Below, in pieces: positions 1 to 64,000 of a stretch of DNA of 64,000 nucleotides. The DNA comes from a virus. The stretch spans positions 41,619 through 105,618 of the IMG/VR virus record IMGVR_UViG_3300035698_010625. One strand, written 5' to 3'. The notes beneath the pieces were generated by a model, which searched no databases, was not told where the DNA came from, and saw only the letters and a program-made list of their open reading frames with translations. The translations under genes and the position numbers were made by a program. How positions within the stretch are numbered: the first letter of the stretch is position 1; each line of letters opens with the position of its first letter.

Positions 1-1
1 A

Positions 2-331
2 GATTATAAGGATAGGCACCGAATCTATAGGTCTCTCGATAAAGTATTAAAAGCTCAAAATGGTGATTTAACAATCATCGCTGGTGGCGCTAACGGTGTA
101 GATACTATTGCTGAAGAATGGGCAGTAGAAAATAATCTGGAGACAGATATCTACCCTGCTGACTGGGATAATCTAGGGAAGAAAGCTGGATATGTCAGAA
201 ACGCACAAATGCTTGAAGAAGGTAAACCCGATTATGTCCTAGCCTTTCCCGGAGGTCCAGGGACTAAAATGATGAAAAATCTAGCACGCAAGAAAAAGAT
301 TGGTGTTCTTGTAGTATCTAGTAAAGGATAG
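2..331 (+). CDS. SLOG/YspA-like (DUF2493-type) protein, 5' partial
   Basis: Open frame from the window edge: IIAGGANGVDTIAEEWA...YPADWDNLGKKAGYVRNAQML...AFPGGPGT, typical SLOG motifs. Confidence 0.75.
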   Translation, partial: DYKDRHRIYRSLDKVLKAQNGDLTIIAGGANGVDTIAEEWAVENNLETDIYPADWDNLGKKAGYVRNAQMLEEGKPDYVLAFPGGPGTKMMKNLARKKKIGVLVVSSKG

Positions 332-334
332 ATA

Positions 335-703
335 ATGAAATTATGGGATCACGTAAACGCAATTAATAGCGGTAAAGGTACTCTTGCCGATGATCTGTCA
401 GAATACAAACCCTTTCTCATTAACCGTCAGTTATCGTATTTCAAAGATACAGTCTTCATAGCAGCAGAAATGAATTCTCATGCAAATCTCGATAAAGATA
501 TGCAACATGCTTTTCTTATAAATATTGTGAGGCCGAGGAAACGTTTTTCTAAATGGGCGAAAGCTCCGAAGGACGCTGATTTTTCTGCTGTTATGGAGTA
601 CTTTGGTTATGGACCCGTGAAAGCCAAGGAAGCTCTTAAAATCCTTACCGATGATGATCTACGCGATCTGAAAAAAGAATTAGAAAAAGGCGGTAAACAA
701 TGA
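335..703 (+). CDS. gp62: Clamp loader small subunit (T4 gp62-like)
   Basis: YKPFLINRQLS...RPRKRFSKWAK...KAKEALKIL motifs; directly upstream of regA as in T4. Confidence 0.9.
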   Translation: MKLWDHVNAINSGKGTLADDLSEYKPFLINRQLSYFKDTVFIAAEMNSHANLDKDMQHAFLINIVRPRKRFSKWAKAPKDADFSAVMEYFGYGPVKAKEALKILTDDDLRDLKKELEKGGKQ

Positions 704-1101
704 ACTTTGATATTAACGATTTAGTGGAGGTGTCTTTAAAAACTGACGATGATTTTCTGAAGATTAAAGAGACACTAACTAGAATTGGAATTGCTTCTAA
801 GAAAGATAATGTACTATACCAATCGTGCCACATCCTACACAAACGTGGACGATACTTTATCATTCATTTTAAGGAATTATTTGCTTTAGACGGTAAGCCA
901 TTTAACATGACAGAGGATGACATTGGAAGGCGTAATACCATCTCTAGCCTTATCGCAGAGTGGGGTTTAGCTGCAATTGTAAATCCGGAATCTATGGAGC
1001 AACCACGCGCTCCTATGGCGAAAATCAAAATCCTACCTTGGAAAGAAAAGGACGACTGGGACCTAGTAGCCAAGTACGATATCGGTAAAAAGCGTACATA
1101 A
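700..1101 (+). CDS. regA: Translational repressor RegA
   Basis: DDFLKIKETLTRIGIAS...LYQSCHILHKRGRYFIIHFKELF signature. Confidence 0.97.
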   Translation: MNFDINDLVEVSLKTDDDFLKIKETLTRIGIASKKDNVLYQSCHILHKRGRYFIIHFKELFALDGKPFNMTEDDIGRRNTISSLIAEWGLAAIVNPESMEQPRAPMAKIKILPWKEKDDWDLVAKYDIGKKRT

Positions 1102-1102
1102 G

Positions 1103-1122
1103 AAAGGGGCCATGTCGGCCCC
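1103..1122. terminator. Hairpin between convergent regA and leftward early genes
   Basis: GGGGCC-ATGTC-GGCCCC stem-loop just after the regA stop. Confidence 0.55.
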
Positions 1123-1154
1123 CGATCCCTCCATAAACGGTCAATCATGGCCGC

Positions 1155-1460
1155 TTAATTATTGATTTCCACCTGCACTTTAGTAGTTACCACCACAGGT
1201 TCTACTTTAAATGCACGATATTTTGGTGGCCCTCCTGAGCGTTTTTCCATTTCAGAAATCGCTAGAACAAAATCTTCTTTATCTGTGTATGCAACATAAT
1301 CTAGATTAGGCTCATTGCTAGCAGGATAACCATGCCCTAGATTACTCCTCGAGCGCTCATCACCGGGAACATATCTAGTAGTGAAGTGCATGATTCCCCA
1401 ATGTGGACCTTTAGGACAATCCCTTTCTCGGCGAACATAAAACGTATTACTATTTTTCAT
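1155..1460 (-). CDS. Hypothetical protein
   Basis: ORF in a tightly packed minus-strand run; ATG overlaps the stop of the upstream gene. Confidence 0.6.
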   Translation of the reverse strand: MKNSNTFYVRRERDCPKGPHWGIMHFTTRYVPGDERSRSNLGHGYPASNEPNLDYVAYTDKEDFVLAISEMEKRSGGPPKYRAFKVEPVVVTTKVQVEINN

Positions 1461-1843
1461 GATGCTAATTTTCCATTGTAAACGTGTTTCCAAATATCGT
1501 CTTCATTAAATGAGCTTCTAAATCCAGCGCGTACTAAATCAAAACTCTCCATATGATGATCATGTGCTAACACAGCAACTGCCGTGTGCATACCTTCCAT
1601 ACTATCTTCATCTTCATAAAAATCAGCGTATTGTTCTCCACTGTTAAATAGAAGATTTGTTAGATAAATCATTCGGGCACTATTACCACCTTCCAAAATA
1701 ATGAGGGTTTTGTGATCTTCACACCACTGATTTACATATTCATTATTTTGATGAACCAATTCTGCTACTGCATGAGCGCTCTGGATGCCTTTCTGCAAAG
1801 GACTCAACCACGTATGGGCAAACACATATACTCTCATTACCAT
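1457..1843 (-). CDS. Peptidyl-tRNA hydrolase 2 (PTH2)-like protein
   Basis: QKGIQSAHAVAEL...W..DHKTLIILEGG...F.EDED...TAVAV pattern resembling the PTH2 fold. Confidence 0.55.
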   Translation of the reverse strand: MVMRVYVFAHTWLSPLQKGIQSAHAVAELVHQNNEYVNQWCEDHKTLIILEGGNSARMIYLTNLLFNSGEQYADFYEDEDSMEGMHTAVAVLAHDHHMESFDLVRAGFRSSFNEDDIWKHVYNGKLAS

Positions 1844-2244
1844 TCTCCCCCAAATTCATTATTTGGATCAGTATCAATTCTGATATCACCAAAGTAAATA
1901 GTACTCTCATCCATTCCAACTTCAAATGGCTCTTTAAAAGTAATTACAGCACCAGATCCTCTTTCGACGAGTTTAGCAAGATCAACACCATTAATGTCCC
2001 CAACAGTGAAATCGTCGAAGTGGATGCAACCGATAGTACCGGAATCCACAGAGTACTTCCGGCCGAAATCATCTTCGAAACGTCCATCCCCATAAGTTGT
2101 ATTGAAAGCAGCCATGTGCGCATTGTTTCTCTCCTTTACTTTAAAGTCATTATTTTCAATTACATATTCACACATATAATCCCAATCATTATCATCAATC
2201 ACGTAGCAAAGATCACCTACGTAATATCGTCCAGGTTTCATCAT
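1837..2244 (-). CDS. Conserved phage hypothetical protein
   Basis: PGRYYVGDLCYV...TTYGDG...VDSGTIG motif recurrent in large phages. Confidence 0.7.
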   Translation of the reverse strand: MMKPGRYYVGDLCYVIDDNDWDYMCEYVIENNDFKVKERNNAHMAAFNTTYGDGRFEDDFGRKYSVDSGTIGCIHFDDFTVGDINGVDLAKLVERGSGAVITFKEPFEVGMDESTIYFGDIRIDTDPNNEFGGEW

Positions 2245-2567
2245 TATTCAAATTCTCTCTTAAGTTCTTCAAATTCCCGTAGTCGCGCTGCTTTAGCAAC
2301 AACCTCCCGCTCAGTAATTCGGTCATGTTTACGATTAGAAACCCTTACAATAACATCTGTCATAGCTTCACTGGATTGTTCAATAATTTCAAATGTTATT
2401 AGTTTACAATCTTTATAAACATTCTCCGCAGCATATGTACCCATCATTACAATATGATTAGATATATGTCCCAATGCAGCCCAAGTTTTTCCTCTTGGAT
2501 TGAATTTAGGGTGACTTGTTCCAGTAGAAAAGTTACCATTCTTATCGCGTATTTTAAAGACTAACAT
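2244..2567 (-). CDS. Hypothetical protein
   Basis: ORF with overlapping start/stop packing. Confidence 0.65.
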   Translation of the reverse strand: MLVFKIRDKNGNFSTGTSHPKFNPRGKTWAALGHISNHIVMMGTYAAENVYKDCKLITFEIIEQSSEAMTDVIVRVSNRKHDRITEREVVAKAARLREFEELKREFE

Positions 2568-3123
2568 CTTTGATTGTTATCTCCCCTTTCCATGGCTGAA
2601 TGAAATCTACCCAAGACTCGTGATCCAAAGTAATAGGATATTTTCTACGCAGTGAAACTAGCTTTGAATAGGACGGTGTATATGGTTTGTGCCGTGGCTT
2701 TTTGTTTTTCGCATCTGTGTCACCATAATTATGATTACAAGGACCACACGACGCGAGATAATTGTTCCAACCATCTCGCCCTCCTTTTGCTTTCGGAATG
2801 TAATGATCATAAGTAAGTGTATCAATTGAAAGCGGACAACTGCAGTATACACACTTGTAGTTGTCTCTCAGAAGGATATATTGCTTATTGTAAGGAACTG
2901 TCTCAGGTCTCTTAAAGTATTTAGTTCGCGCCATCACTGACGGTACAGGGATATGGTGTTTCCCACCTGCAGTACTAAAGACACGATCATATGTCGCAAC
3001 AGTAAAGCACGTCCCATTAAGTACGCGTACAATAGCTTGTTCTACCTGATTAGCACGCATAGTCAGTGCATTCACTGGCATCATGTCAGCATTTAATACA
3101 AGTGTCTTTAGTCCAATACTCAT
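2554..3123 (-). CDS. HNH endonuclease (McrA-like)
   Basis: TLVLNAD N-terminus; RDNYKCVYC...TYDHYIPKAKGG...WNN..ASCGPCN. Confidence 0.9.
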   Translation of the reverse strand: MSIGLKTLVLNADMMPVNALTMRANQVEQAIVRVLNGTCFTVATYDRVFSTAGGKHHIPVPSVMARTKYFKRPETVPYNKQYILLRDNYKCVYCSCPLSIDTLTYDHYIPKAKGGRDGWNNYLASCGPCNHNYGDTDAKNKKPRHKPYTPSYSKLVSLRRKYPITLDHESWVDFIQPWKGEITIKDVSL

Positions 3124-3257
3124 TTACTTTCTTCTCTTAACTTGAAACGTAATTCTCCAGTAAAGTTTAACTTTACACCAAAACTCTTGGGGAATGCCAG
3201 CAGCGCAAAATAGCATCACTAGCATCGCTGCTACAGATATATATGCTACCCACTCCA

Positions 3258-3641
3258 TTAGAGAGCTTCCCAAGCTGCATTACCAGTACAACGTGGCTTT
3301 CCATCTGAACCTAGTAGAGGTGTTAGAAAATCACTAACGCGAATGTACGTACACCCAGTTTCTAGATCTTTGTACAATCTGAAATTATCTGCTGGTTTAT
3401 CTACTCGTGGAAATCTATCAACGCTACTAGTAGTTTTTGTTGTTTCTCCTCTTGCTTCTGCCATCGCTTCTTGTTTTCCTTCAACAATTGCTATTACAGA
3501 GAGCATAAGGAACACAATCAGAGAACAGAAAGAGAGAGTCCAAGCTTCATCTCCAATCTTGCTTCGCACAAAATAAGAATGCATTATATAGCATACTGTA
3601 CAAAGAAAAATAAGTGCTGATAGAAATATAAAAAAGTCCAT
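3258..3641 (-). CDS. Membrane protein with two N-terminal TM helices
   Basis: Two hydrophobic segments, then YKDLETGCTY...LTPLLGSDGKP.C. Confidence 0.65.
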   Translation of the reverse strand: MDFFIFLSALIFLCTVCYIMHSYFVRSKIGDEAWTLSFCSLIVFLMLSVIAIVEGKQEAMAEARGETTKTTSSVDRFPRVDKPADNFRLYKDLETGCTYIRVSDFLTPLLGSDGKPRCTGNAAWEAL

Positions 3642-3643
3642 AA

Positions 3644-4402
3644 TTAAATCTCCAGTAGAAGTTCGGGATTATGGTCAGTTTCTTCTGCCCATGTTGATGT
3701 TACATATCCAAAAGCATTACAAACGACGCGCGTATCACCAATGGTATAGTTACTAGGAGAATGAATGTGCCCGTGGAACCAATACTTCGCTCGGGAAATT
3801 CGGACTACTTCATCAAGATTAGATGCAAAGTAACAATTTGATGTTTCTCCTGCATACTTAGCACCAATTGATCGTTCACTTGGAGCATGATGTGTAACAA
3901 TCACTCGAGGAAGGTCTGTCTCCTTTTCCATCTCAGACAGTAACCAAGCAAGGTCCCGTTTGTGACGGTCAAGAATCTCCCACCCTGTAGTTTTACTATG
4001 TTTTGCATCATTAAGAACTCGGTGATACATTTTCTCCATGAATATACCGTCACCGTAAAGATTAAAGTCAGTCCATAGCGTGCAGCCAATGAACTGAACT
4101 CCTTCAACAGTAACTACATCACGATTCAAAAAGTAAACGTCATCATAAAACTCAGCTGCTTCTTTCATTGCAAAGTAGTTAGGTGCTAACCCCGCTTTGT
4201 TGTAATGTTCATGGTTCCCAGCAACCAAGATAACTGGCACCCCTCCAGATCGTGCTCCAATTTGCGCTCCAACATCTACCATCGTTGGGTTATCAAAGAG
4301 ATCCCCTGCAATGACAATGATGTCAGTACCTTCTGGTGCTTTATACTCAGCACCAGGTGTAAATTCATGGTGAAGGTCACTCACTAAATGTATATTTGTC
4401 AT
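3644..4402 (-). CDS. Calcineurin-like metallophosphoesterase
   Basis: SDLH, AGDL, GNHE, THHAP and HGHIH motifs. Confidence 0.93.
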   Translation of the reverse strand: MTNIHLVSDLHHEFTPGAEYKAPEGTDIIVIAGDLFDNPTMVDVGAQIGARSGGVPVILVAGNHEHYNKAGLAPNYFAMKEAAEFYDDVYFLNRDVVTVEGVQFIGCTLWTDFNLYGDGIFMEKMYHRVLNDAKHSKTTGWEILDRHKRDLAWLLSEMEKETDLPRVIVTHHAPSERSIGAKYAGETSNCYFASNLDEVVRISRAKYWFHGHIHSPSNYTIGDTRVVCNAFGYVTSTWAEETDHNPELLLEI

Positions 4403-4986
4403 AAGTTAAGGTCTCGTTAATCCAAGGATCGAATCAACATAGAGCTTCCATGCTGGTTCGTTTAAAGGTTCTGGCTGTCGCACTCCCATTTTTCGAAGCG
4501 CATCGGGATTGCGTACTTCCATGAATTCATGTCTTATAAACCCATCTGCGTTTTTGAAATAAGAGTAAATAAAACCGCGATATGAATATGTAAGAACGTG
4601 AATTTTCATGAAATATCAAATCTCCTTTGGATTGCAGTATCCATAATATATATTGCGGTTATGTTATCAGCATCCAAAGATATCGCACCTAGCGCTGCTT
4701 CAAGAAATAGTTTTTCACTCCCAACAATGCGGTGTTCGCCACCTTCAACCACAATATTAATCGTATACTGTTTATGCATCAGTCAGGCGTCCAGATCCAG
4801 CCGCCGCGTTTCTCCGGTTCGATGCTCCCATGTATTGCTTCAAGGTCAGCGATTTTTCTGCCCAGTCTTCAGCATTTTCCAACGTACCACATATAAAAGC
4901 ATGGTGTTGGATAGAAGTAAATCCAACGTGCCCACAAGGTGAAATTTTCAAATATTTCATACTTTCAATTTCGTAAATGATAAACA

Positions 4987-5364
4987 TCAAACCAAATCTC
5001 CATGTTTTTCAATGAGATAAGCAAGTCGCTCACGTAAAGCTTTTATTTCTTCAAGTGCTTCATATCGAGCTCGCGTTCTTTTATTCGTTGCGATCGCTTG
5101 AACAACCTTGGGATAATCACGAATCATTAAACTACGTTTGGGTACGAATGCATCACCAACCCACATTACAACAAATCCACCATCCAATTCAAGAGCGAGT
5201 GAATGATAGTTGTTGCGAATGATAATGTCAGCAACCCGTCCAGCATCGAGAATTGAGTTATAACGCTCGGCTTCCCACATTGAACCCGTAAGTGACATTG
5301 TTTTGTCATCGTCTAATTTGAAATAACGCAAGCTAGTAGCTTCTTTGATAACGTAATAAGCCAT
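4987..5364 (-). CDS. Hypothetical protein
   Basis: ORF; ATG preceded by a GGAG RBS. Confidence 0.6.
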   Translation of the reverse strand: MAYYVIKEATSLRYFKLDDDKTMSLTGSMWEAERYNSILDAGRVADIIIRNNYHSLALELDGGFVVMWVGDAFVPKRSLMIRDYPKVVQAIATNKRTRARYEALEEIKALRERLAYLIEKHGDLV

Positions 5365-5413
5365 AAAAATTCTCCAATGCTGGGTGAGACAGCGCCCCAC
5401 CCAGTAAGGTTAA

Positions 5414-5662
5414 TTAGAAGAGAGGGCATTCCAGTGCAACCGCCCGGACAACGCCTTGCCAGCTGTGTTTGGAGACGAGTGCAGAGACTGCTTCATCTGC
5501 TGCTTTGTCATCCCCGTAAAGCCAGAGTCGATTAGCGTCAAGACAAGCTTCGACCGCTTCATGATTATCGCTGATACCCTCCATGCAGTCGGGGCCGATG
5601 CAGTTCCAAGTAGTGTACACTGCAGTTTTGATAGCGTCAGAGATTTCAATGTCCATGTTCAC
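5414..5662 (-). CDS. Hypothetical early protein (GC-rich codons)
   Basis: ORF in the leftward early run. Confidence 0.6.
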   Translation of the reverse strand: MNMDIEISDAIKTAVYTTWNCIGPDCMEGISDNHEAVEACLDANRLWLYGDDKAADEAVSALVSKHSWQGVVRAVALECPLF

Positions 5663-5856
5663 CAGCCCAGTTGTTTTTCGAGAAGTTCAATCCGCGCAGC
5701 AGCTACGGTGGCGCGTTCATTGAGGTCGAACGCTTTCTTTTCATCGCCAGCAGTGATAGCGTCATCACGGTCCAAGATGAGAATGTCGTACCCAGCGTTT
5801 TCACTGAGAAGTTGGAGGCCGTTGCGGACGTCGCGCATCAATTGAGTGTCTGGCAT
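5659..5856 (-). CDS. Hypothetical early protein
   Basis: ATG at 5856 (MPDTQL) with an AAGG RBS. Confidence 0.55.
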   Translation of the reverse strand: MPDTQLMRDVRNGLQLLSENAGYDILILDRDDAITAGDEKKAFDLNERATVAAARIELLEKQLGW

Positions 5857-5860
5857 GTTA

Positions 5861-6049
5861 TTAAACCTTCTTGGATTTGTAGATGAAAGGCAGTTCGCGT
5901 TTTGGGGTGATGCGACAGTTGTGCACTTTCCATTTTCCAGAGCGACAAGCTTCGATGCGGCGTTTGCGCGAGATTTTCTTCGCTGGGAGGATTTCAATGA
6001 CTCCGCCTGCAGCGTAGAAGTGAGCCATTTCGCGTTCAGTAGCGTTCAT
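5861..6049 (-). CDS. Small basic early protein
   Basis: MNATEREMAHFYAAGGVIEILPAKK; first gene left of the repeat array. Confidence 0.55.
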   Translation of the reverse strand: MNATEREMAHFYAAGGVIEILPAKKISRKRRIEACRSGKWKVHNCRITPKRELPFIYKSKKV

Positions 6050-6244
6050 AAGAGTAACCAAGTCAGAGGGAGAGAGCGCCCCGAGTGTAATTTTTCTCGG
6101 CCCAAGCTTTCATTTTAGTGACCACTTGGTCCTGGCGCCGTGTCATCGTGTAAGGCGCAGATGGCATGTGGTTGGCCGTTTTTGCTGTTGGAGTTGATAA
6201 GTCCATTCTATATGGTTGAGCCAAATGTTACACATATAAAACCT

Positions 6245-6671
6245 TAATAAAATCAGCCACTTACGGGCCGGTTGCGCTAAGTGATTGATTCTATTAGGAA
6301 ATCATTTGAACTTGTCGTTCGTTCACGCCTATATAAAGGACTAAAAAATATAGTGTAGAATCAGGCACTTAGAGCACATCACTCTAGAGGAAATATAGTG
6401 TAAAGACAGGCACTTAGAGACCAAAAGGGCACTAGAGTTAGGTAACCAAGGTTGACACCTTAATGACCGTCTCAGAAATGACACTAGAGTGAATCCACGA
6501 AAAACGTAACGAAATCAGGCACTTAGAGCCGAATTTCGTGGTTATTTTCTTACCACAAATGGTCATTTTATGTGCAATTGTATCAAAATCAATCACTTAC
6601 GTCACACTCTGGCTTTTTAGTGTAGAATCAATCACTTAGATCATCAGGCTGCTAAGTGCCTGATTTCGTTA
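6245..6671. repeat. Array of eight 13-bp AATCA(G/A)(G/T/C)CACTTA boxes between divergent early genes
   Basis: Copies at 6251, 6278(-), 6359, 6404 (variant AGACAGGCACTTA), 6513, 6587, 6626 and 6653(-); both terminal pairs are inverted with 14-bp spacers. Confidence 0.9.
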
Positions 6672-6682
6672 ACAATTTAGGT

Positions 6683-6711
6683 ATGTTTTTTATTACCACA
6701 CTGTATATAAT
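6683..6711 (+). promoter_or_regulatory. Putative early promoter for the AAA ATPase
   Basis: ATGTTT-N17-TATAAT; a mirror element (ATGTGT...TAGAAT) faces left at about 6205-6235. Confidence 0.45.
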
Positions 6712-6784
6712 GGTCCTTGTCAACACAACAACCTAAACCACGCACTGCACTGACACGCACTGCACTCGACACTAGGAGATACGA

Positions 6785-7756
6785 ATGGCACGCCGCTTTC
6801 GTATGACTGCAAAACGAAAAGCCCGCCTCGATTTTTTGGGCCTTTCGCTTGATGACCTCGACACTGACGTTCAAGGGATTCGCGTAACACGCGACGCCAT
6901 CGACGCCATGGAAGAACTGATGGACGCCGCTGAGTCTGACATGCATCGCCAGCGCTTTTCAGCTGCGACGCTCGCTGAAGACACGCAGGAAACTGACGAC
7001 GAAATCTTGGAGCGCTTGAACGACCGCTTCGAAATTTTGCAGGAACTGACTTCACTGGCCATCAAGGGTACCGCCAAGGGACTCATCGTCTCTGGCCCAC
7101 CCGGCCTTGGAAAATCGCACACCATCATGGAGATGGTTGCTGCTCTCGAACTCGAAGGCAAAGCTGAAGTCATCTCTGGGAAAGTCAAGACCACCGGCTT
7201 GTACAAAGTTCTGCACCGCCACCGCAAGCCCGGCCACGTGGTTGTCTTTGACGACTGCGACTCCATCTTCAGCGATGAAGATTCGCTCAACATGCTGAAG
7301 AAGGTTTGCGACTCCACCAAGACGCGCCGCTTGTCATATCTTTCTGAATACCAGATTGTCGACGAGACCACACTCGAAGTCTGCCCTAACACTTTCGACT
7401 TCGAAGGCGCCGTGATTTTCATCACCAACTACAACTTCGATGATATGATCGAACGCGCCCATCGCCTTTCGCCACATCTCGAAGCCATGGTTTCACGCTC
7501 GCACTACATCGACTTGGCGATGCGCACCAAGCGCGACTACATGCTCCGCATCAAGCATGTAGTCGCGCATGGGATGCTACGCGACAACGGCCTCAACGCT
7601 GAACAAGAAGCAGATGTCATGGATTTCATCGCTGAAAACACCGACAATCTCCGTGAGCTTTCACTCCGCATCGCCCTCAAAATTGGCGCCCTGCGGCTGA
7701 CAAATGGAAATTGGCAGAAAACGGCCCGGGTCACCTGCTGCAGAAACCTAGCATAA
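6785..7756 (+). CDS. AAA+ ATPase
   Basis: Walker A GPPGLGKS, Walker B VVVFDDCD, sensor VIFITN; AGGAG RBS. Confidence 0.9.
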   Translation: MARRFRMTAKRKARLDFLGLSLDDLDTDVQGIRVTRDAIDAMEELMDAAESDMHRQRFSAATLAEDTQETDDEILERLNDRFEILQELTSLAIKGTAKGLIVSGPPGLGKSHTIMEMVAALELEGKAEVISGKVKTTGLYKVLHRHRKPGHVVVFDDCDSIFSDEDSLNMLKKVCDSTKTRRLSYLSEYQIVDETTLEVCPNTFDFEGAVIFITNYNFDDMIERAHRLSPHLEAMVSRSHYIDLAMRTKRDYMLRIKHVVAHGMLRDNGLNAEQEADVMDFIAENTDNLRELSLRIALKIGALRLTNGNWQKTARVTCCRNLA

Positions 7757-8139
7757 TCACTGAGGGCGTGGTTGCACCGGGTCACTCTGGTCCGGTTGCA
7801 CCACACTCTACAAAGGCTGAACTACAATGCACCCAACACTGACTGAAAATCTCAACCGCGGTTGCACCATCGCTTTTCGCATTGCAATCGCCATCACTCT
7901 CATCAAAATTATGGGAGTCGAGTGGAGTATCGATAGCGCCTTGGTTACTTTCGCCGCCGTCTTCGCTTCAGGGTTAAATGTCACTTGGATAGAAGAGGTG
8001 TAACCCATGGAATGGTTTGGATTTTGGATTTTTCTCACTGCACTCGTTTCAGCTGAATATATAGATAGAATGTACAGCAATTATTGTAAGAAGCGAATTG
8101 CTGAAGTTAAACTTTTACTCACAACAAAGGCACAAGATA

Positions 8140-8304
8140 ATGAATGAACAGACCAAGCGTAAGACCGGTAAGCGTCGTTCTGCACTACGCAAAGCGGTTG
8201 CTGATCCCAACGGTATGTTCACTACGCGTAAGCATGCTGACCGCTCCAAATATGAGCGTAAAGCACGCTACAAAAATGATGGCTACCACAACGACGAGAG
8301 TTAA
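8140..8304 (+). CDS. Small basic hypothetical protein
   Basis: Lys/Arg-rich 54-aa ORF. Confidence 0.5.
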   Translation: MNEQTKRKTGKRRSALRKAVADPNGMFTTRKHADRSKYERKARYKNDGYHNDES

Positions 8305-8524
8305 ACAATGGACATCACAGTATACCGTTGGTGCGCTTCGAATGAAAGTGGCTGGTCGACTACTATTTACGGGTCAACACAAAAACGGTATACTGTGAGA
8401 TGGGAGAACACCCCACCCCTGCCCTCGATGTAATGAAGCTCTCAAACCCGTAGCAGTTTCCGTTTAACTTTAAGTGAGGTTGCACAGATGCCTTCAACAG
8501 ATACATACATGAAAAAAACTCCGC

Positions 8525-8854
8525 GTGTCCGTTAATGACATGCTTGTAGTTATCCCAGAAAATATCAACAGTATGAAGTTTGATGTTGATATAAATGGCA
8601 ATCAATTGTCACTGAGCGCTAGTGACATTATTGAAGCAGTAGTTGAATCGGCAGTTAATCTCCGTGCAGGTGCTGAACTTGGTGGTGACAATACAGATGG
8701 TGGGTGTCGCAAAGCTATCACTGCGCTGAACTTGTGGTTGATTGGACTCATGGGAGAAATGCCAATGCAATTTTCAGCAAATGTTTATGCAATGCGCCAC
8801 CATCATCCTGAGTATAAAGAGTATTTGAGATTGAAGAAACTTTTTGAGAAATAA
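8525..8854 (+). CDS. Hypothetical protein
   Basis: ORF ending EYKEYLRLKKLFE, a common phage C-terminus; start uncertain. Confidence 0.55.
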   Translation: MSVNDMLVVIPENINSMKFDVDINGNQLSLSASDIIEAVVESAVNLRAGAELGGDNTDGGCRKAITALNLWLIGLMGEMPMQFSANVYAMRHHHPEYKEYLRLKKLFEK

Positions 8855-8916
8855 TCTCTAAAACATCTCCGGTGTGTATATATAATAGTACAAAAGGAAC
8901 GGTACATCTGTTCCTA

Positions 8917-9073
8917 TTAACCTTTGCTTTAAAAGTTAATCATGTGTTATCCACCTTGCATCTAAGGTATAATTGATACATCGATTGGAACAAAATGGCT
9001 TGCGCCATTACACTGATTAACTTTTACTTTAAGTGTTAACTGTATGTTTTCTGATCGGTAGCTGATATACAAT
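8917..9073 (+). promoter_or_regulatory. Tandem promoter units upstream of the RNA island
   Basis: Two TTAAC-N13-GTTAA palindromes (8917, 9017), each followed by ATGT(G/T)T...TA(T/C)AAT. Confidence 0.45.
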
Positions 9074-9258
9074 AGCTACTTGATTGGAGGAAAGGAAACG
9101 GTAATTACTGCTTCTGATTACTTCAATATCGAATTTAAGTGTAATGCGAAACGAGCTCGCCGGGACACTCTAAAATCCTAAAAGGGGCGGAACCGAGGAT
9201 GGCGTATTTTTACAATACTCAAAAATCCGGATTTCAACAATAATAAGTTTTCATTGGT

Positions 9259-9333
9259 GTGGCCGTGGCCGAATGGTTTAGGTGCCTGACTGTGAATCAG
9301 ATTATATGGGTTCAATTCCCATCGGTCACCCCA
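9259..9333 (+). tRNA. tRNA-His(GTG)
   Basis: Cloverleaf, loop CT-GTG-AA, C73, CCA; no encoded G-1. Confidence 0.93.
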
Positions 9334-9348
9334 ATGAAAATTTACAAT

Positions 9349-9425
9349 GCCCTTCTAGCTAAACTGGACAAGGCCCTCGGCTACGAACTGAGAGATTGAA
9401 GGTTCGAATCCTTCGGAGGGTACCA
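9349..9425 (+). tRNA. tRNA-Arg(ACG)
   Basis: Cloverleaf, CT-ACG-AA, TTCGAAT, CCA. Confidence 0.93.
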
Positions 9426-9441
9426 TATTAAGGAGTTTGTT

Positions 9442-9600
9442 ATGAGTAAATGGGATTACCCCAAGACTAAGAAGAATTCTGATGGAGCAAAACTGACTGC
9501 TGCTGAATTACGCGCACAAAGAAAAGCTCATCGGAAAGCAATTAAAGCTACTGCTCATACTGAACTCAAGACGAAGAAAAATAAAGATCAAATTAAGTAA
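9442..9600 (+). CDS. Small Lys-rich protein
   Basis: AAGGAG RBS; MSKWDYPKTKK... Confidence 0.55.
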   Translation: MSKWDYPKTKKNSDGAKLTAAELRAQRKAHRKAIKATAHTELKTKKNKDQIK

Positions 9601-9605
9601 CAATT

Positions 9606-9682
9606 GGGTGCTTCGTATAACGGCACATTATGTCGGACTCTTAATCCGAACGATCTGGGTTCGAATCCCAGGGTACCCACCA
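9606..9682 (+). tRNA. tRNA-Lys(CTT)
   Basis: TCGGA-CT-CTT-AA-TCCGA, CCA. Confidence 0.92.
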
Positions 9683-9697
9683 AACAAAGGTATTATT

Positions 9698-9970
9698 ATG
9701 GAATTCACTGCTGAACTTGCTAAACAAATAGTTGAAGAAGATCATGATGATTGGGAACAAGTTAATGAAGAATCTTCTAATTCTTCCCGATGGCATACTC
9801 ATTACAGTGGTGTTTATAAAAATACATTAACTGGAAAATACTATGAATTTATTTGGCAGCGTGGTTCTACTGAATATCAAGATGAAGGTACAGAATTTTA
9901 CACTGACCCAATAGAAGCTGTAGAAGTTATTGAAAAATCAGTAACTGTAATGCGCTGGGTTGCTGTTTAG
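9698..9970 (+). CDS. Conserved phage hypothetical protein
   Basis: SRWHTHYSGVYK...G.TEYQD motif; true ATG lies after the tRNA. Confidence 0.7.
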   Translation: MEFTAELAKQIVEEDHDDWEQVNEESSNSSRWHTHYSGVYKNTLTGKYYEFIWQRGSTEYQDEGTEFYTDPIEAVEVIEKSVTVMRWVAV

Positions 9971-10065
9971 TTTGTACGCGGACGGTACTGCTTGGCAGTC
10001 CACTTGAATATCTTGTGGGTCACTGCACAGTCCGGGTTGAAGAACCTTAAACTTAACTAACAATT

Positions 10066-10141
10066 GCCGGTGAAGCAATCAGGGTATTGCAACTCGTTGT
10101 CTGCGAGAGATAGGAGGGTTCGAGTCCCTTCATCGGCGCCA
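10066..10141 (+). tRNA. tRNA-Asp(GTC)
   Basis: Loop TT-GTC-TG, G73, CCA. Confidence 0.85.
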
Positions 10142-10147
10142 ATTTTT

Positions 10148-10223
10148 GGGGGATTAGCTCATCTGGGAGAGCGTCTGTTTTGCAAGCAGAAGGTGATCGG
10201 TTCGAGTCCGATATCTTCCACCA
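10148..10223 (+). tRNA. tRNA-Ala(TGC)
   Basis: G3:U70 pair, TT-TGC-AA, CCA. Confidence 0.95.
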
Positions 10224-10258
10224 TTTTACTAGAAAGATTCATATACTTTCTAGACATT

Positions 10259-10336
10259 CGTTCGGTAGCTCAGCCTGGTTAGAGCACCCGTCTGATACGC
10301 GGTAGGTCGAAGGTTCAACTCCTTCTCGAACGACCA
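10259..10336 (+). tRNA. tRNA-Ile(GAT)
   Basis: CT-GAT-AC loop, canonical D and T arms, CCA. Confidence 0.88.
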
Positions 10337-10341
10337 ATTTA

Positions 10342-10446
10342 AAGAGCTTAGGTGTAGAAACGAGAATGCACCTTTAAGAAAACCTTGTTGCTGGGCTACC
10401 CGATAAATCATCTTCTCAGATGTATGCAACACAAACTTCAGCTCTT
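10342..10446 (+). ncRNA. Orphan structured RNA
   Basis: Closing stem AAGAGCT/AGCTCTT enclosing AGGTGTA/TGCACCT and branched TGTTGC/GCAACA stems. Confidence 0.5.
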
Positions 10447-10450
10447 CCTT

Positions 10451-10581
10451 TTGTACTGTCATGCGGGGTCGCCTCGGTGACGAAAGTGCTAGCGGGTACC
10501 GTCTTAGTAACGGTTTCACGAGGTGCAGGACCTCGGGGGTTTTCAGTTTCCACAATCGGGCTAGCTAAAACTGAAGTACAA
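10451..10581 (+). ncRNA. Orphan structured RNA with twin GCTAGC loops
   Basis: TTGTAC/GTACAA closing stem, long CGGGGTC-GCCTC-GTGA rod, TTCAGTTT/AAACTGAA hairpin. Confidence 0.55.
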
Positions 10582-10593
10582 TTTTATTACAAT

Positions 10594-10670
10594 GCTACGT
10601 TCGTCTAATGGACTAGGACTCTGGGTTTTCACTTCAGATAATATCGGTTCGAATCCGATACGTAGTACCA
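10594..10670 (+). tRNA. tRNA-Glu(TTC)
   Basis: Glu-type D arm TCGTCTAA...AGGAC, TT-TTC-AC, CCA. Confidence 0.9.
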
Positions 10671-10678
10671 ATTTCAAT

Positions 10679-10754
10679 TCCTAGTTAGTATTCTTGGTGA
10701 GCACGGGTGACTGTTAATCACTTCAGGTAGGTTCGAATCCTACACTAGGAGCCA
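10679..10754 (+). tRNA. tRNA-Asn(GTT)
   Basis: GGTGA-CT-GTT-AA-TCACT, G73, CCA. Confidence 0.92.
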
Positions 10755-10761
10755 AATCAAT

Positions 10762-10836
10762 GAGAGTTTAGTTCAAGTTAGAACATCTGGCGCAATAGTC
10801 AGAAGATGCTGGTATCGAATCCAGTCCCTTTCACCG
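10762..10836 (+). ncRNA. tRNA-like RNA with 8-nt non-canonical anticodon loop
   Basis: D arm GTTC/GAAC, TCTGG-CGCAATAG-TCAGA, T-like arm GCTGG/CCAGT; weak acceptor, ends ACCG. Confidence 0.6.
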
Positions 10837-10842
10837 AATAAT

Positions 10843-10928
10843 GGATGTGATGTACCGGTGGTGGTATAGCGGGCTGTAACCCCGTGGCTCTTATGGGCGA
10901 GTAGGTTCGACTCCTTCCACATCCACCA
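10843..10928 (+). tRNA. tRNA-Tyr(GTA)
   Basis: CT-GTA-AC, long variable arm, CCA. Confidence 0.9.
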
Positions 10929-11016
10929 ATTTCGTTGGCAGTAAGGTCACGCATTGAGATTGACCTCCTAGTAATAGGTACCTGATGGGTAAATTAAAAA
11001 GTGCGATTTCAAATTC

Positions 11017-11094
11017 CGGTGATTAGCTCAGCCTGGTTAGAGCTCTCCGTTTGGGGCGGAGTTGCCAGAGGTTCGAATCCTCTATCACCGACCA
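11017..11094 (+). tRNA. tRNA-Pro(TGG)
   Basis: CTCCG-TT-TGG-GG-CGGAG, C1-G72, CCA. Confidence 0.95.
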
Positions 11095-11187
11095 ATAACT
11101 AATTATCTAATGTGCTTGCCGGCATATGCGGATGATTGCACGAACTTCTATTGATAACAAGCGGTAACTTGTAATCATAAGATGAGT

Positions 11188-11251
11188 TAATTAGTAGTTT
11201 AACGGTAGATCGCCTGGCTGGAAGATGCGGGTTCGAATCCTGTCTAATTAC
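11188..11251 (+). ncRNA. tRNA-like RNA with vestigial anticodon arm
   Basis: TAATTAG/CTAATTA acceptor, D loop AACGGT, GCGGG-TTCGAAT-CCTGT; about 10 nt in place of the anticodon arm; no CCA. Confidence 0.55.
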
Positions 11252-11267
11252 TTTCGTGATTTACAAC

Positions 11268-11342
11268 AGTTCCTTAACTCAGAGGCAGAGTATCGCTTTT
11301 ACACAGCGAAGGTCGAGATTTCGAAATTCTCAGGAACTACCA
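11268..11342 (+). tRNA. tRNA-Val(TAC)
   Basis: TCGCT-TT-TAC-AC-AGCGA, CCA. Confidence 0.9.
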
Positions 11343-11409
11343 GTAACTAATCAACAGCTCGATGGGAGTCTTGCTATTTGATTGCACAGCGTCTTACTCC
11401 CATAAGATT

Positions 11410-11478
11410 TATTGATAGTGTAATGGATGCACACTGGGGTTTAAACCTGGAAGTACGGTTCGATTCCGTGATTAATAA
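11410..11478 (+). ncRNA. Degenerate tRNA-like RNA with TTA at the anticodon position
   Basis: TATTGAT/ATTAATA acceptor, GTGT/GCAC D arm, CTGGG-GTTTAAA-CCTGG, TTCGATT T loop; no CCA. Confidence 0.5.
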
Positions 11479-11530
11479 CTTGGGCTGTGATTTACAAATC
11501 GCTTGAGCAACTGCTCGCGTACAATACAAT

Positions 11531-11618
11531 GGGAGTGTGGTGGAATTGGTATACACATTGGTCTTAGAAACCAACGACTGTAATGGTCACGCAGGTTCGA
11601 CTCCTGTCACTCCTACCA
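11531..11618 (+). tRNA. tRNA-Leu(TAG)
   Basis: Leu D arm GGTGGAATTGGTATACAC, CT-TAG-AA, variable arm, CCA. Confidence 0.95.
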
Positions 11619-11624
11619 ATCAAT

Positions 11625-11692
11625 GTTCGATTAGCATAATGCAATGCGGCAAGTACTTGTAGAAGAAAGCTCGAATCTTTCATCGAACTCCA
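11625..11692 (+). ncRNA. Anticodon-less tRNA mimic (68 nt, CCA end)
   Basis: GTTCGAT/ATCGAAC acceptor, GCAT/ATGC D arm, GCAAG-TA-CTTGT, GAAAG-CTCGAAT-CTTTC, T-CCA. Confidence 0.75.
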
Positions 11693-11701
11693 AATTTAAA
11701 C

Positions 11702-11775
11702 GCTCAATTAGTTCAATGGTAGAACAACGGCCCGGTAAGTCGTTAACGTAAGTTCGATTCTTACATTGAGCACCA
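11702..11775 (+). tRNA. tRNA-Thr(GGT), C33 variant
   Basis: ACGGC-CC-GGT-AA-GTCGT, CCA. Confidence 0.85.
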
Positions 11776-11781
11776 ATTAAT

Positions 11782-11858
11782 GCCCGGTTCGTCTAAATAT
11801 TAGGACCTCTGCCATATTTGAGCAGAAAATAAAAGTGAGATTCTTTTACCGGACACCA
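11782..11858 (+). ncRNA. tRNA mimic with 9-nt anticodon loop
   Basis: Glu-like D arm, TCTGC-CATATTTGA-GCAGA, AAAAG-TGAGATT-CTTTT, A-CCA. Confidence 0.7.
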
Positions 11859-11864
11859 AACAAT

Positions 11865-11937
11865 GCCAAGGTCGTCTAATAATCTAAGACCCTCTCGTGA
11901 TAGAGAGAAATGAGGTGTAAATCCCCCCGAGGCACCA
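11865..11937 (+). ncRNA. tRNA mimic with 6-nt anticodon loop
   Basis: Glu-like D arm, CTCTC-GTGATA-GAGAG, acceptor GCCAAGG/CCGAGGC, A-CCA. Confidence 0.65.
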
Positions 11938-11943
11938 AACAAT

Positions 11944-12019
11944 GCTGGAGTCGTCTAACGGCTAGGACTTTACATTCTCAGTGTAAACAATGCGAGTTCG
12001 AATCTCGTCTCCAGTACCA
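11944..12019 (+). tRNA. tRNA-Glu(CTC)
   Basis: TTACA-TT-CTC-AG-TGTAA, CCA. Confidence 0.9.
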
Positions 12020-12024
12020 AATCT

Positions 12025-12111
12025 GGATTGATCCGCTGGGTAGGCCGGCAGCACGGTTTGAACCCGTGGGTGACCGAAAGGTTAGGGGTTCGACTCCTCA
12101 TCTCTCCGCCA
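12025..12111 (+). tRNA. tRNA-Ser(TGA)
   Basis: CACGG-TT-TGA-AC-CCGTG, GAAA-capped variable arm, G73, CCA; acceptor mismatches at pairs 4-5. Confidence 0.82.
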
Positions 12112-12118
12112 ATTTTAT

Positions 12119-12194
12119 CCTTCGCTCGTCTAATGTTAAGACACCAAACCGTGGAGGTTTGGGGATAGAGGTTTGATTCCTTTGCTTAGGACCA
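12119..12194 (+). ncRNA. tRNA mimic with extended anticodon stem
   Basis: CCAAACC-GTGGA-GGTTTGG arm, AGAGG-TTTGATT-CCTTT, acceptor CCTTCGC/GCTTAGG, A-CCA. Confidence 0.68.
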
Positions 12195-12202
12195 ATTTTA
12201 AT

Positions 12203-12253
12203 GACTACTTCCTATACGTAGGTTAATAACTGAAAAGTTAAGAGTGGTCACCA
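12203..12253 (+). ncRNA. 51-nt mini-tRNA-like RNA
   Basis: 7-bp GACTACT/AGTGGTC + A + CCA; two tetraloop hairpins CCTA-TACG-TAGG and TAACT-GAAA-AGTTA. Confidence 0.6.
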
Positions 12254-12347
12254 AGTTATCCCACACTCATCGAATGGTACGGTAAACGTTAAGAAACGTT
12301 TCGTGGGGAGTTTATCAGAAAGCCGTGACAGATAGACAACTAACAAT

Positions 12348-12421
12348 AGCTGCATAGCATAGTGGTAATGCGGGGGTCTTTGAAACCTCTCAGTAAGGTT
12401 CGATTCCTTATGCGGCTGCCA
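12348..12421 (+). tRNA. tRNA-Gln(TTG)
   Basis: GGGGT-CT-TTG-AA-ACCTC, G73, CCA. Confidence 0.92.
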
Positions 12422-12425
12422 ATTT

Positions 12426-12497
12426 TGATGTGGATATAATCTATCCCTTGTGCGGGTGCCCCTAGTAATAGGTCAAGGCAGCAAACTGCTCACATCA
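12426..12497 (+). ncRNA. Orphan four-way-junction RNA
   Basis: TGATGTG/CACATCA closing stem; arms GATA/TATC, CTTG/CAAG (containing CCTA-GTAA-TAGG) and GCAG-CAAA-CTGC. Confidence 0.45.
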
Positions 12498-12507
12498 GAT
12501 TTAATAT

Positions 12508-12594
12508 GGAAGATTAACTAGACAGGGTTCTAGAGCTGTTTGCTAAACAGATGGTACCGCAAGGTATGAGTTTCGAATACTCAATTTTCCGCCA
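12508..12594 (+). tRNA. tRNA-Ser(GCT)
   Basis: TT-GCT-AA loop, GCAA-capped variable arm, G73, CCA. Confidence 0.88.
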
Positions 12595-12623
12595 AACATA
12601 AAGAAAAATTAAGTATTAACAAT

Positions 12624-12698
12624 GGGACTCAGGTGTAACTGGGTGCACGGCGGACTTTTAATCCGTAAGGACAGGGTTCAAGCCCTGGGGTCCCACCA
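12624..12698 (+). tRNA. tRNA-Lys(TTT)
   Basis: GCGGA-CT-TTT-AA-TCCGT, CCA. Confidence 0.92.
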
Positions 12699-12785
12699 AA
12701 TGTAAATGGAAATGCTTCGGCATTGTAAAACTCACCGAAAGGTTTCCACCCAAGTGTGGATATAAAGAAGTTCCGATTAGTCAAT

Positions 12786-12859
12786 GCGTCTAAGTACAAG
12801 GTGTATCCTCGGGTTTCCAACCCGTAGTGAGTGGGTTTCGATTACCCCTAGTCGCTCCA
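12786..12859 (+). tRNA. tRNA-Gly(TCC)
   Basis: CGGG-TT-TCC-AA-CCCG, GCG acceptor, U73, CCA; irregular D and T arms. Confidence 0.75.
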
Positions 12860-12864
12860 ACAAT

Positions 12865-12937
12865 AGTTATCTAGCTCAACTGGCAGAGCACTAGCTTCAT
12901 ACGTTAGGGAATCTCGGTTCAAATCCGAGGGTAACTA
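12865..12937 (+). tRNA. tRNA-Met/Ile2(CAT), elongator type
   Basis: CTAGC-TT-CAT-AC-GTTAG; CCA not encoded (ends CAA). Confidence 0.85.
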
Positions 12938-12943
12938 CAATCT

Positions 12944-12951
12944 TATAAATA
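12944..12951 (+). promoter_or_regulatory. T4-type late promoter
   Basis: TATAAATA upstream of the ORF at 12978. Confidence 0.7.
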
Positions 12952-12977
12952 CTCTTTTAATAAACGAGTATCAGAAA

Positions 12978-13232
12978 ATGCAAACTTTTAAAAGTTTCAC
13001 CGAAGGAAATGTCGTTAAATTTCCTAAGAAGAAAAAACAAACCCACGATGAAATTACTGGATTGCCAATTGATTCACGTCTTCCAGATACCCCAGACGAA
13101 TGGATGGTTGTATCAAAGGATGAGAGTGTAGCATATAGCACTTCACCAACTCGTCAAGAAGCACAGAAAAAACTTAAGACGTATATGATGAAGACAGGTA
13201 AGAGAGATCTTAAAGTCATCAAATTTGGCTAA
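12978..13232 (+). CDS. Putative internal head protein (capsid-targeting-like leader)
   Basis: MQTFKSFTE N-terminus; late promoter upstream. Confidence 0.6.
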   Translation: MQTFKSFTEGNVVKFPKKKKQTHDEITGLPIDSRLPDTPDEWMVVSKDESVAYSTSPTRQEAQKKLKTYMMKTGKRDLKVIKFG

Positions 13233-13238
13233 GATAAT

Positions 13239-13270
13239 CCTCGCCAAGAAGGTCTAAACCATATATAATG
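13239..13270 (+). promoter_or_regulatory. Sigma70-type promoter, copy 1
   Basis: TCGCCA-N17-TATAAT; 30/32 identical to 19805-19836. Confidence 0.7.
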
Positions 13271-13280
13271 ATATAACAAA

Positions 13281-13352
13281 GCGGGTATAGCTCAGTGGTA
13301 GAGCGGAACGTTGCCAACGTCCAGGTCGAGAGTTCGAATCTCTCTACCCGCT
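13281..13352 (+). tRNA. tRNA-Gly(GCC)
   Basis: GCGGGTA acceptor, TT-GCC-AA, U73; CCA not encoded. Confidence 0.92.
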
Positions 13353-13562
13353 CTAATTTAGGATTATATGATGAATTTGGGACTAACAAGTGATTGTGAG
13401 GCAGAAGCATATTTTGATAGCGCTGATACTTACATCAAACAATACAACGCTACTTATATGTTTGAGAATAGTTCTGCGAGAGTCCGAACTATCATTGCTG
13501 AATATTTTGCTAATCTAGATAATAAAACTATTTGGCTTTGGAAAACTAAGAGTGATTGAATC

Positions 13563-13781
13563 ATGCGCCTTATCATTTCGCGGACTAACAATGACAGCAC
13601 TTTGGACTTCGAAGTTCATGATGCACGTTGGGTTACTTTTAGTGATAAAATGAAAGCATTTGCTTGGACTCGTCCGGGTAATAAGCTTGGAATTTACTTC
13701 TCCGAGGAATATGTCAATCGCCGCTTTGTGAACATCTTTTGCATTAGCGCGCTTGAGAACATGCACTGGCAGGTTAAGTGA
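13563..13781 (+). CDS. Hypothetical protein
   Basis: ORF in a small coding block within the tRNA array. Confidence 0.5.
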   Translation: MRLIISRTNNDSTLDFEVHDARWVTFSDKMKAFAWTRPGNKLGIYFSEEYVNRRFVNIFCISALENMHWQVK

Positions 13782-13791
13782 GGATTACATT

Positions 13792-13983
13792 ATGTGGATT
13801 CGATTTGAAGAGAAACAACCCAAACAAGATAAAGACCTTTATTACTTCTTCGATGTAGTAGGTGTTCACTCAGGGCGCTATTACGGCGGTGATACATTTC
13901 AAGGCCGAAGAGGTTTTCTCAATGGTGACGTTACTCATTGGCAATATGATAAAGGGCAGGGAAAACCTGCTGAACCAAAATGA
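13792..13983 (+). CDS. DUF551-like small protein
   Basis: MWIRFEEKQP...VTHW.....P motif. Confidence 0.6.
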   Translation: MWIRFEEKQPKQDKDLYYFFDVVGVHSGRYYGGDTFQGRRGFLNGDVTHWQYDKGQGKPAEPK

Positions 13984-13988
13984 ATAAT

Positions 13989-14065
13989 GCAAGAGTGGCT
14001 CGACTGGTGAAGGCCGGCGTCTTATATGCGTCTATATGTGGGTTCGAATCCCGCCTCTTGTACCA
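13989..14065 (+). tRNA. tRNA-Ile(TAT)
   Basis: GGCGT-CT-TAT-AT-GCGTC, A73, CCA. Confidence 0.88.
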
Positions 14066-14073
14066 AAATATTT

Positions 14074-14150
14074 CAGGGTATAAGTCAGTCTGGTAGACAC
14101 CCCGGTTTGGAACTGGGAAGCCGTTGGTTCGAATCCAACTACCCTGACCA
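14074..14150 (+). tRNA. tRNA-Pro(TGG), second copy with A37
   Basis: CCCGG-TT-TGG-AA-CTGGG, C1-G72, CCA. Confidence 0.9.
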
Positions 14151-14167
14151 TTTAAAGAGAGTACATT

Positions 14168-14428
14168 ATGCTTACATTCAATATTAAAGATTTCTTTTGT
14201 TGGCATAGTATTCAAAAAGAAGAGTCATTTGAAGCTTTTCATGCAAGAGCAGAAGCACTGCATGAAACTTATCAACATTGGACTCCTGTAAATGAAATTG
14301 AAAGAACAAATAGAGCAGTATGTTTTGTATCTTTTATTAACAATCACCCAAAAATCGTAAATCCATATACTGGTAAAACAAAAAAACAATTTTCTTTAAC
14401 GGAATATCCTATATCTACCTTGTCTTAA
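14168..14428 (+). CDS. Hypothetical protein
   Basis: ORF with a GAGAG RBS. Confidence 0.5.
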   Translation: MLTFNIKDFFCWHSIQKEESFEAFHARAEALHETYQHWTPVNEIERTNRAVCFVSFINNHPKIVNPYTGKTKKQFSLTEYPISTLS

Positions 14429-14451
14429 AGGTTGTATAATGATTATTCAAT

Positions 14452-14527
14452 ACACGGTAAGCAATTATGGTTAATGCGCTGGCTTGAAGTCCCAGATAAC
14501 TAAGTTCGATTCTTAGACCGTGTACCA
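14452..14527 (+). tRNA. tRNA-Phe(GAA)
   Basis: CTGG-C-TT-GAA-GT-C-CCAG, CCA. Confidence 0.83.
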
Positions 14528-14550
14528 ATTTATTATGGAGTGACTGTGAT

Positions 14551-15252
14551 ATGTTTGCTGATTTTTGCACTGATCATTTCTCGACGAGTAACAATGCACA
14601 TTACAGAAATCCGCGAACTGTTGACCAAAATGTAATTGCTAATGAGACAATGCTATTTAGCGCATCTCCAGAATTTGCTACTGCAAATGGTGGCCCACTT
14701 ACTGCTTACTTTCTCTCCAAGCTTTTTGATGGTGGATTTGAAAGCATTGATACTCGAGGAATGCATTGGGTCATTGATACTCGCTCGCACATGCTGATGC
14801 CAGGTCAATTTCCTTCTATTCCAGGTTGGCATTGTGATGCTTGGGAGCGAGATCCAAAGACACAACAACCACTTTTATGGCAGCACCCACATGGTACCGC
14901 TATGCATTTTGTAATGACACTTGGTACTAATGATGATGGTGTATCACTTACAAAATTCATACTTCCTTTTGGTGTGCCGATTCGTGTATCTTACGATCCA
15001 TCCAAAGTTTGGGGTTCTGTAAACGAATCAATTGAACACCAAATTGAAGATCTCGTTATATCACCAGATAGAATTATTAGTGCGCCTTCAGGGACACTCA
15101 TTTCGTTTGGACAAAACATATTACATACGGCTAGTGTAGCTACCAGTAAAGGCTGGCGCTTCTTTGCTCGTATAAGTTTAATGACAAATCCACCACTCAA
15201 CAAAATTCGAAAACAGGTACAAGTTTACGCTGATTCAAATGTTGGTTGGTAA
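14551..15252 (+). CDS. 2OG-Fe(II) oxygenase-like protein
   Basis: PGWHCD (HxD), distal LH and R.F.R motifs. Confidence 0.7.
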   Translation: MFADFCTDHFSTSNNAHYRNPRTVDQNVIANETMLFSASPEFATANGGPLTAYFLSKLFDGGFESIDTRGMHWVIDTRSHMLMPGQFPSIPGWHCDAWERDPKTQQPLLWQHPHGTAMHFVMTLGTNDDGVSLTKFILPFGVPIRVSYDPSKVWGSVNESIEHQIEDLVISPDRIISAPSGTLISFGQNILHTASVATSKGWRFFARISLMTNPPLNKIRKQVQVYADSNVGW

Positions 15253-15338
15253 ATGAATTAAGGGAAACGTTGGTTCGAGTCCAACTCCTGCGCTGGTGCA
15301 AAGGATCGTAATTGATGGCCAAGACACCCTTACGTTAC
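15249..15338 (+). ncRNA. Circularly permuted tRNA-like RNA (YrlA/Y-RNA-like architecture)
   Basis: Order T arm (GTTGG-TTCGAGT-CCAAC), loop-closed acceptor, D-like arm, all closed by TAAGGG/CCCTTA. Confidence 0.6.
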
Positions 15339-15341
15339 AAT

Positions 15342-15415
15342 GTTGATATGGCAGAATGGTTATGCCGTGGCTTGCAAACCCACTTACTCTGGTTCGATTC
15401 CGGATATCAACTCCA
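15342..15415 (+). tRNA. tRNA-Cys(GCA)
   Basis: TT-GCA-AA, U73, CCA. Confidence 0.92.
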
Positions 15416-15667
15416 AGATAAGGCTTTAGCCGCAGCAGAGTAGTCAGGCATGACATAAAAGGTCGAAATGAAAAAGTTTAGCCGGCTCGACCAGCTTTAT
15501 TTCTGAGTTCAAAGGTGGTCCTGAGCACGATGGATATGCACCAATTGTAAAAAATGTCTGTGATGGTGATTATACCGAATTCTCAGTTTGTTTGGAATGT
15601 GGTACTCTGAAAGGTACTTTCCCGGTTGATGATCCTGTTTGGAATGATGAAGAAGAAGATTAACAAT

Positions 15668-15737
15668 GCGCCGCGCTCTGGGTAAGCAGTATGGTTTCCA
15701 ATGCCTCGCGTGTGGAGTTCGATTCTCTGGCGGCGTG
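15668..15737 (+). ncRNA. Degenerate tRNA-Gly(TCC)-like RNA
   Basis: GCGCCGC/GCGGCGT acceptor, TGGAG-TTCGATT-CTCTG, TT-TCC-AA in a poorly paired arm; no CCA. Confidence 0.5.
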
Positions 15738-15762
15738 CACCTGTAATAGATTAAAGAATAAT

Positions 15763-15838
15763 AAGAGTATAGTATAATGGCTCATTACCCCGGGCTCTGA
15801 ACTCGGTAATCTAGGTTCGAATCCTAGTACTCTTGCCA
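15763..15838 (+). tRNA. tRNA-Gln(CTG)
   Basis: CCGGG-CT-CTG-AA-CTCGG, G73, CCA. Confidence 0.93.
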
Positions 15839-15845
15839 AATATAC

Positions 15846-15920
15846 GCCTGCTAAGCATTAATGGTGATGCACTGGTTTTGTAATCCAGAGAAGAGGGATC
15901 GTTACCTTCAGTCGGCACCA
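15846..15920 (+). tRNA. tRNA-Thr(TGT)
   Basis: TT-TGT-AA, CCA; atypical T loop ATCGTTA. Confidence 0.83.
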
Positions 15921-15923
15921 AAT

Positions 15924-15997
15924 CGCGAGATGTTGAAATGGCATCCTGCTGGGCTCATAACCCTTCGTTGGCGGTTCAACTCCGTCTTTCGCTACCA
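15924..15997 (+). tRNA. Initiator tRNA-fMet(CAT)
   Basis: C1:U72 mismatch, GGG/CCC in the anticodon stem, CT-CAT-AA, CCA. Confidence 0.87.
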
Positions 15998-16110
15998 ACT
16001 TTGTGAGATCGTCAAGTGTAATTATGTTAAAGCCCGAGATGATGACATTACAAAATGTACGAATCGGTTAATCTTTAACTAGCACAAGGGACATCTCACA
16101 AACTTTTTTA

Positions 16111-16251
16111 TGTTGTAACTGCAAGGATAATGCAGGGTGGTTGGAGAGCTTGTGAGGGTGTACAACCTTTTATCCACAGGTATAAAGTTAGCTTTAACAA
16201 ATCGAGGCGCTTTATAAATCTCTAGTGAAGTTCGATTCTTCATTACAACAC
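16111..16251 (+). ncRNA. tRNA-like RNA with ~85-nt branched domain replacing the anticodon arm
   Basis: TGTTGTAA/TTACAACA acceptor, TGCA-AGGATAA-TGCA arm, TGAAG-TTCGATT-CTTCA T arm. Confidence 0.62.
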
Positions 16252-16258
16252 TTTCAAT

Positions 16259-16346
16259 GGGAGTATGGTGGAATTGGTATACACAGCAGACTTAAAATCT
16301 GCCGCCTGTAATGGGCTCGGGGGTTCGAATCCCTCTACTCCTACCA
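16259..16346 (+). tRNA. tRNA-Leu(TAA)
   Basis: GCAGA-CT-TAA-AA-TCTGC, Leu D arm, CCA. Confidence 0.95.
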
Positions 16347-16786
16347 AATTAAGGTAAATATGATGCAGGAAACAAGCACTAAAACTATAGCAGATAAAGA
16401 AGCATTGATTCTGTCTGCTGGTGAATGTTATCCAGATACATCTAGTTTTATACGAGATGAAGTTGTGAAAGACATTAATTTTAAGCTAGTTGATAAGATG
16501 TGGGGCAAATAACGAGTGTTGCTCATGCTCCAACCTTCATATACAATGGTGAATGTAAACCTTGTGTAAGTAGGTTGTACCGTAGCTATTTGAGATACAC
16601 TTATATAACTGCTGCACACATTAATGCACTGGTGTATGACATGGTAGTGGAATTAGATGATTTACTTATAGATGCTTCTGAATTTCACCCATATATGATG
16701 GCGATACCACAATTAGCTGAAGAAGAATATATTGAATTTAATCGAATTGCATTCAAACTTCGATTTGCATTTTAAAGATTAACAAT

Positions 16787-16856
16787 GCCCCGGGTGTTGG
16801 ATACACAGCAGAGGTTTCTACCCTCAGCCTTCTGGGTTCGACTCCTAGTCGGGGTA
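16787..16856 (+). tRNA. tRNA-Arg(TCT) with shortened D arm
   Basis: GAGG-TT-TCT-AC-CCTC, GCCCCGG/TCGGGGT acceptor, canonical T arm. Confidence 0.72.
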
Positions 16857-16874
16857 CACCATTTAAGGTTCATT

Positions 16875-17153
16875 ATGAAATATCTTCTTGAGTTGTATTG
16901 GATGTGGAGGGACCGCCAAAGAGCAGAAGCTGAACTCGATAAATTCATAGCTGTTAAAAAGTGGGATGCTAGCATTCGTTGGAATAATGACAAATCGGTT
17001 GAAAACATTCTTTATATTGGTCTTGAAAATGGCCGTGGTGAACGTAAAATACAAATTCATGATTATGGATTAACCCGTACTTATTCTAAGTCGAAGGCCC
17101 ATCTCATTTATACAAAGTACGTTTTGCCATGGCAGCATAAAATAAATGAATAA
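16875..17153 (+). CDS. Hypothetical protein
   Basis: ATG after the tRNA with an AAGG RBS. Confidence 0.55.
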   Translation: MKYLLELYWMWRDRQRAEAELDKFIAVKKWDASIRWNNDKSVENILYIGLENGRGERKIQIHDYGLTRTYSKSKAHLIYTKYVLPWQHKINE

Positions 17154-17259
17154 TAACCTTTATCTTAAGGTCCTATATTGATATAATATACTTATTGGAA
17201 CGCACCTATTTTGCTGTCAACGCAATGTTGGCTTTTTTGTAATTAAACGGGGATACATT

Positions 17260-18084
17260 ATGATTACGCGAAACAAATTGGCTGTTGCTATTCTTGCTGC
17301 AGTTTCCATTACTACCGCAGCACACGCATCTGAAGTTACTACAATCACCGCTGGCTCCAAGGGCGGTGCATACGCTACTTATGGCAACAATCTTGCAACT
17401 ATGCTCACCCAGAATGATTGGAAGAGTAAGGTTATTCGCAGTAAGGGTTCAATTCAGAATATTGCCCGTCTTGTAGATGGCTCAGCACAAATTGGTTTCA
17501 CCCAGGGCGATGCTTTGCAGCTCTCAAAGGCTGGTGGTAAGATTGATATTCTTGGAGCACTTGGAATGGAATGTGCTTTCATTGTTTACAGTAAGAAGGG
17601 TAAGGTCACTGACGAAGATCATCTTCAGAATGAGGGTGTGAAAATTGCTGTTGGTAAGAAAGGTACTGGTTCACAAGCAACGTGGTCTTACATGGTTCAG
17701 CTAGAACCTGCATACGGTAATGCATCTGCACAGTATACTGGCGGAGCTCGCGCACTTGGCGCACTCAAAGCAGGCACTGTTGACGCTGTTCTCTTTGTCA
17801 CCGATCCCACTAATCTGAGTCATAAGCTTATTCAAGCAGTAAATGGTGATCCAGACCTCGATTTTCTAGACGTTGATGACAGTGACTTGAATGATGATCT
17901 ACCTAATGGCACGCCTGTCTATGAATTCAAAGAAGTTGACACTGAAACGGGTGCTTTCGCGGATGACGTAGATACTATCTGTACGCCTTTGCTAGTAATT
18001 GCTAGTGCAGATGCTGACGAAGACATGCTTGATGATGCTGCAGGAATTATGCTAAGCAATCGCAATGCGGTGCTTGGTAAGTAA
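17260..18084 (+). CDS. TAXI-family TRAP transporter solute-binding protein
   Basis: Signal peptide (AHA|S), G.KGGAY, SKGSIQNI..L..G.AQIGFTQGD, G..GTGS, ALKAGTVDA motifs. Confidence 0.85.
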   Translation: MITRNKLAVAILAAVSITTAAHASEVTTITAGSKGGAYATYGNNLATMLTQNDWKSKVIRSKGSIQNIARLVDGSAQIGFTQGDALQLSKAGGKIDILGALGMECAFIVYSKKGKVTDEDHLQNEGVKIAVGKKGTGSQATWSYMVQLEPAYGNASAQYTGGARALGALKAGTVDAVLFVTDPTNLSHKLIQAVNGDPDLDFLDVDDSDLNDDLPNGTPVYEFKEVDTETGAFADDVDTICTPLLVIASADADEDMLDDAAGIMLSNRNAVLGK

Positions 18085-18107
18085 CAATGCAAAAGATAGT
18101 CGTTCCC

Positions 18108-18305
18108 AAGTTAGTACTTAATCGCTCTACGGAGAGGAAAGTCGGGACAAGCGGCATGATCGTGTGGGAGGAGTTAACTCCGCTTTACCACCGTGACATA
18201 GCTTGCAACACAAACAGGATTAGACAAATTGTGCATCAATGATATCCGGGTTGTGGCCAATAGACGAATGATAGCATAGAACAGGATCCCGCTTACGGAT
18301 TACTT
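18108..18305 (+). ncRNA. rnpB: Miniature RNase P RNA (catalytic domain only)
   Basis: CR-I GAGGAAAGTCGGG (18134) pairs with CR-V ACAGGATCCCGCTTAC (18281) to form P4 with the bulged U; CR-IV-like AGACGAATGAT. Confidence 0.85.
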
Positions 18306-18594
18306 ACTACTTACAAGGAGCAAATGATGAGCAAGGTATACCCTCACTCAAGCACTAAGCAACGCGAACGATACGTGAAACAAAACGCTATTAAAGGCGA
18401 ACGCTCTATCGGGCAAACTGATGCTTCAGTAGGCTGGTATGGACTTACAGTAAATTGGAAAGCTATTGTGCGTGGTGCACCGTGTTACATTACAACTAAC
18501 TAAAAGGAGCAAGATATGCGCTTGATGAATTTAGAGCACCTCCTTAAATTGTGATTTTTGGTAAAACACTAATTCACACTTAAGGAAACATCTA

Positions 18595-18972
18595 ATGAAA
18601 ATCACTTATCTCAAAATTAAAGTAAAGTCACTAGCAGCAGAGTCACGCATGATCCGCCAAGAGGAGTTGAAACTCAAACGTCGATACCAGGCGATTAAAC
18701 TGTTGGACAATCAGTATGACACTGCAGCAGAAGAGGGAGACATAAGGTCTACTCGTTTAGGTCTTTATGAACACCGTACAGATGATGTACGTCGAGAGTC
18801 GCGTGTAGCTAATATTGCTTACGGTCTACTTCGAGGAAGAGAGTATAGCAAAATTGAGCGAGGAGTTCGGGAGTTTAATCAACCGAAATGGACACGCGTT
18901 ACAAAGTTGATTGAGAAGTATTCAAACAGTGAGGAGCAGAAGGTTAAAGCTTTTCAACTGATTGAGCAGTAA
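18595..18972 (+). CDS. Conserved phage hypothetical protein
   Basis: LKIKVKSLAAESRMIR...R.ANIAYGLLRGREYSKIE motif common in large phages. Confidence 0.75.
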   Translation: MKITYLKIKVKSLAAESRMIRQEELKLKRRYQAIKLLDNQYDTAAEEGDIRSTRLGLYEHRTDDVRRESRVANIAYGLLRGREYSKIERGVREFNQPKWTRVTKLIEKYSNSEEQKVKAFQLIEQ

Positions 18973-18983
18973 ATATCATGACG

Positions 18984-19006
18984 GAGCGCTTCGGCGCTCT
19001 CGTTTT
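18984..19006 (+). terminator. UUCG hairpin terminator
   Basis: GAGCGC-TTCG-GCGCTC followed by T residues. Confidence 0.75.
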
Positions 19007-19075
19007 GGCTGACACGGTGACTACCTGGCTTTCAATCCAAAGGAGTTTAGGGTTCGATTCCCTTATCAGCCACCA
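19007..19075 (+). ncRNA. tRNA-like RNA with reduced D arm (TTC in loop)
   Basis: GGCTGA/TCAGCC acceptor, AGGG-TTCGATT-CCCT, A-CCA. Confidence 0.6.
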
Positions 19076-19220
19076 AATTTTAGGAGAGGCATTATGAGTA
19101 TATTTGCTTGGATTGTTTTTCCATTTTTATTCCCCGTGGTTGTCGCAATGTTTTGGGTGCTGACACATGTGGATCCATACACTGGTAAGGTTCATTGGAA
19201 TCTTACGTGGTAAACGATAT

Positions 19221-19510
19221 CATGTAGTAGTTTAAATGTTGGCATTATGAGGAAAGGTGAAGATTATTTGAAAGTAAAATTAAGTTAGTAGCAATTCTGT
19301 AGTGGTGATGTAACGAGACGTGTAGGTAAAAACGTGAGCCAAATGAAAGATTGGACAGGCATCATCATCGAGGGCGTTGCGAATTCTTCTTTTGAACCCT
19401 TTAATTAGTAACCTTTACTTACGTGTCACACGGAAAAACGCTAGGAACCCCCCCGCTTACGCGTCTCTTAATCCTGGATATCCACGGTTCAATACCGGGC
19501 TACATGGCCA
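19221..19510 (+). ncRNA. 290-nt ornate tRNA-like RNA with 194-nt D-loop insertion
   Basis: CATGTAG/CTACATG-G-CCA acceptor, split D arm, 27-nt anticodon loop, T arm, 13-bp long-range pairing 19315-19327/19455-19467. Confidence 0.75.
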
Positions 19511-19534
19511 ATTTCTTGAAACGGAGTTTATAAT

Positions 19535-19780
19535 ATGAATGATTATTTTAATGCGTTTATTATGATTTTGGTTATAGCGATAGTAACAAATGTTGGTTGG
19601 ATTATTAATTATGATGATCTTAAAACACTTCATGAAAAGGCGTTAAGTATTCATAAGATTGAAGTCATGCAACATAGACAAGCTATTTGTCGTAGTGCAA
19701 CAGCTGAACACGCAACTAATACTGCTACACTCTTCGAAGCAATCAATAAGCTCAATTCTGCTGCTAAGGCTGCAGAATAA
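19535..19780 (+). CDS. Small membrane-anchored protein
   Basis: N-terminal TM helix; GGAG RBS. Confidence 0.6.
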   Translation: MNDYFNAFIMILVIAIVTNVGWIINYDDLKTLHEKALSIHKIEVMQHRQAICRSATAEHATNTATLFEAINKLNSAAKAAE

Positions 19781-19804
19781 TTTACTTTAATGGCATAAGA
19801 TATA

Positions 19805-19836
19805 CCTTGCCAAGAAGGTCGAAACCATATATAATG
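19805..19836 (+). promoter_or_regulatory. Sigma70-type promoter, copy 2 (upstream of the large RNA)
   Basis: TTGCCA-N17-TATAAT. Confidence 0.75.
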
Positions 19837-19844
19837 GTACTATA

Positions 19845-20730
19845 ATCTGAACACAAACTAATAGATTGGGTCGCGTGGGATCCATAAGATAAGTAGCAGT
19901 AATGTTACGAAAGGCTATCTCATTTACGGATAGCGCCACTTTTATGAAGGTGGACATCTACGCAAGCCAAGCTCTTTACGGGTACCTCCGGGTGCTCTGG
20001 AAGATAAGTTGTGACCGACAAACACATCCAGGCCAACGGTGAGGATGATAGATTCCGCAAGAATCTCGGGTCAAGCAAAAGCAACGAACTTCAATGAGCA
20101 AAGGGTAGATTGAAAAGTTAAGCTTGCAGGTAAGGCTTTCAATCAATACGATAGGTGAAAGAAGATACAGCCTTCTGGAATCTAGAAATATTGCTAAGTA
20201 GCTCGCAAGGCGAAAGGTACGAGGTGGGTGGTATTTGGTAACTCAAAGGTTATTGAGCCACAGGCATTCGCTCATCTTAAAATGTAAATATGTAAACGGA
20301 ATAGGGGAATAGGTACACCCGCCCGGCCGCCAAAGCCAGGATCTGTTGGTTCGAATCCAACTTTCGTTATCAACTTTGTATTGATAACAAATCTTAAATG
20401 CAAAGACGAATGCCACCGTGAAGTGGAAATTGCTTAATCCTCAAACCCATAGGGTAATTGAGGTTCAGGATGCTCGCAAGGCGGATTGAATTAGTTGGAG
20501 TCACAGGTAAATTCTTAGCGGAGTTACACAGCCCAGCAAGGCTGACCGGTCGATGAATGCTGAAAAGCTCGCGGATAGAGGAATCGCTACCTCTTTAAAC
20601 AAAGCAGCAATGGTTGATTACTATGCCGCTCTTCGGAGGGTAAAGTGGAAAAGAGAAGAACCTAGCGGATCGCACCGTGTGGATAATTTCTCGAAGGATC
20701 AACTGCATATGAGTATATTCTCAACTCATC
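19845..20730 (+). ncRNA. GOLLD-like large ncRNA
   Basis: About 890 nt with no credible ORF; many GCAA/GTAA/TTCG tetraloop stems; motifs recalled from GOLLD (GGTCGCG near the 5' end, GCTCGCAAGGC twice, AAATGCAAAGACG, CTTAAT, GCCCAGCAAGGCTG, GTGGAAAAG, terminal TATTCTCA hairpin); lies in a phage tRNA cluster. Confidence 0.75.
20295..20369 (+). ncRNA. tRNA-like element (CCA/Trp-like loop) embedded in the GOLLD-like RNA
   Basis: AACGGAA/TTTCGTT acceptor, GGG/CCC D stem, CCCGGC-CGCCAAA-GCCAGG, GTTGG-TTCGAAT-CCAAC. Confidence 0.7.
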
Positions 20731-20939
20731 TGTTTACTTATGGCAGGTTGTACGTTCTCTGCCTTAAACGTACTGGCTTTCTGGGGAGGCTCAGATAACC
20801 GGGTAGTTCACCTAACTACCTGCCATAAGTAAATAGGAAGATAATATGAACATTGATAAAGTTGAACTTCAGAAGATCTTTCTTGAAGTTTTTACTAAAC
20901 ACCCAGAAGCTGCAAAGATTTTTCTAAAGGGTAATAACT

Positions 20940-21239
20940 ATGAGCACGACCCCTACAAGAAGTTTGAGAGTTGAAAGATCATATACAAATAAGTTTAACC
21001 AAGTAATTGAAGTTGGTGATGAAGTAGTATTTGTTGCAACTTCTTGGGGTGGTACTGATATTCGCCAAGGTGTTTATCTTGGATATTACCCACGCACTGG
21101 TTGGGATGGTCGCCCTGCACTTCATGCTGCTAGTGTATCATACATTGGTAAGGAGTGGGATGGAAGAAAATGGATTGACGATGCAGTACTTCATTCTGTT
21201 CTTGAACTCGGTCGTGTTTTCAAAATTGAGAAAGTATAA
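20940..21239 (+). CDS. Hypothetical protein (paralog of 21239)
   Basis: N.FNQVIEVGDEV...R.GVY.GY...G.VFKI. Confidence 0.7.
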   Translation: MSTTPTRSLRVERSYTNKFNQVIEVGDEVVFVATSWGGTDIRQGVYLGYYPRTGWDGRPALHAASVSYIGKEWDGRKWIDDAVLHSVLELGRVFKIEKV

Positions 21240-21556
21240 TGGCATTCCTCGAAGAGTCATTTGTCAATGAAATCGGGCAACGTATTGAAGTTGGGGATCG
21301 TGTAATAGCGGTCGCACATGGATACAATCTCAACTGCCGTCCTGGTATCTATGAAGGTTATCACAGTCATGGCGAACAATATTATACTATCTCACAACTT
21401 GTAGAAACTGCAGATGGTGGGTTTAAGAAAGATGAACGTGGTAATTATGTGAGATATACGAAAAAACATTATTACATTCGAATGTTACATCGCGTATTGT
21501 ACGATGAAGGTTGGCGTGGAATACTTCAGAATGGTAACATTTTCAAAATTGCATAA
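21239..21556 (+). CDS. Hypothetical protein (paralog of 20940)
   Basis: NEIGQRIEVGDRV...RPGIYEGY...GNIFKI. Confidence 0.7.
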   Translation: MAFLEESFVNEIGQRIEVGDRVIAVAHGYNLNCRPGIYEGYHSHGEQYYTISQLVETADGGFKKDERGNYVRYTKKHYYIRMLHRVLYDEGWRGILQNGNIFKIA

Positions 21557-21560
21557 CAAT

Positions 21561-21650
21561 GGCATTGTGGTGGAACTAAGGTATACACAGCGTCTTCAAA
21601 AGCCGCCGGTCTTTGAGACTATGAGGGTTCGACTCCCTCCGATGCTACCA
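21561..21650 (+). tRNA. tRNA-Leu(CAA)
   Basis: Leu D arm, TT-CAA-AA, variable arm, CCA. Confidence 0.9.
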
Positions 21651-21763
21651 AGTTTAGGTTAACGAGTAACAGGCTTATAAGAAGTCGCGGTTCTTAGGTT
21701 CCTCTCCATACTGTTAATTTGGAGGAAAAGTTACTCACTCACACTATACAAAGGATCTTTATT

Positions 21764-22213
21764 ATGGGTATTATTAAACGTGATAGTATGCTTGGCCGTT
21801 GGATCTTTTCACCCAATACTTTTATCTATCAAGATGCTAAACTCTCTAGTGTTGAAACTATTAATTCTTGTCAAATTGTGCAAATGATTCTTTGGCGGTG
21901 CTTTGTAACTGTCGCAGTACTTTTTCTTGGATTTGTACTTGGTACACTAACCATCGGCTTGGTTACTGGGTTAGGCACTATGGTTGGTTTTTTCGACTTT
22001 GCTGCAATTTTCTTGTATGATTCATATTTTGGTGGTGCAGTAATGCTAGCTGGATTGATGTCAGTAATGGGATTAGTTATCGCTGGTTCATATTATTTTG
22101 AAGAATGGAAGATAGCCCGTCAGCACAAGCCCCGTGATGTTGACTCTGTTGTTGAAATCATGTATGATGGTTTCAAAAATAAGTTCTGCCCAATTTTTAA
22201 GGTAGTCGATTAA
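21764..22213 (+). CDS. Membrane protein
   Basis: 2-3 TM segments; K.KFCP C-terminus typical of phage membrane proteins. Confidence 0.7.
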   Translation: MGIIKRDSMLGRWIFSPNTFIYQDAKLSSVETINSCQIVQMILWRCFVTVAVLFLGFVLGTLTIGLVTGLGTMVGFFDFAAIFLYDSYFGGAVMLAGLMSVMGLVIAGSYYFEEWKIARQHKPRDVDSVVEIMYDGFKNKFCPIFKVVD

Positions 22214-22437
22214 ATGAAGTATTATGTAGATTCTATGAGACATTTGGTATGTGTGCCTTACAGTATATCTAATCTACATAAATGGCAGAAGTGTTAGAAA
22301 TTAATCGTTGTTGGTTTCACAAAAATCATTACGACGTACCTAAAAGAAGAATCAAAGAAATCCAAGCAAAAGCTACATTAGTATCTCCTCGAATTATTTT
22401 GAAGATTACTAAAGGTGAAGGATATGAACACCCTTGA
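22214..22437 (+). CDS. DUF4031-like protein, frameshifted at AAA 22280-22282
   Basis: Joined frames give RHLVCVPYSISNLHKMAEVLEINRCWFHKNHYDVP. Confidence 0.6.
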
Positions 22438-22885
22438 CTCTTTTTCTAACTGCATGCCTATTACGAACTTTGGAGACGAAGACACTCGTTTTCTCAGTAA
22501 CTTTTGGATGCCAGTAATAGGGCTTGAAGGTCCTTCGGTAGAACACGTGTACGCCGCTGCTAAAGCGGTTTCAGAACTTGACCGTGAAGCAATTCTCGCT
22601 TGCCAAACTCCTGGTCAAGCTAAGCGCCTTGGGTCCAAGGTTCAAAAAATCAAGTGCTGGGATGACATTAAACTAAACGTTATGTTCTCTGCACTTCTGA
22701 TAAAATTCAACTTTAAGAAAAATCCGGAACTTGCTAGACAGTTGCTTCTAACTAAGGATCGTGACATAATAGAAGGAAACACCTGGGGAGACACTTTCTG
22801 GGGGACTTGCAACGGTAAAGGTGAGAACCATTTAGGAAAACAGTTAATGGAAATAAGATCCCTATTAACTCGTTGTGATATATAG
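22424..22885 (+). CDS. NADAR/YbiA family protein
   Basis: FLSNFW, SVEH.Y.A.K, PGQAKRLG, IIEGNTWGDTFWG, GENHLGKQLM. Confidence 0.93.
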   Translation: MNTLDSFSNCMPITNFGDEDTRFLSNFWMPVIGLEGPSVEHVYAAAKAVSELDREAILACQTPGQAKRLGSKVQKIKCWDDIKLNVMFSALLIKFNFKKNPELARQLLLTKDRDIIEGNTWGDTFWGTCNGKGENHLGKQLMEIRSLLTRCDI

Positions 22886-22900
22886 TCTAAAGGAAAACAA

Positions 22901-23248
22901 ATGAAAGTTGGAAGAAAATGCTTTGAGAAATACTATGATGAAGTAAATCATTGTTATATCACAACAGCTAGTCCAAAAGAAATGGACGCTATCTTCACAG
23001 CAAAATTAAACAATGCTGGCGAAAGTGGAATGATTAAAGATCATTTCCCTGATTCAGTATTCAAACGTCTAAAGAAGAAAGGTTTAATTTATACTTACCG
23101 TGGTTACAGATTTCATAGAACTCAACGTACAATGGTGAGGTTAAAGACCTTTACTCATTTAGAAGTAGTAGAAGAAAGAGTCCCGTATCGTAAACGCAAT
23201 GAAGATATTGCCCTAATGAAAGAGAAGTCAAAATGTCGTCGAAATTAG
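22901..23248 (+). CDS. Hypothetical protein
   Basis: ORF with an AAGGA RBS. Confidence 0.6.
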   Translation: MKVGRKCFEKYYDEVNHCYITTASPKEMDAIFTAKLNNAGESGMIKDHFPDSVFKRLKKKGLIYTYRGYRFHRTQRTMVRLKTFTHLEVVEERVPYRKRNEDIALMKEKSKCRRN

Positions 23249-23512
23249 TAATCGTATTCGCAACACCACAAGGTGCTGAAACTCCAAGTATTGAAGTATT
23301 TTTTCCAACAGCTGATGAAGCTCTAGCAGTATCTCAGAGTGTACGCGTTGGTGGAACACAAAGTGCTTGGGCAACATATATTCAAGAAGTTCAATCAGAT
23401 GTAGTTGGTTCATTTCCTAATGGTGATGCATGATTAAAGAGTTGACTTAATCATCACAAAGACTGGAGGTATAGTATGTCATTAGGTAATTAAATAACCT
23501 AGGAGGCATCGC

Positions 23513-24058
23513 ATGCACAACACAGAACCTTTTAAACCGATTGTTCGGTTGAAAAATAAGCACAATCAAGTAGTGTTTGAGTATAAAGATAAACACGAAG
23601 CAGCACTCTATATTGGTAGGGATATTAATCGCCATAAATGGATTAATGCTGTTGGAACTGAATTCCCAGTAATTTCCTGGGAAGATGAATTCAGAGAACT
23701 GTACAGTTCTCTATCTAAGAGACCTTATTACTATTACCGTCACAATGAAATTGAATATGTTTTACATGATGAGCACAACAATGTCATTGACCCAGAAAAA
23801 ATCTGGAATCTTGGTGTACGTGCTATAGCACGTACACAGCCCCGTAAGCGTGGTTGCGCTTACGGGTACAAAGCTCCAGTAACAACGCAAGAGAAGAGAC
23901 AATGGTACGCTGCATTTGACCAAGACTCAGACGTCCCTATCAAAATGCGAGTTAAGCGTTCCCCGATGAACATAGCGGATCTATGGGACGACCGCGGTTA
24001 CGAGACAGGTGGATCATGGAAGAATTGGCGGAAGACGCAGTACCGTGTAAAGACATGA
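23513..24058 (+). CDS. Conserved phage hypothetical protein
   Basis: TTQEKR...DLWDD...SWKNWRKTQY motif; TTGACT/TATAGT promoter upstream. Confidence 0.7.
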   Translation: MHNTEPFKPIVRLKNKHNQVVFEYKDKHEAALYIGRDINRHKWINAVGTEFPVISWEDEFRELYSSLSKRPYYYYRHNEIEYVLHDEHNNVIDPEKIWNLGVRAIARTQPRKRGCAYGYKAPVTTQEKRQWYAAFDQDSDVPIKMRVKRSPMNIADLWDDRGYETGGSWKNWRKTQYRVKT

Positions 24059-24360
24059 GTCGGGCACTACGCCGACACCACGCCCGGCGTATGTATGCTC
24101 GTACTGAATCTATTATGAATATGTGGGATTGGTTTCCTATGGATGGAAAAGATCCAATTACTAAAGAACAGCGTCACATGAGAATTAGTCAACTTCGAGA
24201 TAATTTCTCGGCGTGTTCATGTGATAGCTGTTGTAATGTTCGGAGAAATCCTTGGCATGGAGATAAAGCGAAAATGACTATGCAAGAATTGAAAACCACA
24301 ACTGTCGATGAAGAAATGTTAATGCATTTTGCAGAAGAAAGAACCAATAACTCCAGATGA
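24055..24360 (+). CDS. Hypothetical protein with Cys cluster
   Basis: RALRRHH...CSCDSCCNVRR...TMQEL. Confidence 0.65.
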   Translation: MSRALRRHHARRMYARTESIMNMWDWFPMDGKDPITKEQRHMRISQLRDNFSACSCDSCCNVRRNPWHGDKAKMTMQELKTTTVDEEMLMHFAEERTNNSR

Positions 24361-24408
24361 ACAAAAAGAATTGGAAGCTATTCGAGAAAGGAAATATAAT
24401 GAAAGAAA

Positions 24409-25355
24409 TTGATAATTGACTTTTGGATGCTTGCTGGTTTTTTACTAGCTGCATATTCTGTTATTGCTAATGACAGTGCTCAGACACTCGGTACTTGGAT
24501 CGCATCTAACTCAAATGTTAAATGGCAGTATCTTTGGTTAGCTGCTTCGAGTGTTTTGGTATTCACATTAGGTTATGGCTGGTTGTTAAACGGGGAGACA
24601 TCAGCTTTGGAAGGCTAGCGCTTATACCATTTATAGAAGTCCAGTGGTATCACGTTTTAGCACCATTAATTTTAGCAGTACTTACTCGTTACGGTATACC
24701 TGTCTCCACCTCTTTTATAGTACTTAGTGCTTTCGCGTCAACTTTCATATTAGAACAAATGTTGATTAAGTCCATTATAGGATATGGCATTGCAGCGATA
24801 GGTGGTTACTCACTATGGATTATATTAGCTAGGCATTTGAATGAAAAGATTCCCGTAAAGCCCGGCCGAGAAACTATGTGGAAAGTGCTTCAATGGCTAA
24901 GCACTGGATTTCTTTGGTTCACATGGTTAAGTCATGATATTGCAAACATTGCAGTGTTCTTACCCAGAGTACTACCACTAGAAGGTCTTTTGCTAGTGAT
25001 GTTAGTATTTGTCATTGGATTAGCGTATCTCTTTTGGACGCGTGGTGGGAAAATCCAAGACATCATAATGGAGAAAAATCAAAGTATTAGGTATACACGA
25101 TCAGCTACTATAATTGATATTGTGTACGCAGTAATCTTATTAGTCTTCAAATCGTATAGTAACATACCAATGTCTACTACTTGGGTGTTTCTAGGGCTAC
25201 TAGCAGGTCGAGAACTAGCTATAGCAACTGTCATGAAGAATGATAAGATTAAAAATGTCTGGCCTCTAGTAGGTAAAGATTTCCTAAGGATGTCAGTAGG
25301 TTTGATCGTTTCAGTAGTAGCGATCCTTTTGATACATCACTTTACTATAGGATAA
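24409..25355 (+). CDS. PiT/PHO4-like phosphate or sulfate permease, frameshifted at GGGG 24592-24595
   Basis: ANDSAQTLGT and HDIAN repeat motifs, PVST and PMSTT motifs, many TM helices; two ORFs join to GYGWLLNGGDISFGRL. Confidence 0.7.
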
Positions 25356-25411
25356 TATAATGAAACTTACACCATGCGAATCAGTTACTACCATCCCAAA
25401 TAGTCCACACT

Positions 25412-25963
25412 TTGCTGTCACTGTATCAGGAGCAGATGCTCATGCAATCCCTGAGAATTGATTTACGTGGATTAAGTTTAAGCTCTTCTTGTGTATCATT
25501 TAGACCTAAGGGAACTTATGAACACCCTGCTAAATATGGAAATTACTGTGATGCGTACACACAAGTAGGTAAGTTTCGCCAAGGTCTTCGAATGGCGAAT
25601 ATGTGGTTTGAAAACATTAAACTATTACAGAACAATGGATTTACTGGGATAGATGGTTACTATTGGCAACATGAAGATGCAGCTTGGTTTGTATTAAAAG
25701 ATGAAACAGTTGATGTAAAATTTACAAATCCAAATTTATGCTTTACAGGATATCTATCACCACCGTCATTTATGGTAAGAGAAATGTATGAAATAAGTGG
25801 TGGCAATCCAGAAGAATTGGTGAAGTATACAGACCCAGAAAAATATTATGAAAAACGTGGAATGAAATATAAAAATGGCATAGTATGGACCACAGCTGGT
25901 CTTGCATTTGCCGAACAACAAATTGCAGCTCGAAAAGCTAGATTAAAAGGAACAAAAGTATGA
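25412..25963 (+). CDS. Hypothetical protein
   Basis: ORF; start uncertain. Confidence 0.55.
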   Translation: MLSLYQEQMLMQSLRIDLRGLSLSSSCVSFRPKGTYEHPAKYGNYCDAYTQVGKFRQGLRMANMWFENIKLLQNNGFTGIDGYYWQHEDAAWFVLKDETVDVKFTNPNLCFTGYLSPPSFMVREMYEISGGNPEELVKYTDPEKYYEKRGMKYKNGIVWTTAGLAFAEQQIAARKARLKGTKV

Positions 25964-26172
25964 CAAAGAATACATCAAGAGATATCCAAGAAGCATATGA
26001 CAAAGGGTTTGACTTAGGGAAGTCAGCATTGATTTTGAGTGAGGGCGCTGCTAATCATAAGGACCACAATCCATATGATGTAGGAGTCCAACGAGATCTT
26101 TGGATGTCCTTCTCCAAAGGTTTTAATCAATCTCTTCTCAACGAGTCTGGACCACAGCTTTTGAACGGTTGA

Positions 26173-26180
26173 TATAAATA
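26173..26180 (+). promoter_or_regulatory. T4-type late promoter
   Basis: TATAAATA. Confidence 0.6.
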
Positions 26181-26222
26181 CAGATGAGGATCAATGCATC
26201 TTCATCAAGGCTAAGTTTTGAT

Positions 26223-26246
26223 GGGGTGCTTCGGCGCCCCTTTTTA
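26223..26246 (+). terminator. UUCG terminator hairpin
   Basis: GGGGTGC-TTCG-GCGCCCC-TTTTT. Confidence 0.8.
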
Positions 26247-26293
26247 GTCTTGAGCTTTTGTTATGATATCCCCTTAAACAAGGAAATCAATAA

Positions 26294-27025
26294 ATGCTCA
26301 ACCGAAATATGTTAGATAACAATTATGAACCATCGAGTAGAAAAAGTAAAAAGTCGTCTAAGCGGCTCAAAGGCCCACAAAATTTGAACTTATCTAAAGT
26401 AATGCCTCTCACTAAAAACCAGACTCGCTTCTTTGACAATTATAAGCGACACGATATTATGGTCCTTCATGGATTTGCTGGAACTGGTAAAACATACATT
26501 GCACTGTATAACGCTTTGTACGATGTTGTGAATGGTGATTATGACGGAGTAGTAATCTGTCGCTCTTCTGTACCTTCTAGGGATGTAGGATTCTTACCTG
26601 GAAACGAGCAAGAGAAGATGAAAGTATATGAAGCGCCTTATCAAGCGATGGTCAATATGTTATTCAACAGAGGAGATGCTTACGAGTGTCTAAAAGCTAA
26701 GAAACATGTGGAGTTCATGTCTACATCATTCGTTCGAGGTATAACAATCGACAACAAGATTATCATCGTCGACGAAATGCAAAACCTTAGCTTTGAAGAA
26801 TTGGATTCGATAATCACCAGAGTTGGAAAAAACTCAAAGATAATTTTCTGTGGAGATTATAGTCAAACGGATCTTAAGAAAAGAGAGCAAGATGGTCTAG
26901 ATAAGTTTTTAGATATTCTGGAACTGATAGAAGAAGTTGGTATGATTGAATTTGAAATCAGTGACATTGTAAGATCTGGTCTTGTTAAAAAGTACCTTAT
27001 AGCAAAGGAACAACTTAATGATTGA
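26294..27025 (+). CDS. phoH: PhoH-like ATPase
   Basis: GFAGTGKT, GFLPG, FVRGIT, IVDEMQN, ITRVG, GDYSQTD, DIVRSGLV. Confidence 0.96.
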   Translation: MLNRNMLDNNYEPSSRKSKKSSKRLKGPQNLNLSKVMPLTKNQTRFFDNYKRHDIMVLHGFAGTGKTYIALYNALYDVVNGDYDGVVICRSSVPSRDVGFLPGNEQEKMKVYEAPYQAMVNMLFNRGDAYECLKAKKHVEFMSTSFVRGITIDNKIIIVDEMQNLSFEELDSIITRVGKNSKIIFCGDYSQTDLKKREQDGLDKFLDILELIEEVGMIEFEISDIVRSGLVKKYLIAKEQLND

Positions 27026-27176
27026 TAAAGGGCAAGATTATTATATCATCTTTGTCTAGAGTGTAAAGGTATAATACTGCCGGAGCAAGAATTAACAACC
27101 GTTTTCTCCGGCAGTATTTACCGTTCCAATATCCACCTGAGCTTGATATAATATAGCATTGGATAGGAGGATTTAC

Positions 27177-29675
27177 ATGAAGAAATTTTACACCTCTGTC
27201 GAGCGTGTCGGCAATCAGATTTATTTAGTAGAATATGTTAACGGTGAACGTGTTACCAGAAAGGTACCATTTCAGCCTATAGTTTTTGTACCTGCACGTA
27301 AAGAGACTGGGTGGACTACGTTAAAAGGTCAGCACATGGAGCCTGTTAGACAAGACTCTATGAAAGGCGCTAAAATGTTCGTTGAAGAGTTTAGCGCAAG
27401 TAATTATGAGATTCTTTACAATCGCGATATGGTCGCACAATTTATCTCAGAAGAATATCCCCGCGGATGTCTCGATTCTTATGACATCTCTGTACTCAAC
27501 ATTGTTTATGTCGATATTGAAGTAGTATTTGGTAAAGGTGGTTTGGACACTATCAACACTCCACAGCCTTTGACTGCTATCACAGTTAAATCCAGTAAAG
27601 ATGATGTCTTTTACTCTTGGGGCTTACGCCCATATAATCCTGCTGATAACGTAATTTATAAGCAGTGTGAAGATGAGAAAGAATTGTTACTTCGCTTTTT
27701 AGCTTGGTGGGCAAGTAATCCACCAGATATTGTAAGTGGCTGGAATGTGAAGAATTATGATATGCCGTACATTATCAATCGTGCTATCAGATTGCTTGGT
27801 GAAGATGCTGTTAAGAAACTGTCTATCTTTGGATTCAAGCCTTCTCTTCGTACTAACGATATGGGTAACATTCATTACGATATTCTTGGTTTAACAATTC
27901 TAGATTGGATGGAAATTTTCAAGAAATTCGGTTACACATACGGCCCACAAGAAAATAACAAACTGGACACAATTGCTTTTACTATTCTTGGGCAAAAGAA
28001 ACTCGATTATTCTGAGTTCGCAAGTTTAAACGAACTGTATGAGAAAGATCATCAAAAATATATGGAGTATAATGTTCGAGATACTGGTCTTGTTGAAGAC
28101 ATGGAAGAGAAAGCTGGATTAATCGGTACTGCTCTTACGTTGGCATATAAGGCAAATTGTGCATATGAGTGTACATTTGGTACTACGAAAATCTGGGATA
28201 CGTTTATCTATAACGAACTCCTGAAACGTGGTATTGTTGTTCCAAATTCTGCTAATCATCCTTTCAGAACTATTGAGGGTGGATACGTTAAAGCAGTACA
28301 AGTTGGGATGTGGATGTGGTGCATGTCGTTCGATTTGAACTCTTTGTATCCTCACCTTATTATGCAATACAATATGTCTCCCGAAACTGTCGGTGATATG
28401 ATGCCCGCAATTGATGTTGATAGATTGATGTCTGGAGCAATTTCAAATCTCGATATTCCTGAAGGTTTCTGTATGGCAGCAAATGGGCAGCTGTTTGACA
28501 TTACTAAGAAAGGTATTTTTCCAGAAATTGTTGAAACACTCTATGCCGAACGATCTGCTATTAAGAAAAGAGCATTGGGTGCTAAACAGTTAAAAGAAGA
28601 TAATCCAAAAGATGCTGCTATTCTAGATAAGCAAATTGCTCACTATGACAATGAACAGATGGCTATTAAGATTCTGATGAATTCACTGTATGGTGCTATG
28701 GCATCTAAGTACTTCAGATACTTTAATGCTAATGTAGCAGAAGCAATTACTCTTTCTGGACAGTTAAGTGTTCGTTGGGCAGAACGTGTAGTAAATGATA
28801 AGCTTAATTCAATTGTTGGTGGAAATGAAGAAGATTATATTCTTGCAATTGATACAGATAGTTTGTACGTTCATTGCGATAGTATACTTGCTAAAATCCC
28901 AACTGCAATAGACACTGAGAGCAGGACTAAGACACTTGATTCTATTGCTAGGAAAATCGTTGAACCAGCACTGAATAATGAGTACATGCGCCTTCAACGT
29001 TTGCTTAAATGCCGTGAACAGAAGATGGTAATGGAACGTGAAATTATTGCTTCTAAAATGGTATTCACCGGGAAGAAGAAATATCTAGCTCATGTACTCA
29101 ACAGTGAAGGAGTACAATACGCTAAACCAAAACTAAAAGTTGTAGGAATAGAATCTGTTCGTTCATCTACTCCTCAGTTTTGTAGATCATTGATTGAAGA
29201 AACAATTGAACTTATCATGAACACCGATGAAAAGACAGTACAAGCTTTCATTGCAGATCATCGACAAGAATTCATGGACTTGCCACCAGAAGATGTATCT
29301 TTTCCACGAGGGATTCATGGACTACGTAAATATTCTGGTGATATTGCTGGTGAGTTGTATAAGAAAGGAACTCCAATTCACGTTCGTGGAAGCATCCTAT
29401 ATAATACGTTACTTAGGCAAATGGACCTTGGTAGCAAATACGAGTCTATTGTCGAGGATGACAAAGTAAGATTCTGTTACTTAAAAATGCCGAATATTCT
29501 GGGTGAAAATGTAATCGCGTATCCGGTTGTGTTGCCCACAGAATTCGGCTTACATACATACGTAGACTATACATTACAATACGATAAAACATACGTTGAT
29601 CCGATGCGGTCTATTTTAGAAGCAATTGGTTGGTCGGTAGAAAAACGTTCAACACTCGAGGATTTTTTCAATTGA
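27177..29675 (+). CDS. gp43: Family B DNA polymerase (T4 gp43-like)
   Basis: Exo DIE, GWN..YD, YN..D; pol DLNSLYP, KILMNSLYG, DTDS, KKKY; C-terminal clamp peptide TLEDFF. Confidence 0.98.
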   Translation: MKKFYTSVERVGNQIYLVEYVNGERVTRKVPFQPIVFVPARKETGWTTLKGQHMEPVRQDSMKGAKMFVEEFSASNYEILYNRDMVAQFISEEYPRGCLDSYDISVLNIVYVDIEVVFGKGGLDTINTPQPLTAITVKSSKDDVFYSWGLRPYNPADNVIYKQCEDEKELLLRFLAWWASNPPDIVSGWNVKNYDMPYIINRAIRLLGEDAVKKLSIFGFKPSLRTNDMGNIHYDILGLTILDWMEIFKKFGYTYGPQENNKLDTIAFTILGQKKLDYSEFASLNELYEKDHQKYMEYNVRDTGLVEDMEEKAGLIGTALTLAYKANCAYECTFGTTKIWDTFIYNELLKRGIVVPNSANHPFRTIEGGYVKAVQVGMWMWCMSFDLNSLYPHLIMQYNMSPETVGDMMPAIDVDRLMSGAISNLDIPEGFCMAANGQLFDITKKGIFPEIVETLYAERSAIKKRALGAKQLKEDNPKDAAILDKQIAHYDNEQMAIKILMNSLYGAMASKYFRYFNANVAEAITLSGQLSVRWAERVVNDKLNSIVGGNEEDYILAIDTDSLYVHCDSILAKIPTAIDTESRTKTLDSIARKIVEPALNNEYMRLQRLLKCREQKMVMEREIIASKMVFTGKKKYLAHVLNSEGVQYAKPKLKVVGIESVRSSTPQFCRSLIEETIELIMNTDEKTVQAFIADHRQEFMDLPPEDVSFPRGIHGLRKYSGDIAGELYKKGTPIHVRGSILYNTLLRQMDLGSKYESIVEDDKVRFCYLKMPNILGENVIAYPVVLPTEFGLHTYVDYTLQYDKTYVDPMRSILEAIGWSVEKRSTLEDFFN

Positions 29676-30907
29676 GTAAGAAAGAGAAAGTAGAGAAAAA
29701 GAAAGTATCATTACGTGATAAGATCATTAGTAATAGTACGATTAAATACACATCAGTACTTGAAGATAGTATGCTGTTTAACACTGGAATGGAAGTTCAA
29801 ACTCCAGTACCGATGATTAACATGGCGCTCGGCGGATCAGTTACTGCAGGTCTTATGGCTGGTGTTCTAGTCATTGCAGGTCCGTCTAAACACTTCAAGA
29901 CAGGTTTTACCCTATTGATGGCAAGATCATTCATCAAGAAGTGGGGCGATGATGCAGTCATTCTTTTTTATGATTCAGAATTTGGTAGTCCGAAGAGTTA
30001 CTTTTCTTCATTTGGTATCCCAACTAGTCAAGTAGTCCACTCACCAATTGTTAATATTGAAGTATTGAAATTCGACATCATGCAGCAATTGGAGAATTTC
30101 GAACGCGATGATAAGGTTCTCATCATGATCGATTCGATTGGTAACTTGGCATCTAAGAAAGAAGTAGATGACGCAATTGCTGGTAGTTCTAAAGCAGATA
30201 TGTCTCGAGCAAAACAGCTTAAATCTTTCTTCAGAATTATCACGCCTTACGTTAATCTGCTAGACATTCCACTCGTCGCTATCAATCACATTTATATGGA
30301 AATGGGACTGTTTCCCAAAGCTATCGTAAGTGGTGGTTCTGGTCCTTATCTATCTGCGGATGATATTTGGATCCTTGGTAGAAGGCAGGATAAAGATGGG
30401 CGAGAAGTTATTGGATATGAATTTGTTATCAATATTGAAAAATCTCGAACAGTTAAAGAGAAATCTAAAATTCCAATTGGTATCACATGGGAAGGTGGAA
30501 TCGCTAAATGGTCTGGCTTATTTGAGCTTGCACTAGAACTTGGATTTCTTGTAGCACCTAAGCAAGGATGGTACGCAACAGTAAATCAAGAAACTGGTGA
30601 AATTGCTGAAACACTTCAACGTAAAGCAGATTTTGAGAACAATGGAGATTATTGGAAAGAGTTATTTGCAACAACTAACTTTGCTAAACGACTTAGCGAT
30701 AAGTTTAAGATCTCTGAGGAACAATTACTAGAGCAAGAAACTGCTGGTGAAACTGGTGTTGGTTTCGACGTTCAACAAGAAATAGCAGATACCATTGATG
30801 AACATGTATTGGAAGAAATAACAAAAGAGATTATGGAGAAAGGATATGGAGACACATTGGAACCAGAGATTCTTGCAACTGGCATCAGTGATCGCAACAT
30901 GGAGTAA
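29672..30907 (+). CDS. uvsX: UvsX RecA-like recombinase
   Basis: AGPSKHFKT, FYDSEFG, DSIGNLASKKE, ADMSRAKQLKS. Confidence 0.96.
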   Translation: MSKKEKVEKKKVSLRDKIISNSTIKYTSVLEDSMLFNTGMEVQTPVPMINMALGGSVTAGLMAGVLVIAGPSKHFKTGFTLLMARSFIKKWGDDAVILFYDSEFGSPKSYFSSFGIPTSQVVHSPIVNIEVLKFDIMQQLENFERDDKVLIMIDSIGNLASKKEVDDAIAGSSKADMSRAKQLKSFFRIITPYVNLLDIPLVAINHIYMEMGLFPKAIVSGGSGPYLSADDIWILGRRQDKDGREVIGYEFVINIEKSRTVKEKSKIPIGITWEGGIAKWSGLFELALELGFLVAPKQGWYATVNQETGEIAETLQRKADFENNGDYWKELFATTNFAKRLSDKFKISEEQLLEQETAGETGVGFDVQQEIADTIDEHVLEEITKEIMEKGYGDTLEPEILATGISDRNME

Positions 30908-31298
30908 AGATCCGCGTAGAAAAATTGGTGCAGTAGTAGTGGATCCGGCAACACGCCGGATTCTTTCAACTGGATATAATGGATTTCCAGCTGGTATCAA
31001 TGATGACGATGAAGAACGATATAAGACAAGTGAAATTAAAGCACAATTTGTTGTTCATGCAGAAGCAAATGCTATATACAATGCCACCCTTAATGGTATA
31101 AGTTTAGCAGGTGGACATATTTTCATCTATGGTCTTCCAATTTGTGGTGAGTGTGCAAAAGCAATCATTCAAGTAGGTATTAAAGAAGTTTTCATTGAAG
31201 ATTCAAATTTATATGAGGAGGATGCTCGATGGAAACTTTCTTTTGATTTGTCCATGTTGTTATTTAATGAAGCAGGCGTAATATGTCACCGGATTTAA
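30846..31298 (+). CDS. cd: dCMP deaminase
   Basis: SKDP, GYNG, HAEANA, P.CGECAK. Confidence 0.93.
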   Translation: METHWNQRFLQLASVIATWSKDPRRKIGAVVVDPATRRILSTGYNGFPAGINDDDEERYKTSEIKAQFVVHAEANAIYNATLNGISLAGGHIFIYGLPICGECAKAIIQVGIKEVFIEDSNLYEEDARWKLSFDLSMLLFNEAGVICHRI

Positions 31299-31624
31299 CT
31301 GAAAAGGATTATGTTATCCTTCCAGATAATGAAATAATTGAGGGTGTAAATGCTCGTATCATGCTTGTGCGAGCACCATGGGAAAGCATAATTTTCAGAT
31401 ACACATACGTCAAATTTAACTGGGATGAAGCTAATGATCAAATCAGCGTTAAGTTTAATGTTGAGATTATTGAACCACTCTCTGTCAAAGCAAATATAGA
31501 TAAAAATGGAATTCCAGATGGACTGCAAGAATACATGGGAGATCTAATCATGTTTTTCTATGCCAAAAATTTAGAGGGTGAGAATGAGAATCGAACAGAC
31601 GGTACTGTACAACCTACTACATAA
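31283..31624 (+). CDS. gp40-like head vertex chaperone (positional)
   Basis: Small ORF between uvsX and gp41 as in T4. Confidence 0.5.
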   Translation: MSPDLTEKDYVILPDNEIIEGVNARIMLVRAPWESIIFRYTYVKFNWDEANDQISVKFNVEIIEPLSVKANIDKNGIPDGLQEYMGDLIMFFYAKNLEGENENRTDGTVQPTT

Positions 31625-33011
31625 TGAAGAATATTATCGCCGCGTACTACCTTTTCTAGAACCAGATTACTTCAGTGATAGTTCTGAAAAATACATCCTG
31701 AAGAAAATTTTTGATTTTGAAGATAAGTACGCTAAACAGCCAAGTAAAGAAGTAATTGCTGTTGAATTAGAAACAGATGAGAATGTACCAGAAGGTCTTT
31801 ACGTTGAAGTACGTGATCGCTTGGATGATTTCAAAATAGAAGAAAGAAACATTGATTGGTTAATCGATCAAACAGAAAAGTTCTGCCAAGATCGTGCAAT
31901 TTACAATGCAATCATGGCTTCTATTCAAATCATTGACGGTAAAGTAGCAGACAGTAGTCGCGGTGCTATACCAGAGATTTTGAGTGAAGCATTAAGTGTA
32001 AGCTTCAATGATGCTATTGGTCATGATTTCTTTGATAATGCTGAAGATCGATATGACTTATATCAAACTAAGGAAAACAAACTTCCATTCGATCTTGATG
32101 TCTGGAATGAAATCACGGGCAATGGTGTAGAAGATAAAACGTTAAATGTACTTATGGCAGGTACAGGTGTTGGTAAAACATTGACCATGGTACATATGGC
32201 CGCTGGTCATTTAACTATGGGAAACAACGTTCTATATATTACATGTGAAATGGCAGAAGAGAGGATTGCTAAACGAATTGATTCTAATCTCCTTAATTTG
32301 AAGGATGAAGACATCGATCGTATGAGTAAGGATATGTTCATTGGGCGAGTTGGAAAGATTAGGGAGAAAACTAATGGTAAACTAATCATTAAGGAATACC
32401 CGCCAACAACAGCGTCATGTGGTAATATTCGAGCACTTCTTAAGGAACTATCGTTAAAGAAGAATTTTGTACCAGATGTCATTTATCTTGATTACTTGAA
32501 TCTCTTAGCATCATTTAGAATTCGTATGGGAAAAGCATCGAGTACATATGAGTATGTTAAAGCAGTAGCAGAAGAAGTACGTGGACTAGCTGTTGAGAAT
32601 GTGGTGCCTATCATTACTGCTACTCAGTTAAATCGTTCAGGTTACACCAACAGCGATCCAGGATTAGAAGATACTTCAGAATCCTTTGGTTTGCCTGCTA
32701 CAGCTGACTTTATGATTGTTGGTATTACAAGTGAAGAGCTTGAGGATCTTGAGCAAATCATGTGGAAGCAATTGAAGAATCGTTACAAGCCTATTGAGAA
32801 AGACAATCGTCGCTTTATGACTGGTGTAAATCGCGATAAGGCTCAGTTATATGATGTTGAGCAATCATACATCACCGACCAACAAGAAGAAAAGAGTAAA
32901 GGTAAGAAGAAAGACCAAGAAGAAGATATTCCGCTATTTGATAAATCAGATTTTGGTAGAAGAACTGGCGGAGGTCGTCCAGATTTAAGTAATTTGAATT
33001 TAGGAGAATAA
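31584..33011 (+). CDS. gp41: DnaB-like replicative helicase (T4 gp41)
   Basis: AGTGVGKT, CEMAEERI, IIKEYP, DYLN, TATQLNRSG, ESFGLPATAD, QLKNRY. Confidence 0.97.
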   Translation: MRIEQTVLYNLLHNEEYYRRVLPFLEPDYFSDSSEKYILKKIFDFEDKYAKQPSKEVIAVELETDENVPEGLYVEVRDRLDDFKIEERNIDWLIDQTEKFCQDRAIYNAIMASIQIIDGKVADSSRGAIPEILSEALSVSFNDAIGHDFFDNAEDRYDLYQTKENKLPFDLDVWNEITGNGVEDKTLNVLMAGTGVGKTLTMVHMAAGHLTMGNNVLYITCEMAEERIAKRIDSNLLNLKDEDIDRMSKDMFIGRVGKIREKTNGKLIIKEYPPTTASCGNIRALLKELSLKKNFVPDVIYLDYLNLLASFRIRMGKASSTYEYVKAVAEEVRGLAVENVVPIITATQLNRSGYTNSDPGLEDTSESFGLPATADFMIVGITSEELEDLEQIMWKQLKNRYKPIEKDNRRFMTGVNRDKAQLYDVEQSYITDQQEEKSKGKKKDQEEDIPLFDKSDFGRRTGGGRPDLSNLNLGE

Positions 33012-33214
33012 TAAATGATGTTTACACTAGGACACATTACAGATTTGGTAGAACTTATCGAATCTCATGCAGAAGCTGGAAGAATTCCACCAGAAGAAAT
33101 GGAGCGTTGGGGTAAAATTTACAATGCTGCATCTACATTCATTATCGTATCTGCACAGGAATCGGCATTACAACGAGCGGGGACAACTGCTTCTACAAAA
33201 GCAGATCCCGAATA

Positions 33215-33652
33215 ATGCAGTTAAATATTAAAGGAGGCACTAAACGACAGAAAAAATTAGCAGCTGAAACAGTACTATGGGCAGGCGGGTATCTCATGTC
33301 AACTCGCTTATTGGGTAATTTACAATGCAGTATTGATATCTGCAAACCCAAAGGCCTATTTGGATCTTGTGTTTGGTCAGAAACTAATCTTCGCCCCAGA
33401 CATTTTGACATTGAAGTTCACAGAGAAATTGATGAGTACACTTTTATAGAAACACTTTGCCATGAAATGGTTCACCTTAAACAATTCGCAAAAGGAGAGC
33501 TTCGGGAACTTTACAAGCCAGTTCATAAAGTAATGTGGTTTGATCACGATATGACTGAGTTAAATTATGATGACCAGCCTTGGGAATATGAGGCTAGTTT
33601 ATTAGAAACAGATATGGCACACGGATTTTTGGAGTATAAATATTTGCATTAA
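33215..33652 (+). CDS. Zn metallopeptidase-like protein (SprT-like)
   Basis: TLCHEMVHLKQ...PWEYEA. Confidence 0.85.
   Translation: MQLNIKGGTKRQKKLAAETVLWAGGYLMSTRLLGNLQCSIDICKPKGLFGSCVWSETNLRPRHFDIEVHREIDEYTFIETLCHEMVHLKQFAKGELRELYKPVHKVMWFDHDMTELNYDDQPWEYEASLLETDMAHGFLEYKYLH
33635..33642 (+). promoter_or_regulatory. T4-type late promoter
   Basis: TATAAATA 30 nt before the ORF at 33673. Confidence 0.7.
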
Positions 33653-33672
33653 ACCATCATACAGAGATGTAA

Positions 33673-35016
33673 ATGCAAACAGCAACGGTATCGAGAGTAT
33701 TACTATCAAAGGATCCAGTTAGTTACTTTCAAGCACACGGGTATGAAGTAAAGAAGATATCCAGTAAAAGAATTGCACTTGTTACTAAGGAAGATCGCAT
33801 AGAATTCCTTACTAAACTTGCAAAAACCTTAAAGGGTAAATACGACCCAAAGTTTAAAGGTTCTTCTACTGGTGCAGTGGAGTTTAAAACAGGATTAGTT
33901 GTCCTTGCAAAACCAGCGGAACTTGGTTCCCATGGTGGAAGTGCTGCTCAAACTAAATTAGCGGAATCGGCCCAGTGTGTATATGCTGCTGCAACGTTTA
34001 GTAAGACAGGTTACACTAAGGACGAATTAAGACAAGCTAACAGTAGACACTGCAAAACAGATGAGAGCATACGAAATATACTTGCTAATCTTCCAGCAGA
34101 ATGGGAGGATTCTTCTATTATGATCGGTGAAAGATTGTATAAAGAATATGGGAATACTAATAAGCAGTATGTTTTCCATAGAGGTTCAGCTTGGGTACAA
34201 CGTTTAGAAAAGCATTGGTTGAAGTTAAACAGAATTGAACGTAAATTCTCAAACATTAACAAATGGAGTCCAGCAGATATTTACATGGTATCTCCGGAAG
34301 GCGCTGCACTGAAGTTTGCTAAGACAACGAATCTTTATGAGTTGAATGCATTATTGAAAGATGCTTTGGAGAGTAGGGATATCATAGGCGTTTCGCTAAA
34401 GAAGGTCCTCAAAAATCCCACGCTAAAGTATCTGAACACTGATGATAGCAAAATGCCGGCGTATAAGTTTGAAGGTTACTCTTTAGGCAAAAGAGGATTA
34501 TTTATGTCTAAGGATGTTTACACTAAGTTCAATGGAGGATCTGCAGCACGCACATCTGGAACAGGAAAAGAAAATACATTCTTTACATCTAAAAATGTAT
34601 ATGTGAAATTTGAGGGAGGACAGATTCAGTTCAGAACTTTCCCTACGTGGCAAGGAGAAATTAAAGGCAGAAATGCTAATATGGGAAAAATCTCTGGTGG
34701 CCCAATTGGTGATGTATTCATGAACAATGTCAAAATAGAATTAACTAAACAACGAGAATTGAAAGCTGGTATAACGAAACATCATCTTGAGTTATTCTGG
34801 AAATACTATGACTACTTAGAATCAGGTGAAGTAAAGTCAGAGTTCATTCAGAAGCTAGGTGAACAAGAGTTATCTTGGTTTGAATCAAAGTTTCTTGGCG
34901 TAGAAGTAATCTATCATATGGTACATTCTAAAAGAGCCGATGATATCATATCTGGAATTTTAGGGTATGCCTCATCACAGTCTGAAATGTCAGCCCCATA
35001 CATTAAGGTAAGTTAA
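33673..35016 (+). CDS. Late protein with PD-(D/E)xK-like nuclease motif
   Basis: T.LAES...KWSPADIY...GVSLKK pattern. Confidence 0.55.
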   Translation: MQTATVSRVLLSKDPVSYFQAHGYEVKKISSKRIALVTKEDRIEFLTKLAKTLKGKYDPKFKGSSTGAVEFKTGLVVLAKPAELGSHGGSAAQTKLAESAQCVYAAATFSKTGYTKDELRQANSRHCKTDESIRNILANLPAEWEDSSIMIGERLYKEYGNTNKQYVFHRGSAWVQRLEKHWLKLNRIERKFSNINKWSPADIYMVSPEGAALKFAKTTNLYELNALLKDALESRDIIGVSLKKVLKNPTLKYLNTDDSKMPAYKFEGYSLGKRGLFMSKDVYTKFNGGSAARTSGTGKENTFFTSKNVYVKFEGGQIQFRTFPTWQGEIKGRNANMGKISGGPIGDVFMNNVKIELTKQRELKAGITKHHLELFWKYYDYLESGEVKSEFIQKLGEQELSWFESKFLGVEVIYHMVHSKRADDIISGILGYASSQSEMSAPYIKVS

Positions 35017-35423
35017 ATGAAATCATTCAAATCATATATTACAGAATCAACAAATCCGCACTATAAAGTTGGTAAAATCACTAAACGGTACATTTATCTT
35101 TAACAGGTTATGAGAAGGATACTAAAAAGAAAGTGTCTGGATCAGTTGATATAGCATCTCCAATTTGGAAAAAACGCCAATTACGTCCAGGAGATTATAT
35201 CGCGGATTTTCCTGGTGGAGTATTTTGGAGAAGCTCTAAATCTTCAACAGCATTTGCTTTTCAATTTAACGACCCAGGACATAGAGCAGATCCATATGCT
35301 GAAAAGAGAAATGGCCCTAAATCTGATGATGTAAGGAAAGCTTTGGAAATGATGTTGAAGAATTATTCTCTTCTCAATGATCCAGATGCATCTGTTAAGT
35401 TTAACATCAAAAAGGTAAGTTAA
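35017..35423 (+). CDS. Putative internal head protein, frameshifted at TTT 35099-35101
   Basis: MKSFKSYITE leader frame joins the 35133 ORF by a -1 shift. Confidence 0.5.
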
Positions 35424-35438
35424 TCGAAAGGATATATT

Positions 35439-36644
35439 ATGAAAACTGATAATGATCATATTGAACACCTAGAAGATGGTGTCTTTACAGAAGGTGAGAA
35501 AGGAATTGAGAGAGCTTTCAATTATTTAGAAGATGTTAAACATATTTTAACTGGGTTCACAACAGATACAAATATCACAACAAAATGGGATGGGTCCCCG
35601 GCAATCTTTGTCGGGATTGACCCTACTGATAATAAGTATTTTGTTGCTAAGAAGAGTGTCTTTAATGTAAATCCAGTTATGTATAAATGCATAGATGACA
35701 TTGCATTTGATGATAAACTTTGTGATGAATTGAAAGAAGTTCTTGAACTTTGCTTTGTGAATTTTCAATCTTTTGGAATTACACATGGTATCTATCAGGG
35801 TGATTTACTTTTTACTTTAAAGCATCTCCACCTCGAAGCAATCCATAATGTCTCATACCTAACTTTCCAGCCAAACACTATTGTTTACGCGTATGAAATT
35901 GATAGCGATCTATCAAGTACTGCGGATATTGGTGTTGTGTGGCATACACAGTATCATGGTGATTCATTACACAAAATGGTAGCAGAATATCGAACACCAA
36001 TAACTCCATTCTTCAAAAAAGATGAAAGTGTTTATATGTTCGATGCATCTTGGGGTAAAAACATAAAAACAGCTTGTACTGTTAGTGATATTATTAGAAT
36101 GAGTCAAGCTATAGGTGATGTGACCGTTATTTCACGTGACTTCTTTAAGAGTATAACACTTAATGAAAATATAGCACACCCAATTCCAAACAATAAAGAA
36201 TTGATGAATTTAGTAAAAATCTATATCAATAAAAGGATTCGCGAAGGAATTGACAATTTCACTACATATGGATTTTTAGAATTCATTGATGTTAGATATA
36301 GTGCAGAAATTCTTAAGCGTAAATCAAAAAAAGGTAAACATACCCAACTTGAGAAAAAAGAAGAATTGTTAGCGATTGTGCTTCGTTATTTACACGATTT
36401 TTCTTTAGCATTTCAATTGCACAATGCTATCACTTTTGCGAAAGAAGTACAAATAGATCTTCTAGATATTAGTGATAACCATCCAAAAATGTTCCTTAAA
36501 ACAAAAGATGGGTATATTAGCACTACACCAGAAGGTTATGTACTATCAGATAATAATGAGCATCAAGCTCCATGCAAAATGATTAACCGTCGTAAATTCA
36601 GTCACGCTAATTTCAGTGGTGACTATATTAAAGGTTGGTCTTAA
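35439..36644 (+). CDS. Conserved T4-like protein with ligase-type KxDG motif
   Basis: HIEHLED, TKWDGSPAIF, YQGDLLF, PEGYV, K...R..FS..NF. Confidence 0.7.
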   Translation: MKTDNDHIEHLEDGVFTEGEKGIERAFNYLEDVKHILTGFTTDTNITTKWDGSPAIFVGIDPTDNKYFVAKKSVFNVNPVMYKCIDDIAFDDKLCDELKEVLELCFVNFQSFGITHGIYQGDLLFTLKHLHLEAIHNVSYLTFQPNTIVYAYEIDSDLSSTADIGVVWHTQYHGDSLHKMVAEYRTPITPFFKKDESVYMFDASWGKNIKTACTVSDIIRMSQAIGDVTVISRDFFKSITLNENIAHPIPNNKELMNLVKIYINKRIREGIDNFTTYGFLEFIDVRYSAEILKRKSKKGKHTQLEKKEELLAIVLRYLHDFSLAFQLHNAITFAKEVQIDLLDISDNHPKMFLKTKDGYISTTPEGYVLSDNNEHQAPCKMINRRKFSHANFSGDYIKGWS

Positions 36645-37006
36645 GTAATAACCATATCTAGTAAAGCTTGAGGAGCAAGACTTTTCGAATCTAAGTAGCT
36701 AACAGCACTTGTAAATGTTACACTGTTAGCTGCTGATTTGTAATCCGCCATTGTGTATAAAAGTGCAACGAATCTCTTTATACCTACATCATTACTTTCT
36801 AACACTGCATCTAATTCAGAGTCAGTAAATGCTTTTCGTATATCACGAGAAGAATAAGTAATTAATGGATTCACCAATGCTGGAATTGATTCATCAACCC
36901 TTAAGATAAAAGTGTTAGACTGCAACCTAACACCATTACTCATTGAAGACACTTTAACTTTACTGTGAAGATTAGGGTCAAAACTTTCTTCTGTTATTGT
37001 AGTCAT
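36641..37006 (-). CDS. Hypothetical protein (possible tail-fibre chaperone)
   Basis: Downstream of a fibre-like gene on the minus strand. Confidence 0.5.
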   Translation of the reverse strand: MTTITEESFDPNLHSKVKVSSMSNGVRLQSNTFILRVDESIPALVNPLITYSSRDIRKAFTDSELDAVLESNDVGIKRFVALLYTMADYKSAANSVTFTSAVSYLDSKSLAPQALLDMVIT

Positions 37007-37876
37007 TAAACAATCCTCGGTATAGCATAGAGTGTAGCAGATCCAGATGTAAAAGTACCAGAATCACGCAATAATTTAATAGCACCAATTTCACCAGGTG
37101 GTACCCATCCCGTGACAATCGCCATTCCATGAGAACTAGAACTTCGTAGATAACGCGTACGACCAAAATAACTACCTAATGAACCAGTTGGATCTCTTAT
37201 GAAATCCACTTACTGGATTTCCCAATAAATCAGCAGACATATTGAACATATAAGCTCTGGTTTGTGCAAAGCTTGAACCCTGTGCATATGAAGGAGTGCT
37301 ACCATATAATTCTAATGCAAGTGTTCCATAACCAGTTGTAGCAAAAGTTGGAGAAGCACCAGTACTTGTAGATGTTCTAAATGATGTATAAGAATTAGTA
37401 TCTGGATTATAATTAACCGTTGCTCTGAAATCACAATCAGTAGGTAATCCTTCCCATTGTACACTAGACATTCCAGCAAGATTCATTACATCAATGACAT
37501 ACATACTTCTTGAAGTATTGATAGTTCCATCGTGATTAATGTCAAGAGCAGTTGCTATAAGTGTTGTTTCATCATCCGCATAAGACCTTATCTTTAAAGA
37601 CCCTTCTTCAACATTAATCTTCCAAACTTGAGCATCTGCTGTGTTATTAGCTTGCTCCAAAATAATATTAGGCGTACTACCTCGAATGCTTATTGTGTTT
37701 GATACTGACACACCATTCGCTGTTAAGCTATTCATTACAGCAACGTTAGCAGTAACTGATTCAATGACACTGACGTTGGCAGTTAATAAATTTCGAATAA
37801 TAGCATTGTTTGCATTCAGTGATTCAAAATTAAGATCGCCTGTTACTGTTAAAGCGTCATCTATGGTAAATCCCAT
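37006..37876 (-). CDS. Tail-fibre-like protein, frameshifted near 37203
   Basis: LTAN/VTAN beta repeats; C-terminal AIKLLRDSGTFTSGSATLY; two ORFs join. Confidence 0.5.
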
Positions 37877-37891
37877 GTAGTGTCTCTCTTT

Positions 37892-37899
37892 TATAAATA
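37892..37899 (+). promoter_or_regulatory. T4-type late promoter
   Basis: TATAAATA before the ORF at 37928. Confidence 0.7.
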
Positions 37900-37927
37900 G
37901 ATAAGTATTAGGTAGAAGGTCTTCAAT

Positions 37928-39211
37928 ATGTCGAAAAATGTAGTTTTTAGTTGGGGAAGAATGAATCCACCGACGCTTGGTCATCGAAAATTAGTAGATG
38001 TCCTTAATAAGCAAGCGTCTGTGCGTAATGCAGAAGCTCATATCTATTTATCTCACACCCAAGATAAGAAAACAAATCCTTTTGATTATTTAACAAAAAT
38101 CAGATTAGCACAATCAGCTTTTGGTGATATCGTTAAACGTTCTGGTGCTAAGACAATCATTCAAGTTCTTAAGCAGTTAGAATCAAAAGGATTTGAAGAA
38201 GTAACACTTGTTGTTGGAGCTGATAGAAAATCTGAGTTCGATATTCTAGTGAATAAATACAATGGCAAGGATTTTAAGTTTAAAAAAGTTGAGGTCACTT
38301 CCCAAGGATTAAGCAGAGATCCAGATTCTGATAGTATTGATGGAATGTCTGCTTCGAAAGTTAGACAATTAGCAGTTGATGGAGAACGAGAAGAATTCGA
38401 TGTAGCCTTACCACCAGGCTTGAGTTCAGCTGAAGCTTCAAAGATTTATAACACTATTAGAAAAGTTATCGGTAAAACTCCACGTAAACGCGTAAGAACA
38501 AGAGTACCTAAAGATCCTACTTCAAATGCTACTGATATAAGAAAAACCAATGCTAAGCAAGCCAGTCCCGGCATTTCAAAACAAGAAAAAGATAAACTGT
38601 ATAAGGGTGGTTTGTTTGACCATTATACTAGAGAGGAGCAAGACACAATGAACGAAGATCTAGATTTTGGTGATTTCGTTGTTACTGAACAGGAAATTGA
38701 CATTTACGTTGAGATGTTCGACGCATATGAAAATGATGAATATCTACAAGAAAGAGTTGTTACATTAGCCCAGCGTAGAAAGATGGGTCGAACAATGAAA
38801 CGCCTTGCTCCTAAGATGGCACGCCGTCGAGCTATTCAATCGAAGAAAATGGCAGATCGTGGTCGCCTTGCCAAACGTGCATCTAAAGCAGCTACTAGCC
38901 TTCTGAGAAAGAAGTTCGCTGGTAAGCATGGTGCTAATTATGGTAAACTATCTCCATCTCAGAAAATCTCTGTAGATAAGATGATTGATAAGAAACGCCA
39001 TATGGTTAGTAAGCTTGCTAAGAGAATGCTTCCTAAAGTTACTAAGAAAGAAGTACAACGTCTTCGTAATTCACGTAAGCCAAAGAATGAAAGCTATGAT
39101 GCCAAAGGTGGTAATGGTGCTGGCGAAGTAGGAACAGACGAACTCCGTAAGCACTACGAGAAAGGTACACCTGGGCAGAATGGTAAAAAGAGAGCATCAG
39201 AAAATGGGTAG
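37928..39211 (+). CDS. HIGH-family nucleotidyltransferase (cytidyltransferase-like) with basic C-terminal extension
   Basis: GRMNPPTLGH, VVGADR, GMSASKVR. Confidence 0.85.
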   Translation: MSKNVVFSWGRMNPPTLGHRKLVDVLNKQASVRNAEAHIYLSHTQDKKTNPFDYLTKIRLAQSAFGDIVKRSGAKTIIQVLKQLESKGFEEVTLVVGADRKSEFDILVNKYNGKDFKFKKVEVTSQGLSRDPDSDSIDGMSASKVRQLAVDGEREEFDVALPPGLSSAEASKIYNTIRKVIGKTPRKRVRTRVPKDPTSNATDIRKTNAKQASPGISKQEKDKLYKGGLFDHYTREEQDTMNEDLDFGDFVVTEQEIDIYVEMFDAYENDEYLQERVVTLAQRRKMGRTMKRLAPKMARRRAIQSKKMADRGRLAKRASKAATSLLRKKFAGKHGANYGKLSPSQKISVDKMIDKKRHMVSKLAKRMLPKVTKKEVQRLRNSRKPKNESYDAKGGNGAGEVGTDELRKHYEKGTPGQNGKKRASENG

Positions 39212-40265
39212 ATCAATCCAAGAAAGTATTCGAATTGCAGCAGTAGATTCGTTTAACTTAAAGAATATTAATGAACTCGAGAATGAGTTAGCAAAGTGTA
39301 CTACTGCTTTAAAAGAATCTACTAATGAAGCGTCATCTGCTCTTCTTGGTCATCGTATTACAAATATTAACCAACAGCTTCGTCATTTCAAGTCACAAGT
39401 AGAAGGCTTTGAAAAGAAAGAAAAAGATGATGGAGAATCTGATGATGGATCGAAGAAGAAAAAGAACCCATTCGCTAAAGACGATGGCGAAGAAAAGACT
39501 GATAAGAAGGCGAACCCTTTTGCTAAAAAGACTGATTCTGGGGATAGCGGATCTTGCGACGATGAGGATGACAGTAGCGTAGATGATGATGAAGATGATG
39601 GAGATAAAGACGGTGATGGTGATCGCGACGATAAAATAGATGATCCTGATGGAGATAATGGTCAAGAAGAGCCTGATGATGAAACTCCAGAAGATCGTGA
39701 AGATTTAGAAAACAAGAGTCCTTCTCGCGTTAAAAATAAGAGAAAGGGTTTGCATGATGTTGATGTAAACGAAAGTAAATTTTGGGGAACATTCAAAGAC
39801 GCTTGGATAACCGAAGCAGAGTCTGAGGAAGAATCTAATAAGAAGGATAAGAAACCTAATCCTTTTGCTAAGAAAGGCGCCGAGGATGGTGATGGCGATG
39901 ATAGCAAAGATGGTGGTGAAGAAATTAAGAAAAAGAAGAAAGACCCATACGATGATAAGGAGCCTGATCCCAAGAAGGATGATATAAAAATGGATCCGGA
40001 GAATACTCCTCAATATAGTGTTGAGAGTGTTGGAATTCCTAAAGGCGCTACACCTGAGCAAACAAAACACATTAAAGCATTCCTTAGTAGTATTGAAGGC
40101 AAAGGTGTAAAAGACTCGTCTGTAACATCTGGTATAAATGCTATTATGAAAAATATTAACGAGCAAAAGGTGAGTAATGTTTTTGCTCGTTATAAATACT
40201 TCAAAGAACAATATGGAACACGAGCAGACGAAGTACTATCTGCTACAATTAAACTAATCAAATAA
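39204..40265 (+). CDS. Acidic/Lys-rich low-complexity late protein
   Basis: D/E/K tracts, three NPFAK repeats. Confidence 0.75.
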   Translation: MGRSIQESIRIAAVDSFNLKNINELENELAKCTTALKESTNEASSALLGHRITNINQQLRHFKSQVEGFEKKEKDDGESDDGSKKKKNPFAKDDGEEKTDKKANPFAKKTDSGDSGSCDDEDDSSVDDDEDDGDKDGDGDRDDKIDDPDGDNGQEEPDDETPEDREDLENKSPSRVKNKRKGLHDVDVNESKFWGTFKDAWITEAESEEESNKKDKKPNPFAKKGAEDGDGDDSKDGGEEIKKKKKDPYDDKEPDPKKDDIKMDPENTPQYSVESVGIPKGATPEQTKHIKAFLSSIEGKGVKDSSVTSGINAIMKNINEQKVSNVFARYKYFKEQYGTRADEVLSATIKLIK

Positions 40266-40312
40266 ACTATATCATGCCGAGTAGACATTGTCGAAAAGAG
40301 AGGTAATCTAAT

Positions 40313-41041
40313 ATGTCAAAATGGAATTGGAATCACGAAAAGAACATTGATCCTGCATCAGCAAATACGCTAGCAGGTTATTATTCGGGTGCTGCACCTA
40401 TGTTCGAAGCAGACTCATTAGTTTCTAAGAGAAACGTAATCGCAACAGATAAAGGCTGGATCCGCCGTTTGCAGTTTACAGATTCGTCTGGTAACCTGCG
40501 TACAAAGGATGATGTCCTAGTCGCTGCTCACCCAGGCTTAGATGTCCAAGGTGGATATACTAACACAGCATATCTTGCTTCACCAGATATCACAATCATG
40601 CAGCTTCAAGCTAACACTGCTACAGGTGTAGGAGCCTTCTCCAACACAACACCAATGACAGTATGGGTGTCGTTCAATGAGCCAGTATACAGCACAGCTA
40701 ATGTAACAATCACTATTGAAAGTCGGGATGGTGCAACTACATTCCCACTACTATCCAACACAACGAATGCTGTGGGTTCTTCTGCTAAGATCCTTTCTCC
40801 AGGTGCTAATAACACTTTAGTATTCACCGGAACTCCAGATCTAAATGGTGGAGCAACTAATCCTAAAGCAGGTATCTATAAAGTTAAACCACAGACAATT
40901 GCTGTGACAGCTTCGGGTACACTTACTAGTCGTAATATTGGTACTGTTACTGCTAACACTGAAGTACGTGCTTCACTTGCGAACTTCATGATGACTGTTG
41001 ATGGAGCTATTCTTGCGAATGGCGAATTCACGCTTGTCTGA
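40313..41041 (+). CDS. Putative virion structural protein
   Basis: RNVIATDKGWIRR motif; Thr/Asn-rich Ig-like C-terminus. Confidence 0.6.
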   Translation: MSKWNWNHEKNIDPASANTLAGYYSGAAPMFEADSLVSKRNVIATDKGWIRRLQFTDSSGNLRTKDDVLVAAHPGLDVQGGYTNTAYLASPDITIMQLQANTATGVGAFSNTTPMTVWVSFNEPVYSTANVTITIESRDGATTFPLLSNTTNAVGSSAKILSPGANNTLVFTGTPDLNGGATNPKAGIYKVKPQTIAVTASGTLTSRNIGTVTANTEVRASLANFMMTVDGAILANGEFTLV

Positions 41042-41056
41042 TCAGAGGAATAAGTA

Positions 41057-41407
41057 ATGGCAGATCTACCAATTTCAGATATGCCTAGTGTAAGCGTCTA
41101 CAGCAATAGCGATATTGTTCTTGTTGTAGACGTTAGCGCTAATACTACGAAGCAAGACAGCCTCCAGAATTTCTTTGGTAATGTCCCGGCTTTTGTTAGT
41201 GTTGGAGGTGGTTTAACAGTAGCAGGTAACACTGTTGTTAACCAATCAATTACACTTGGTGGCGGTTTAACAACTATCGGCTCTAATAATGCTACAACTC
41301 AATTTGGTGCAGGTAAGGAAGGCACAATTGCGTGGGATACAAACTATCTTTACGTTGCTGTTTCCAATACCGAAATCAAAAGAGTAGCGCTGACAGTATT
41401 TTCATAA
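41057..41407 (+). CDS. Putative virion structural protein
   Basis: MADLPISDMP...G.EGTIAWDTNYLYVAV...KRVAL. Confidence 0.6.
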   Translation: MADLPISDMPSVSVYSNSDIVLVVDVSANTTKQDSLQNFFGNVPAFVSVGGGLTVAGNTVVNQSITLGGGLTTIGSNNATTQFGAGKEGTIAWDTNYLYVAVSNTEIKRVALTVFS

Positions 41408-41420
41408 CAAGTGAGATTAT

Positions 41421-41813
41421 ATGTTTGACACTCTTGATGATACCAATTTTGACTTATATGCTGCAAAATATTACGACAACCCAAGCAATGCTGGAGAACG
41501 AGAATTCGAAGATGATCTTAGTAAGATACGTTATCTGAAAAGACTCTTCGCTCGTTACAAAGAACGAGATGAATTAAATGAAAGGTTGATACTTAATCAC
41601 CTGACTATTCTTTATAATGTGTTCGAAGCAGAAGCTTGTACAAGGATGCTTGCTTACAGATTAAAAGAGTTTCTGCCTTGTTTAAAGCCGTTTCTCATAT
41701 ATCTTTCATATTGGCCAGATACGATAAAACCAATTGGTATACATAAAGAGGTTGTTGATTGTACTGGCATTTCAATTGATGATTTTGTAATACATAAACT
41801 TAGGAAACTATAA
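41421..41813 (+). CDS. Conserved T4-like hypothetical protein
   Basis: NF.LYAAKYYDNP...EF.DDL...ERLILNH. Confidence 0.8.
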   Translation: MFDTLDDTNFDLYAAKYYDNPSNAGEREFEDDLSKIRYLKRLFARYKERDELNERLILNHLTILYNVFEAEACTRMLAYRLKEFLPCLKPFLIYLSYWPDTIKPIGIHKEVVDCTGISIDDFVIHKLRKL

Positions 41814-42097
41814 TGAAAACATTAAAAGAAGCAATTGCAAAAGCTGCTGCAGATAGATTTGCAGAAGCTGTATCACGCGAATTGCTAGAAGGTACTCGTT
41901 CACAAACAACTTCACGTAAGTTAAATCGCGCACAAGCAAAAGCAAAAGTAGACCCAAAAGATGAGCAGATCATGATTACTAAAGATAGTAAACACATGAC
42001 TATCAAAAAATCTGCTCTAGATAATTATGAAGCTGATGGTTGGAAATTTGCTAAAAGTAGTACTCAAACATGGTCAAAATCCAAAGAAAAACGGTAA
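41813..42097 (+). CDS. Hypothetical late protein
   Basis: MKTLKE leader; tightly packed ORF. Confidence 0.55.
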   Translation: MKTLKEAIAKAAADRFAEAVSRELLEGTRSQTTSRKLNRAQAKAKVDPKDEQIMITKDSKHMTIKKSALDNYEADGWKFAKSSTQTWSKSKEKR

Positions 42098-42106
42098 AAT
42101 AAGCTA

Positions 42107-42970
42107 ATGGGCGATCCAGTAAATTTGTTTGTACTCTATAAAATCATTCGAGAATTGAGTACACCATTTAGTGAGACAAAAGCTTTCGAGTTAGGTCTCA
42201 TTGATGATAACGGTAAGCTCCTTAAAAAACCTTCTACTAAAAAGGAAAAGGCGGCGTACACCTACTTCTTTCGTTTCATTTTCAACCTTAAGCGTATGCT
42301 TGGTGAAGTAGGATTAAAGAGTAAATTTGCTACATTCGCTGCAGCACTCTTTCTCCTTAAAGAAGATACCGATAAGAACTATAGTGATAAAGAATTACTG
42401 GAATGCATATACCGCGAAATGACTTTTCTTGGTGATCACATGCACATCATGGAGGATGCTCCTGCTAATGTTACTGGTGCATCTACTCTTGGTTCTGCTA
42501 CTCCAGATTGGCGAAGTAAAAAGTCTAGAGGGAGACCTAAAGCAATGGGTAAGAGTATAGATGGCGTACGGTATATCATGCGTGGTAACCGAAGAGTCAA
42601 GAGAAGTATGGAAGAAGGTGTCTTAGATGATATCAAGAATGCTGTAAAGAAAAAGAAAAAACAGTACTTAGAATATCTGCCAGAATTAGATCGCTTTGAC
42701 ACTCTAACAGCTTTGCGTCATGCTTTAAGTGGTATGGGTATCAAGCTAGATATAGTTAGAATTATGGGTTGGGATAAGCGTGGTACAAGTATTAAAGTAA
42801 TAGCCGGTAGTGCTCGAAGTGGTGGCGATGATTTCGTATATAACACTCGCACTGGTAAAATCAAAGTAGCTGTCACTGAAGAAATTGATGATGGTACCTA
42901 TGATGCTTGGGGTTCTAAAGATCCTAGTAAAATAAAAAAGAGACGTCGGAAAAACAATGAAAACATTTAA
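42107..42970 (+). CDS. Conserved T4-like late protein
   Basis: TPF.ETKAFELGLIDDNGK...FNLKR...AAAL.LLKE...EDAPAN. Confidence 0.75.
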   Translation: MGDPVNLFVLYKIIRELSTPFSETKAFELGLIDDNGKLLKKPSTKKEKAAYTYFFRFIFNLKRMLGEVGLKSKFATFAAALFLLKEDTDKNYSDKELLECIYREMTFLGDHMHIMEDAPANVTGASTLGSATPDWRSKKSRGRPKAMGKSIDGVRYIMRGNRRVKRSMEEGVLDDIKNAVKKKKKQYLEYLPELDRFDTLTALRHALSGMGIKLDIVRIMGWDKRGTSIKVIAGSARSGGDDFVYNTRTGKIKVAVTEEIDDGTYDAWGSKDPSKIKKRRRKNNENI

Positions 42971-43150
42971 CAAATTTATAGCAGAAGCTAGAGACGCAAA
43001 AAGGGTTATGTTGATCCAGATGCTGACATGAGAGATGTTCCACTTCCATCTCAAGCGAACAAACCTAAGCCTAAATTATTTAAAGATCGTACAGCAACAA
43101 AAGGTAGTGATTTAGCAAAACGTCCAAAAAGATTAAATACTGGGAGATAA
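42957..43150 (+). CDS. Putative internal head protein, frameshifted at A5 42998-43002
   Basis: MKTFNKFIAE leader, close to the T4 IP leader MKTYQEFIAE. Confidence 0.5.
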
Positions 43151-43154
43151 AATT

Positions 43155-43604
43155 ATGTTTAAATTAAGTAAAAGAAGTTTGAGTAGACTTGAAGGTGTTG
43201 ATGAGCGTCTAGTAGAAGTTGTTAAAGATGCTATCAATTTAACCAAAGTTGATTTCGGTGTAACTGAAGGTTTACGGACTGTTGCACGACAGAAAGAACT
43301 TGTTGCTAAAGGCGCGAGTCAAACAATGCATTCAAAACATATCAAAGGACACGCTGTTGATTTAGTCGCGTATATTGGATCTCGCATTAGCTGGGAACTT
43401 GCGTTATATGATGACATTGCTGATGCTATGAAAGCAAGTGCAGGTGCCCATGGTGTTCAAATCAGATGGGGTGCAGCTTGGACTATTGAAAATATTGCTC
43501 TGTGGGAAGGTACAATGCAAGAAGCAATGGATAGTTATGTAAAAACACGTCGCGACGAAGGACGTAGACCTTTCATTGATGCCCCACACTTCGAACTACG
43601 TTAA
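43155..43604 (+). CDS. Endolysin, peptidase M15 (T5-type L-Ala-D-Glu peptidase)
   Basis: S.RSL.RL.GV, EGLRT..RQ, S.H..GHAVD, WG.AW, D.PHFEL. Confidence 0.92.
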   Translation: MFKLSKRSLSRLEGVDERLVEVVKDAINLTKVDFGVTEGLRTVARQKELVAKGASQTMHSKHIKGHAVDLVAYIGSRISWELALYDDIADAMKASAGAHGVQIRWGAAWTIENIALWEGTMQEAMDSYVKTRRDEGRRPFIDAPHFELR

Positions 43605-44027
43605 ATGAAAACTTTCAACCAACTTCATGAAGCATTTTCTAATCCTTACTCTTGGAAATGGACTAGTAAAGATGACGAACGGTGGATAGCAAATTTTCCT
43701 GAAGTGAAAGGCCAAGCAGAAGTGCATTTAATAGATAATGATCTTGTTGGTTATACATTCGAAATAGATGGTAGTATGGGTGTGACTGGTAAGGGTGATG
43801 GGTTTCGTATATTTGCTACAGCTATAGAAATTCTCGTAGATTATATAAGAAAAGAGAAACCAAAGCAGATTAATTTTTCTGCAGAAAAGTATAATTTTGC
43901 CGCAAAGAAGAAAACTAATAGAAATAGATTATATACACGGATGATAAAGAAATATGTACCAAAAGAATACAAATTGAATATGACAAATACTGAATACGAT
44001 ACAATATTTCATCTTAAAAGAAAATGA
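43605..44027 (+). CDS. Putative internal head protein (paralog of 44024)
   Basis: MKTFNQLHEAFSNPY...TG.GD.FRIFAT...R..LYTRM. Confidence 0.7.
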   Translation: MKTFNQLHEAFSNPYSWKWTSKDDERWIANFPEVKGQAEVHLIDNDLVGYTFEIDGSMGVTGKGDGFRIFATAIEILVDYIRKEKPKQINFSAEKYNFAAKKKTNRNRLYTRMIKKYVPKEYKLNMTNTEYDTIFHLKRK

Positions 44028-44455
44028 AAACTTTCATCCAACTCCATGAAGCATTTTCCAATCCTTATCCTTGGGCTTGGAAAGTTAAAGACGATACTAA
44101 TTGGATAGCAATTGCTCGCGAAGCAAACTTGAGAATTGTTATAGATAAATATCGCAAAACTTGGGAATTGGTTTTTATGATAAATGGTAAAACACGAGCT
44201 ACTGGTGCTGGTGACCAATTCCGCATATTTGCTACAGTACTTGAAGTAACAAAGGATTTCATTGAAAAAGAAAATCCAGAAGAAATAATGTTTACAGCAG
44301 ATAAACCAGAAGGGAACGAAAGCCGCACAAAACTTTATACCCGAATGGTGAAAAAATATTTATCGAAAGGATATAAAGTTAGTACAATCAATGAACCGGG
44401 TCTATATGCTGGTCTTCTTGATCCTAATGTTAAATTTATGATTACAAAGAAATGA
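44024..44455 (+). CDS. Putative internal head protein (paralog of 43605)
   Basis: MKTFIQLHEAFSNPY...TGAGDQFRIFAT...RTKLYTRM. Confidence 0.7.
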   Translation: MKTFIQLHEAFSNPYPWAWKVKDDTNWIAIAREANLRIVIDKYRKTWELVFMINGKTRATGAGDQFRIFATVLEVTKDFIEKENPEEIMFTADKPEGNESRTKLYTRMVKKYLSKGYKVSTINEPGLYAGLLDPNVKFMITKK

Positions 44456-45036
44456 AGTCGTTTAAACATTTCAATGAAGGTATACTCGATGATCTATTAG
44501 CAGATTTTGATGGTGTTTTAGATAATACTACACCATCAAAAGCAGCTGCTACTATTACGCGTGCTAATGACAAAGAAGTACTCCCTGTTTTAAAGCATTT
44601 CAAAATACGTAGATATAAAGCACGCGTGATTAAAGGTACTAAGCCCGATGGGTTCAAGAAATATTTAAGATCGATGCAAGAAGTTAGAACAGAGCTAGGT
44701 GGTAAAGTAACACTCGATGGTGTTCTACAGCTCTTTGCTAATGACAATATGGTTCTCTCTGACAACATTATTCTTGAACTACCAATTGCTGAAATTCATA
44801 AATATCGTGAGTACGATAGAACATTCAAAAATCCCGGTAAGCGTGACACAGAAGAAATGAAAGAACTTGCTGCAAACATTAGAAAAAACGGTATAAAAGA
44901 AGCAGGAATAATCGTAGTGCACCGAAAGAAAAATGGAGACATCACTGCAATTCTAGGTGAAGGTAATCATCGCCTTAGTGTAGCACGCAAATACAAAATA
45001 CCCATGATGAAAATCTGGGTAACTTATTACGGATAA
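44452..45036 (+). CDS. ParB/Srx-domain protein with capsid-targeting-like leader
   Basis: LAANIRKNGIKE..IV...GEGNHRL..A; MKSFKHFNE. Confidence 0.7.
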   Translation: MKSFKHFNEGILDDLLADFDGVLDNTTPSKAAATITRANDKEVLPVLKHFKIRRYKARVIKGTKPDGFKKYLRSMQEVRTELGGKVTLDGVLQLFANDNMVLSDNIILELPIAEIHKYREYDRTFKNPGKRDTEEMKELAANIRKNGIKEAGIIVVHRKKNGDITAILGEGNHRLSVARKYKIPMMKIWVTYYG

Positions 45037-45042
45037 AATATT

Positions 45043-45477
45043 ATGTTTGCAGGTTTTGCATTACAGAAATTATTAGTACTAGCACTCTTTGCATTGAGTT
45101 TGATTTTTGGTGGATTATTCATCAAAGCAAAGATTGCAGACATCACAACACTGCGTGCAAATGCTGTCATATTAGAAACAGCGATTGTAGAGCAGCAAAT
45201 TGTTATCGAACAGAAGATCACTGAAATTGGTGATATACGCGTTGCTATGACACAAACAGAAGTAATCAACACAGAGCTAAGACAAGCACAAATAGACCTT
45301 CAAGATAAATTCACTAAAAGAAAGCCAGACGGTACAAAGCGTGACATTGGTAAGATTGGTATCGCTAAAGATACGCTGCTTGAACGTGTAATAAATAGAG
45401 GTACTATAAAGGCTCTTGCTTGCCTAGAGGATATAACAAATGAAGAAGTTACTGATAGTAGCAATTGCAGTAATTAG
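45043..45477 (+). CDS. Inner-membrane spanin (Rz-like)
   Basis: N-terminal TM helix plus coiled coil, LLERVINRGT, C-terminal Cys residues. Confidence 0.7.
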   Translation: MFAGFALQKLLVLALFALSLIFGGLFIKAKIADITTLRANAVILETAIVEQQIVIEQKITEIGDIRVAMTQTEVINTELRQAQIDLQDKFTKRKPDGTKRDIGKIGIAKDTLLERVINRGTIKALACLEDITNEEVTDSSNCSN

Positions 45478-45826
45478 TTTAACATTAGGTGGATGTTCAA
45501 CTGTAAAACCGATTGAGACCCAAGTAATAGAAGTAGCAAAGACACCACTCGCACTCCCTAACCCAGCGCCTCTTTCTCTTAGTAGAATTGATTGGCACGT
45601 TATAACAATAGGGAATGAAGCAAGAGTATTTGGCGAACTAGCAGAGAAAGGAATTGATCCTATACTCTTTGGATTAACTGATGATGATTACGCGCTTATA
45701 TCATTGAACTTTGAGAAGATCCGGGCTTATATAGTCCAGCAGAAAAATCTTCTCAATCAATATCGCCTCTATTACGAGGGAGTGCCACAAGATGCCACAA
45801 TCATCCCAATCATTGGACCTGAATAA
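45440..45826 (+). CDS. Outer-membrane spanin lipoprotein (Rz1-like)
   Basis: Lipobox LGGC, Pro-rich segment, overlaps the i-spanin. Confidence 0.75.
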   Translation: MKKLLIVAIAVISLTLGGCSTVKPIETQVIEVAKTPLALPNPAPLSLSRIDWHVITIGNEARVFGELAEKGIDPILFGLTDDDYALISLNFEKIRAYIVQQKNLLNQYRLYYEGVPQDATIIPIIGPE

Positions 45827-46118
45827 TAACGGTATCATAACTGAAGAAGAGGTTCGCCTCCAGAATATTATTATGAAAACAGAAACACAAGCACAAATCG
45901 CAAAGTGGGCATTAATAGCAATGATCATTATTACATTGCTTGTGTTTGCTCCAATATTTCCAGATTCGAGAATACTTATTCTTTCAGATCTTCTGACTCT
46001 CTTCTATATTTCCATGGCAGGCATCATTGGTGCGTTTATGGGTGTTAGTGGTTGGATGGCAGTTAAGGGTAAAAACACAGAGGTAAAAGGAAATGGGCCA
46101 GTACAACGACCTACTTAA
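45792..46118 (+). CDS. Holin-like two-TM protein
   Basis: DLNNNG motif, two TM helices, next to the spanins. Confidence 0.5.
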   Translation: MPQSSQSLDLNNNGIITEEEVRLQNIIMKTETQAQIAKWALIAMIIITLLVFAPIFPDSRILILSDLLTLFYISMAGIIGAFMGVSGWMAVKGKNTEVKGNGPVQRPT

Positions 46119-46569
46119 TGGAGAGTTTTATCCACCACGCTCTTGGGTATTAACGGATGAACTTTCATATACTACTGCAGATTTAGAACCTACTGTAATG
46201 AGAGATTTATGGGAACTCCAAGATCTTCACATTACTATGGACGCACACACAAATACACTTGTGGTAACTGCTCCTGTAGATTTTGATACTAATCTAGCGT
46301 CTACTCCACGTTTCATTTGGCCTATTGTTGCGCCATTTGATATTGCCCGTGCAGCAGCGATACATGATTATCTGTATGTTTCTATTGAACAGTATATTGT
46401 TAAACGTCGTGATGTTCCAATGAGAATGAAGAAACGTTTAAAATATGCTGCAGACTCTGTATTCAAGTTAGCGCTATTAGATGCTGAACCAAGTTTACCA
46501 ACATGGAAAATTTTACTTTGTCATTGGTCAGTTGTAATTCTTGGTGGTAAAAATATCATCGGCTTTTAA
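46093..46569 (+). CDS. DUF1353-like protein
   Basis: F.T.LASTPR..W...AAAIHDYLY...AD..F...L. Confidence 0.75.
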   Translation: MGQYNDLLNGEFYPPRSWVLTDELSYTTADLEPTVMRDLWELQDLHITMDAHTNTLVVTAPVDFDTNLASTPRFIWPIVAPFDIARAAAIHDYLYVSIEQYIVKRRDVPMRMKKRLKYAADSVFKLALLDAEPSLPTWKILLCHWSVVILGGKNIIGF

Positions 46570-46657
46570 AGAGAGCCTTCTATTACACTCAGAGTCACTG
46601 ATATACCTTGCCAGCCAACCGTCAGCTATGGTATAATATTCTTGTCCGGAAGGAATA

Positions 46658-47224
46658 TTAAAGGAACTTACAATTATTACCGTGCCATCTGGCGATATTG
46701 CCTTTTGTGGTAATAATTGGGCAATACTCACATGTGTATGTGCTCTTATTTAAATGATCCGCTGCATGTTTATTTCCATACATTGGATTTTTAGAGCCAA
46801 TTTTACTTACACGTATTTTTTCATTTCTTTCTAATGTAATGGTGGGTTTATGACCAAGTTTAAAACTACCACTATTAGTACGAAGTACACTCATTGGATT
46901 ATTATTTTTCATTCGTGTTGATGCATTAGCTCTAGCTTCATCGTTATCAGCCCACCCACCTCCACGGGTTCTGTTATAGCCATTGTGATAAGAGTCATAT
47001 TGTTTAACATATTTTTTTTCTAGAGTATTTAATGTATATAACTTATCGGGAGAACTTGCAATAACTGAAAATGAAAATGACTCTTTTCCAAATTCTCTCA
47101 TTGCTTTATGTAATGGAGAATTCATAGACCAACAGTGCTGATTCCATCTTTTTTTGGGATTTTCAGTGAAACCGATGTAACATAAAGCATTTGTGAGATT
47201 TTCTATTTTATAAATGTAGTACAT
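46658..47224 (-). mobile_element. Free-standing GIY-YIG homing endonuclease (Seg-like)
   Basis: YIYKI.N...YIG, NGYN.T.GG, NUMOD3-like KNPMYG.KH; inverted insertion next to the primase. Confidence 0.85.
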
Positions 47225-47262
47225 TAATTATGCCCGCTTTGTGGTGATAAAGGTATATAAGA

Positions 47263-48288
47263 ATGGCACTTTGGCTTGATATTAAGTACATGGCTTTAAT
47301 CAGTAATCAATTAGAAAGGTACCAGCCGCTTAAGACTCAGCCTTTCTTAGCTAAGTTTCGCTGCAATATCTGTGGTGATAGTCAGAAGCATAAACATAAA
47401 GCACGCGGTTATGTGTACGAAGGAAAGAATGGATTAGCATTCAAGTGCCATAACTGCGCTGCTGCTATGAACTTTTACAGTTTCTTAGAATCAGTATCAC
47501 CAGCGCTCCATAATGAATACCGTGCTGAGAAATACTTTGAAGATGATCGTAAGCGACCTCCTCGTGTACCTGAGCATAAAAAGAAAAGCAAAGCTGAGAA
47601 GACATACTTCAAGAATGGAGATGTCGTTGGAAAAAGTTACCAGTCCATTGCTGAGCTTCCAAAAGATCATCCTGCTCGAGTATATTGTGAAAGTCGTGGC
47701 ATTAGTCTGAAAGGCATGATGCGCTTATATTATGTAGACACTATTGATACTTTAGCGCAGAAGATGGGTGCTTACTTTAAGAAATCTGTTAGGCATCGTA
47801 TCGGATTACCGTTCTTCAATAAGGATGGAACACTCAGTGCTATCACTTGTAGATCACTCGATCCCAATGAAGAGATGCGCTATATTAACGTTAAATTTTA
47901 TGACAACCCTAAGTTATTTGGTGTTGAGCAAGTAACAGATACAAAAAATATCCTCGTAGTTGAAGGTCCATTTGATAGTTTGTTTTTGCCTAATTGCGTT
48001 GCATCTGGAGATAGCAATCTCACACGTGTAAGTAATTGGTTTGATATTGACAAGTGTACACTTATCTTTGACAATGAGCCACGCAACAAACACATTGTTA
48101 AACTGATGCTTGGTGGATGGCATAAAGGATTTAAAGTAGTTATTTGGCCTGAACGGGTAGAAGAGAAAGACATTAATGAGATGGTGCTCAAAGGTCTAGA
48201 TCCATTGACAATGATTAATGAGAACACATTCTCCGGAGCTGAATTGAGACTTCGTACTATAAAATGGAAGAAAGTAAATTATGACTAA
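47263..48288 (+). CDS. gp61: DNA primase (T4 gp61-like)
   Basis: FRC.ICGDS, FKCHNC, VVEGPFDSLF, FDNEPRN, KDINEM. Confidence 0.97.
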   Translation: MALWLDIKYMALISNQLERYQPLKTQPFLAKFRCNICGDSQKHKHKARGYVYEGKNGLAFKCHNCAAAMNFYSFLESVSPALHNEYRAEKYFEDDRKRPPRVPEHKKKSKAEKTYFKNGDVVGKSYQSIAELPKDHPARVYCESRGISLKGMMRLYYVDTIDTLAQKMGAYFKKSVRHRIGLPFFNKDGTLSAITCRSLDPNEEMRYINVKFYDNPKLFGVEQVTDTKNILVVEGPFDSLFLPNCVASGDSNLTRVSNWFDIDKCTLIFDNEPRNKHIVKLMLGGWHKGFKVVIWPERVEEKDINEMVLKGLDPLTMINENTFSGAELRLRTIKWKKVNYD

Positions 48289-48631
48289 TGAAACACATAT
48301 TTATTGTGAAGATTGTAAATGGTTTAAACCACCTCTACGATATATCGGGTGGTTTTTTGGCGATGTAGCAGGATGTAGTAATCCAAACAATTCTTCTATA
48401 AATTTATTGCAACGTAATAAAGCATATCGTGATTGTGGTTATGCCCGCTCTACTGAAAATCTTTGTGGGATAAAAGCAAGACATTTTGAGCCTACTTCAT
48501 CTGGTTTAATGCGCAAATTTATTGAAGAATACGAAGCACGAGATAATGCAATTCATACTCCACCGTTTAAAGAAGCTAAAGCAGAACCAGGATGTAATTC
48601 TAGTAACTATCGCTATGATCCAGGAGAATAA
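48281..48631 (+). CDS. Cys-rich hypothetical protein
   Basis: CEDCKW...C...C...CG..ARHFEP. Confidence 0.6.
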   Translation: MTNETHIYCEDCKWFKPPLRYIGWFFGDVAGCSNPNNSSINLLQRNKAYRDCGYARSTENLCGIKARHFEPTSSGLMRKFIEEYEARDNAIHTPPFKEAKAEPGCNSSNYRYDPGE

Positions 48632-48633
48632 TT

Positions 48634-48927
48634 ATGAAAACACCACAAGATCGTATAAATGAATATGATAAGTACATCTTTATACTCAAAGAAGATCGTG
48701 AAGCAATTCACCGTAGAACACTTAGTGCACTCACTAGCGCTACTTTCTATCAACGGCGTATGATGGAGCAAGAAGAAAGTATACTCATGGCATTAGAAGC
48801 ATTAAGAATAAGAGACGGTAAACACGCCTGGAATATTCTTTGTGATGAAATGTCGTGGACTCGTAATATTTCTAAAGATGAAAAACCCACCCGACTATCA
48901 AGATTCATTAACCCTAAAGAAGAGTAA
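48634..48927 (+). CDS. Hypothetical protein
   Basis: ORF with a GGAG RBS. Confidence 0.6.
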   Translation: MKTPQDRINEYDKYIFILKEDREAIHRRTLSALTSATFYQRRMMEQEESILMALEALRIRDGKHAWNILCDEMSWTRNISKDEKPTRLSRFINPKEE

Positions 48928-48929
48928 AC

Positions 48930-49601
48930 ATGGCAGACTATATAGCAAAACTAGTAGGATTCACTACACCTACTGAAGAATTTATCCGTGACATGATTGA
49001 GTCACCAGAAGACTTGATTGCTTACTGTGCACGTGTAAGTAATCCTAGCAATCAATTGAACACACAAACTGCAAGTAAATTGCTTGATTATTGTGCACGT
49101 AACAATCATTGGTCAATATTTGAAATGTGTAACGCTGTTGTGGAAATTAATCTTACACGTGACATCGGCCGCCAAGTACTTCGGCATAGATCATTCAGCT
49201 TTCAAGAGTTCAGTCAACGGTATGCGTCAGTAGCAGAAATGCATCCTATGGTATGCGAAGTACGTCTTCAAGATACTAAGAATAGACAGAATTCTATCGC
49301 TACTGACGACGAAGATTTAGCGTTATGGTGGAATGAAAAGCAATATGAAATCTGGCTGGAGTGTATGGATCTTTACAAAGAAGCACTTGACAGAGGTATT
49401 GCAAAAGAATTAGCGCGTAAGGTTATGCCAGAAGGTCTAACACCCTCACGTATGTATATGAATGGTACTATCAGATCGTGGATCCATTACATTGGTTTAC
49501 GCACAGGACACGGCACCCAAAAAGAACATATTGATGTTGCCCGTGCTATCGGTAATGTACTCATTCCTATCTATCCAGACATTGTTCGGGTTATGAAATG
49601 A
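48930..49601 (+). CDS. thyX: Flavin-dependent thymidylate synthase
   Basis: HWSIFE, RHRSFSFQEFSQRY, AKELAR, RSWIHY. Confidence 0.97.
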   Translation: MADYIAKLVGFTTPTEEFIRDMIESPEDLIAYCARVSNPSNQLNTQTASKLLDYCARNNHWSIFEMCNAVVEINLTRDIGRQVLRHRSFSFQEFSQRYASVAEMHPMVCEVRLQDTKNRQNSIATDDEDLALWWNEKQYEIWLECMDLYKEALDRGIAKELARKVMPEGLTPSRMYMNGTIRSWIHYIGLRTGHGTQKEHIDVARAIGNVLIPIYPDIVRVMK

Positions 49602-49698
49602 AACCAAATGATGATTTTGTGTATGATATAATCATCTGGTATTCCTGGTAATCTCACTAATATATAAACTTACTAAACAATAATAACAAGGAAAATGA

Positions 49699-51489
49699 AT
49701 GGAATTTCATGGTATTACAGTCGACCCAAACCGCGACGAACTATTTGATGAAAACGGAATCCAACGCTTAAAAGATTCATACATGCGTGATGAAGAGATT
49801 TCACCACAAGAACGTTTCGCGTTCGTGTCAAAGACTTTTGCTACTGACGCAGCACATGCTCAACGACTGTACGACTATGCTTCCCAACACTGGCTTTCTT
49901 ACTCTACACCAATCCTATCATACGGTAAATCAAGAAATGGACTCCCAATCTCTTGTTATCTCAATTGGATTCCGGATACTTCCGAGGGCCTTGTAGATAC
50001 ACTAGCAGAAACAAACTGGTTATCAATGCTTGGAGGTGGTGTTGGTGTAGGCTTTGGTATTCGCTCATCAGACGATAAGTCTACTGGAGTGATGCCACAT
50101 CTTAAAATGTATGACGCTTCTTCATTAGCATACCGTCAGGGCAAGACACGTCGTGGATCATACGCTGCATATCTTAACATTGAACACCCAGACATTATTC
50201 AGTTCTTGGAGATGCGTAAACCCACAGGTGATCAAAATTTCAGATGTTTAAACCTACATCATGGCGTGAATGTAAGTAACAAATTCATGAAGATCATTGA
50301 AGAAGCTATGACTAATCCAGATGTCGATGACTCTTGGGAGTTAAAGGATCCACACTCTGGTGAAGTAGTAGAGACGGTGTCGGCAAAGGATATGTGGCAA
50401 CGAATTATCGAGACGCGTATGCATACAGGAGAACCTTATCTACACTTCATTGATACTTCTAACGACCACTTAAAGCAATGGTTTAAGGATGCAGGACTAT
50501 CCATTAAACAATCAAATCTCTGCTCCGAAATTACTTTAGTTACTGATCTTCTACGCACTGCTGTATGCTGTCTATCGTCACTCAATCTTGTTTACTTCGA
50601 TCAATGGTCTACTAACAAAATGTTCCTTGCTGATGTACTGGAGATGCTTGATAATGTACTTCAATACTTTATCGAAAACGCTCCAGATTCTATCTCACGT
50701 GCTGTCTTCTCTGCTATGGATGAACGTTCGGTTGGTGTTGGAGCACTAGGCTTCCATGCTTATCTACAACAGAAGAATATACCATTTGAGTCAGCAATGG
50801 CTAAATCGACTAATATGCGAATCTTTAAACATATTCGTACACAACTCGATCTTGCTAATGTCATGCTCGCTAAGAAACGCGGTGAAGCACCTTTAGCAAA
50901 AGGATATGGCGTACGTAACTCGCATGTAATGGCAATCGCTCCTAATGCTTCATCATCGATTATTATGGGTAACACTAGCCCATCTATCGAACCATGGCGC
51001 GCTAACGCTTATCGGCAAGATACACTAAGTGGTTCCTTTCTCAACAAAAATAAACATTTAGATGCTTTAATAGTGAGTAAGGTATCATCTGATCCTACAT
51101 TAGATTATGATAAGATTTGGAGTAGCATAATTTCAAGTGATGGCTCTGTCCAACATCTGAAATGTCTCGACGATTATGAGAAAGACATTTATAAGACAGC
51201 AATGGAGATTGACCAACGTTGGGTAGTTGAACACGCAGCTGATAGACAGCCGTTCATTGACCAAGCACAGTCACTGAACTTATTCTTTAGACCAGATGCT
51301 AACATTAAGTATCTACATGCTGTACATTTCTTAGCCTGGTCTAAAGGACTGAAAACACTCTACTATTGCCGCTCTGAAAAGATTGGTAAAGCAGACAAAA
51401 TCTCCAAACGTGTAGAACGTAATGTAATTAAAGAGTTAGATATGACAGCGATTGCAGCAGGTGAAGATTGTATCGCATGTGAGGGTTAA
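49699..51489 (+). CDS. nrdA: Ribonucleotide reductase class I alpha subunit (no ATP cone)
   Basis: PISC, SNLCSEI, IAPNASSS, KTLYY, C-terminal CIACEG. Confidence 0.96.
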   Translation: MEFHGITVDPNRDELFDENGIQRLKDSYMRDEEISPQERFAFVSKTFATDAAHAQRLYDYASQHWLSYSTPILSYGKSRNGLPISCYLNWIPDTSEGLVDTLAETNWLSMLGGGVGVGFGIRSSDDKSTGVMPHLKMYDASSLAYRQGKTRRGSYAAYLNIEHPDIIQFLEMRKPTGDQNFRCLNLHHGVNVSNKFMKIIEEAMTNPDVDDSWELKDPHSGEVVETVSAKDMWQRIIETRMHTGEPYLHFIDTSNDHLKQWFKDAGLSIKQSNLCSEITLVTDLLRTAVCCLSSLNLVYFDQWSTNKMFLADVLEMLDNVLQYFIENAPDSISRAVFSAMDERSVGVGALGFHAYLQQKNIPFESAMAKSTNMRIFKHIRTQLDLANVMLAKKRGEAPLAKGYGVRNSHVMAIAPNASSSIIMGNTSPSIEPWRANAYRQDTLSGSFLNKNKHLDALIVSKVSSDPTLDYDKIWSSIISSDGSVQHLKCLDDYEKDIYKTAMEIDQRWVVEHAADRQPFIDQAQSLNLFFRPDANIKYLHAVHFLAWSKGLKTLYYCRSEKIGKADKISKRVERNVIKELDMTAIAAGEDCIACEG

Positions 51490-51640
51490 ATGACACAACG
51501 CGTAATATCAGAAGCAGATGAATTTAAAGTAATTTTAGATGAAAATGGAATGATTGATATAATAGACGGAGAAGAAGTTATCCGTGTAACTATGTTTGAA
51601 GACGAATGGGACGCACTCTACGCTTCCTACGTAAAAGGAG

Positions 51641-51913
51641 ATGTATATTATGTTTGGACTTAAAACTCTGGTCACTGTTGCAAAGAATCGTATTAGTGAT
51701 GCAGCTGAAACAATCGGAGATAAAGCAGCAGATTTGATTGATGACGCTACTGATGCTCTGGATGAAGTTGGTGAAAAAGCACAAGAGCTAAAAATTGCAG
51801 CTGGTACAAAAGCGCAAGCAATGAGTGAAGCTGCAAGTGATAAGTATGAAGACAGTAAAGAGCGTGTTAATCGTGCTGTCGGTGAATTCAAAAAGGATAA
51901 TGATGAATACTAA
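51641..51913 (+). CDS. LEA/YtxH-like helical repeat protein
   Basis: Ala/Asp/Lys amphipathic repeats. Confidence 0.55.
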   Translation: MYIMFGLKTLVTVAKNRISDAAETIGDKAADLIDDATDALDEVGEKAQELKIAAGTKAQAMSEAASDKYEDSKERVNRAVGEFKKDNDEY

Positions 51914-52550
51914 TAGCGCACCACAGCTTATCAATGAATTACGAAAATTAATTCAACATCGGCGAAGCACAGATACAAATGATGCTCGTTTATCTAGTTC
52001 AGTTATATTATGTGGGAGCCGAAGTAAAGCTGCGGGTTTAACAAATTTGAAAACCCCACCTCGTTGGGCACCTGCTGTCCGCAAGCATTTTCAAGAAAAT
52101 GATGAATCTATCGATTTTGATTACTGTATAGACAATAGTAATTTTTATCATCTTTTAGAATTTGCTAGATTGTATCATTCTGAAGGATTGACACTCGATA
52201 ACTACACTCACTATAAAGATAATATGTGTGTAGCTGTGGTAAAGAGTGCTAAACACAACCTTCAAATTGTAGTACGCACTAGTCTTATGCAGTATATGTC
52301 AGTTTGGAATGACATTTGCCCAGAATTTTTCTTTGGTTATATGTGGAAATCCCATCACTTGGTACCTTCACTATATGAAAGAAATTCTAGATCTGAGCAT
52401 TGGATTACACAAGAAGATGTTTTAAACACTATGAACAGTCTATTTCAAATTGGGCATGTACATGGTTCATATTTAATTGATCACAGTTCATGGATTATGT
52501 CAGAGACTCCAGAATTAGTCATTAAAGTTCACGAAGCACTGGATTTATAG
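51900..52550 (+). CDS. Hypothetical protein (possible Pol-beta-like NTase)
   Basis: ILCGSRS...DFDY pattern. Confidence 0.45.
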   Translation: MMNTNSAPQLINELRKLIQHRRSTDTNDARLSSSVILCGSRSKAAGLTNLKTPPRWAPAVRKHFQENDESIDFDYCIDNSNFYHLLEFARLYHSEGLTLDNYTHYKDNMCVAVVKSAKHNLQIVVRTSLMQYMSVWNDICPEFFFGYMWKSHHLVPSLYERNSRSEHWITQEDVLNTMNSLFQIGHVHGSYLIDHSSWIMSETPELVIKVHEALDL

Positions 52551-52551
52551 A

Positions 52552-53460
52552 ATGAGAATTGCAGTATTATATCACTCCCTTAATGGTCAAAAACATTGTG
52601 ATGATGGATTTGGTTCTTATTGGGTAGCACGTAGAAGTCTTGGTGATGGCGCTGATTACTATCCAGTACAACACGGTCAACCACATCCTTTAACACTTAG
52701 CGATTATGACCACGTCTATATTATTGACTTTTGTTATGCTCGCGCTACGCTCTTAGAAATGGCGGAAGGTTTATCTGATGGTCTCACTATCCTCGATCAT
52801 CATATCACTGCCCGTGATGATGTAGAAGGCCTGGATGATCATCCCAAGATTAATCTTAAATTCGACATGGATCACTCTGGTGCTATGCTCGCATGGATGC
52901 ATTTCTTTCATGATTACATGCTACCACCACCAGGAATTCAGTATATTGAAGACAATGATTTGTGGTTGTTTAATCACCCAGAAACAAAATCGTACATCAG
53001 GGCGCTTCGTGCATATGAGCAGGATTTTGACGTATGGACTGATATACTAACTAATCGAGAAACTATTGAGAGAATGGTGAGTCTTGAAGGACCGATTCTC
53101 GAAGCAAATTTCAACAAGTCAGTAAAAGAACACGTTGATACTTGCACTTGGGGTATTATTGGTGGAATGAAAGTTCCGATGTCTTCTTGTTCTCCTGAAT
53201 ACGTTTCTGATGTTTGTATGGAGCTAACTAACAAATATCCTGAAGCTAAATTCAGTGCAGCATATGTAGTCTATGGGAATATGGTTAAATTATCATTCCG
53301 TTCAAATCGTGATCTTAGCAATTTTAATGTAGGTACAGTCGCTAGTATTTTTGGCGGAGGTGGTCACCGTAATGCTTCTGGTTGCCAAATCAATTTATCA
53401 CAACTACAAGTGATGCATGATCTTGCGCCTTTCTTTGAAGGAGCGTATCCAGATACCTAG
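52552..53460 (+). CDS. DHH/DHHA1 phosphoesterase (nanoRNase-like)
   Basis: CDDG, IIDF, LDHH, SGA, DNDLW, SFRS, GGGGHRNASG. Confidence 0.92.
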   Translation: MRIAVLYHSLNGQKHCDDGFGSYWVARRSLGDGADYYPVQHGQPHPLTLSDYDHVYIIDFCYARATLLEMAEGLSDGLTILDHHITARDDVEGLDDHPKINLKFDMDHSGAMLAWMHFFHDYMLPPPGIQYIEDNDLWLFNHPETKSYIRALRAYEQDFDVWTDILTNRETIERMVSLEGPILEANFNKSVKEHVDTCTWGIIGGMKVPMSSCSPEYVSDVCMELTNKYPEAKFSAAYVVYGNMVKLSFRSNRDLSNFNVGTVASIFGGGGHRNASGCQINLSQLQVMHDLAPFFEGAYPDT

Positions 53461-53728
53461 AGGTCATCACCATGGATTTACTTACAGCTTTAGTAGTAAT
53501 GGCGCTCTTTCTGACTATAACAAATCATTTTATATCAGAAAAAATGTGGGAAGATCCTACTGCTATTAAACTTCAATATATGAACTATTTGTTCGCTTCG
53601 ATATTCATGCTAATATTCGTATATTCAGCAATTTTTTTAGTCGGTTTTGTCATACCGGTTATCTCAGTATTCCTAATTTGAAAACTAATACATAATGAAG
53701 AGGAACACATAATAAAGGTTAAGACTAC

Positions 53729-54688
53729 ATGTTAACAGATGAGAGAGCGTACTTCAAACCATTCAATTACGCATGGGCATATGATTTATGGCTGAAGCAC
53801 GAACAGGCACACTGGTTATTTTCAGAAGTGCCAATGATCGAGGATATGAAGGACTGGAAGATAAAGATTAATACAGTCGAGCGGTATTTTCTTACACAGA
53901 TTTTCCGCTTCTTTACACAATCAGATATTGATGTAGCAGGTGGGTACGTTAACAATTACTTACCTAAATTTCCACAGCCCGAAGTGCGGATGATGTTGAT
54001 GGGATTTGCAGCGAGAGAAGCAATTCATATCGCTGCTTATTCACACCTAATTGAAACACTAGGAATGCCTGATAGTACGTATAACGAATTCTTTGAATAT
54101 GATGCAATGCGGGAAAAACACGAATATTTTGCGTCTTTTGATAATGCAGAAGTAACAACATCACTACCCGCCCGCATGGCAGCAATATCAGTGTTCACAG
54201 AAGGATTAGCACTCTTTTCTTCTTTCATCATGTTACTTAATTTTCCACGTCACGGGAAGATGAAAGGTATGGGGCAGATTATTACTTGGTCTATTGTAGA
54301 TGAAACGATGCACGTAGAAGGAATTGTAAGACTCTTCCGTACGTACGTTGAAGAAAATAGAGAGATTTGGAACGACGAATTAAAAGAGCAGATTTACAGT
54401 ATCGCTGAAACAATGGTAGAACTTGAAGATAAGTTTGTAGACCTCGCTTTCAAGATGGGCGACATGGAAAATCTGACAGGTGATGAGGTCAAAAAGTATA
54501 TTAGATACATAGCTGACAGAAGACTCATCTCGCTTGGTATGAAAGGTATCTTTAAGGTTAAGACTAATCCTCTTCCCTGGGTTACTACGATGATTGAAGC
54601 ACCGATTCACACGAACTTCTTTGAATCACGTGCTACTGATTATGCTAAAGGCTCACTAGGAGGTTCTTGGGAACACGTGTGGGCATAA
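53729..54688 (+). CDS. nrdB: Ribonucleotide reductase class I beta subunit
   Basis: FFTQSD, EAIH..AY, EG..LFSSF, DETMH, NFFE. Confidence 0.96.
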   Translation: MLTDERAYFKPFNYAWAYDLWLKHEQAHWLFSEVPMIEDMKDWKIKINTVERYFLTQIFRFFTQSDIDVAGGYVNNYLPKFPQPEVRMMLMGFAAREAIHIAAYSHLIETLGMPDSTYNEFFEYDAMREKHEYFASFDNAEVTTSLPARMAAISVFTEGLALFSSFIMLLNFPRHGKMKGMGQIITWSIVDETMHVEGIVRLFRTYVEENREIWNDELKEQIYSIAETMVELEDKFVDLAFKMGDMENLTGDEVKKYIRYIADRRLISLGMKGIFKVKTNPLPWVTTMIEAPIHTNFFESRATDYAKGSLGGSWEHVWA

Positions 54689-54710
54689 AATAATAAGAAA
54701 AGGAAAGTAT

Positions 54711-54911
54711 ATGGAATATTGGTCCCTGAGTGAAGATTACAATTGTGAATGTGGCGTATCATTCGTCATAAGCCACAATGAAACAACCGACCCGATTTGT
54801 TGTCCCTTTTGTCGTCAGGATTCTCTGATAGATAATAGTAAGGATGAGGATGCCGCTCCGTGGGCAGACCTCGACGACGAGGACGATGACATAGAGTATG
54901 ACGAAGACTAG
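54711..54911 (+). CDS. Small Zn-ribbon protein
   Basis: CECG...CPFC with an acidic tail. Confidence 0.65.
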   Translation: MEYWSLSEDYNCECGVSFVISHNETTDPICCPFCRQDSLIDNSKDEDAAPWADLDDEDDDIEYDED

Positions 54912-55347
54912 CTATGAGAATCCCTGGATTTTCAACGATGTACCATTTACATCAGACGATATAAAAAAGTATGAAGGGTTCGTGTATATCATCACTAATA
55001 CACTGACTTCCGAGCAGTATATAGGACGTAAATATTTCTCAAAAATCAGAAAAGTTAAAGGGAAAGCACGTCGTGTACGCTCCGAATCAGATTGGAAGAG
55101 CTACTACAGTAGCTCTGTTAAATTAAAAGAGATGGTGAAAGAACTTGGTGTAGAACGCTTCGAGAGAAGGATCATGTCACTCCATAAAACTCGGGGCGAT
55201 TGTAATTACGAAGAAGTTAAACAGCAGTTCGCGTATAATGTGTTAGAAGAAGATGGCTGGCTTAATGACAACATCAACGGGAAATGGAAGAGAGTAGTAA
55301 CACACATTAAAGAAGGTAGAACTTATGGTCGACTCAGAGTGGTGTAA
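54898..55347 (+). CDS. GIY-YIG nuclease (T4 endonuclease II/DenA-like)
   Basis: GFVYIITN...YIGRK...ESDWKSYYSSS...NDNING; follows nrdB as in T4. Confidence 0.75.
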   Translation: MTKTSYENPWIFNDVPFTSDDIKKYEGFVYIITNTLTSEQYIGRKYFSKIRKVKGKARRVRSESDWKSYYSSSVKLKEMVKELGVERFERRIMSLHKTRGDCNYEEVKQQFAYNVLEEDGWLNDNINGKWKRVVTHIKEGRTYGRLRVV

Positions 55348-55657
55348 CCAATCACCCTACACAGAACAACACACTACCGAACCAGTAAACATTGGAGGAT
55401 TTTCAATAGACACTGGCTTGGAATGGTATTGGGGAGCAACAATAATTATGTCTGTAATACTTCTTGTATATGCAGGCAATAAAGGTATAGACTATTGGTT
55501 TTTAAAGAAATCTAGACGTAACGCTGCTGAACATAGCGACAGTGAAGATCCGACAGAGCCTAAAGAAGGTTTTGATGGAGGTTACACTACAGTCTTCATG
55601 AGTAAAAGTGAAAATGATAGTGAAGTTCAGAAAATCATGAAGAAACGAAAGAAATAA
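55325..55657 (+). CDS. Single-TM hypothetical protein
   Basis: One TM segment. Confidence 0.55.
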   Translation: MVDSEWCNQSPYTEQHTTEPVNIGGFSIDTGLEWYWGATIIMSVILLVYAGNKGIDYWFLKKSRRNAAEHSDSEDPTEPKEGFDGGYTTVFMSKSENDSEVQKIMKKRKK

Positions 55658-55671
55658 CGTGAGGATATATT

Positions 55672-56394
55672 ATGAAAACACTATACATCACTGGGTATTG
55701 GCCACTCGTTGCTAATCCTAAAAACAATCTTCAGTACTATTCACACCAACGACTAGCTACTCAAAAACTCCTTAAAGACAAGGACGTCTTTGAGTACGAT
55801 GTAACAACCCATCGAATGTCTAGTCTACCCGGCTGGCACGCATCTGAAGAATATGCTAATCACGTTAAAGCAGCTGCTACATCGTGTGCTCAGCAGAAGC
55901 GTGACCTTGGCCCTGACATCAATTACTATGAATGGTTTGAGGGTGATAAGACACCAATTCACCTTTACCGGGATTATATGGATAGTGATTATGACACTTA
56001 CCGTAAGATGCTTGCTATCTGGTTTAGTAAGGTATACTTAGTGTCGCAGATGGTAGACCGATATCGCTATCGCTACGATCAATTTGCTTGGGTTGATGCA
56101 TCATTTGCTCGCTTTAATCGCAATCTTGAGTTTGATTATGATAAGGATGTCATTATACATTATCCCAGTAAAATGCGCCAAGGTATCCACCACCTAAAAC
56201 TCAACGCGTCCTTCATGCAAGGTACTGCAGAAGCATGGGATAAAGTGGTGGATCTATATCACTACGCTCTCATTACACTAGCAAAAGATGAATACCACGC
56301 GCACGATGAAGAGACAGTCTTACACAACGTGATTACACACTTTAGTCAATACTTTGATGAGGTTACTAATGCCACTCCTAAGATACTTAGATAA
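55672..56394 (+). CDS. HtrL/WlaTC-like glycosyltransferase
   Basis: IW.SK..L...FAWVDAS...DEE.VL pattern. Confidence 0.5.
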   Translation: MKTLYITGYWPLVANPKNNLQYYSHQRLATQKLLKDKDVFEYDVTTHRMSSLPGWHASEEYANHVKAAATSCAQQKRDLGPDINYYEWFEGDKTPIHLYRDYMDSDYDTYRKMLAIWFSKVYLVSQMVDRYRYRYDQFAWVDASFARFNRNLEFDYDKDVIIHYPSKMRQGIHHLKLNASFMQGTAEAWDKVVDLYHYALITLAKDEYHAHDEETVLHNVITHFSQYFDEVTNATPKILR

Positions 56395-57040
56395 GCAGTC
56401 TTTTTTCATTCATACACCTAAAACAGGTGGGACTAGCTTAATGAATGCATACAATCACGGGCGTGATGCTCGAATGGAGTTCAATAGTTTACACACTCCT
56501 ATGTGTATGTCACAACATTTACACGTTGACGCATTAGATATCATTTACCCTCTTTGGTGTATTGAATCTGCATTTACTGTTATTCGGCACCCATGGGATC
56601 GATTAGTATCTGAGTTCTTGTATCACCAAAAACAAACAGATAGCCCAGCAGACTTGACTAATGGTGAGCGTTTTCAGTCGTTCCTTAATCGTTGGTTAGA
56701 TGTAATATTTGATGCAGTTGAATCAGATCTGAATGCATTTGATAATCACTTACGCCCACAGACGTATTTTGTGGATGAAAGAGTAGATGTCTTTACACTT
56801 GACAATTTACACCTTGCTCGATTATATCTCCAAAATAAATTAATGATGAGTATATATCCTGGTGATCTTCTTAATGAGCGATTGAATACTACACATGACT
56901 TCCTTCCAGTCAAGGCACGCCCAGGTAGAGGCAGTGAAGAAGCAATACTAAATTCAAAGAACTATAAGCGATATTTAGCGTTATATGATGCTGATGCTGA
57001 ATTATACAGAAAAACTATATTGAAGGAAACGACAAAATGA
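56369..57040 (+). CDS. Sulfotransferase (family 2)
   Basis: 5'-PSB FIHTPKTGGTS, 3'-PB RHPWDRLVS, H.RPQ, LY..D..L. Confidence 0.88.
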   Translation: MPLLRYLDKQSFFIHTPKTGGTSLMNAYNHGRDARMEFNSLHTPMCMSQHLHVDALDIIYPLWCIESAFTVIRHPWDRLVSEFLYHQKQTDSPADLTNGERFQSFLNRWLDVIFDAVESDLNAFDNHLRPQTYFVDERVDVFTLDNLHLARLYLQNKLMMSIYPGDLLNERLNTTHDFLPVKARPGRGSEEAILNSKNYKRYLALYDADAELYRKTILKETTK

Positions 57041-57810
57041 AGAAAATTTCAGCAATACTTTATGGGTGGTTAGTGGGTAATGACGCATCTTTTGAAGAAC
57101 GAATTGAATTTGCTAAATCGGTATCTAAAAATGCACCAGAAGAACTTACAGATGTAGTGTATATGGGGAACTATGATCATGTACCTTTTGAGGTAGTTTA
57201 TAAACGAGCTGGTGTAATGCGAAGTACTATTGGATCACAGTCAGGTCCTATGGGTGCAGGTACTGCATCAAATTTTGCAAGTCATATTCACATGTGGAAT
57301 TATGCTGCTAACAGTGATATTGCTGTTGCTATCCTTGAACACGATACACGCCTAATGGCACCTTTAACACATATGTATGTTCCTGATGATATCATACTCT
57401 GTCTTGGCCCACGCGTTCCTACTGTAGATCATTACACTTATCCTAAAGGTTCCGTGGGTAGTGTCATTGATGTACAACATCACGCTGGATCACATGCATA
57501 CGCTATCTCTCCTGTCACCGCCCGGAAATTGTTAAAAGTTGTACATGAAGTTGGTATATTTGATAGCATAGATCAAATGATTTTTATGAATAACAAAAAA
57601 GTAACAATGAAAACGTACTACCCAGACCTTCAAATGCAGGCTGTTGATCCTCCTCCTGTAATAGCAGTCTGGGCTGATAATGAAGGGAAGCAGAAAGAAT
57701 CCTCAATTGGAAGGTCTGCTCCTGGTGCTAATATTCAACCTAACTACAACTATTATCTCACCCCAGGATTTGAGAAAGGTTTACAACTGATTGGTAAAAC
57801 AAATGATTAA
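57037..57810 (+). CDS. GT25-like glycosyltransferase
   Basis: ASH..MW, ILEHD, GSHAYAISP..ARKLL, D. Confidence 0.7.
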   Translation: MKKISAILYGWLVGNDASFEERIEFAKSVSKNAPEELTDVVYMGNYDHVPFEVVYKRAGVMRSTIGSQSGPMGAGTASNFASHIHMWNYAANSDIAVAILEHDTRLMAPLTHMYVPDDIILCLGPRVPTVDHYTYPKGSVGSVIDVQHHAGSHAYAISPVTARKLLKVVHEVGIFDSIDQMIFMNNKKVTMKTYYPDLQMQAVDPPPVIAVWADNEGKQKESSIGRSAPGANIQPNYNYYLTPGFEKGLQLIGKTND

Positions 57811-58597
57811 AGTATATGTAGGATGCTCTCCAAATGGTGAAGATGCAGAATCTCTCATGGTTTTGGACTATACACTACAGAAACACGCTAGTGAACCAGT
57901 GCAATTTATTCCAATGTGTCTTAGAGCAACTGATGCTTGGAGTAACTGGGAGACAAGCCAGTGGGCTACACCATTCAGTGGGCTACGTTGGACTATTCCA
58001 GAAGTTCAGGGATTTGAGGGAAAAGCAATTTACATGGACTCCGATATGATCGTGCAGTCTGACATTGCTAAGTTATATCATCAACCTATCCCGGATGGTA
58101 AAGTAGTACTAGCTAAAGGTGGAGAAGAATCTTGGCGCTTCTGTGTTTCGGTGTGGGATTGTGCTGCTGTTAAAAGATTAAAACCAATTGCTATCGAGCG
58201 AGCAAAGAAGATGCCGATGTACCACTCTCGGACAATGAGGATGTATTCCAATTCTAATTTAGTAGAGCCTTTCACTGGTGAGTGGAATTGTATTGATGGA
58301 GAAGATAAGGATCTCTCTGAAGTAGATATTCTACATTATTCTGATATGAGCACACAGCCACATCTTCCTTACGCTATACCGCGTCTTTCTAAAATAGGGC
58401 GCTTACATTGGTATGATGGACCTATCAAAACACACTGGAGACAGGATGTTATCGAACTCTTTGATAGAAATTATAAGGAGGCATTAGATCATAACTTTAA
58501 AGTAGAATCCTATATTCCTGACCCTGATAAAATGGTACAATATACTAAGCAATCACAGGCAAATTACGATCAGTACCGTAATAAATGGAGCCAATAA
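57803..58597 (+). CDS. GT8-like glycosyltransferase
   Basis: TPFS.LRW.IP, AIYMDSDMI, WN..D, ILHY.DM.TQP. Confidence 0.8.
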   Translation: MIKVYVGCSPNGEDAESLMVLDYTLQKHASEPVQFIPMCLRATDAWSNWETSQWATPFSGLRWTIPEVQGFEGKAIYMDSDMIVQSDIAKLYHQPIPDGKVVLAKGGEESWRFCVSVWDCAAVKRLKPIAIERAKKMPMYHSRTMRMYSNSNLVEPFTGEWNCIDGEDKDLSEVDILHYSDMSTQPHLPYAIPRLSKIGRLHWYDGPIKTHWRQDVIELFDRNYKEALDHNFKVESYIPDPDKMVQYTKQSQANYDQYRNKWSQ

Positions 58598-58792
58598 TGA
58601 AGCATGAATTTGATGTACAAAGAAAGAGTTTTGTAGTCTATATTGATGGCACGCCACATATCACTACTGAACTCTCTGGTGATGATGCTCAAAAAGCAAT
58701 GATTAAAGAGTATGGATCTGTTGAAGCATTTGACAAAGCCAGAGATAAGTTAACTGCGGAAGAAGGCATTCTTCTATACGAGGGAACTGTTC

Positions 58793-59509
58793 ATGGAAAA
58801 TGATTTCAGTGTAATCGGACTACATGGACATTATACACTTTTTGCTTCATGCGATCACAAGTACTTTATGCAATTTGGTGAAGTACTGCTTAATTCTACT
58901 TGGCAAAATACAACTAACGCTCTCCACATACACGTGATTAATCCAGATCATGTGTCATTTGATTGTGATAAGTTAAATGAAGCAGGAGAAGGTCGAGTTA
59001 CGTTTTCATACGAGCGCCTTGTCTCGCCATCTAAATCAGAACTAGCAAGCAATCGCTTTGTTCATGGAGTAGATGTACTTGAGCAAATTGATCGTGTACT
59101 CATTATTGATACTGACGCGGTTGTTAGGAAGCAAGTAGAAGACTTCGAACATTTCGATTGGGGTCTCTTCCTTCGTGATCCACTCCCTGGAACAATAGGA
59201 TACGAACAATATGCTACTCACGTTGCTGCTGGTGCTGTTTATCTCTCCCGCCGTAGCCCACTTGTTGCTGAGTATCTTCACGACAGATTAAAGGGTAGTA
59301 CAACCAAACCGTGGTTCCACGACCAAGCGGCATTGTATGACGCTTACAACAAATACAAAGACACGTATGAGTTTATCCAGATGCCTCATTCATTAATTGA
59401 TTGGGAATTTAGTGAGGACACTGCTATCTGGACGGGTAAAGGTCCTCGTAAATATGACAACAAACTATTCATAGAAGAATCTGCAAAGTATAAAAGGAAT
59501 CAAGTATGA
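58793..59509 (+). CDS. GT-A fold nucleotide-diphospho-sugar transferase-like protein
   Basis: IIDTDAVV (DxD), AAGAVY, WF.DQ.AL, WTGKG.RK. Confidence 0.65.
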   Translation: MENDFSVIGLHGHYTLFASCDHKYFMQFGEVLLNSTWQNTTNALHIHVINPDHVSFDCDKLNEAGEGRVTFSYERLVSPSKSELASNRFVHGVDVLEQIDRVLIIDTDAVVRKQVEDFEHFDWGLFLRDPLPGTIGYEQYATHVAAGAVYLSRRSPLVAEYLHDRLKGSTTKPWFHDQAALYDAYNKYKDTYEFIQMPHSLIDWEFSEDTAIWTGKGPRKYDNKLFIEESAKYKRNQV

Positions 59510-59920
59510 CAACCGAAACAGTTAGTATCGATGCTAATGTACTCAATTCACTCTTGGATTGGTATACACTTGCAACACCTTTCATCAAAGGTCTAGAAGA
59601 AGAAGGACCAGATTTCATTCTTTCACTTCCTGAAGAAGAGATGATGGCGGCATTCCAATCACTTAATGATGCAGTGCTTAAGCTTCGTATTCAAATTGAA
59701 GAGCATATCCTGTGACAGTAGAACTTCACCTAGCTCTTGTCGCTTGGTACAATCAAACTAATGCCGAACGTGCACTTGCTACTACAATGTTTACAGGTAC
59801 GCCACAAGAACAGGCAGATGTAGATCTTGACGCTACTGTTGAGTTTATTCGAAAAGGCGTTGACATTGAATCGAAACTACTTAGACAAATAGAAGTTCTT
59901 ATGACACAGGATATTGCAAA

Positions 59921-60685
59921 ATGAGAATAGCGGTACTTACTCCTTCTAGGGAACGCGCGCAGCAATTGATGCATATGGAAAATTCATTGTTTGAGACTGC
60001 TTCTGAAAGTAATAACATCCGCAATTATGTGTATGTGGATAACGATGATCCAGAAGTAGATAAGTACCGCGCGAATTTTACAGGAGATGGCAATCAAGAG
60101 TTAGTGATTGGTTCTCCTATGTCAGTGTCAGCGTCTTGGAATATCATTGCAGAAATAGCAGTACAGCAAGGCGCTGACATTCTTGTCATGGGTAATGATG
60201 ATGTTCTTTACAGGACACAAAATTGGGATCGTTTGCTTACACAAGAACTAAGTGACAACTTCCCTGATGACATCTACTGCGGCTGGATGAACGATCTTAA
60301 TAAAGGAGAGCGCCATTGTGCTTTCCCTATTATCTCTGTACGCGCATACCACATCCTTGGGTACTTCACGCCGGGCATTTTCCACTTCGGATATAATGAT
60401 ACTTGGTTGTACGAAGTGTTTAAAGAAATTGGGCGTACTCATTACATGGACAATATTGTAGCAGAGCACATGCATGTTAATGTAGGTAAACAAAAGGCAG
60501 ACGCTACGTATCATCGTAACAGAAATAGTAAAATCGGTAACCTTTATCACAAGGATGCAGTCATCTGGGGTGATACTAAACAAGCAAGAAAACTTGCATC
60601 ACAATCATTAGTTGCTGCTATTAGTGCTGGTAACTCAATCGTCAATCTTCGCAATGAGTACAATGTCCCTGAACTTAAATTATAG
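59921..60685 (+). CDS. GT2-like glycosyltransferase
   Basis: VLTPSRER, VDNDD, WN, GNDD, YNDTW. Confidence 0.8.
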   Translation: MRIAVLTPSRERAQQLMHMENSLFETASESNNIRNYVYVDNDDPEVDKYRANFTGDGNQELVIGSPMSVSASWNIIAEIAVQQGADILVMGNDDVLYRTQNWDRLLTQELSDNFPDDIYCGWMNDLNKGERHCAFPIISVRAYHILGYFTPGIFHFGYNDTWLYEVFKEIGRTHYMDNIVAEHMHVNVGKQKADATYHRNRNSKIGNLYHKDAVIWGDTKQARKLASQSLVAAISAGNSIVNLRNEYNVPELKL

Positions 60686-61364
60686 GTGATCTATGACAGA
60701 TGAACATATACTACTTGACGCTATCTTTGGTCCATCGATAACAGATGTTGAAGAATTGTTTCAACGTATCGCTCTAAATTATACTGGATACACTTTAAAG
60801 AAGACAATCGATAAAGAAAAAGATGAGACGCTTTATACACTTGTTCTTTATGACAGTGGTGAACTCTACATGAATGTATCAGCACCGTCACAGAAAGAAT
60901 GCTATGAAGATACTATTGAGTTGTTAAACGGGGAGACTCATTCATAATGGTTGTTGTTTTTAGAAATATTGATACACAAGAAATTGTCTTTACTGTTAAA
61001 GGTGGCGCTCCTATGGCGATTCCGCGTAAAGGTGAAATTGTCCATATTAAAGGTCACAATTATGACTTGGCGGAGGTTCATCATTATTTGGAATCATACA
61101 GTGAACATCACACAATCTACCTTCTCTTAAAAGAAATTACATAATGGAAATTATAAGAAATACTGACGTACGTATTCCACGTGAAGTATATGAAACTATG
61201 ATGGAATGGTATAATATGGGTGAAGAAGTAATTGATAAAATCAACGATCCAGCTGCAATCGCTCTTCTATTGGAGAATGCAAATGAGATGAAAGAGATAA
61301 CTGAAGAATCTCAACGCCTCCTTGTAGCAACGCGTGATTCTATTCGCGATTGGCAGAACAGCTA

Positions 61365-61787
61365 ATGGAATATACACTAGAAAAACTCGACGCCCACGCA
61401 AAGAAATTTGTACCTGAATATCACACTATAATGCTCTGTAGTACTACAGAAGGATTTGAAGAATACGTACTTTATGTTACAGATGTTAACGATATTGCGA
61501 TTCATGTTAAAAGCGGGAGTACTATTGCTGCTGTCGTTAAACTGATGGTCGACCAGATTAACAGTACGCATAAAGCACTTCAAGAAGCATCTCTTCAAAT
61601 TCGAACAGAGTCTGCTGAAGCACAATGCCACGTATCTCGACATAACAATGGTGAAGAGAATTGGAAAGTTACACACTCTTATTTTAAAAGTAATGGTGCG
61701 AATACAGTAAGAATTTATGATTGTTCTAATGAAGAATCTGCAATTATCCTAGCTGCACATCTTAACAGATACATAGGAGAAGAGTAA
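61365..61787 (+). CDS. Tandem paralog family member 1
   Basis: YTLE.L...V.H.Y..NG...Y.CS.E..A..LA.HLN. Confidence 0.7.
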   Translation: MEYTLEKLDAHAKKFVPEYHTIMLCSTTEGFEEYVLYVTDVNDIAIHVKSGSTIAAVVKLMVDQINSTHKALQEASLQIRTESAEAQCHVSRHNNGEENWKVTHSYFKSNGANTVRIYDCSNEESAIILAAHLNRYIGEE

Positions 61788-62198
61788 ATGTCAAAGCTTA
61801 CACTAGAACACTTAACCGCATGTTGTCAGAAGGTTCTACCAGACTTTTGGTCACTTAACGTTTCAGCACCAGTTGATGCTAATTGGTACAATATCGAAGT
61901 AGTAGATGAAGACAATATTACTCTTATCGATACAGCTCATCATCCTACTATTATAGAAGCAATGAAAGATGTGTATTTTGATTTGAGCAACATTGAAAAA
62001 GTGTTAGAAGAAGAAAAACAATTGAGAATGACAACAAGTCATGCTGTGGCCGAATACTGTGATAAGACTATGAAGTATCAAGTAATACACTATTTCGTTA
62101 ATAGCATTTCAATTGCAGTTTCTAATTGTTACGTATGTAGCTCTGAGAAAGCAGCAAAACGCTTAGCAATTCACCTCAATCGCATGCAGGGAGAATAA
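61788..62198 (+). CDS. Tandem paralog family member 2
   Basis: LTLEHL...VIHYF...Y.CSSE.AA..LA.HLN. Confidence 0.7.
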   Translation: MSKLTLEHLTACCQKVLPDFWSLNVSAPVDANWYNIEVVDEDNITLIDTAHHPTIIEAMKDVYFDLSNIEKVLEEEKQLRMTTSHAVAEYCDKTMKYQVIHYFVNSISIAVSNCYVCSSEKAAKRLAIHLNRMQGE

Positions 62199-62280
62199 AT
62201 TATGTCAAAAGTAATACTTAAGTTTCAGAAAGATTGGGCTGATGAATTCGATTTCGCTCAGGTGAATGGGGATTATGATG

Positions 62281-62696
62281 ATGACGATTGATATTAAATC
62301 TACACCCTTCATATACTCTTAGATTTTTGTGAAGAGCATGTGCCACATTTCTCTCATATAAAAATCAATCGCCAGCCAAGGTTCGGTTCTCCACCAAATA
62401 CTATAATATCAATCTATAACACTAGTGGGCATGAATTCGATTTGGCTTCATCTGAATATCCTGTGGATGCTATATCAATTTTATGTAACCGATTCAGAAA
62501 AATAAAATGGATAGCAGATCTAGTTGTAACACATATATCTGCTATTAAAGAAAATCATTATATCAATTATCAAGATGTTTGGTGTGTGATCCATAAGTAT
62601 GAACATAACGGTGCTACATTCGAAAAACGCTACAATGTAGAAGATGAACACACAGCGGACATTCTTGTAGCAAAGCTTAATGAGAAACCATCATGA
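62281..62696 (+). CDS. Tandem paralog family member 3 (frameshift at AAA 62296-62298)
   Basis: YTLHIL...VIHKYEHNG...Y....E..A..L..KLN. Confidence 0.6.
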
Positions 62697-63071
62697 GAGC
62701 ATTATCAGATTGTACTCTTGAAGATCTAACAGAATTTGCAGAACGTGATGTATGGCGCTATGCGGGATTCAGTGTTACACATGCTGATGAATTTTGTCCA
62801 TACATCGTCCAATTATTTGCAGCTAATGGAGATATCCTTGCAGAGAGTCATAGCTTTCAAGAATTCCGTCTCGCTATCCAATCAGTAATACAAGTAGCAA
62901 TAGACAAACAAAGATACAATCACTGCTAGCGAATGTTGGAGAACTACTAATAACAGAGTTCAGCACCATTATAAGTTAAATGGTGTAGTTACACAAGCAG
63001 AATATAGAACAGATTCTCAACAACAAGCAGAAATACTCACCAAGCTTATTAACCTTGCTCTAGAGGATTAA
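62693..63071 (+). CDS. Tandem paralog family member 4 (frameshift near 62910)
   Basis: CTLEDL N-terminus; another frame continues VQHHYKLNG...AEILTKLIN. Confidence 0.6.
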
Positions 63072-63074
63072 ATT

Positions 63075-63485
63075 ATGACACCCAAGCCATTGGAACACCT
63101 CATACAGTTAGCTAGAATGGTACACATAGACTATCATGCGTGTAAGATTGGCAGACTCAAATATACAGCAGATGATAATACTCTTCAATATTATGAAGAC
63201 ATCAGAATGCTATCCGAAGATGGATCTATACTCTTCCAAGCATCTGCCCCAAAACTAGAAGACGCTATCAATACTATGTTCAATAAGTTAAAAGCACATG
63301 ATGCACTAGCTAAATGTAATATTGATGTAGTCTCTGTACACGTACTTAAGAATGGGATGACTGGTAAGAATGTAGTAACTCAACAGTATAAAGTAGACGG
63401 CAGATTGCATAAGGAAGTAACATATGTATGCAATAGTAAAGTAGAAGCGGATCTCCTTGCGAAGCAACTTAGAGGAACTCTCTAA
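63075..63485 (+). CDS. Tandem paralog family member 5
   Basis: PLEHL...VTQQYKVDG...Y.CNS...A.LLAKQL. Confidence 0.65.
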   Translation: MTPKPLEHLIQLARMVHIDYHACKIGRLKYTADDNTLQYYEDIRMLSEDGSILFQASAPKLEDAINTMFNKLKAHDALAKCNIDVVSVHVLKNGMTGKNVVTQQYKVDGRLHKEVTYVCNSKVEADLLAKQLRGTL

Positions 63486-63873
63486 TGAATTCACCAGCTG
63501 ATCCAGATTACACACTAGACCTTGTACACAACCTCGCTACAAAGCTATTCCCTCAATTCCTTATCACTACCCAGTTATACGTTTCAGTAACACAGTACTC
63601 CATCCGCCTTCTCAATAAGGATCAATGTCCATCTGCTCACAACTCTCTACTCGAAATAAAAGAGGACTCTCTCCAGAAGGCTATCAATAGTACAGTAAAG
63701 AAACTCAAACTAATACAAACTAAACAATCACTCAATATTACTGCTCAACAAGTATCACCAATAGATATAACATCAATCGGAAAACCAGCATAGTAGCATA
63801 CGATTACCTATTAGACGATAAGCAATTGCCAATCATCGAATTGGTACGCGCTGCGAAGTATAAGGACATTTAG
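63485..63873 (+). CDS. Tandem paralog family member 6 (frameshift at AAAA 63781-63784)
   Basis: YTLDLV...AIN....KLK; -1 frame continues IVAYDYLLDDKQL. Confidence 0.55.
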
Positions 63874-64000
63874 TCATGCTAGAAACAATCTTAATTCTAA
63901 TCTTCGCTCCATCGGGTTGGATATCTGTACTTCTGATATTCGCAGTCGTTGCTCCGCCGAACAGTAAACAGGGATCTGTTCTACATGGACCGCATTGCTC

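Follow-up and report, generated by a model that had tools for sequence, protein, structure and literature searches.

Why would a phage keep, in one block of tRNA genes, a set of tRNA-shaped RNAs that appear unable to decode? The question is raised by positions 9259–21650 (here the island) of the window, a 64,000 nt stretch of a 105.6-kb viral record. Because genes for polB, UvsX and a gp41-type helicase lie downstream of the island, the source is an uncultured T4-like phage and the island is its enlarged "tRNA region"; no close relative was found in any collection searched, and CheckV puts the completeness of the 105-kb sequence at 59%. It is very probable that the RNA genes of the island, all on one strand, are promoter-driven and carry a maturation layout of their own. 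With modest confidence, the explanation that we prefer as a whole is that such an island also holds non-decoding RNAs maintained as tRNA look-alikes.

ARAGORN identified 29 tRNAs, every one on the + strand and within 9259–21650, and none elsewhere across the 105.6-kb record, while Rfam gave four further tRNA matches. A covariance model built from 21 island tRNAs (R1), run with filters off, retrieved 12 additional full-length tRNA-like matches on the + strand (E 4.5e-10 to 0.047), as well as T-arm fragments, and no full-length match on either strand of the remaining 50.6 kb of the window. The three approaches agree on gene content, the control DNA was free of matches and all calls are on the + strand, as a previous sequence-only reading had stated for all RNA genes of the island. 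Using one score cut-off for all arrays (about 24 bits), ARAGORN misses around 24% of the tRNA-like matches here versus some 7–8% in 23 other phage arrays. The canonical tRNAs, supported by ARAGORN and R1 unless indicated, are:

9259–9333, +, tRNA-His(GUG) (R1 60.8 bits)
9349–9425, +, tRNA-Arg(ACG), ACAAU leader
9606–9682, +, tRNA-Lys(CUU)
10066–10141, +, tRNA-Asp(GUC)
10148–10223, +, tRNA-Ala(UGC)
10259–10336, +, tRNA-Ile(GAU)
10594–10670, +, tRNA-Glu(UUC)
10679–10754, +, tRNA-Asn(GUU)
10843–10928, +, tRNA-Tyr(GUA)
11017–11094, +, tRNA-Pro(UGG), copy 1
11268–11342, +, tRNA-Val(UAC)
11410–11481, +, perfect cloverleaf, ochre-suppressor-like with its UUA anticodon, CCA absent (ARAGORN; 22/22 pairs)
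11531–11618, +, tRNA-Leu(UAG)
11702–11775, +, tRNA-Thr(GGU)
11944–12019, +, tRNA-Glu(CUC)
12025–12111, +, tRNA-Ser(UGA) (ARAGORN)
12348–12421, +, tRNA-Gln(UUG)
12624–12698, +, tRNA-Lys(UUU)
12865–12938, +, tRNA-Met/Ile2(CAU), no encoded CCA
13281–13353, +, tRNA-Gly(GCC), no encoded CCA
13989–14065, +, tRNA-Ile(UAU)
14074–14150, +, tRNA-Pro(UGG), copy 2
14452–14527, +, tRNA-Phe(GAA)
15342–15415, +, tRNA-Cys(GCA)
15763–15838, +, tRNA-Gln(CUG)
16259–16346, +, tRNA-Leu(UAA)
16787–16861, +, tRNA-Arg(UCU), non-standard in that the 8-9 linker is missing, the anticodon stem has 7 bp and the tail reads ACACCA (R1 20.7 bits)
21561–21650, +, tRNA-Leu(CAA)

A hand count gives 33 island elements whose anticodon loop is 7 nt long; all 20 amino acids are represented, Trp solely inside the GOLLD RNA described below, and one initiator-like and one ochre-suppressor-like tRNA are among them. 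The near-full set proposed before is therefore real, although its figure of 31 canonical tRNAs becomes 33 by loop length or 29 by ARAGORN. Likewise, of the approximately 13 tRNA mimics that had been postulated, 13 elements are indeed non-standard, but about four of them are probably ordinary decoding tRNAs overlooked by standard finders and only nine are non-decoding. Judging from their sequences, these four, which are among the 12 extra R1 matches, are probably usable:

12508–12594, +, probable tRNA-Ser(GCU), missed by ARAGORN, long variable arm, loop UUGCUAA, 20/21 pairs (R1 27.9 bits); 85% match to a tRNA in L091
12786–12859, +, probable tRNA-Gly(UCC), missed by ARAGORN, loop UUUCCAA (R1 26.4 bits)
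15846–15920, +, probable tRNA-Thr(UGU), unusual T loop AUCGUUA (Rfam 36.5 bits; R1 42.3 bits)
15924–15997, +, initiator-like tRNA(CAU), anticodon-stem GGG/CCC, C1xU72 mismatch, poor D stem (Rfam 34 bits; R1 29.2 bits)

The nine non-decoders, designated by their first position, comprise six elbow-less look-alikes, two that retain the elbow without a proper anticodon arm, and a 138-nt tRNA-scaffolded RNA:

10762–10836, +, elbow-less, 8-nt anticodon loop, 8-nt T loop, no D-loop GG, 3′ end ACCG, 19/21 pairs (R1 20.2 bits; Rfam tRNA 28.9 bits)
11625–11692, +, elbow-less, four helices intact, 4-nt loop replacing the anticodon loop, 3′ end UCCA, 20/20 pairs (R1 43.7 bits, E 4.5e-10)
11782–11858, +, Glu-type by alignment, elbow-less, 9-nt anticodon loop, T loop UGAGAUU, 3′ end ACCA, 20/21 pairs (R1 34.4 bits)
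11865–11937, +, Glu-type by alignment, elbow-less, 6-nt anticodon loop, T loop UGUAAAU, 3′ end ACCA, ACAAU leader, 17/20 pairs (R1 14.5 bits)
12119–12194, +, Glu-type by alignment, elbow-less, 7-bp anticodon stem with 5-nt loop, T loop UUUGAUU, 3′ end ACCA, 21/23 pairs (R1 36.3 bits)
19007–19075, +, 69-nt elbow-less, 3-bp anticodon stem, 8-nt loop CUUUCAAU, D loop GACU, 3′ end ACCA, 16/18 pairs (R1 28.0 bits)
11188–11250, +, 7-bp acceptor stem, GG-bearing D arm and canonical T arm, no anticodon arm, no CCA (Rfam 37.3 bits; R1 28.4 bits)
15668–15739, +, anticodon region malformed, acceptor stem of 7 bp, GG in the D loop, T arm canonical; ACAAU leader present, CCA absent (R1 13.7 bits)
16112–16249, +, 138-nt RNA, 7-bp acceptor-like stem, canonical T arm, inserted domain of about 90 nt, no CCA (z -3.06 for 16112–16253)

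The look-alikes share their ends with the tRNAs. A U at position -1 is found in 35/42 elements (background 28%), AAU directly upstream in 23/42 (background 3%), often as ACAAU, and an encoded CCA in 34/42; the corresponding figures for the nine look-alikes are 9/9 for U(-1) and 5/9 for AAU, and the CCA end is encoded in 5/6 elbow-less ones and missing from two look-alikes and the 138-nt RNA. U(-1), the AAU leader and CCA are features readable by a catalytic-domain-only RNase P, and such an RNA is encoded in the same island:

18110–18311, +, 202-nt RNase P RNA confined to the catalytic domain, with a stub of some 50 nt in place of the specificity domain (RF00010 38.3 bits, well below the cut-off of 100 bits; E 4e-9)

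About half the size of a full RNase P RNA, it contains CR-I, CR-IV and CR-V, which bears out its earlier identification as RNase P RNA. Across 10 phage copies, all within or adjoining tRNA genes and 9/10 scored by Rfam as RNase P, the P4 helix, which carries a bulged U, covaries (AU/GC/CG), and the L15 GGU is kept in 9/10. From its sequence, this putative ribozyme keeps the parts of RNase P that read a U(-1) leader and CCA. The statement that phage RNase P RNAs are known was not borne out in the literature searched; the view of the island as one RNA module gains from the common strand, the 3–9 nt spacers in tight runs, the leader and CCA common to tRNAs and non-decoders, and an RNase P RNA with matching parts. 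Long precursors would be cut at the U(-1)/CCA sites by host RNase P as well as by the phage ribozyme; because the latter lacks the tRNA-elbow docking module, it would read only acceptor stem, -1 base and CCA, and the non-decoders could therefore be released as stable CCA-ended small RNAs, like rnaC/rnaD of T4 and RNA1/RNA2 of T5.

Are the look-alikes maintained, or merely decaying? Genuine tRNA debris does occur in the island:

15265–15285, +, dead-tRNA remnant, a T arm standing alone, with 95% identity to the T arm of tRNA-Pro copy 2 (R1 14.4 bits, model positions 45–65 only; repeat D11)
19422–19510, +, weak remnant resembling a tRNA 3′ half, 3′ end GCCA (R1 9.1 bits, E 0.76)

We consider it probable, from sequence comparison, that the look-alikes are maintained functional RNAs. 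That they are instead dead tRNA genes, recent tandem duplicates mainly of tRNA-Glu that lost decoding and now drift without function, is rather unlikely, in spite of the rapid turnover of phage tRNA arrays, of the two remnants nearby and of the tandem arrangement, spaced at 79–83 nt, that the Glu-type trio (11782, 11865, 12119) forms with tRNA-Glu(CUC), whose D arm it shares. Acceptor mismatches in several look-alikes (5/7 pairs in three) and degenerate, non-canonical T loops are also as young pseudogenes might show. Unlike the lone T arm, however, the six elbow-less look-alikes have paired stems (113/123 positions, 92%, in a hand alignment of few paralogues fitted to a cloverleaf), although their loops and tertiary-contact bases are altered. 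Within the Glu-type trio, most positions of the acceptor and anticodon stems differ, yet complementarity is preserved, and length changes are confined to the anticodon loop in 6/6 (4, 5, 6, 8, 8, and 9 nt), with none in stems. The D-loop GG occurs in 0/6 versus 28/28 elements with 7-nt loops, an all-or-none, ungraded split that, together with the retained CCA and U(-1)/AAU leader, argues against drift; the look-alikes sort into discrete classes and do not resemble random decay.

Several look-alikes are embedded in tight tRNA runs (Glu-Asn-10762-Tyr; Leu-11625-Thr-11782-11865-Glu-Ser-12119), where their spacers and leaders match those of genuine tRNAs, and E. coli RNase P separates polycistronic tRNA precursors. 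They might hence be kept as substrates of RNase P and 3′ trimming that free the neighboring tRNAs, the released RNAs being inert: acceptor stem, T stem, U(-1) and CCA, which are conserved, are what RNase P reads, and the lost anticodon loop and elbow would be irrelevant to cutting by a catalytic domain only. We find this unlikely, since deleting a dead copy would do equally well and other island tRNAs abut directly, and since it leaves unexplained both the D-arm half UCGUCUAA, invariant in the Glu-type trio and both real tRNA-Glu, and the perfect replacement of a 7-bp anticodon stem in 12119. The conserved Glu-type D arm and the 8–9 nt loops of 10762, 11782 and 19007 could also suit unusual working adaptors, either frameshift or quadruplet readers or chargeable carriers donating amino acids off the ribosome; the lost D-loop GG and T-loop UUC recall the non-ribosomal tRNA-Gly of staphylococci. 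This is very improbable: no expanded loop, except weakly that of 19007, offers a readable register in which U33 is kept and a purine follows the anticodon, the other three loops (4–6 nt) are unable to decode, the sole broken ORF of the island results from a 1-nt change in an A5 run and not from a four-base codon, and there is no sign of TAA or genome recoding in the record.

As for what maintained look-alikes would do, the closest known counterparts are the stable RNAs annotated, with unknown function, in the tRNA regions of T4 (rnaC/rnaD) and T5 (RNA1/RNA2); the 138-nt RNA equals T4 rnaC in size and design. The likeliest function, and also the least secure step of our proposal, is that they might occupy tRNA-directed proteins, for example nucleases of host defense or acceptor-end-modifying toxins. 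Defenses that cut tRNAs are known to be countered by phage tRNAs (PMC10264068, PMC11555353); a decoy role specifically is a tentative suggestion. The sequence holds no pointer to any particular defense system, and genes for RNase P protein, peptidyl-tRNA hydrolase and T4-type RNA ligase were not found in the 105 kb (59% complete), so that nothing else in the record signals a tRNA conflict.

The island also contains other structured RNAs and transcription signals:

11095–11187, +, structured spacer with two hairpins (z -2.71)
13230–13273, +, sigma-70-like promoter TCGCCA-17-TATAAT upstream of tRNA-Gly, 89% identical to 19796–19839 (repeat family D18)
18983–19000, +, intrinsic terminator-like hairpin, UUCG loop and U tract, after ORF 18595–18972 (z -4.79 for 18973–19006)
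19796–19839, +, promoter TTGCCA-17-TATAAT, 11/12, the best match of the region, probably for GOLLD (repeat family D18)
19842–20220, +, probable variable 5′ half of the GOLLD transcript, ORF-free, between promoter and Rfam match (z -1.77)
20221–20727, +, GOLLD RNA, conserved part (RF02032, E 1.8e-40)
20295–20372, +, tRNA-Trp(CCA)-like cloverleaf lying within GOLLD, with G33 but without a CCA end; no other Trp-type element occurs in the record (ARAGORN; R1)
20728–20845, +, 118-nt branched RNA with a 19-bp closing stem, between GOLLD and the next ORF (z -5.44; 0/200 shuffles fold as well)

When 15 unassigned gaps were folded against shuffles, only 11095–11187, for which no homolog was found, 16112–16253, 20728–20845 and the terminator hairpin were better than the shuffles. 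A 290-nt "ornate" element (19221–19510) was rejected as a distinct fold (z -0.09), and the at least six orphan structured RNAs counted previously are reduced to three or four that are thermodynamically distinct. The 5′ start of look-alike 19007 is inside the terminator U tract. The GOLLD-like RNA of the sequence-only reading was recovered at 151.6 bits, against an Rfam cut-off of 150.

The window belongs to a 105.6-kb IMG/VR record with an estimated completeness of 59% (CheckV), in which the genes downstream of the RNA-gene island (9259–21650, + strand) include those for a DNA polymerase of family B, UvsX, a helicase of the DnaB type and PhoH, and we therefore assign it to a T4-like phage. Every tRNA gene of the record lies within the island, on the + strand. 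ARAGORN called 29 tRNAs there; beyond these, Rfam returned four tRNA matches, one GOLLD RNA above cut-off and one sub-threshold RNase P RNA. A covariance model built from 21 island tRNAs (R1), run over positions 8800–22200 with filters off, retrieved beyond the ARAGORN genes 12 full-length + strand matches, from 43.7 bits (E = 4.5e-10) to 13.7 bits (E = 0.047), as well as isolated T arms. The same model gave no full-length match on either strand of the remaining 50.6 kb of the window, so the extra tRNA-like elements are far above chance. The sequence-only reading, which had described an RNA island combining a near-complete tRNA set with tRNA mimics, an RNase P RNA and a GOLLD-like RNA, was largely right. 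Around a quarter of the tRNA-like matches of the island are uncalled by ARAGORN, versus roughly 7–8% in 23 other phage arrays, an approximate count made at a common score cut-off; a few anticodon-less elements ending in CCA also occur in those arrays.

The extra elements were divided into segments by hand and their base pairs counted by script. Four of them combine a D-loop GG with a normal anticodon loop of 7 nt that contains U33, and from these features are probably working tRNAs overlooked by the standard finders; they are given here with a cloverleaf of unusual anticodon.

Putative tRNAs overlooked by standard finders, and the UUA-anticodon cloverleaf
12508–12594, + strand: Ser-GCU tRNA with a long variable arm; 85% match to a tRNA of another phage array
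12786–12859, + strand: Gly-UCC tRNA with a normal 7-nt loop
15846–15920, + strand: Thr-UGU tRNA with an unusual T loop, AUCGUUA
15924–15997, + strand: initiator-like CAU tRNA with a GGG/CCC run in the anticodon stem, a C1xU72 mismatch and a poor D stem
11410–11481, + strand: cloverleaf with a UUA anticodon and 22 of 22 pairs, which would read the TAA stop; no encoded CCA

Including the four overlooked genes, 33 elements have decodable loops and all amino acids are covered, Trp solely by a cloverleaf enclosed in the GOLLD RNA, which carries G33. Stop-codon recoding was rejected as a reason for the UUA tRNA: long ORFs are the same with TAA, TAG or TGA read-through, and the record gives no sign of stop-codon reassignment, TAA included. 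ARAGORN also missed several tRNAs (Asp, Thr and Phe types) with normal anticodon loops and non-canonical T loops in another phage array (L100:5859–6894), from which unusual T loops seem to be common in phage tRNAs.

Nine tRNA-shaped elements of the island, named here by their start coordinates, are unable to read codons; none has a 7-nt anticodon loop with U33. They sort into three design classes.

Non-decoding tRNA look-alikes (z, fold stability against shuffled sequences; negative values fold better)
10762, 11625, 11782, 11865, 12119 and 19007, + strand: class A, six elbow-less elements, from hand segmentation
11188 and 15668, + strand: class B, two elements with a 7-bp acceptor stem, D-loop GG and a canonical T arm, without a usable anticodon arm or CCA
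16112–16249, + strand: class C, 138 nt, with a 7-bp terminal stem, a canonical T arm and a ~90-nt domain replacing the anticodon loop; z = -3.06

All class A elements retain the four cloverleaf helices (acceptor, D, anticodon and T), with 113 of 123 stem positions paired (92%; 20 of 20 in 11625 alone) and R1 scores of 14.5–43.7 bits, to which nothing in the 50.6-kb control is comparable. Their anticodon loops measure 8, 4, 9, 6, 5 and 8 nt, in the order listed, and five of the six carry a 3′ NCCA end. The elbow contacts, between G18G19 of the D loop and U55C56 of the T loop, are lost: the GG is missing from all six, and the T loop is altered in four. Among elements whose anticodon loop is 7 nt long, 28 were checked and every one has the D-loop GG; this all-or-none split is unlike what graded decay predicts. 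In class B the anticodon loop is absent or malformed and both elbow contacts are kept. Only 11188 (37.3 bits) passes the Rfam RF00005 gathering score of 29 bits, with 10762 at 28.9 bits, and Rfam gave no match for the remaining look-alikes at E values up to 1.

One of the two main rival explanations is that the look-alikes are pseudogenes. Length changes among class A elements fall in the anticodon loops and none in the stems. Three of them (11782, 11865 and 12119) form a tandem series with tRNA-Glu(CUC), spaced 79–83 nt apart. In the 5′ half of their D arms, these three Glu-type look-alikes and the two real tRNA-Glu all carry UCGUCUAA without variation (n = 5); the acceptor and anticodon stems of the five sequences are different at most positions, with complementarity kept. 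True remnants in the island are unlike the look-alikes, comprising a lone T arm at 15265–15285 (95% identical to that of tRNA-Pro) and a weak 3′ half at 19422–19510. The evidence that class A is maintained, which comes from paralogues and from alignments fitted to the cloverleaf, with three members having two acceptor mismatches each, is suggestive, not decisive. On balance, we lean towards the look-alikes being maintained RNAs rather than junk.

The layout of the island bears on the other main rival, that the look-alikes are processing punctuation. The base at -1 is U in 35 of 42 elements (background 28%), AAU directly precedes 23 of them (background 3%), often as ACAAU, and 34 end in an encoded CCA. 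The nine non-decoders have U at -1 without exception and AAU in five cases, and spacers in dense runs measure 3–9 nt, the same for tRNA or look-alike neighbours. This layout, common to tRNAs and non-decoders, supports the view of the island as an RNA module that carries a maturation layout itself. Transcription signals include a terminator downstream of ORF 18595–18972 and two sigma-70-like promoters of 44 nt, 89% identical to each other.

Duplicated promoter-like sequences of the island
13230–13273, + strand: TCGCCA-17-TATAAT, upstream of tRNA-Gly
19796–19839, + strand: TTGCCA-17-TATAAT, upstream of the GOLLD region

A CCA-adding-enzyme-like gene (PolyA_pol domain, 96.8 bits) lies 37 kb upstream of the window in the same record (G000:C1:4786–5124), though most tRNA genes encode their CCA.

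The RNase P RNA (18110–18311, 202 nt) can be aligned over its full length to the class A RNase P RNA of bacteria (RF00010), with a score of 38.3 bits (E = 4.4e-9), below the curated cut-off of 100 bits. Like E. coli M1 and the rest of class A, it retains CR-I GAGGAAAGUC, CR-IV AGACGAAUG and CR-V ACAGGAUCCCGCUUA, the P4 helix with its bulged U, the P1–P3 order and the GGU of L15, which binds CCA. It differs in its size (about 370 nt in class A), in being phage-encoded between two ORFs and in the specificity domain (P7–P14, which binds the tRNA T and D loops), where ~140 model positions are reduced to a stub of ~52 nt. From its position between two ORFs, it would need to be excised from an mRNA; the upstream ORF (17260–18084), ending 25 nt 5′ of it, encodes a secreted NMT1_3/TAXI-like solute-binding protein (Pfam E = 1e-18). 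Using the two P4 strands at short spacing as a search pattern, we recovered ten large phage contigs, nine of which were scored as RNase P by Rfam (190–220 nt), the tenth being matched by blastn. Two phage copies pass the curated 100-bit cut-off (L007, 118.5 bits; L010, 106.8 bits), and all are within or beside tRNA genes, two of them near a tmRNA. A MAFFT alignment of ten sequences, the window copy plus nine from the pattern contigs, recovered P4 with its bulged U, including covariation at one position (AU in six, GC in two and CG in two copies), and the L15 GGU is present in nine of the ten; P4 was the only helix recovered, and the others rest on the Rfam alignment. No gene for the partner protein RnpA was found in the 105-kb record (59% complete).

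Substrate recognition by RNase P is divided between the catalytic domain, which contacts the acceptor stem, the base at -1 and the RCCA end, and the specificity domain, which contacts the elbow formed by the T and D loops; the layout of the island therefore fits what such a half-enzyme could read. Lack of the specificity domain has its closest counterparts in type T RNase P RNA of the archaeon Pyrobaculum and in constructs engineered to contain the catalytic domain. The literature searched yielded no description of an RNase P RNA encoded by a phage, and a phage RNA predicted to consist of the catalytic domain only would thus be new to it; if active, the ribozyme would be a natural minimal RNase P. 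Two of the arrays with a mini RNase P also contain tRNA genes, tRNA-Gly(GCC)-like (L008:1711–1813) and tRNA-Thr(UGU)-like (L005:2339–2441), with a ~27-nt hairpin inserted right after anticodon-loop position 37. Excision of the hairpin would give back a canonical 7-nt loop, and it could be either an intron-like insert or a block to decoding.

The GOLLD RNA (20221–20727) spans model positions 1–416 of 416 (RF02032) and scores 151.6 bits, only just above the cut-off of 150, within a tRNA array and around an enclosed cloverleaf (20295–20372). GOLLD RNAs enclosing a tRNA have already been described in phage-derived tRNA arrays, in reports on Lactobacillales prophages and mycobacterial tRNA arrays (PMC6582537; PMC9569102, citing PMC7549688). 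The present RNA resembles these in passing the same curated cut-off, in its enclosed tRNA-like cloverleaf and in the surrounding tRNA genes, and differs in that the cloverleaf, with G33, is the only Trp-type tRNA of the phage and that the mini RNase P lies 1.9 kb upstream. The order mini RNase P then GOLLD also occurs in another phage array (L008). Two further features flank the RNA.

Features flanking the GOLLD RNA
19807–19835, + strand: best promoter match of the region, upstream of GOLLD
20728–20845, + strand: 118-nt branched RNA with a 19-bp perfect closing stem (z = -5.4), between GOLLD and the next ORF

The GOLLD transcript would probably start near 19842 and include a variable 5′ half; the fold of this stretch (19842–20220) is not clearly distinct from shuffles (z = -1.77). 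The 118-nt branched RNA may be an RNase III-type processing site, and we found no counterpart of it in the GOLLD locus of L008.

Same-strand non-decoding RNA genes within a tRNA cluster, as found in this island, are a classical feature of phages T4 and T5. T4 encodes two stable non-tRNA RNAs, rnaC (‘species 1’, 139 nt) and rnaD (‘species 2’, 119 nt), on the same strand as its eight tRNAs and adjoining them, and the former, with a terminal helix closing a large inserted domain and a canonical T arm at the end, has the size and design of the class C element 16112–16249. There is no sequence similarity between rnaC or rnaD and the island, and R1 matched neither of these two RNAs in 1.16 Mb of comparison loci, the T4 locus (L087) included. 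T5, from an unrelated phage family, has six stable RNAs (RNA1, RNA2, RNAI, RNAIII, RNAIV and RNA2H) among tRNA genes, one of them for an initiator tRNA, small ORFs and early promoters, and RNA1 and RNA2 are annotated as ‘tRNA-like stable RNA with unknown functions’. The T5 RNAs are 103–172 nt long, versus 63–77 nt for the cloverleaf look-alikes described here; the set used for blastn with the look-alikes excluded the T5 locus (L102), and the examined 3.6 kb of the T5 tRNA region has no annotated RNase P RNA or GOLLD. Because both T4 and T5 annotate stable RNAs in their tRNA regions, the island is a larger and more diversified version of this feature, with about nine such RNAs beside 33 tRNAs, mostly cloverleaf-sized and with an encoded CCA, against two beside eight in T4. 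The stable RNAs of T4 and T5 have no assigned function, and an unusually large set that sorts into design classes offers concrete constructs.

The island also brings together a phage RNase P RNA with the catalytic domain only, putative substrates whose U(-1) and encoded CCA fit such a half-enzyme, and GOLLD. Phage tRNAs are known to evade or neutralise tRNA-cutting defences, as with T5-type anticodon-loop variants (PMC10264068; PMC11555353). The look-alikes resemble these in being phage-encoded and tRNA-shaped with a changed anticodon loop, and differ in that the T5-type variants, altered by point changes, continue to decode as working tRNAs; with loops of 4–9 nt and no elbow contacts, the look-alikes could act only as decoys, not as replacements. 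The decoy function put forward in the sequence-only reading is in our view possible yet doubtful. A more specific and quite improbable proposal is that of a matched pair, in which the phage ribozyme without an elbow-docking domain would serve the six CCA-ended look-alikes without elbow or anticodon loop through a private decoy route. Limited to recognition of U(-1), the acceptor stem and CCA, the phage enzyme would carry out the maturation of these elbow-less RNAs, which the host RNase P would process poorly, and the decoys would be directed at proteins of the host by which the ends or anticodon arms of tRNAs are attacked or sensed. If the look-alikes turn out to be processed and to have a function, the known means by which phage tRNA genes resist tRNA-directed defences would come to include RNAs that do not decode. 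A link of the island to peptidyl-tRNA hydrolase or RNA-repair genes was discarded, as none occurs in the 105-kb record; RNA_lig_T4_1 (PF09511) had no match in the record, nor in the control genomes, so that this result says little.

There is no close relative of the island among the collections searched. Blastn of positions 17000–21700 against 50,697 phage records gave no match, peptide-pattern scans of IMG/VR with three window proteins found none, and the duplicated promoter sequence is absent from JGI metagenome contigs. The best homologue of the protein from ORF 14551–15252 among 5.8 billion proteins is 48% identical. A profile search led to 65 loci, with identities of at most 46% over the best aligned segment and at most 44% where the match spans most of the protein; the island RNAs had no blastn match in these 65 loci. 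A search with the junction pattern (CCA, leader and Glu-type D arm) retrieved 13 other arrays, none of them close.

Folding of 15 gaps in the island bore out part of the claim of at least six orphan structured RNAs: 11095–11187, 16112–16253, 20728–20845 and the terminator folded better than their shuffles, and the others did not, nine of the 15 showing no gain over shuffles (z = -0.5 to -1.6). The 290-nt ‘ornate tRNA-scaffolded RNA’ (19221–19510) was rejected, with z = -0.09 and a 7-nt acceptor match that is expected by chance ~0.3 times per 290 nt. The same CCUAGUAAUAGGU hairpin, with a GNRA-type loop and in each case a long-range closing stem, occurs in two otherwise unassigned spacers (10966–10980 and 12460–12473), a candidate for a small repeated RNA motif; the fold of each spacer is no better than that of its shuffles. 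The gap 15416–15667 corresponds to a small ORF (15467–15664; 65 residues, two CxxC pairs), the frame of which is disrupted by a shift of one base in an A5 run right after the ATG. A programmed four-base codon was rejected, the break being one base in the A5 run, and it could be due to an assembly error, transcriptional slippage or a pseudogene. ORF 14551–15252, also within the island, encodes a 233-aa protein (phrog_1843) with no Pfam match, in which GWHCD, H192 and R203/R207 are invariant in 24 homologues and look like the metal-binding triad of a 2-oxoglutarate/Fe(II) oxygenase.

What the first reader, a model, noticed from the sequence alone, without database searches (positions are those of the whole stretch)
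10762..12194. Series of tRNA mimics with intact stems but systematically wrong anticodon loops
Seen: anticodon loops of 8 nt (10762), vestigial (11188), 2 nt (11625), 9 nt (11782), 6 nt (11865) and 5 nt on a 7-bp stem (12119). Most anticodon, D and T stems still pair, and four end in CCA. Three share the Glu-type TCGTCTAA...AGAC D arm of the neighbouring tRNA-Glu genes, suggesting duplication and specialisation. Random decay would break stems rather than only loops, so selection for shape without decoding is inferred.
Basis: partly seen in the sequence, partly recalled or inferred. Interest (0 to 1): 0.78.

Follow-up and report, generated by a model that had tools for sequence, protein, structure and literature searches.

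The report
Non-decoding tRNA look-alikes in phage array
Between the real genes of its roughly 30-gene tRNA cluster, an uncultured T4-like phage carries at least six tRNA-derived genes that keep the cloverleaf core but lack a usable anticodon loop and mostly lack the 'elbow' contacts; uniform decay does not produce this pattern, so they are probably non-decoding tRNA-shaped RNAs like the unexplained ones of phages T5 and T4, but no relatives exist to prove it.

Summary
All six elements are real tRNA derivatives on the + strand. A covariance model built from the window's own tRNAs scores them 15-44 bits (canonical tRNAs score 57-74). Each one exactly fills a spacer in the array. Their anticodon arms are 9-19 nt long instead of 17.

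The claim that only the loops are wrong is incorrect. Four have acceptor-stem mismatches, two lack CCA, and five have lost the D-loop GG and/or T55/C56, which are invariant in the 21 canonical tRNAs used as baseline.

The losses are not uniform. Seven core positions (U8, A14, A21, G53, C61, T54, A58) are kept 41/42. The four elbow-contact positions are kept 7/24 (p about 2e-9). Simulated uniform decay, filtered by the same kind of detection, keeps both classes equally. This favours selection for a non-decoding cloverleaf (about 0.5) over plain pseudogene decay (about 0.35).

No orthologues exist in any collection I could reach, so covariation and the 'normal tRNA in relatives' refutation test could not be run.

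The closest documented analogues are T5 RNA1-3 and T4 RNAC/RNAD, which are stable tRNA-region RNAs of unknown function.

Earlier unchecked notes of this scan report anticodon-less tRNA look-alikes in several other phage genomes.

The parts
10762..10835 (+). c10762: tRNA-like element with an 8-nt anticodon loop, an 8-nt T loop and no GG in the D loop. The acceptor stem is 5/7 paired and includes G3-U70. The 3' end reads ACCG, not CCA.
   Evidence: R1 20.9 bits; Rfam tRNA 28.9 bits; ARAGORN 4-base anticodon 'caat'; cloverleaf is the MFE structure, z -2.9; segmentation
11188..11254 (+). c11188: 64-67-nt tRNA-like element with a perfect 7-bp acceptor stem, GG in the D loop and a canonical TTCGAAT T loop. 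The anticodon arm is reduced to about 9 nt and there is no CCA.
   Evidence: Rfam tRNA 37.3 bits; R1 27.9 bits; segmentation; the MFE structure is not a cloverleaf
11625..11692 (+). c11625: 68-nt tRNA-like element with perfect acceptor, D and T stems and CCA. The anticodon arm is a 12-nt palindrome. There is no GG, and the T loop is CTCGAAT.
   Evidence: R1 44.3 bits, E 1.8e-10; cloverleaf is the MFE structure
11782..11858 (+). c11782: Glu-type D arm, 5-bp anticodon stem with a 9-nt loop, T loop TGAGATT, no GG, acceptor 6/7, CCA.
   Evidence: R1 34.0 bits; cloverleaf is the MFE structure, z -2.4
11865..11938 (+). c11865: Glu-type D arm, 5-bp anticodon stem with a 6-nt loop, weak T arm (loop TGTAAAT), acceptor 5/7 with mismatches at 4-69 and 5-68, CCA. 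This is the most degenerate of the six.
   Evidence: R1 15.3 bits, E 0.015; not found by ARAGORN even at 60% thresholds; the MFE structure lacks the acceptor and T arms
12119..12194 (+). c12119: Glu-type D arm, 7-bp anticodon stem closing a 5-nt loop with TGG at its centre, T loop TTTGATT, acceptor 5/7 (mismatches at 4-69 and 5-68), CCA.
   Evidence: R1 36.9 bits; cloverleaf is the MFE structure
11410..11481 (+). c11410: neighbouring low-scoring tRNA with a normal 7-nt loop and anticodon UUA (it would read the UAA stop codon). The elbow nucleotides are intact and there is no CCA.
   Evidence: ARAGORN tRNA-Stop(tta); Rfam 30 bits; R1 26.4 bits
10594..10670 (+). Canonical tRNA-Glu(UUC) carrying the same TCGTCTAA...GGAC D arm.
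11944..12019 (+). Canonical tRNA-Glu(CUC), directly downstream of c11782 and c11865, with the same D arm.
9259..21650 (+). The whole tRNA array in which the elements sit: 29 ARAGORN tRNAs, about 13 aberrant tRNA-like elements, a GOLLD RNA and an RNase P-like RNA.
   Evidence: no terminator-like site in 8800-13400

Best explanation
The six elements are tRNA-gene derivatives that sit in register inside a phage polycistronic tRNA array. They have been kept as non-decoding, tRNA-shaped RNAs. Shown: they keep the four cloverleaf stems and the structural core nucleotides (U8, A14, A21, G53-C61, T54-A58). Four of the six keep an encoded CCA. They are separated from their neighbours by the same few-nucleotide linkers as real tRNAs. 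Their anticodon arms have the wrong length (9-19 nt instead of 17). Five of six have lost the G18/G19 or T55/C56 contacts that lock the tRNA elbow. Inferred: they are transcribed with the array. RNase P (5' end) and 3' trimming or CCA repair then release them as stable RNAs of about 65-77 nt, as reported for the tRNA-like stable RNAs of phage T5. They cannot read codons and are poor ribosome ligands. Most speculative step: they act by occupying a protein that reads the acceptor, T-stem or D-stem part of tRNA. Candidates are a host tRNA-targeting defence enzyme or, for the three with a Glu-type D arm, a tRNA-Glu-specific enzyme. A more modest possibility is that they keep RNase P cleavage sites correctly spaced in the transcript.
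For: All six match a model trained on the window's own tRNAs (15-44 bits). Four fold into a cloverleaf as the MFE structure. D, anticodon and T stems are 94-100% paired, about the same as in the 21 canonical tRNAs. Core positions are kept 41/42, whereas elbow-contact positions are kept 7/24 (Fisher 2e-9). Simulated uniform substitution of the window's own tRNAs, filtered through relaxed ARAGORN, keeps both classes equally (0.79-0.92), so detection bias does not create the contrast. Length changes are concentrated in the anticodon arm (6 of 6), with canonical segment lengths almost everywhere else. No close paralogue exists (identity at most 0.67 against a background of 0.59), so these are not fresh duplicates. 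Precedents: the T5 record annotates RNA1 and RNA2 as 'tRNA-like stable RNA with unknown functions' and RNA3 as 'putative tRNA-like RNA' inside its tRNA region. These have the same kind of anatomy and score 11.7-16.3 bits with my model. RNA3 persists in about 350 T5-like records. T4 has rnaC and rnaD. Staphylococcal tRNA-Gly species that work outside the ribosome also lack G18, G19, U55 and C56 (PMC4574755). In related phages an elbow-less tRNA-Phe is kept with compensatory stem changes.
Against: Each element is broken in a different way, and there is no shared design of the anticodon arm. Acceptor stems have 1-2 mismatches in four of six, and two lack CCA. Model scores form a gradient (44 down to 15 bits), as expected for genes at different stages of decay. 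c11865 and c11188 do not fold as cloverleaves on their own. No homologue was found in about 240 related loci or anywhere else. Sister arrays are compact and mostly lack such elements, so the elements look lineage-specific and possibly short-lived. If the ancestors were already elbow-less decoding tRNAs (such tRNAs exist in relatives), the elbow loss does not measure time since inactivation and the contrast with the core becomes weaker. There is no expression data.
Confidence: 0.5

Rival explanations
1. They are plain pseudo-tRNAs: dead copies of array genes that are decaying and have not yet been deleted. They may be transcribed passively but have no role.
For: The defects are heterogeneous and cumulative: odd loops, acceptor mismatches, lost GG and T55/C56, missing CCA, and scores from 44 down to 15 bits. 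They are orphans with no counterpart in related arrays. The array contains redundant genes (two tRNA-Pro UGG; c12119 still has TGG at its loop centre), which points to duplication and turnover. Sporadic aberrant elements occur in other arrays, and one is present in L109 but absent from its sisters.
Against: Uniform decay cannot both randomise the elbow contacts (7/24 kept) and spare seven core positions (41/42) and three of the four stems. All six carry a length change in the anticodon arm, and only about two length changes lie elsewhere. About 13 dead genes (roughly 1 kb) would be a lot for a phage that is otherwise densely coded.
Confidence: 0.35
2. They are kept only as processing punctuation. 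The acceptor/T-arm minihelix plus CCA is retained so that RNase P still cuts at each unit and releases the neighbouring real tRNAs. The released RNA itself does nothing.
For: They sit in register, with 5-9-nt linkers like real tRNAs. Three of the six are directly preceded by CAAT, as real tRNA genes such as tRNA-Glu(CUC) also are. No terminator lies in 8800-13400, which is consistent with one long transcript. T stems, G53-C61 and T54-A58 are kept. It is established knowledge that an acceptor/T-arm minihelix with CCA is a sufficient RNase P substrate.
Against: This does not explain why U8, A14, A21, the D stems (26/27 pairs) and the anticodon stems (33/33 pairs) are kept. Acceptor stems, the part that RNase P needs most, are the least well kept. 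Related arrays manage with short linkers and no such units.
Confidence: 0.08
3. Some are still decoding tRNAs with unconventional loops, for example an 8-nt loop reading four bases (c10762) or compact loops that open on the ribosome (c12119 as tRNA-Pro UGG).
For: ARAGORN can draw c10762 with a 4-base anticodon, and c11625, c11782 and c12119 with 7-nt loops. Elbow-less tRNAs with normal loops appear to be functional in related phages.
Against: U33 is missing in c10762, c11625 and c12119. Position 37 is not a purine in c11782. The alternative folds need mismatches or several G-U pairs. Canonical tRNA-Pro(UGG) genes already exist twice in the array. Acceptor mismatches and lost elbow contacts add to the defects. 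The genome reads well under the standard code, with no sign of recoding.
Confidence: 0.05
4. The odd loops are assembly or sequencing indels in ordinary tRNA genes.
For: The contig is a single uncultured-virus assembly, and the read-level check could not be run.
Against: The changes are multi-nucleotide and all different (-8, -5, -1, +1, +2, +2 nt), are not in homopolymer runs, and come with many substitutions at conserved positions. Neighbouring tRNAs are intact. The 838-aa polymerase aligns end to end in one piece without frameshift.
Confidence: 0.02

Closest known systems
Phage T5 RNA1, RNA2 and RNA3 (NC_005859 30501-30644, 32959-33083, 33877-33949)
   Same: They lie inside a phage tRNA gene region, directly next to real tRNAs (RNA3 is 2 nt from tRNA-Asn). 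They have an acceptor-like stem, a T arm and CCA but a non-canonical D/anticodon region. RNA3 has an 8-nt T loop, as c10762 does. They score in the same low range with my tRNA model (11.7-16.3 bits). Their function is unknown.
   Different: No counterpart of the window's elements was recognised in T5. T5 has three such RNAs among about 24 tRNAs, whereas this phage has six or seven within 1.4 kb and about 13 in the array. The T5 RNAs are annotated as stable RNAs, and nothing is known about expression here. The T5 RNAs are further from a cloverleaf than c11625, c11782 and c12119.
Phage T4 RNAC and RNAD (species 1 and 2 RNAs; NC_000866 70908-71171)
   Same: They are small stable RNAs encoded at the end of the tRNA cluster of a T4-type phage, with roles still unknown (PMC3014915). 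RNAC has a tRNA-like T arm and RNAD ends in CCA.
   Different: They are 139 and 119 nt long and are not cloverleaves; only the T arm of RNAC matches my model (14.7 bits). There is no sequence relation.
Pseudo-tRNAs in large phage tRNA arrays
   Same: They are tRNA-derived, score below tRNA thresholds, cannot decode and are lineage-specific.
   Different: The losses here are sharply non-uniform (core 41/42 kept, elbow 7/24 kept), which simulated uniform decay does not give.
Staphylococcal non-proteinogenic tRNA-Gly (cell-wall glycine donors)
   Same: They are tRNAs that work outside the ribosome and lack G18, G19, U55 and C56 (PMC4574755). Five of the six elements here show the same elbow signature.
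   Different: Those tRNAs keep a normal 7-nt anticodon loop and perfect acceptor stems and are aminoacylated. Here the anticodon arm is abnormal and charging is untested.
Phage tRNAs with anticodon-loop substitutions proposed to evade host anticodon nucleases (van den Berg et al. 2023, PMC10264068)
   Same: They are phage array tRNAs whose anticodon loops differ from the norm, interpreted as part of the conflict over tRNA.
   Different: Those are point substitutions in 7-nt loops of tRNAs that still decode. Here the loop size and arm length are changed, so decoding is lost. A decoy for an anticodon nuclease would need a recognisable loop, and these elements lack one.

Membership tests
Canonical tRNA (Rfam RF00005) | Score at or above the family's gathering threshold (29 bits) | tested here: not met
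   Only c11188 passes (37.3 bits). c10762 scores 28.9. c11625, c11782, c11865 and c12119 are not reported even at E up to 10.
Canonical tRNA (Rfam RF00005) | 5-bp anticodon stem with a 7-nt loop carrying U33 and a purine at position 37 | tested here: not met
   The loops are 8, about 5 (vestigial), 2-4, 9, 6 and 5 nt. The alternative 7-nt folds lack U33 (c11625, c12119) or a purine at 37 (c11782).
Canonical tRNA (Rfam RF00005) | Elbow contacts G18, G19 with T55, C56 | tested here: not met
   Kept 7/24 in the six elements, and intact only in c11188. They are invariant in the 21 canonical tRNAs of the window.
Canonical tRNA (Rfam RF00005) | Cloverleaf stems and core nucleotides U8, A14, A21, G53-C61, T54-A58 | tested here: met
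   Core positions kept 41/42. D, anticodon and T stems are 94-100% paired. The acceptor stem is about 82-84% paired.
Phage tRNA-like stable RNAs (T5 RNA1-3 type) | Encoded within a phage tRNA gene cluster, on the same strand and directly next to real tRNAs | tested here: met
   for the window; for T5.
Phage tRNA-like stable RNAs (T5 RNA1-3 type) | Partial tRNA anatomy (acceptor stem, T arm, often CCA) with no usable anticodon arm | tested here: met
   for the window; for T5 RNA2 and RNA3.
Phage tRNA-like stable RNAs (T5 RNA1-3 type) | Accumulates as a discrete stable RNA in infected cells | not testable with these tools
Phage tRNA-like stable RNAs (T5 RNA1-3 type) | Sequence homology to the T5 or T4 RNAs | tested here: inconclusive
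   A search of window 10500-12500 against all phage records returned only matches to ordinary tRNAs among the rows listed. I made no direct pairwise comparison with T5 RNA1-3 or T4 rnaC/rnaD. The resemblance is one of kind, not of descent.
Decaying pseudo-tRNA | Defects spread without regard to structural role (neutral pattern) | tested here: not met
   Core 41/42 kept against elbow 7/24 kept. The uniform-decay simulation keeps both equally.
Decaying pseudo-tRNA | Orthologous position holds a normal tRNA in close relatives | not testable with these tools
   No relative closer than 66% (AAA protein) exists in the collections, and there are no orthologues by BLAST.
mascRNA-type tRNA-like small RNA (RF01684) | Match to the family model | tested here: not met
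   Weak RF01684 hits fall only on genuine tRNAs (9265, 16787, 21561) and none falls on the six elements.

The most novel reading that the evidence does not exclude
The phage makes a battery of dedicated tRNA decoys. These would be cloverleaf RNAs that have deliberately lost both features needed on the ribosome (anticodon loop and elbow) but keep the acceptor, T-stem and D-stem surfaces. They would soak up host enzymes that attack or handle tRNA, for example defence nucleases or, for the three with a Glu-type D arm, a tRNA-Glu-specific enzyme. That would give a function to the class of phage 'tRNA-like stable RNAs' left unexplained since T4 and T5.
Probability: 0.25. Interest if true: 0.8.

Novelty: new variant of a known kind. 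Interest (0 to 1): 0.55.

Why it matters
Phage tRNA clusters have been known for fifty years to encode small tRNA-like RNAs with no assigned role (T4 RNAC/RNAD, T5 RNA1-3). This array holds an unusually dense set of them. It also gives a quantitative signature: the structural core is kept, while the anticodon loop and elbow contacts are lost selectively. That signature separates maintained tRNA mimics from ordinary dead genes and can be applied to any phage array. If the elements are functional, they point to RNA decoys or regulators in the phage-host conflict over tRNA, alongside the recently recognised use of phage tRNAs against tRNA-cleaving defences. If they are pseudogenes, they show that phage arrays can carry about a third of their units as wreckage, which matters for counting phage tRNA repertoires.

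Tried and rejected
1. Finding orthologues. The 233-aa protein inside the array (14551-15252) is a widespread phage accessory gene and does not mark arrays. Single-protein pattern scans with it and with the DNA polymerase found nothing. The AAA protein upstream (6785-7756) gave 160 related loci from IMG/VR and JGI metagenomes, none above 60% identity (66% in the protein database). Several carry syntenic arrays, but neither the window's tRNAs nor its mimics have BLAST counterparts there. Exact 19-mer scans of IMG/VR with the anticodon arms of c12119 and c11625 gave one chance hit in coding DNA (L227) and none.

3. Recent duplication of the neighbouring tRNA-Glu genes: rejected, because identity is 0.63-0.66 against a background of 0.59. 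Only the D arm is shared, and that D arm also occurs in tRNA-Gln of relatives.

4. Detection bias as the cause of the core/elbow contrast: rejected by simulation.

5. Stop-codon recoding linked to the UUA-anticodon tRNA c11410: no sign of it. TAA is the main stop codon and the longest frames do not grow when it is read through.

6. A nuclease or homing cassette as the source of dead copies: there is no ORF of 80 aa or more in 10762-12194 other than a frame overlapping real tRNAs.

7. Hybrid genes from unequal crossing-over between tRNAs: considered unlikely, because c11625 and c11188 have perfect acceptor stems.

8. Restriction-site avoidance (TCGA in the T loop) as the cause of the T-loop changes: three of the six keep TCGA, and it would not explain the lost GG.

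9. No protein fold or complex prediction was needed.
Full report
CONTEXT. The window is the right-hand 64 kb of a single 105.6-kb virus contig. Its DNA polymerase is T4 gp43-like, 42% identical to those of cyanomyoviruses, so the source is a divergent, uncultured T4-type phage. ARAGORN finds 29 tRNA genes, all on the + strand, between 9259 and 21650. Rfam adds a GOLLD RNA at 20221-20727 (151.6 bits) and, below threshold, an RNase P class A-like match at 18110-18311. The finding covers the densest part of this array.

THE OBSERVATION. Relaxed ARAGORN draws cloverleaves for c10762 (a 4-base 'anticodon' in an 8-nt loop), c11625, c11782 and c12119, a poor one for c11188, and nothing for c11865. 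Rfam's general tRNA model reaches threshold only for c11188 (37.3 bits) and nearly for c10762 (28.9).

I built a covariance model (R1) from 21 canonical tRNAs of the window with an explicit cloverleaf. With filters off it finds all six on the + strand:
- c11625: 44.3 bits
- c12119: 36.9 bits
- c11782: 34.0 bits
- c11188: 27.9 bits
- c10762: 20.9 bits
- c11865: 15.3 bits (E 0.015)

The canonical tRNAs score 57-74 bits. Outside the array, relaxed ARAGORN gives about 0.25 calls per kb per strand. Inside these 1.4 kb it gives four on the + strand, each filling a spacer exactly. Four of the six fold into a cloverleaf as their minimum-energy structure, with z-scores like those of real tRNAs. Hand segmentation confirms the loop sizes, the four CCA ends and the shared TCGTCTAA...(A/G)GAC D arm.

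In the 21 canonical tRNAs, 99% of acceptor pairs are formed, GG is present in every D loop, and T54, T55, C56 and A58 are invariant. The six elements differ:
- Acceptor stems are mismatched in four: c10762 has two mismatches, c11782 one, and c11865 and c12119 two each at the same positions (4-69 and 5-68).
- Only c11188 keeps GG and a canonical T loop.
- c10762 and c11188 lack CCA.

So it is not true that only the loops are wrong. The 'systematic' loop defect is also partly a grouping effect. The array holds further aberrant elements with normal 7-nt loops: c11410 with anticodon UUA, 15846, 15924 and 12786.

IS IT DECAY? None of the elements has a close paralogue. Best identity to any other element is 0.61-0.67, against 0.59 +/- 0.05 between unrelated tRNAs of the array. 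They are therefore not fresh copies of the neighbouring tRNA-Glu genes. The shared D arm is the general Glu/Gln type and also occurs in tRNA-Gln of related phages.

The informative result is the distribution of losses. Seven structural core positions (U8, A14, A21, G53, C61, T54, A58) are kept in 41 of 42 cases. The four positions that make the D-loop/T-loop contacts (G18, G19, T55, C56) are kept in 7 of 24 (Fisher p about 2e-9). Five of the seven core positions are themselves unpaired, so this is not a stem-versus-loop effect.

I then simulated uniform substitution of the window's own tRNAs at rates of 5-30% and kept only copies that relaxed ARAGORN, but not strict ARAGORN, still detects. Core and elbow positions were retained equally (0.79-0.92). 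Detection bias therefore does not create the contrast.

Length changes are also concentrated. All six elements have an anticodon arm of the wrong length (-8, -5, -1, +1, +2, +2 nt), while nearly all other segments keep canonical lengths. A uniform neutral process cannot randomise the elbow, respect the core and spare three of the four stems all at once. Either the cloverleaf core has been under selection after decoding was lost, or the elbow and anticodon changes were themselves selected.

One caveat weakens this. Related phages have elbow-less tRNAs with normal anticodon loops. One orthologous pair, tRNA-Phe(GAA) at L109:15249 and L077:14113, differs by compensatory changes in two stems. Elbow loss may therefore have come before loss of decoding.

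RELATIVES. No close relative could be reached. The AAA protein 3 kb upstream of the array (phrog_1250) has its best match at 66% identity among 5.8 billion proteins. IMG/VR and JGI metagenome loci reach 56-60%. Several of them have a tRNA array directly after the AAA gene, so the layout is syntenic. Even the genuine tRNAs have no BLAST counterparts there.

In those arrays tRNAs score 52-78 bits, and only about 8-9% of tRNA-type hits are aberrant, against about 13 of 42 in the window. The aberrant ones include elements of the same kind:
- L109:11222-11352 has a perfect acceptor stem, CCA, a canonical T arm, the Glu-type D arm and about 65 nt in place of the anticodon arm. It is absent from the sister arrays L115 and L077.
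- L093:16792 and L101:16387 are armless units of 62-63 nt that end in CCA.

Such units therefore recur in phage arrays but turn over quickly. Exact scans of IMG/VR with the anticodon arms of c12119 and c11625 gave one chance match in coding DNA and none.

Assembly error is unlikely. The changes are multi-nucleotide, all different, outside homopolymer runs and accompanied by many substitutions. The 838-aa polymerase aligns in one piece.

KNOWN PARALLELS. The T5 RefSeq record annotates, inside its tRNA region, RNA1 and RNA2 as 'tRNA-like stable RNA with unknown functions' and the 73-nt RNA3 as 'putative tRNA-like RNA', 2 nt from tRNA-Asn. With my model they score 11.7, 16.3 and 14.7 bits. RNA3 has an acceptor stem, CCA, an 8-nt T loop like that of c10762, and a non-canonical D/anticodon region. 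It is present in about 350 T5-like records.

T4 encodes rnaC and rnaD at the end of its tRNA cluster, and their roles are still unknown (PMC3014915). Only the T arm of rnaC resembles a tRNA.

Staphylococcal tRNA-Gly species that donate glycine outside the ribosome lack G18, G19, U55 and C56 (PMC4574755). This shows that elbow loss can mark tRNAs withdrawn from translation.

The phage tRNAs proposed to evade anticodon nucleases carry point changes in normal 7-nt loops and still decode (PMC10264068), which is a different situation.

Earlier notes of this scan, unchecked, describe anticodon-less tRNA look-alikes in several other phage genomes. One of them supplied the T5 lead, which I verified.

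MECHANISM. Shown: the cloverleaf core is kept, the anticodon arm is unusable, the elbow contacts are lost, the elements are placed in register, and no terminator-like site lies in 8800-13400. Inferred: the elements are co-transcribed with the array, excised by RNase P and 3' trimming, and accumulate as small stable RNAs that cannot decode. Speculative: they bind proteins that read the acceptor, T-stem or D-stem face of tRNA. Candidates are host defence enzymes or, for the three with a Glu-type D arm, enzymes specific for tRNA-Glu. Alternatively they only keep RNase P sites correctly spaced.

I put about 0.5 on maintained non-decoding RNAs, 0.35 on plain pseudogenes, 0.08 on processing punctuation only, 0.05 on unusual decoders and 0.02 on artefact.

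VERDICT. This is a real feature and a denser, more cloverleaf-like variant of a known but unexplained kind, the phage tRNA-like stable RNAs. It remains unproven without homologues or expression data.

Noticed in passing
window 11410-11481: A well-formed low-scoring tRNA with a normal 7-nt loop and anticodon UUA, which would read the UAA stop codon. Its elbow is intact and it has no encoded CCA. TAA is the commonest stop codon of the genome (95 of 160 long frames), and reading it through does not lengthen the longest frames, so there is no sign of recoding. A second 'tta' call appears at 16179-16251 with relaxed ARAGORN.
   Followed up: partly
window 18110-18311: A match of about 200 nt to bacterial RNase P class A spanning the whole model (38.3 bits, E 3.9e-9, far below the gathering score of 100). 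This suggests a strongly reduced phage RNase P RNA. If it lacks the domain that reads the tRNA elbow, elbow-less units could still be processed.
   Followed up: no
window 20221-20727: GOLLD RNA (151.6 bits) with the array's only tRNA-Trp (20295-20369) embedded in it.
   Followed up: no
window 10967-10979 and 12461-12473: An identical 13-mer, CCTAGTAATAGGT (a small hairpin with a GTAA loop), occurs in two different spacers of the array. With one mismatch allowed, 0.03 matches are expected by chance.
   Followed up: partly
window 12786-12859, 15846-15920, 15924-15997, 12508-12594, 19007-19075, 15668-15739: Further tRNA-type elements that default ARAGORN misses (R1 scores 26.6, 42.9, 31.1, 29.2, 27.7 and 13.9 bits). 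12786 has a normal loop with anticodon UCC and may be the array's tRNA-Gly(UCC). 15846 (UGU) and 15924 (CAU) pass Rfam's threshold. 12508 has a 5-nt loop plus a long extra arm. 19007 lacks a D arm.
   Followed up: partly
L109:15249-15323 and L077:14113-14187: Orthologous tRNA-Phe(GAA) genes in two related phages that lack the D-loop GG and have the T loop CGCGATA. They differ by compensatory changes in the acceptor stem (G-C to A-T) and the anticodon stem (T-A to C-G). This is an elbow-less tRNA under selection.
   Followed up: partly
L109:11222-11352: A tRNA scaffold with a perfect acceptor stem, CCA, a canonical T arm and a Glu-type D arm, carrying about 65 nt in place of the anticodon arm. 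It is absent from the sister arrays L115 and L077. L094:339-424 is a similar expanded unit.
   Followed up: partly
L077:13149-13193, L115:14930-14974, L109:14368-14412; L115:11959-12007: Related arrays carry a COG2908 RNA motif (70-73 bits, above threshold) between tRNAs. One has a hammerhead type I-like match at 33.9 bits, against a threshold of 34.
   Followed up: no
window 9259-21650: The window's genuine tRNAs score lower against Rfam's tRNA model (30-68 bits, many at 40-55) than those of related arrays (52-74 bits). The whole set has drifted from the consensus.
   Followed up: no

Follow-up and report, generated by a model that had tools for sequence, protein, structure and literature searches.

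A predicted half-sized RNase P RNA of bacterial type A ancestry in the tRNA-rich region of an uncultured T4-like phage

Locus

The stretch of DNA analysed here (hereafter the window) comprises 64,000 nucleotides, positions 41,619 to 105,618 of IMG/VR record IMGVR_UViG_3300035698_010625, and all coordinates below are those of the window unless a related locus (L002, L003 and so on) is named. It contains a tRNA-rich region at 9259-21650 (+) with 29 tRNA genes called by ARAGORN, all on the same strand as a candidate RNase P RNA gene at 18108-18312 (+), together with a GOLLD RNA. The source record of 105,618 bases (59% complete according to CheckV) belongs to an uncultured, T4-like phage that carries genes for a family B DNA polymerase (PolB), a DnaB-type helicase and a ribonucleotide reductase (RNR); the closest match of its PolB is the polymerase of T4-like cyanophages, at 42% identity. 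The public runs containing the sequence are DNA runs labelled salt-lake metagenomes, with no RNA runs among them, and DNA contigs from four salt-lake runs are identical to it over 18014-18175 and 18203-18450, with zero variants.

The RNA gene occupies a 239-nt gap between the open reading frames at 17260-18084 and 18324-18503. We found no promoter directly upstream of it and no terminator at the gene; the nearest promoter-like and terminator-like sites lie at 17237-17264 and 18983-19000, and counts of such sites in the region are not above those in shuffled sequence. Without a promoter-like site directly upstream, the RNA would need to be excised from a longer transcript. The nearest tRNAs lie 1.3 kb upstream and 2.0 kb downstream, farther than in most of the relatives described below.

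The tRNAs themselves look ordinary at the elbow, as all 29 called by ARAGORN have TTCRA in the T-loop and GG in the region of the D-loop, and 24 of the 29 genes encode CCA. The tRNA at 11410-11479 has the anticodon UUA, which reads the UAA stop codon, and does not encode CCA. Two tRNA-like elements are unusual: one at 15846-15917 has a non-canonical T-loop (GAUCGUUAC), the sole odd T-loop among the elements inspected, and one at 11188-11251 is short, at 64 nt. The GOLLD RNA (20221-20727 (+), 151.6 bits) lies 1.9 kb 3' of the RNase P RNA and embeds a tRNA-Trp at 20295-20369. The same pairing occurs at locus L008, in which a GOLLD RNA (5642-6103) lies 1.5 kb downstream of the RNase P RNA.

A search for an RnpA gene (PF00825, Ribonuclease_P) gave none in the 105.6-kb record, which CheckV rates as 59% complete. 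Downstream of the RNA, the open reading frame at 18595-18972 (+) encodes a basic protein of 125 aa (pI 9.8) that belongs to no Pfam or PHROG family and is confidently predicted to form an all-helical long hairpin (pLDDT 91.6) with no significant PDB match. Four other loci encode homologs of this protein, in L096 close to the RNase P RNA and in L037, L055 and L081 at a distance of a few kilobases. RnpA has an alpha/beta fold, and given the all-helical prediction we rejected the 125-aa protein as an RnpA-like cofactor.

Identification and anatomy of the RNA

A scan with the Rfam RNase P clan models, the check that the original prediction for this locus had proposed, gave the bacterial class A model RF00010 as the best match. 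RF00010 aligns globally (model positions 1-367) to 18110-18311 (+) with 38.3 bits and an E value of 2.1e-10 in the 701 nt searched, or 7.6e-12 over the whole 105.6-kb record. The score is below the curated gathering cut-off of 100 bits, which is why a default Rfam scan passes over this RNA. We also built a covariance model, R1, from 30 relatives with the window sequence left out; it finds 18112-18305 (model positions 1-192) with 139.3 bits and an E value of 4e-36, a score that falls within the 116-182 bits of its own seed members. Nothing else in the record matches R1 at E <= 0.01; two further matches in the window score below 10 bits, with E values of 0.23 and 0.49. The family model spans 18112-18305, and the outer limits of the gene, 18108 and 18312, were set by a P1 helix specific to the window, consistent with the RF00010 match and the open reading frame list. 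The minimum-free-energy fold is ordinary (z = 0.41) and thus uninformative, so that support comes from homology and covariation and not from folding energy.

Judged by its sequence, the element at 18108-18312 (+) is a reduced, ~200-nt phage-borne relative or descendant of bacterial type A RNase P RNA. The original prediction had proposed just such a relative at roughly half the bacterial size, and the RF00010 match, the R1 match and the covariation presented below agree with it. No cultured carrier emerged by sequence similarity: neither the window RNA nor L036, a common member of the family, gave a match when compared by blastn in distant mode with 50,697 GenBank phage records.

The window RNA keeps P1, P3, the P4 pseudoknot with its bulged U, P5, the P6 pseudoknot, P15-P17 and the conserved regions CR-I, CR-IV and CR-V. 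P18, P8, P9 and P12-P14 are missing and CR-II is unrecognised; in the RF00010 alignment, 140 S-domain positions are reduced to ~52 nt and 23 P18 positions to 1 nt. The 5' strand of P1 (18108-18116, AAGU(U)AGUA) has its partner UACUACUU at 18305-18312, while in the register homologous to that of the relatives P1 contains U.U and G.A mismatches. UAAUC at 18119-18123 can serve either as the 5' strand of P2, pairing AUC with GAU at 18270-18272 followed by A.A and U.G, or as an extension of P1. P3 (18125-18134) has the form CUC[UACG]GAG, a 3-bp helix with a UACG (UNCG) tetraloop whose pairs covary in the family. It is followed by CR-I (18135-18146), made up of the J3/4 segment AGGA and the P4 5' strand AAG-U-CGGG (18139-18146) with the bulged U at 18142, and this strand pairs at seven of seven positions with CCCGCUU at 18288-18294.

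The P5 5' strand CAAGC (18148-18152) pairs with GCUUG at 18201-18205, and four of its five pairs show two-sided change in the family. The 5' strand of the P6 pseudoknot, GCAUGAU (18154-18160), has its partner AUUGUGC at 18228-18234 in the P17 loop, giving 7 bp of which two are G.U. Between the strands of P5 also lies a 33-nt stub of the S-domain (18161-18193), in which GGAG and A-C are invariant in the family. The stub forms a P7/P10-like helix of 2+4 bp (CG/CG and GUGG/CCAC), an internal loop of GA against GCUUUA, and at its tip the 4-bp hairpin GGAG-UUAA-CUCC; by analogy with archaeal type T RNAs, we read it as a probable capped remnant of P7/P10-P11. The P15-P16-P17 arm (18209-18255) consists of P15 CACA/UGUG, P16 GGAU/AUCC and P17 UAGA/UCAA with one A.A, and its L15 sequence GGGU at 18248-18251 is the counterpart of the site that binds the 3' CCA of tRNA.

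CR-IV (18259-18275) comprises the region joining P15 to P2 without P18, in which the CR-IV-like sequence AAUAGACGAAU occupies 18259-18269, and then the P2 3' strand GAUAGC (18270-18275). It leads into J2/4 and CR-V (18276-18295), that is, J2/4 AUAGAACAGGAU, the P4 3' strand CCCGCUU (18288-18294) and A18295. J2/4 carries a G in the window where 29 of 31 aligned sequences have an A. From the end of CR-I (18146) to the AACAG of CR-V (18280) we counted 133 nt, against the ~135 nt claimed previously. The P4 helix AAG-U-CGGG/CCCGCUU with its bulged U, P3 and the CR-IV-like motif were each found where the original prediction had placed them, and the S-domain it had described as apparently absent is indeed mostly lost, but the stub at 18161-18193 remains; it had overlooked this stub, the P6 pseudoknot and the weakness of P2.

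A family of phage-borne relatives

Related loci were collected by pattern scans. Scans of viral contigs with a pattern fixing only parts of CR-I and CR-V at a varied gap yielded 10, 7 and 17 loci, a scan of viral contigs with the P15/L15 motif only yielded 69, and a metagenome scan added 14 further loci, including the nearest relatives of the window (L106, L108 and L109). R1 matches 101 places in L002-L101. The ~100 related loci lie almost all on viral contigs and mostly adjoin same-strand tRNA genes: at 80 of 103 candidate loci a tRNA is no farther than 300 nt away, nearly always in the same orientation, and ten loci that we scanned with Rfam are mostly tRNA arrays. Only two of these ten, the ~200-nt RNAs of L007 and L010, pass the RF00010 gathering cut-off. 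Among 185,579 prokaryote genomes the P15 pattern occurs in only four contigs, all from MAGs, and this near-absence marks the family as essentially viral.

We made an alignment (A2, n = 31) of the window RNA and 30 relatives close to it in length, on a structure of P1, P2, P3, P4, P5, P7, the stub hairpin, P15, P16 and P17. Standard pairs fill 94.9% of cells, a share that drops to 33-41% if the 3' strands are offset by 1-3 columns, and of the 46 base pairs 34 show two-sided change. The covariation score of 0.672 (versus 0.07-0.12) was reached by none of 500 shuffles. P4 covaries at four of its seven pairs, with the types AAG/CUU, AGU/GCU, AGC/GCU, AAC/GUU and AGG/CCU; its 100% pairing is partly imposed because locus selection required P4 complementarity, whereas the variety of pair types is not. 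For the P6 pseudoknot, formed between the segment after P5 and the P17 loop, the family mean of the best helix is 6.8 bp compared with 4.3 bp in shuffled sequence, and 25 distinct helices occur.

The alignment contains 37 family-invariant columns (n = 31). The invariant nucleotides include GAGGAA, the U-C and G of P4, the GGU of L15, the AG..AUG of CR-IV and the ACA of J2/4, all of them positions with known conservation in RNase P. The alignments thus show the family helices as maintained by compensatory changes.

A weak P2 and an extended P1

The window copy differs from its relatives at P2. A clean 6-bp P2 is present in 28 of the 30 other aligned RNAs, with one mismatch in L087 and three in L105, while the window P2 has three Watson-Crick pairs (AUC/GAU) and one U.G, interrupted by U.C and A.A mismatches. 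The R1 alignment deletes four nucleotides of the P2 5' strand and flags the helix as non-canonical. In addition, UAAUC (18119-18123) is perfectly complementary to GAUUA at 18298-18302, just 3' of CR-V, and this pairing extends P1 to 13 bp in a manner that is mutually exclusive with P2. Computed energies that ignore pseudoknots are -30.7 kcal/mol for the extended-P1 fold and -20.7 kcal/mol for the canonical fold, a difference of ~10 kcal/mol. Contigs assembled from two runs agree fully wherever they cover the RNA, so the weak P2 is not an assembly error.

Two readings suggest themselves for the window copy: reduced activity compared with the relatives, or a mode of action like that of archaeal type T RNAs. 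Type T RNAs, found in Thermoproteaceae (Pyrobaculum and its relatives), have a 3-bp P2, a P10 capped by a small loop and in some cases an unusually long P1 (PMC3579882), and they are stated to remain catalytically active (P Finder, PMC7191817), which makes a functional minimal P2 credible.

Relation to known RNase P RNAs

The closest known counterpart is bacterial type A RNase P RNA (rnpB, E. coli M1 RNA), to which the window RNA corresponds in how P1-P5 and P15-P17 are arranged and paired (apart from the weak P2), in both pseudoknots (P4 and P6) and the bulged U, and in CR-I, CR-IV, CR-V and the GGU of L15. The bacterial RNAs, however, are ~350-400 nt long with a P2 of 6-7 bp, a full S-domain (P7-P14, CR-II and CR-III) and P18, whereas the window RNA is ~200 nt long and virus-encoded, with three pairs in P2, a 33-nt stub in place of the S-domain and no P18. 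Type T RNAs are similar in having lost most of the S-domain while keeping the C-domain and the universally conserved positions, but they are of archaeal descent, work with archaeal proteins and are the sole RNase P of the cell. The phage RNA, by contrast, descends from bacterial type A RNAs; it has retained P16-P17-P6 together with a bacterial L15, and a virus carries it as an additional copy. It resembles type T in architecture only, by convergence.

A third comparison is with a laboratory construct, the E. coli C-domain alone (Eco CP RPR), which is active, needs a P6-like pairing and can dispense with P18 once the S-domain and its P8 are removed (PMC5839562). The phage RNA keeps P6 and drops P18, the same pattern as in the biochemistry of Eco CP RPR; it differs in being natural, conserved under selection and equipped with a structured stub, while the construct works at reduced efficiency. 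Full-text searches of a library with few subscription journals turned up no account of an RNase P RNA encoded by a virus, which does not prove that none exists. What sets this RNA apart is that it is viral and half-sized and, in the window copy, has a minimal P2.

Function

We think it probable, and the best explanation of these observations, that the window encodes a reduced type A RNase P RNA that processes phage pre-tRNAs together with the RnpA of the host; its activity and its use of RnpA are what we infer, and the original prediction had likewise proposed reliance on host RnpA. Once transcribed during infection, the RNA would fold into a C-domain core and join the host RnpA protein, and the resulting phage RNA-RnpA enzyme would remove the 5' leaders of the ~30 phage pre-tRNAs, adding RNase P capacity that is independent of host transcription. 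Substrates would be gripped by the acceptor stem, by pairing of their 3' CCA with the GGU of L15 and by contacts between the protein and the leader, and not by S-domain reading of the elbow. The retained CCA-binding GGU of L15 fits well with the CCA encoded in 24 of the 29 tRNA genes. As to the benefit, we can only guess that it might lie in capacity for the burst of ~30 tRNA precursors once host transcription has been shut off. Host rnpB RNA is reported to be stable during T4 infection (PMC9697503), so the need for an extra RNase P RNA is not obvious. A broader reading, to which we give an even chance, is that large tRNA-rich phages carry a miniature RNase P that works as a hybrid with host RnpA and without an elbow check, the window copy having converged on the type T design. 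If so, the window copy would rank among the smallest RNase P RNAs of bacterial descent found in nature.

The weak P2 bears most directly on whether this particular copy still works. The family could be functional and the window copy decaying or inactive, with P2 broken by mutation and the RNA caught in a long-P1 fold in which CR-IV and J2/4 have lost their anchor. Its two P2 mismatches, set against none in 28 of the 30 other aligned sequences, the four nucleotides that R1 deletes from the P2 5' strand, the mismatches of P1 in the homologous register and the computed advantage of ~10 kcal/mol for the long-P1 fold all point that way. Yet the window keeps all 37 family-invariant columns (as it must by their definition), its P3, P4, P5, P7, P15 and P16 are free of mismatches and P6 is kept, and the contigs of two runs, identical over the parts covered, speak against an assembly error. 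Moreover, a 3-bp P2 with a long P1 is normal for type T RNAs, which are stated to be active (PMC7191817), and on balance we consider decay unlikely.

A working enzyme also has to be weighed against other roles for the same conserved RNA. It could act as a decoy, diverting or inhibiting the RNase P of the host during takeover by binding its RnpA, pre-tRNAs or both. The conserved P2/P3, CR-IV, CR-V and P15 include the surfaces touched by protein and substrate in bacterial holoenzymes, no phage RnpA gene was found in the 59%-complete record, and the stability of the host RNase P RNA in T4 infection would make an extra catalytic RNA perhaps superfluous. Against this, the nucleotides that serve chemistry and not binding (the bulged U and the A-rich J3/4 and J2/4) do not vary in the family; the gene also sits with tRNA genes of the same strand, and blocking RNase P would harm a phage with ~30 tRNA genes, which together make this role improbable. 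The S-domain reads the tRNA elbow, and the original prediction had proposed from this that a ribozyme without the S-domain could process elbow-deviant tRNA mimics encoded nearby, which would make loss of the S-domain an adaptation to such substrates. The odd tRNA-like elements at 15846-15917 (T-loop) and 11188-11251 (64 nt) and the GOLLD RNA with its embedded tRNA 1.9 kb downstream would suit such a purpose. It finds little support in the tRNAs at large, as T-loop and D-loop signatures are canonical in 29 of 29 called tRNAs and the same reduced architecture recurs at ~100 phage loci among ordinary tRNAs, and we rate it as quite improbable. For the same reasons, normal tRNAs here and ordinary tRNAs around the relatives, loss of the S-domain seems to be a common feature of RNase P RNAs in phages rather than an adaptation to odd substrates at this locus. 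Finally, one might suspect a fortuitous similarity, or a piece of host rnpB on a mis-assembled contig, from the score below the Rfam cut-off and the unremarkable folding-energy z. Against it stand the E values of 2e-10 (RF00010) and 4e-36 (R1), the covariation of the family, flanks made up of phage genes and phage tRNAs, and a motif nearly absent from 185,579 prokaryote genomes; covariation, the R1 match and the prokaryote-genome scan effectively refute this explanation, which we hold to be extremely improbable.

RNase P RNA is usually regarded as a cellular or organellar housekeeping ribozyme. A virus-encoded RNase P RNA would add a catalytic RNA to the translation-related functions of phages, such as tRNAs and tmRNA, and would make it testable how an RNase P without an S-domain picks its substrates. 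The family amounts to a natural deletion series showing which parts are dispensable (P18 is lost with P8, P6 is retained), in agreement with deletion studies of E. coli M1 RNA, and its members of 150-200 nt offer compact natural scaffolds for structural and engineering work. With two of ten scanned loci above the gathering cut-off, the default Rfam threshold overlooks such genes.

Architectural variants

Spans from CR-I to CR-V range from 112 to ~400 nt in the family. The motif GGAG...CG.UU..AC is conserved across the stubs, and in some members a long insert replaces the stub hairpin. This is the case in L043, L053, L095 and L096, in which the RNA is ~50-150 nt longer and the insert contains a T-arm/acceptor-like piece (GGUUCGAAUCC), ending in CCA in L043, L053 and L095, with no complete tRNA according to ARAGORN. 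The same program found no tRNA inserted within the RNase P RNA of any family member.

At the other extreme, L012-L018 encode ultra-short RNAs of ~150 nt with 112-115 nt between CR-I and CR-V, in which P5 is capped directly and the S-domain remnant is gone. Most of these loci have a TATAAT box ~10-30 nt upstream of P1, and this sequence suggests a promoter of their own. The RNA of L007 (10596-10802) follows a different deletion architecture, as, judged by eye, P8, P9 and P18 are kept while much of P15-P17 is apparently missing, and it still scores 118.5 bits with RF00010; phage RNase P RNAs thus seem to have been reduced by more than one route.

In L004 (7803-8001), inspection by eye places complements of the P2 3' strand (AACCGUC) and of the P3 3' strand (CUGAAA) after CR-V and shows no ordinary P1. 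The locus may represent an RNase P RNA that is circularly permuted in nature, or else a relic. L086 and L091 carry a second, partial copy of P15-P17 (..AACACAAACAG...GGGAAUGG) directly upstream of the full gene, an arrangement that suggests a relic of tandem duplication.

Follow-up and report, generated by a model that had tools for sequence, protein, structure and literature searches.

The stretch of DNA analyzed here, called the window below, is 64,000 nucleotides long and comprises bases 41619-105618 of an IMG/VR virus record of 105.6 kb that is estimated to be 59% complete. The gene content is that of a T4-type myovirus, with a family B DNA polymerase, a UvsX-like recombinase, a DnaB-like helicase, and a ribonucleotide reductase. 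Among GenBank phages the cyanomyoviruses have the polymerases nearest to the DNA polymerase of the window, at no more than about 42% identity, and its best identity among the 5.8 billion proteins searched was 52%. Because of these low identities the phage looks, within the records that could be searched, like an orphan, distant T4-like lineage.

An RNA island extends from 9259 to 21650 on the + strand, which is also the strand of every other window feature described below, and it contains 29 tRNA genes called by ARAGORN, a GOLLD RNA, an RNase P-like RNA, and a number of weak tRNA-like genes. By the ARAGORN calls all 20 amino acids are served by tRNAs of the island, and CCA is encoded in most tRNA genes of this phage. 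The ARAGORN tRNA at 11410-11479 (Rfam 30 bits) has the anticodon TTA and would read the TAA stop. Weak tRNA-like genes that ARAGORN did not call, with Rfam scores of 29-37 bits, lie at 10762-10833, 11188-11251, 15846-15917, and 15924-15994; some of them end in CCA, and the gene at 11188 has the 5' motif TAGTAGTTTAA in common with the 290-nt RNA that is the subject of this report. Another tRNA-like gene, of 70 nt (19006-19075), has a 7-bp acceptor, a T arm, and CCA, is without a normal D arm, has an odd anticodon loop, and is preceded by a terminator-like hairpin (18983-19000); its sole match is a weak tRNA-Sec-like one at 18 bits. The GOLLD RNA (20221-20727) scores 151.6 bits against an Rfam gathering score of 150 bits, and the sole tRNA-Trp gene of the window (20295-20369) is embedded in its variable linker. 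At 18110-18311 there is a partial match to bacterial RNase P class A (38 bits, E 4e-9, under the gathering score), that is, a mini RNase P RNA of about 200 nt in which both ends of the class A model are matched and most of the middle is missing. It adjoins a gene (17260-18084) for a homologue of the TAXI-family TRAP transporter solute-binding protein (PF16868), which is 36-58% identical to proteins from metagenomes and bacterial genomes. A search pattern for relatives of the mini RNase P RNA, built on the P4 strands (CGGG/CCCG variant), led to two further phage tRNA islands (L119:12072-12271 and L120:1104-1259, both on the - strand). One of these two RNAs scores 61 bits (E 1.5e-16) and belongs to a complete 184-kb phage in which no match to the window DNA polymerase was found. 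Beyond the island, window positions 22212-22437 are 72-74% identical to two uncultured megaphages of about 640 kb, LR745206 and LR756502, and the counterparts (L121:6001-6151 and L122:6001-6152) lie inside the tRNA islands of those megaphages. The 150-nt megaphage match at 22212-22362 was considered as a conserved RNA and was rejected because its pattern of variation points to a small protein gene instead; compared to both megaphages, one base is missing near 22281 in the window copy of 22212-22437, and the frame is broken as a result.

The 290-nt RNA itself is encoded at 19221-19510, where it fills a 321-nt gap between two small ORFs with ribosome-binding sites. The upstream ORF (19094-19213; 39 codons, hydrophobic) ends 7 nt before the RNA, and the downstream ORF (19535-19780; 81 codons, GGAG ribosome-binding site) starts 24 nt past the CCA. 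GOLLD lies 700 nt downstream. Most tRNA genes of the island are directly preceded by a leader, (A/T)CAAT or AATAAT, that ends at -1; the leader of the 290-nt RNA is GATAT, with U at -1 (19220), and neither of the two leader types stands before GOLLD or the RNase P-like RNA. A first-pass annotation made from the letters alone had described this RNA as a tRNA scaffold with an acceptor, a D stem, an anticodon stem closing a 27-nt loop, a T arm, and CCA, and all of these elements were found where it had placed them. The acceptor 5' strand CATGTAG (19221-19227) forms seven Watson-Crick pairs with CTACATG (19500-19506), each with a pair probability of 0.99-1.0. The following segment, 19228-19239, reads as U8 and A9, the D stem 5' strand GTTT (19230-19233), and the 5' part of the D loop from A14 (19234), a register that was tested with shuffles as described below. 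The 3' part of the D loop and what follows it (19429-19440) bring G18 and G19 (19432-19433) and A21 (19435), with GG-N-A in the exact tRNA register, the D stem 3' strand AAAC (19436-19439), and G26 (19440). The equivalent of the anticodon arm (19441-19477) is CTAGG (19441-19445) paired with CCTGG (19473-19477), with one G-U, and it closes the 27-nt loop at 19446-19472. This loop holds a run of seven C residues (19448-19454), for which no G7 partner was found within the window, and then the segment GCTTACGCGTCTC (19455-19467). The 5-nt variable region ATATC and the T arm CACGG-TTCAATA-CCGGG occupy 19478-19499 and supply G53-C61 and T54 T55 C56 A57 A58; the inner three pairs of the T stem have probabilities of 0.97-1.0, and there is one A.G mismatch at 50:64. 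The 3' end (19500-19510) reads as the acceptor 3' strand, the discriminator G73 (19507), and an encoded CCA (19508-19510). The insertion lies between positions 16/17 and G18, and this is the site at which D loops vary in length. Seven of the eight classical tertiary contacts are kept (U8-A14, A9-A23-U12, G26-A44, G18-55, G19-56, T54-A58, and G53-C61), the sole non-standard pair being 15-48 (A-C).

The frame was tested by holding the acceptor and the T arm fixed and shuffling the interior 200,000 times. The D stem, nucleotide 26, and the anticodon stem came out in register in 8% of the shuffles, the same register with no more than one G-U in 1.3%, and this together with GG-N-A in 0.018%; the full frame including U8 and A14 was obtained in 2 of the 200,000 (0.001%). 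These shuffle statistics, together with the tertiary nucleotides, the setting in a gap between ORFs, and the CCA encoded at the 3' end, make the tRNA ancestry and frame of 19221-19510 secure, and the earlier description of a tRNA-derived frame with a large D-loop insertion and an enlarged anticodon loop is supported. No close parent was found among the phage's own tRNAs. With the canonical tRNA (RF00005) the RNA shares the 7-bp acceptor, U8, the 4-bp D stem, A14, G18G19, A21, G26, the 5-bp anticodon stem, the 5-nt variable loop, the TTCAATA T arm, the discriminator, and CCA. It differs from it in having about 190 nt in the D loop and a 27-nt loop without the U33-NNN-R37 context. Thus, the cloverleaf register and the conserved tertiary nucleotides of a tRNA are there, whereas the 7-nt anticodon loop with U33 and purine 37 and a tRNA-like model score are not: RF00005 has no match at the locus at E<=5, and ARAGORN does not call the locus as a tRNA even when the rod is removed in silico. 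Since the anticodon loop has 27 nt, the predicted RNA cannot read codons. To our knowledge, an acceptor with C1-G72, U3-A70, and G73 does not amount to a recognized anticodon-independent identity set, and for this reason we expect that the RNA stays uncharged.

One explanation for an intact tRNA core with two enlarged loops is that this is an intron-containing tRNA gene from which a working tRNA emerges once the inserts are removed. Phage tRNA genes with unexplained introns have been reported in Lak megaphages, in which conserved inserts that fit no known intron class were termed "enigmatic introns" (Devoto et al. 2019, PMC6784885); those genes were predicted with the eukaryote (intron-aware) settings of tRNAscan-SE and give a classifiable tRNA after removal of the insert (PMC6784885). 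The 290-nt RNA is unlike them in that its insert is in the D loop and its anticodon loop is not restorable, because the 27-nt loop, as read from the sequence, cannot be split so as to leave U33 in a loop of 7 nt. A working tRNA would take two separate excisions, no intron-containing tRNA is called by ARAGORN when the rod is deleted in silico, and the island already has tRNAs for all 20 amino acids. Splicing to a working tRNA is unlikely on these grounds, and since the rod base is also without a bulge-helix-bulge motif and no group I intron or other ribozyme (P3-P8 core models) matches at E<=10, we regard the intron explanation as very improbable.

Other known RNA classes did not account for the locus either. 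Rfam 15 gave no match at 19221-19510 at the gathering threshold or at E<=10, in a scan at E<=10, including 6S, that covered 18700-20300; the first-pass annotation had proposed this check. It had also argued that the RNA is not a tmRNA, and this holds, because position 3:70 is U3-A70 and not G3.U70, there is no plausible tag reading frame, and RF00023 has no match. The RNA resembles tmRNA in having a tRNA-like acceptor and T arm with CCA around a large structured insert, and is unlike it in having D and anticodon stems. A phage-carried tmRNA is present at L119:6-363. YrlA or a Y RNA-like RNA (RF02553) was rejected as well, for it has no match and the ends of the 290-nt RNA form an acceptor stem, whereas in YrlA the tRNA-like module is internal and the Ro-binding stem is made from the ends. 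With GOLLD and ROOL the RNA has in common that these are large structured RNAs in or beside phage tRNA islands; there is no similarity in sequence or structure, and here a tRNA encloses the domain whereas GOLLD encloses a tRNA.

In the minimum-free-energy (MFE) fold, the insert forms a rod, an imperfect long hairpin of about 189 nt (19240-19428) that is interrupted by a central bubble and has an apical region of 47 nt (19312-19358). All four of the rod helices claimed earlier appear in this fold, as TGGCAT/GTGTCA, AAGGT/ACCTT, GCAA/TTGC, and GTGGTGATGT/GCATCATCAT. The rod alone is not more stable than shuffles (z -0.6 to -0.8), and neither is the whole 290-nt fold compared to dinucleotide shuffles (z -0.09); the MFE is -68.9 kcal/mol for the + strand vs -53.6 kcal/mol for the - strand. 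A coding insert was rejected since the longest peptide in it has just 13 amino acids. The long imperfect rod with a bubble and the segment TTGAACC had suggested a 6S-like decoy for RNA polymerase on a tRNA handle. This idea found no support: 6S RNA (RF00013), which is a closed rod with a conserved central bubble, has no match at E<=10, the bubble and the rod are not distinctive statistically or thermodynamically, and TTGAACC is largely paired in the MFE fold and lies outside the bubble. We consider a 6S-like role to have next to no probability.

The rod tip, GAGACGTGTAGGT (19315-19327), is complementary to 19455-19467 in the anticodon loop over 13 bp, of which 10 are Watson-Crick and 3 are G-U, exactly as had been claimed, and the energy of this duplex is -21.5 kcal/mol. 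Read on the + strand, the three positions that are not Watson-Crick are all G-U; on the - strand they would be A-C. This speaks for the helix, as does the better folding of the + strand, by 15 kcal/mol, compared to its complement. When the frame is given and the unpaired bases are shuffled, a tip-loop helix of this length is reached in 1 of 1000 shuffles, and tip-loop complementarity beyond chance is supported to that extent; of 300 dinucleotide shuffles of the 290 nt, 23 (7.7%) contain a helix of at least 13 bp at some place. The tip has a competing partner, TTTACTTACGTGTC (19414-19427), which shares bases with the 3' strand at the base of the rod and pairs with 19317-19330 over 14 bp (3 G-U, -15.5 kcal/mol), and CGTGTAG within the tip is also able to pair with the acceptor 3' strand. 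A partly palindromic ACG(T/C)G core is common to the tip, its two partners, and another copy nearby, and because of this core the mutual complementarity is inflated. An alternative nested fold that contains the 13-bp helix has an energy of -67.1 vs -68.9 kcal/mol for the cloverleaf with the rod and loses the D and anticodon stems; the ensemble probability of the 13-bp helix is 19%. The coexistence of these two folds, the 14-bp alternative partner, and the pairing of CGTGTAG could mean that the RNA has two states, in which the tip changes its partner among the anticodon loop, the base of the rod (19414-19427), and possibly the acceptor 3' strand, so that the molecule toggles between a tRNA-like and a non-tRNA form, for example as a gate for processing. 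However, near-degenerate folds are common in AU-rich sequences of 290 nt and the common ACG(T/C)G core explains why the tip has multiple partners. A two-state RNA is therefore, in our estimate, quite improbable.

Relatives of the RNA were sought in several ways. No homologue was found by blastn of the 290 nt and of the 3' 82 nt against 50,697 phage records, by searches with neighbor proteins in IMG/VR, or by an exact 22-mer search of viral, metagenome, and genome collections. Alignment of the TAXI protein against IMG/VR and JGI metagenomes gave 32 loci, none of them syntenic, and alignment of the DNA polymerase gave 80 loci, all at no more than 51% identity and without an RNA homologue. A three-block core pattern had 4 matches, none of which had a match to model R1 or a tRNA-like fold, and model R1 itself, when applied to loci that amount to about 1.1 Mb, to 22 phage records, and to the 105-kb record of this phage, found no homologue. 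There being one sequence and no homologue, there is no covariation for the rod or for the tip-loop helix. A sequence-independent descriptor, a T arm and a 7-bp acceptor spanning 100-450 nt, was run on both strands of about 3 Mb and found just the 19221-19510 locus and one different element. The latter is a 211-nt tRNA-like gene (L119:9302-9512, - strand) whose 7-bp acceptor is perfect, whose D arm is normal (GTTT-AATTGGTA-GAAC), and which also has a T arm and CCA. Its insertion, of about 130 nt, is on the anticodon side, and no Rfam family matches it. The tRNA island around it also has a mini RNase P, and the phage showed no match to the window DNA polymerase.

These results bear on the main rival to the explanation that we favor, namely, that the locus is a disrupted tRNA gene. 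Such a pseudogene would be a former tRNA gene of a fast-changing island that received a DNA insertion of about 190 bp in the D loop and about 20 extra bases in the anticodon loop, and the rod and the helix would be what any sequence this long offers. The rod and whole-fold energies, which equal those of shuffles, the 7.7% of shuffles with a helix of at least 13 bp, and the failure of the above searches to find a homologue fit with this, and so do the weak tRNA-like genes of the island that ARAGORN does not call (10762, 11188, 15846, 15924, and 19006). In addition, T4-type tRNA regions are known to be targeted by homing endonucleases such as SegB (PMC2330249), which is annotated in T4. On the other hand, the four stems are intact but for one mismatch, and the tertiary nucleotides and CCA have been kept despite two disruptions. 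The insertion is at the single D-loop site that tolerates extra bases, and the two inserted segments are complementary to each other over 13 bp, which with the frame given was seen in 1 of 1000 shuffles, with G-U pairs on the coding strand only. The insert also has no second copy in the genome, which makes it unlike a repeated mobile element. Overall, we consider a pseudogene unlikely.

The explanation that we favor draws on a precedent in T4. T4 RNA C and RNA D became known some fifty years ago, and neither has been assigned a function since. RNA C, also called species 1 RNA or rnaC, is 139 nt long (NC_000866 70908-71046; L084:2909-3047, - strand). The T4 tRNA cluster encodes two stable RNAs of unknown function (PMC3014915), and both of them, RNA C included, are late RNAs that have been validated by Northern analysis (PMC9697503). 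Homologues of rnaC were confined to Tevenvirinae by blastn, and an alignment of T4 rnaC with the homologues of four other Tevenvirinae genera (5 sequences) gave a consensus fold with an acceptor-like stem and a canonical T arm, in which a long hairpin takes the D position and the anticodon-like arm has 10 bp and a loop of 6 nt. Compensatory changes were found in 19 of the 46 predicted pairs, and T4 rnaC itself has a z of -4.6 vs shuffles. The apical tip, TTGACG, and the anticodon-like loop, CGTCAA, are exact complements and both are invariant in the 5 genera; the stems of the hairpin covary and are wholly different between genera despite the invariant TTGACG. The two arms that carry these complementary loops are about 27 and 10 bp long. 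We know of no earlier description of this complement in open-access text.

The 290-nt RNA is like RNA C in several ways. The gene of each lies among the tRNA genes of a T4-type phage, and each RNA combines an acceptor-like stem and a canonical T arm with a long hairpin that stands in place of the D arm. Each also has a non-decoding anticodon-like arm with a loop to which the tip of the hairpin is complementary. The first-pass statement that no such RNA class could be recognized must be revised, because RNA C shows the same layout, including the tip-to-loop complement. There are also clear differences. RNA C has 139 nt against 290 nt and a complement of 6 bp against 13 bp; its acceptor is degenerate (two U.U) and it has no 8/9 linker and no G18G19 context, whereas the tRNA core of the 290-nt RNA is near-perfect; and the rod of RNA C is very stable (z -4.6) whereas that of the 290-nt RNA is not. 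The layout of RNA C is thus found in the 290-nt RNA, and homology in sequence or structure is not. A covariance model of rnaC (5 sequences, 46 pairs) had no match at the locus, its best match in the window being a tRNA at E 0.47. For this reason the locus is kept out of the rnaC family, and judging from the shared layout, it is the same kind of design as rnaC and not a family member.

The most likely explanation for the locus, to which we give about an even chance, is that 19221-19510 encodes a non-decoding, tRNA-derived stable RNA of a design like that of T4 RNA C. The tRNA frame, the site of insertion in the D loop, CCA, the setting, the tip-loop helix, and the precedent of T4 rnaC argue for it. 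Against it are the single sequence, the shuffle-like stability, the 14-bp rival partner, the nested fold, and the ACG(T/C)G core, as well as the rnaC model that has no match and the leader that has no CAAT motif. From this we infer the expression, processing, rod fold, and function of the RNA as follows. It would be transcribed on the + strand together with the rest of the RNA island. RNase P, that of the host or one with the phage mini RNase P RNA at 18110-18311, would cut the 5' end, and the 3' end would be trimmed to the encoded CCA and could be a substrate for CCA repair. The tRNA core would provide the processing signals, an L-shaped fold, and stability. The arm of about 190 nt would exit the D loop at its variable, solvent-facing corner, and its tip would pair with the enlarged anticodon loop either within one molecule, with a bend at the bubble, or between molecules. 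Bent docking within the molecule would result in a roughly triangular shape, and otherwise dimers or chains would form. As a best guess, the RNA may, during infection, be a decoy or binding partner with the shape of a tRNA.

Whether the pairing is within or between molecules is a question of geometry. The rod has about 49 pairs in the MFE fold and would be about 135 Å long, which is about twice the distance from the elbow to the anticodon of a tRNA, and because of this length docking inside one molecule needs a bend at the central bubble. If the complement acts instead between molecules, then dimers or larger assemblies would form, as by the kissing contacts in GOLLD and ROOL cages. The need for a sharp bend speaks for pairing in trans, as do the complementary loops of T4 rnaC, which sit on arms of unequal length, and the GOLLD RNA nearby, since GOLLD/ROOL-type RNAs form multimers (bioRxiv 10.1101/2024.12.08.627333). 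This proposal is one of geometry, and the central bubble could supply the bend; pairing between molecules is, in our estimate, rather unlikely.

A further step would be to regard T4 RNA C and the 290-nt RNA as one unrecognized class of phage RNA design, with a tRNA body, an arm from the D region, and a tip pairing with the enlarged anticodon loop, that makes a closed triangle or a kissing-loop multimer, acts as a tRNA-shaped decoy or assembly unit in infection, and is matured by RNase P, here possibly with a phage-encoded mini RNase P. We think this generalization unlikely. That a much larger and more tRNA-like RNA occurs in a phage whose DNA polymerase has only about 42% identity to those of cultured phages suggests that what selection keeps is the design, in which a long arm leaves a tRNA handle at the D position and pairs through its tip with the loop on the anticodon side. 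The RNA would also be a natural tRNA scaffold with a large RNA domain displayed from its D loop, in contrast to engineered scaffolds, which use the anticodon stem. With their tRNAs, mini RNase P, GOLLD, and tRNA-shaped RNAs that do not decode, phage tRNA islands may be seen as RNA workshops.
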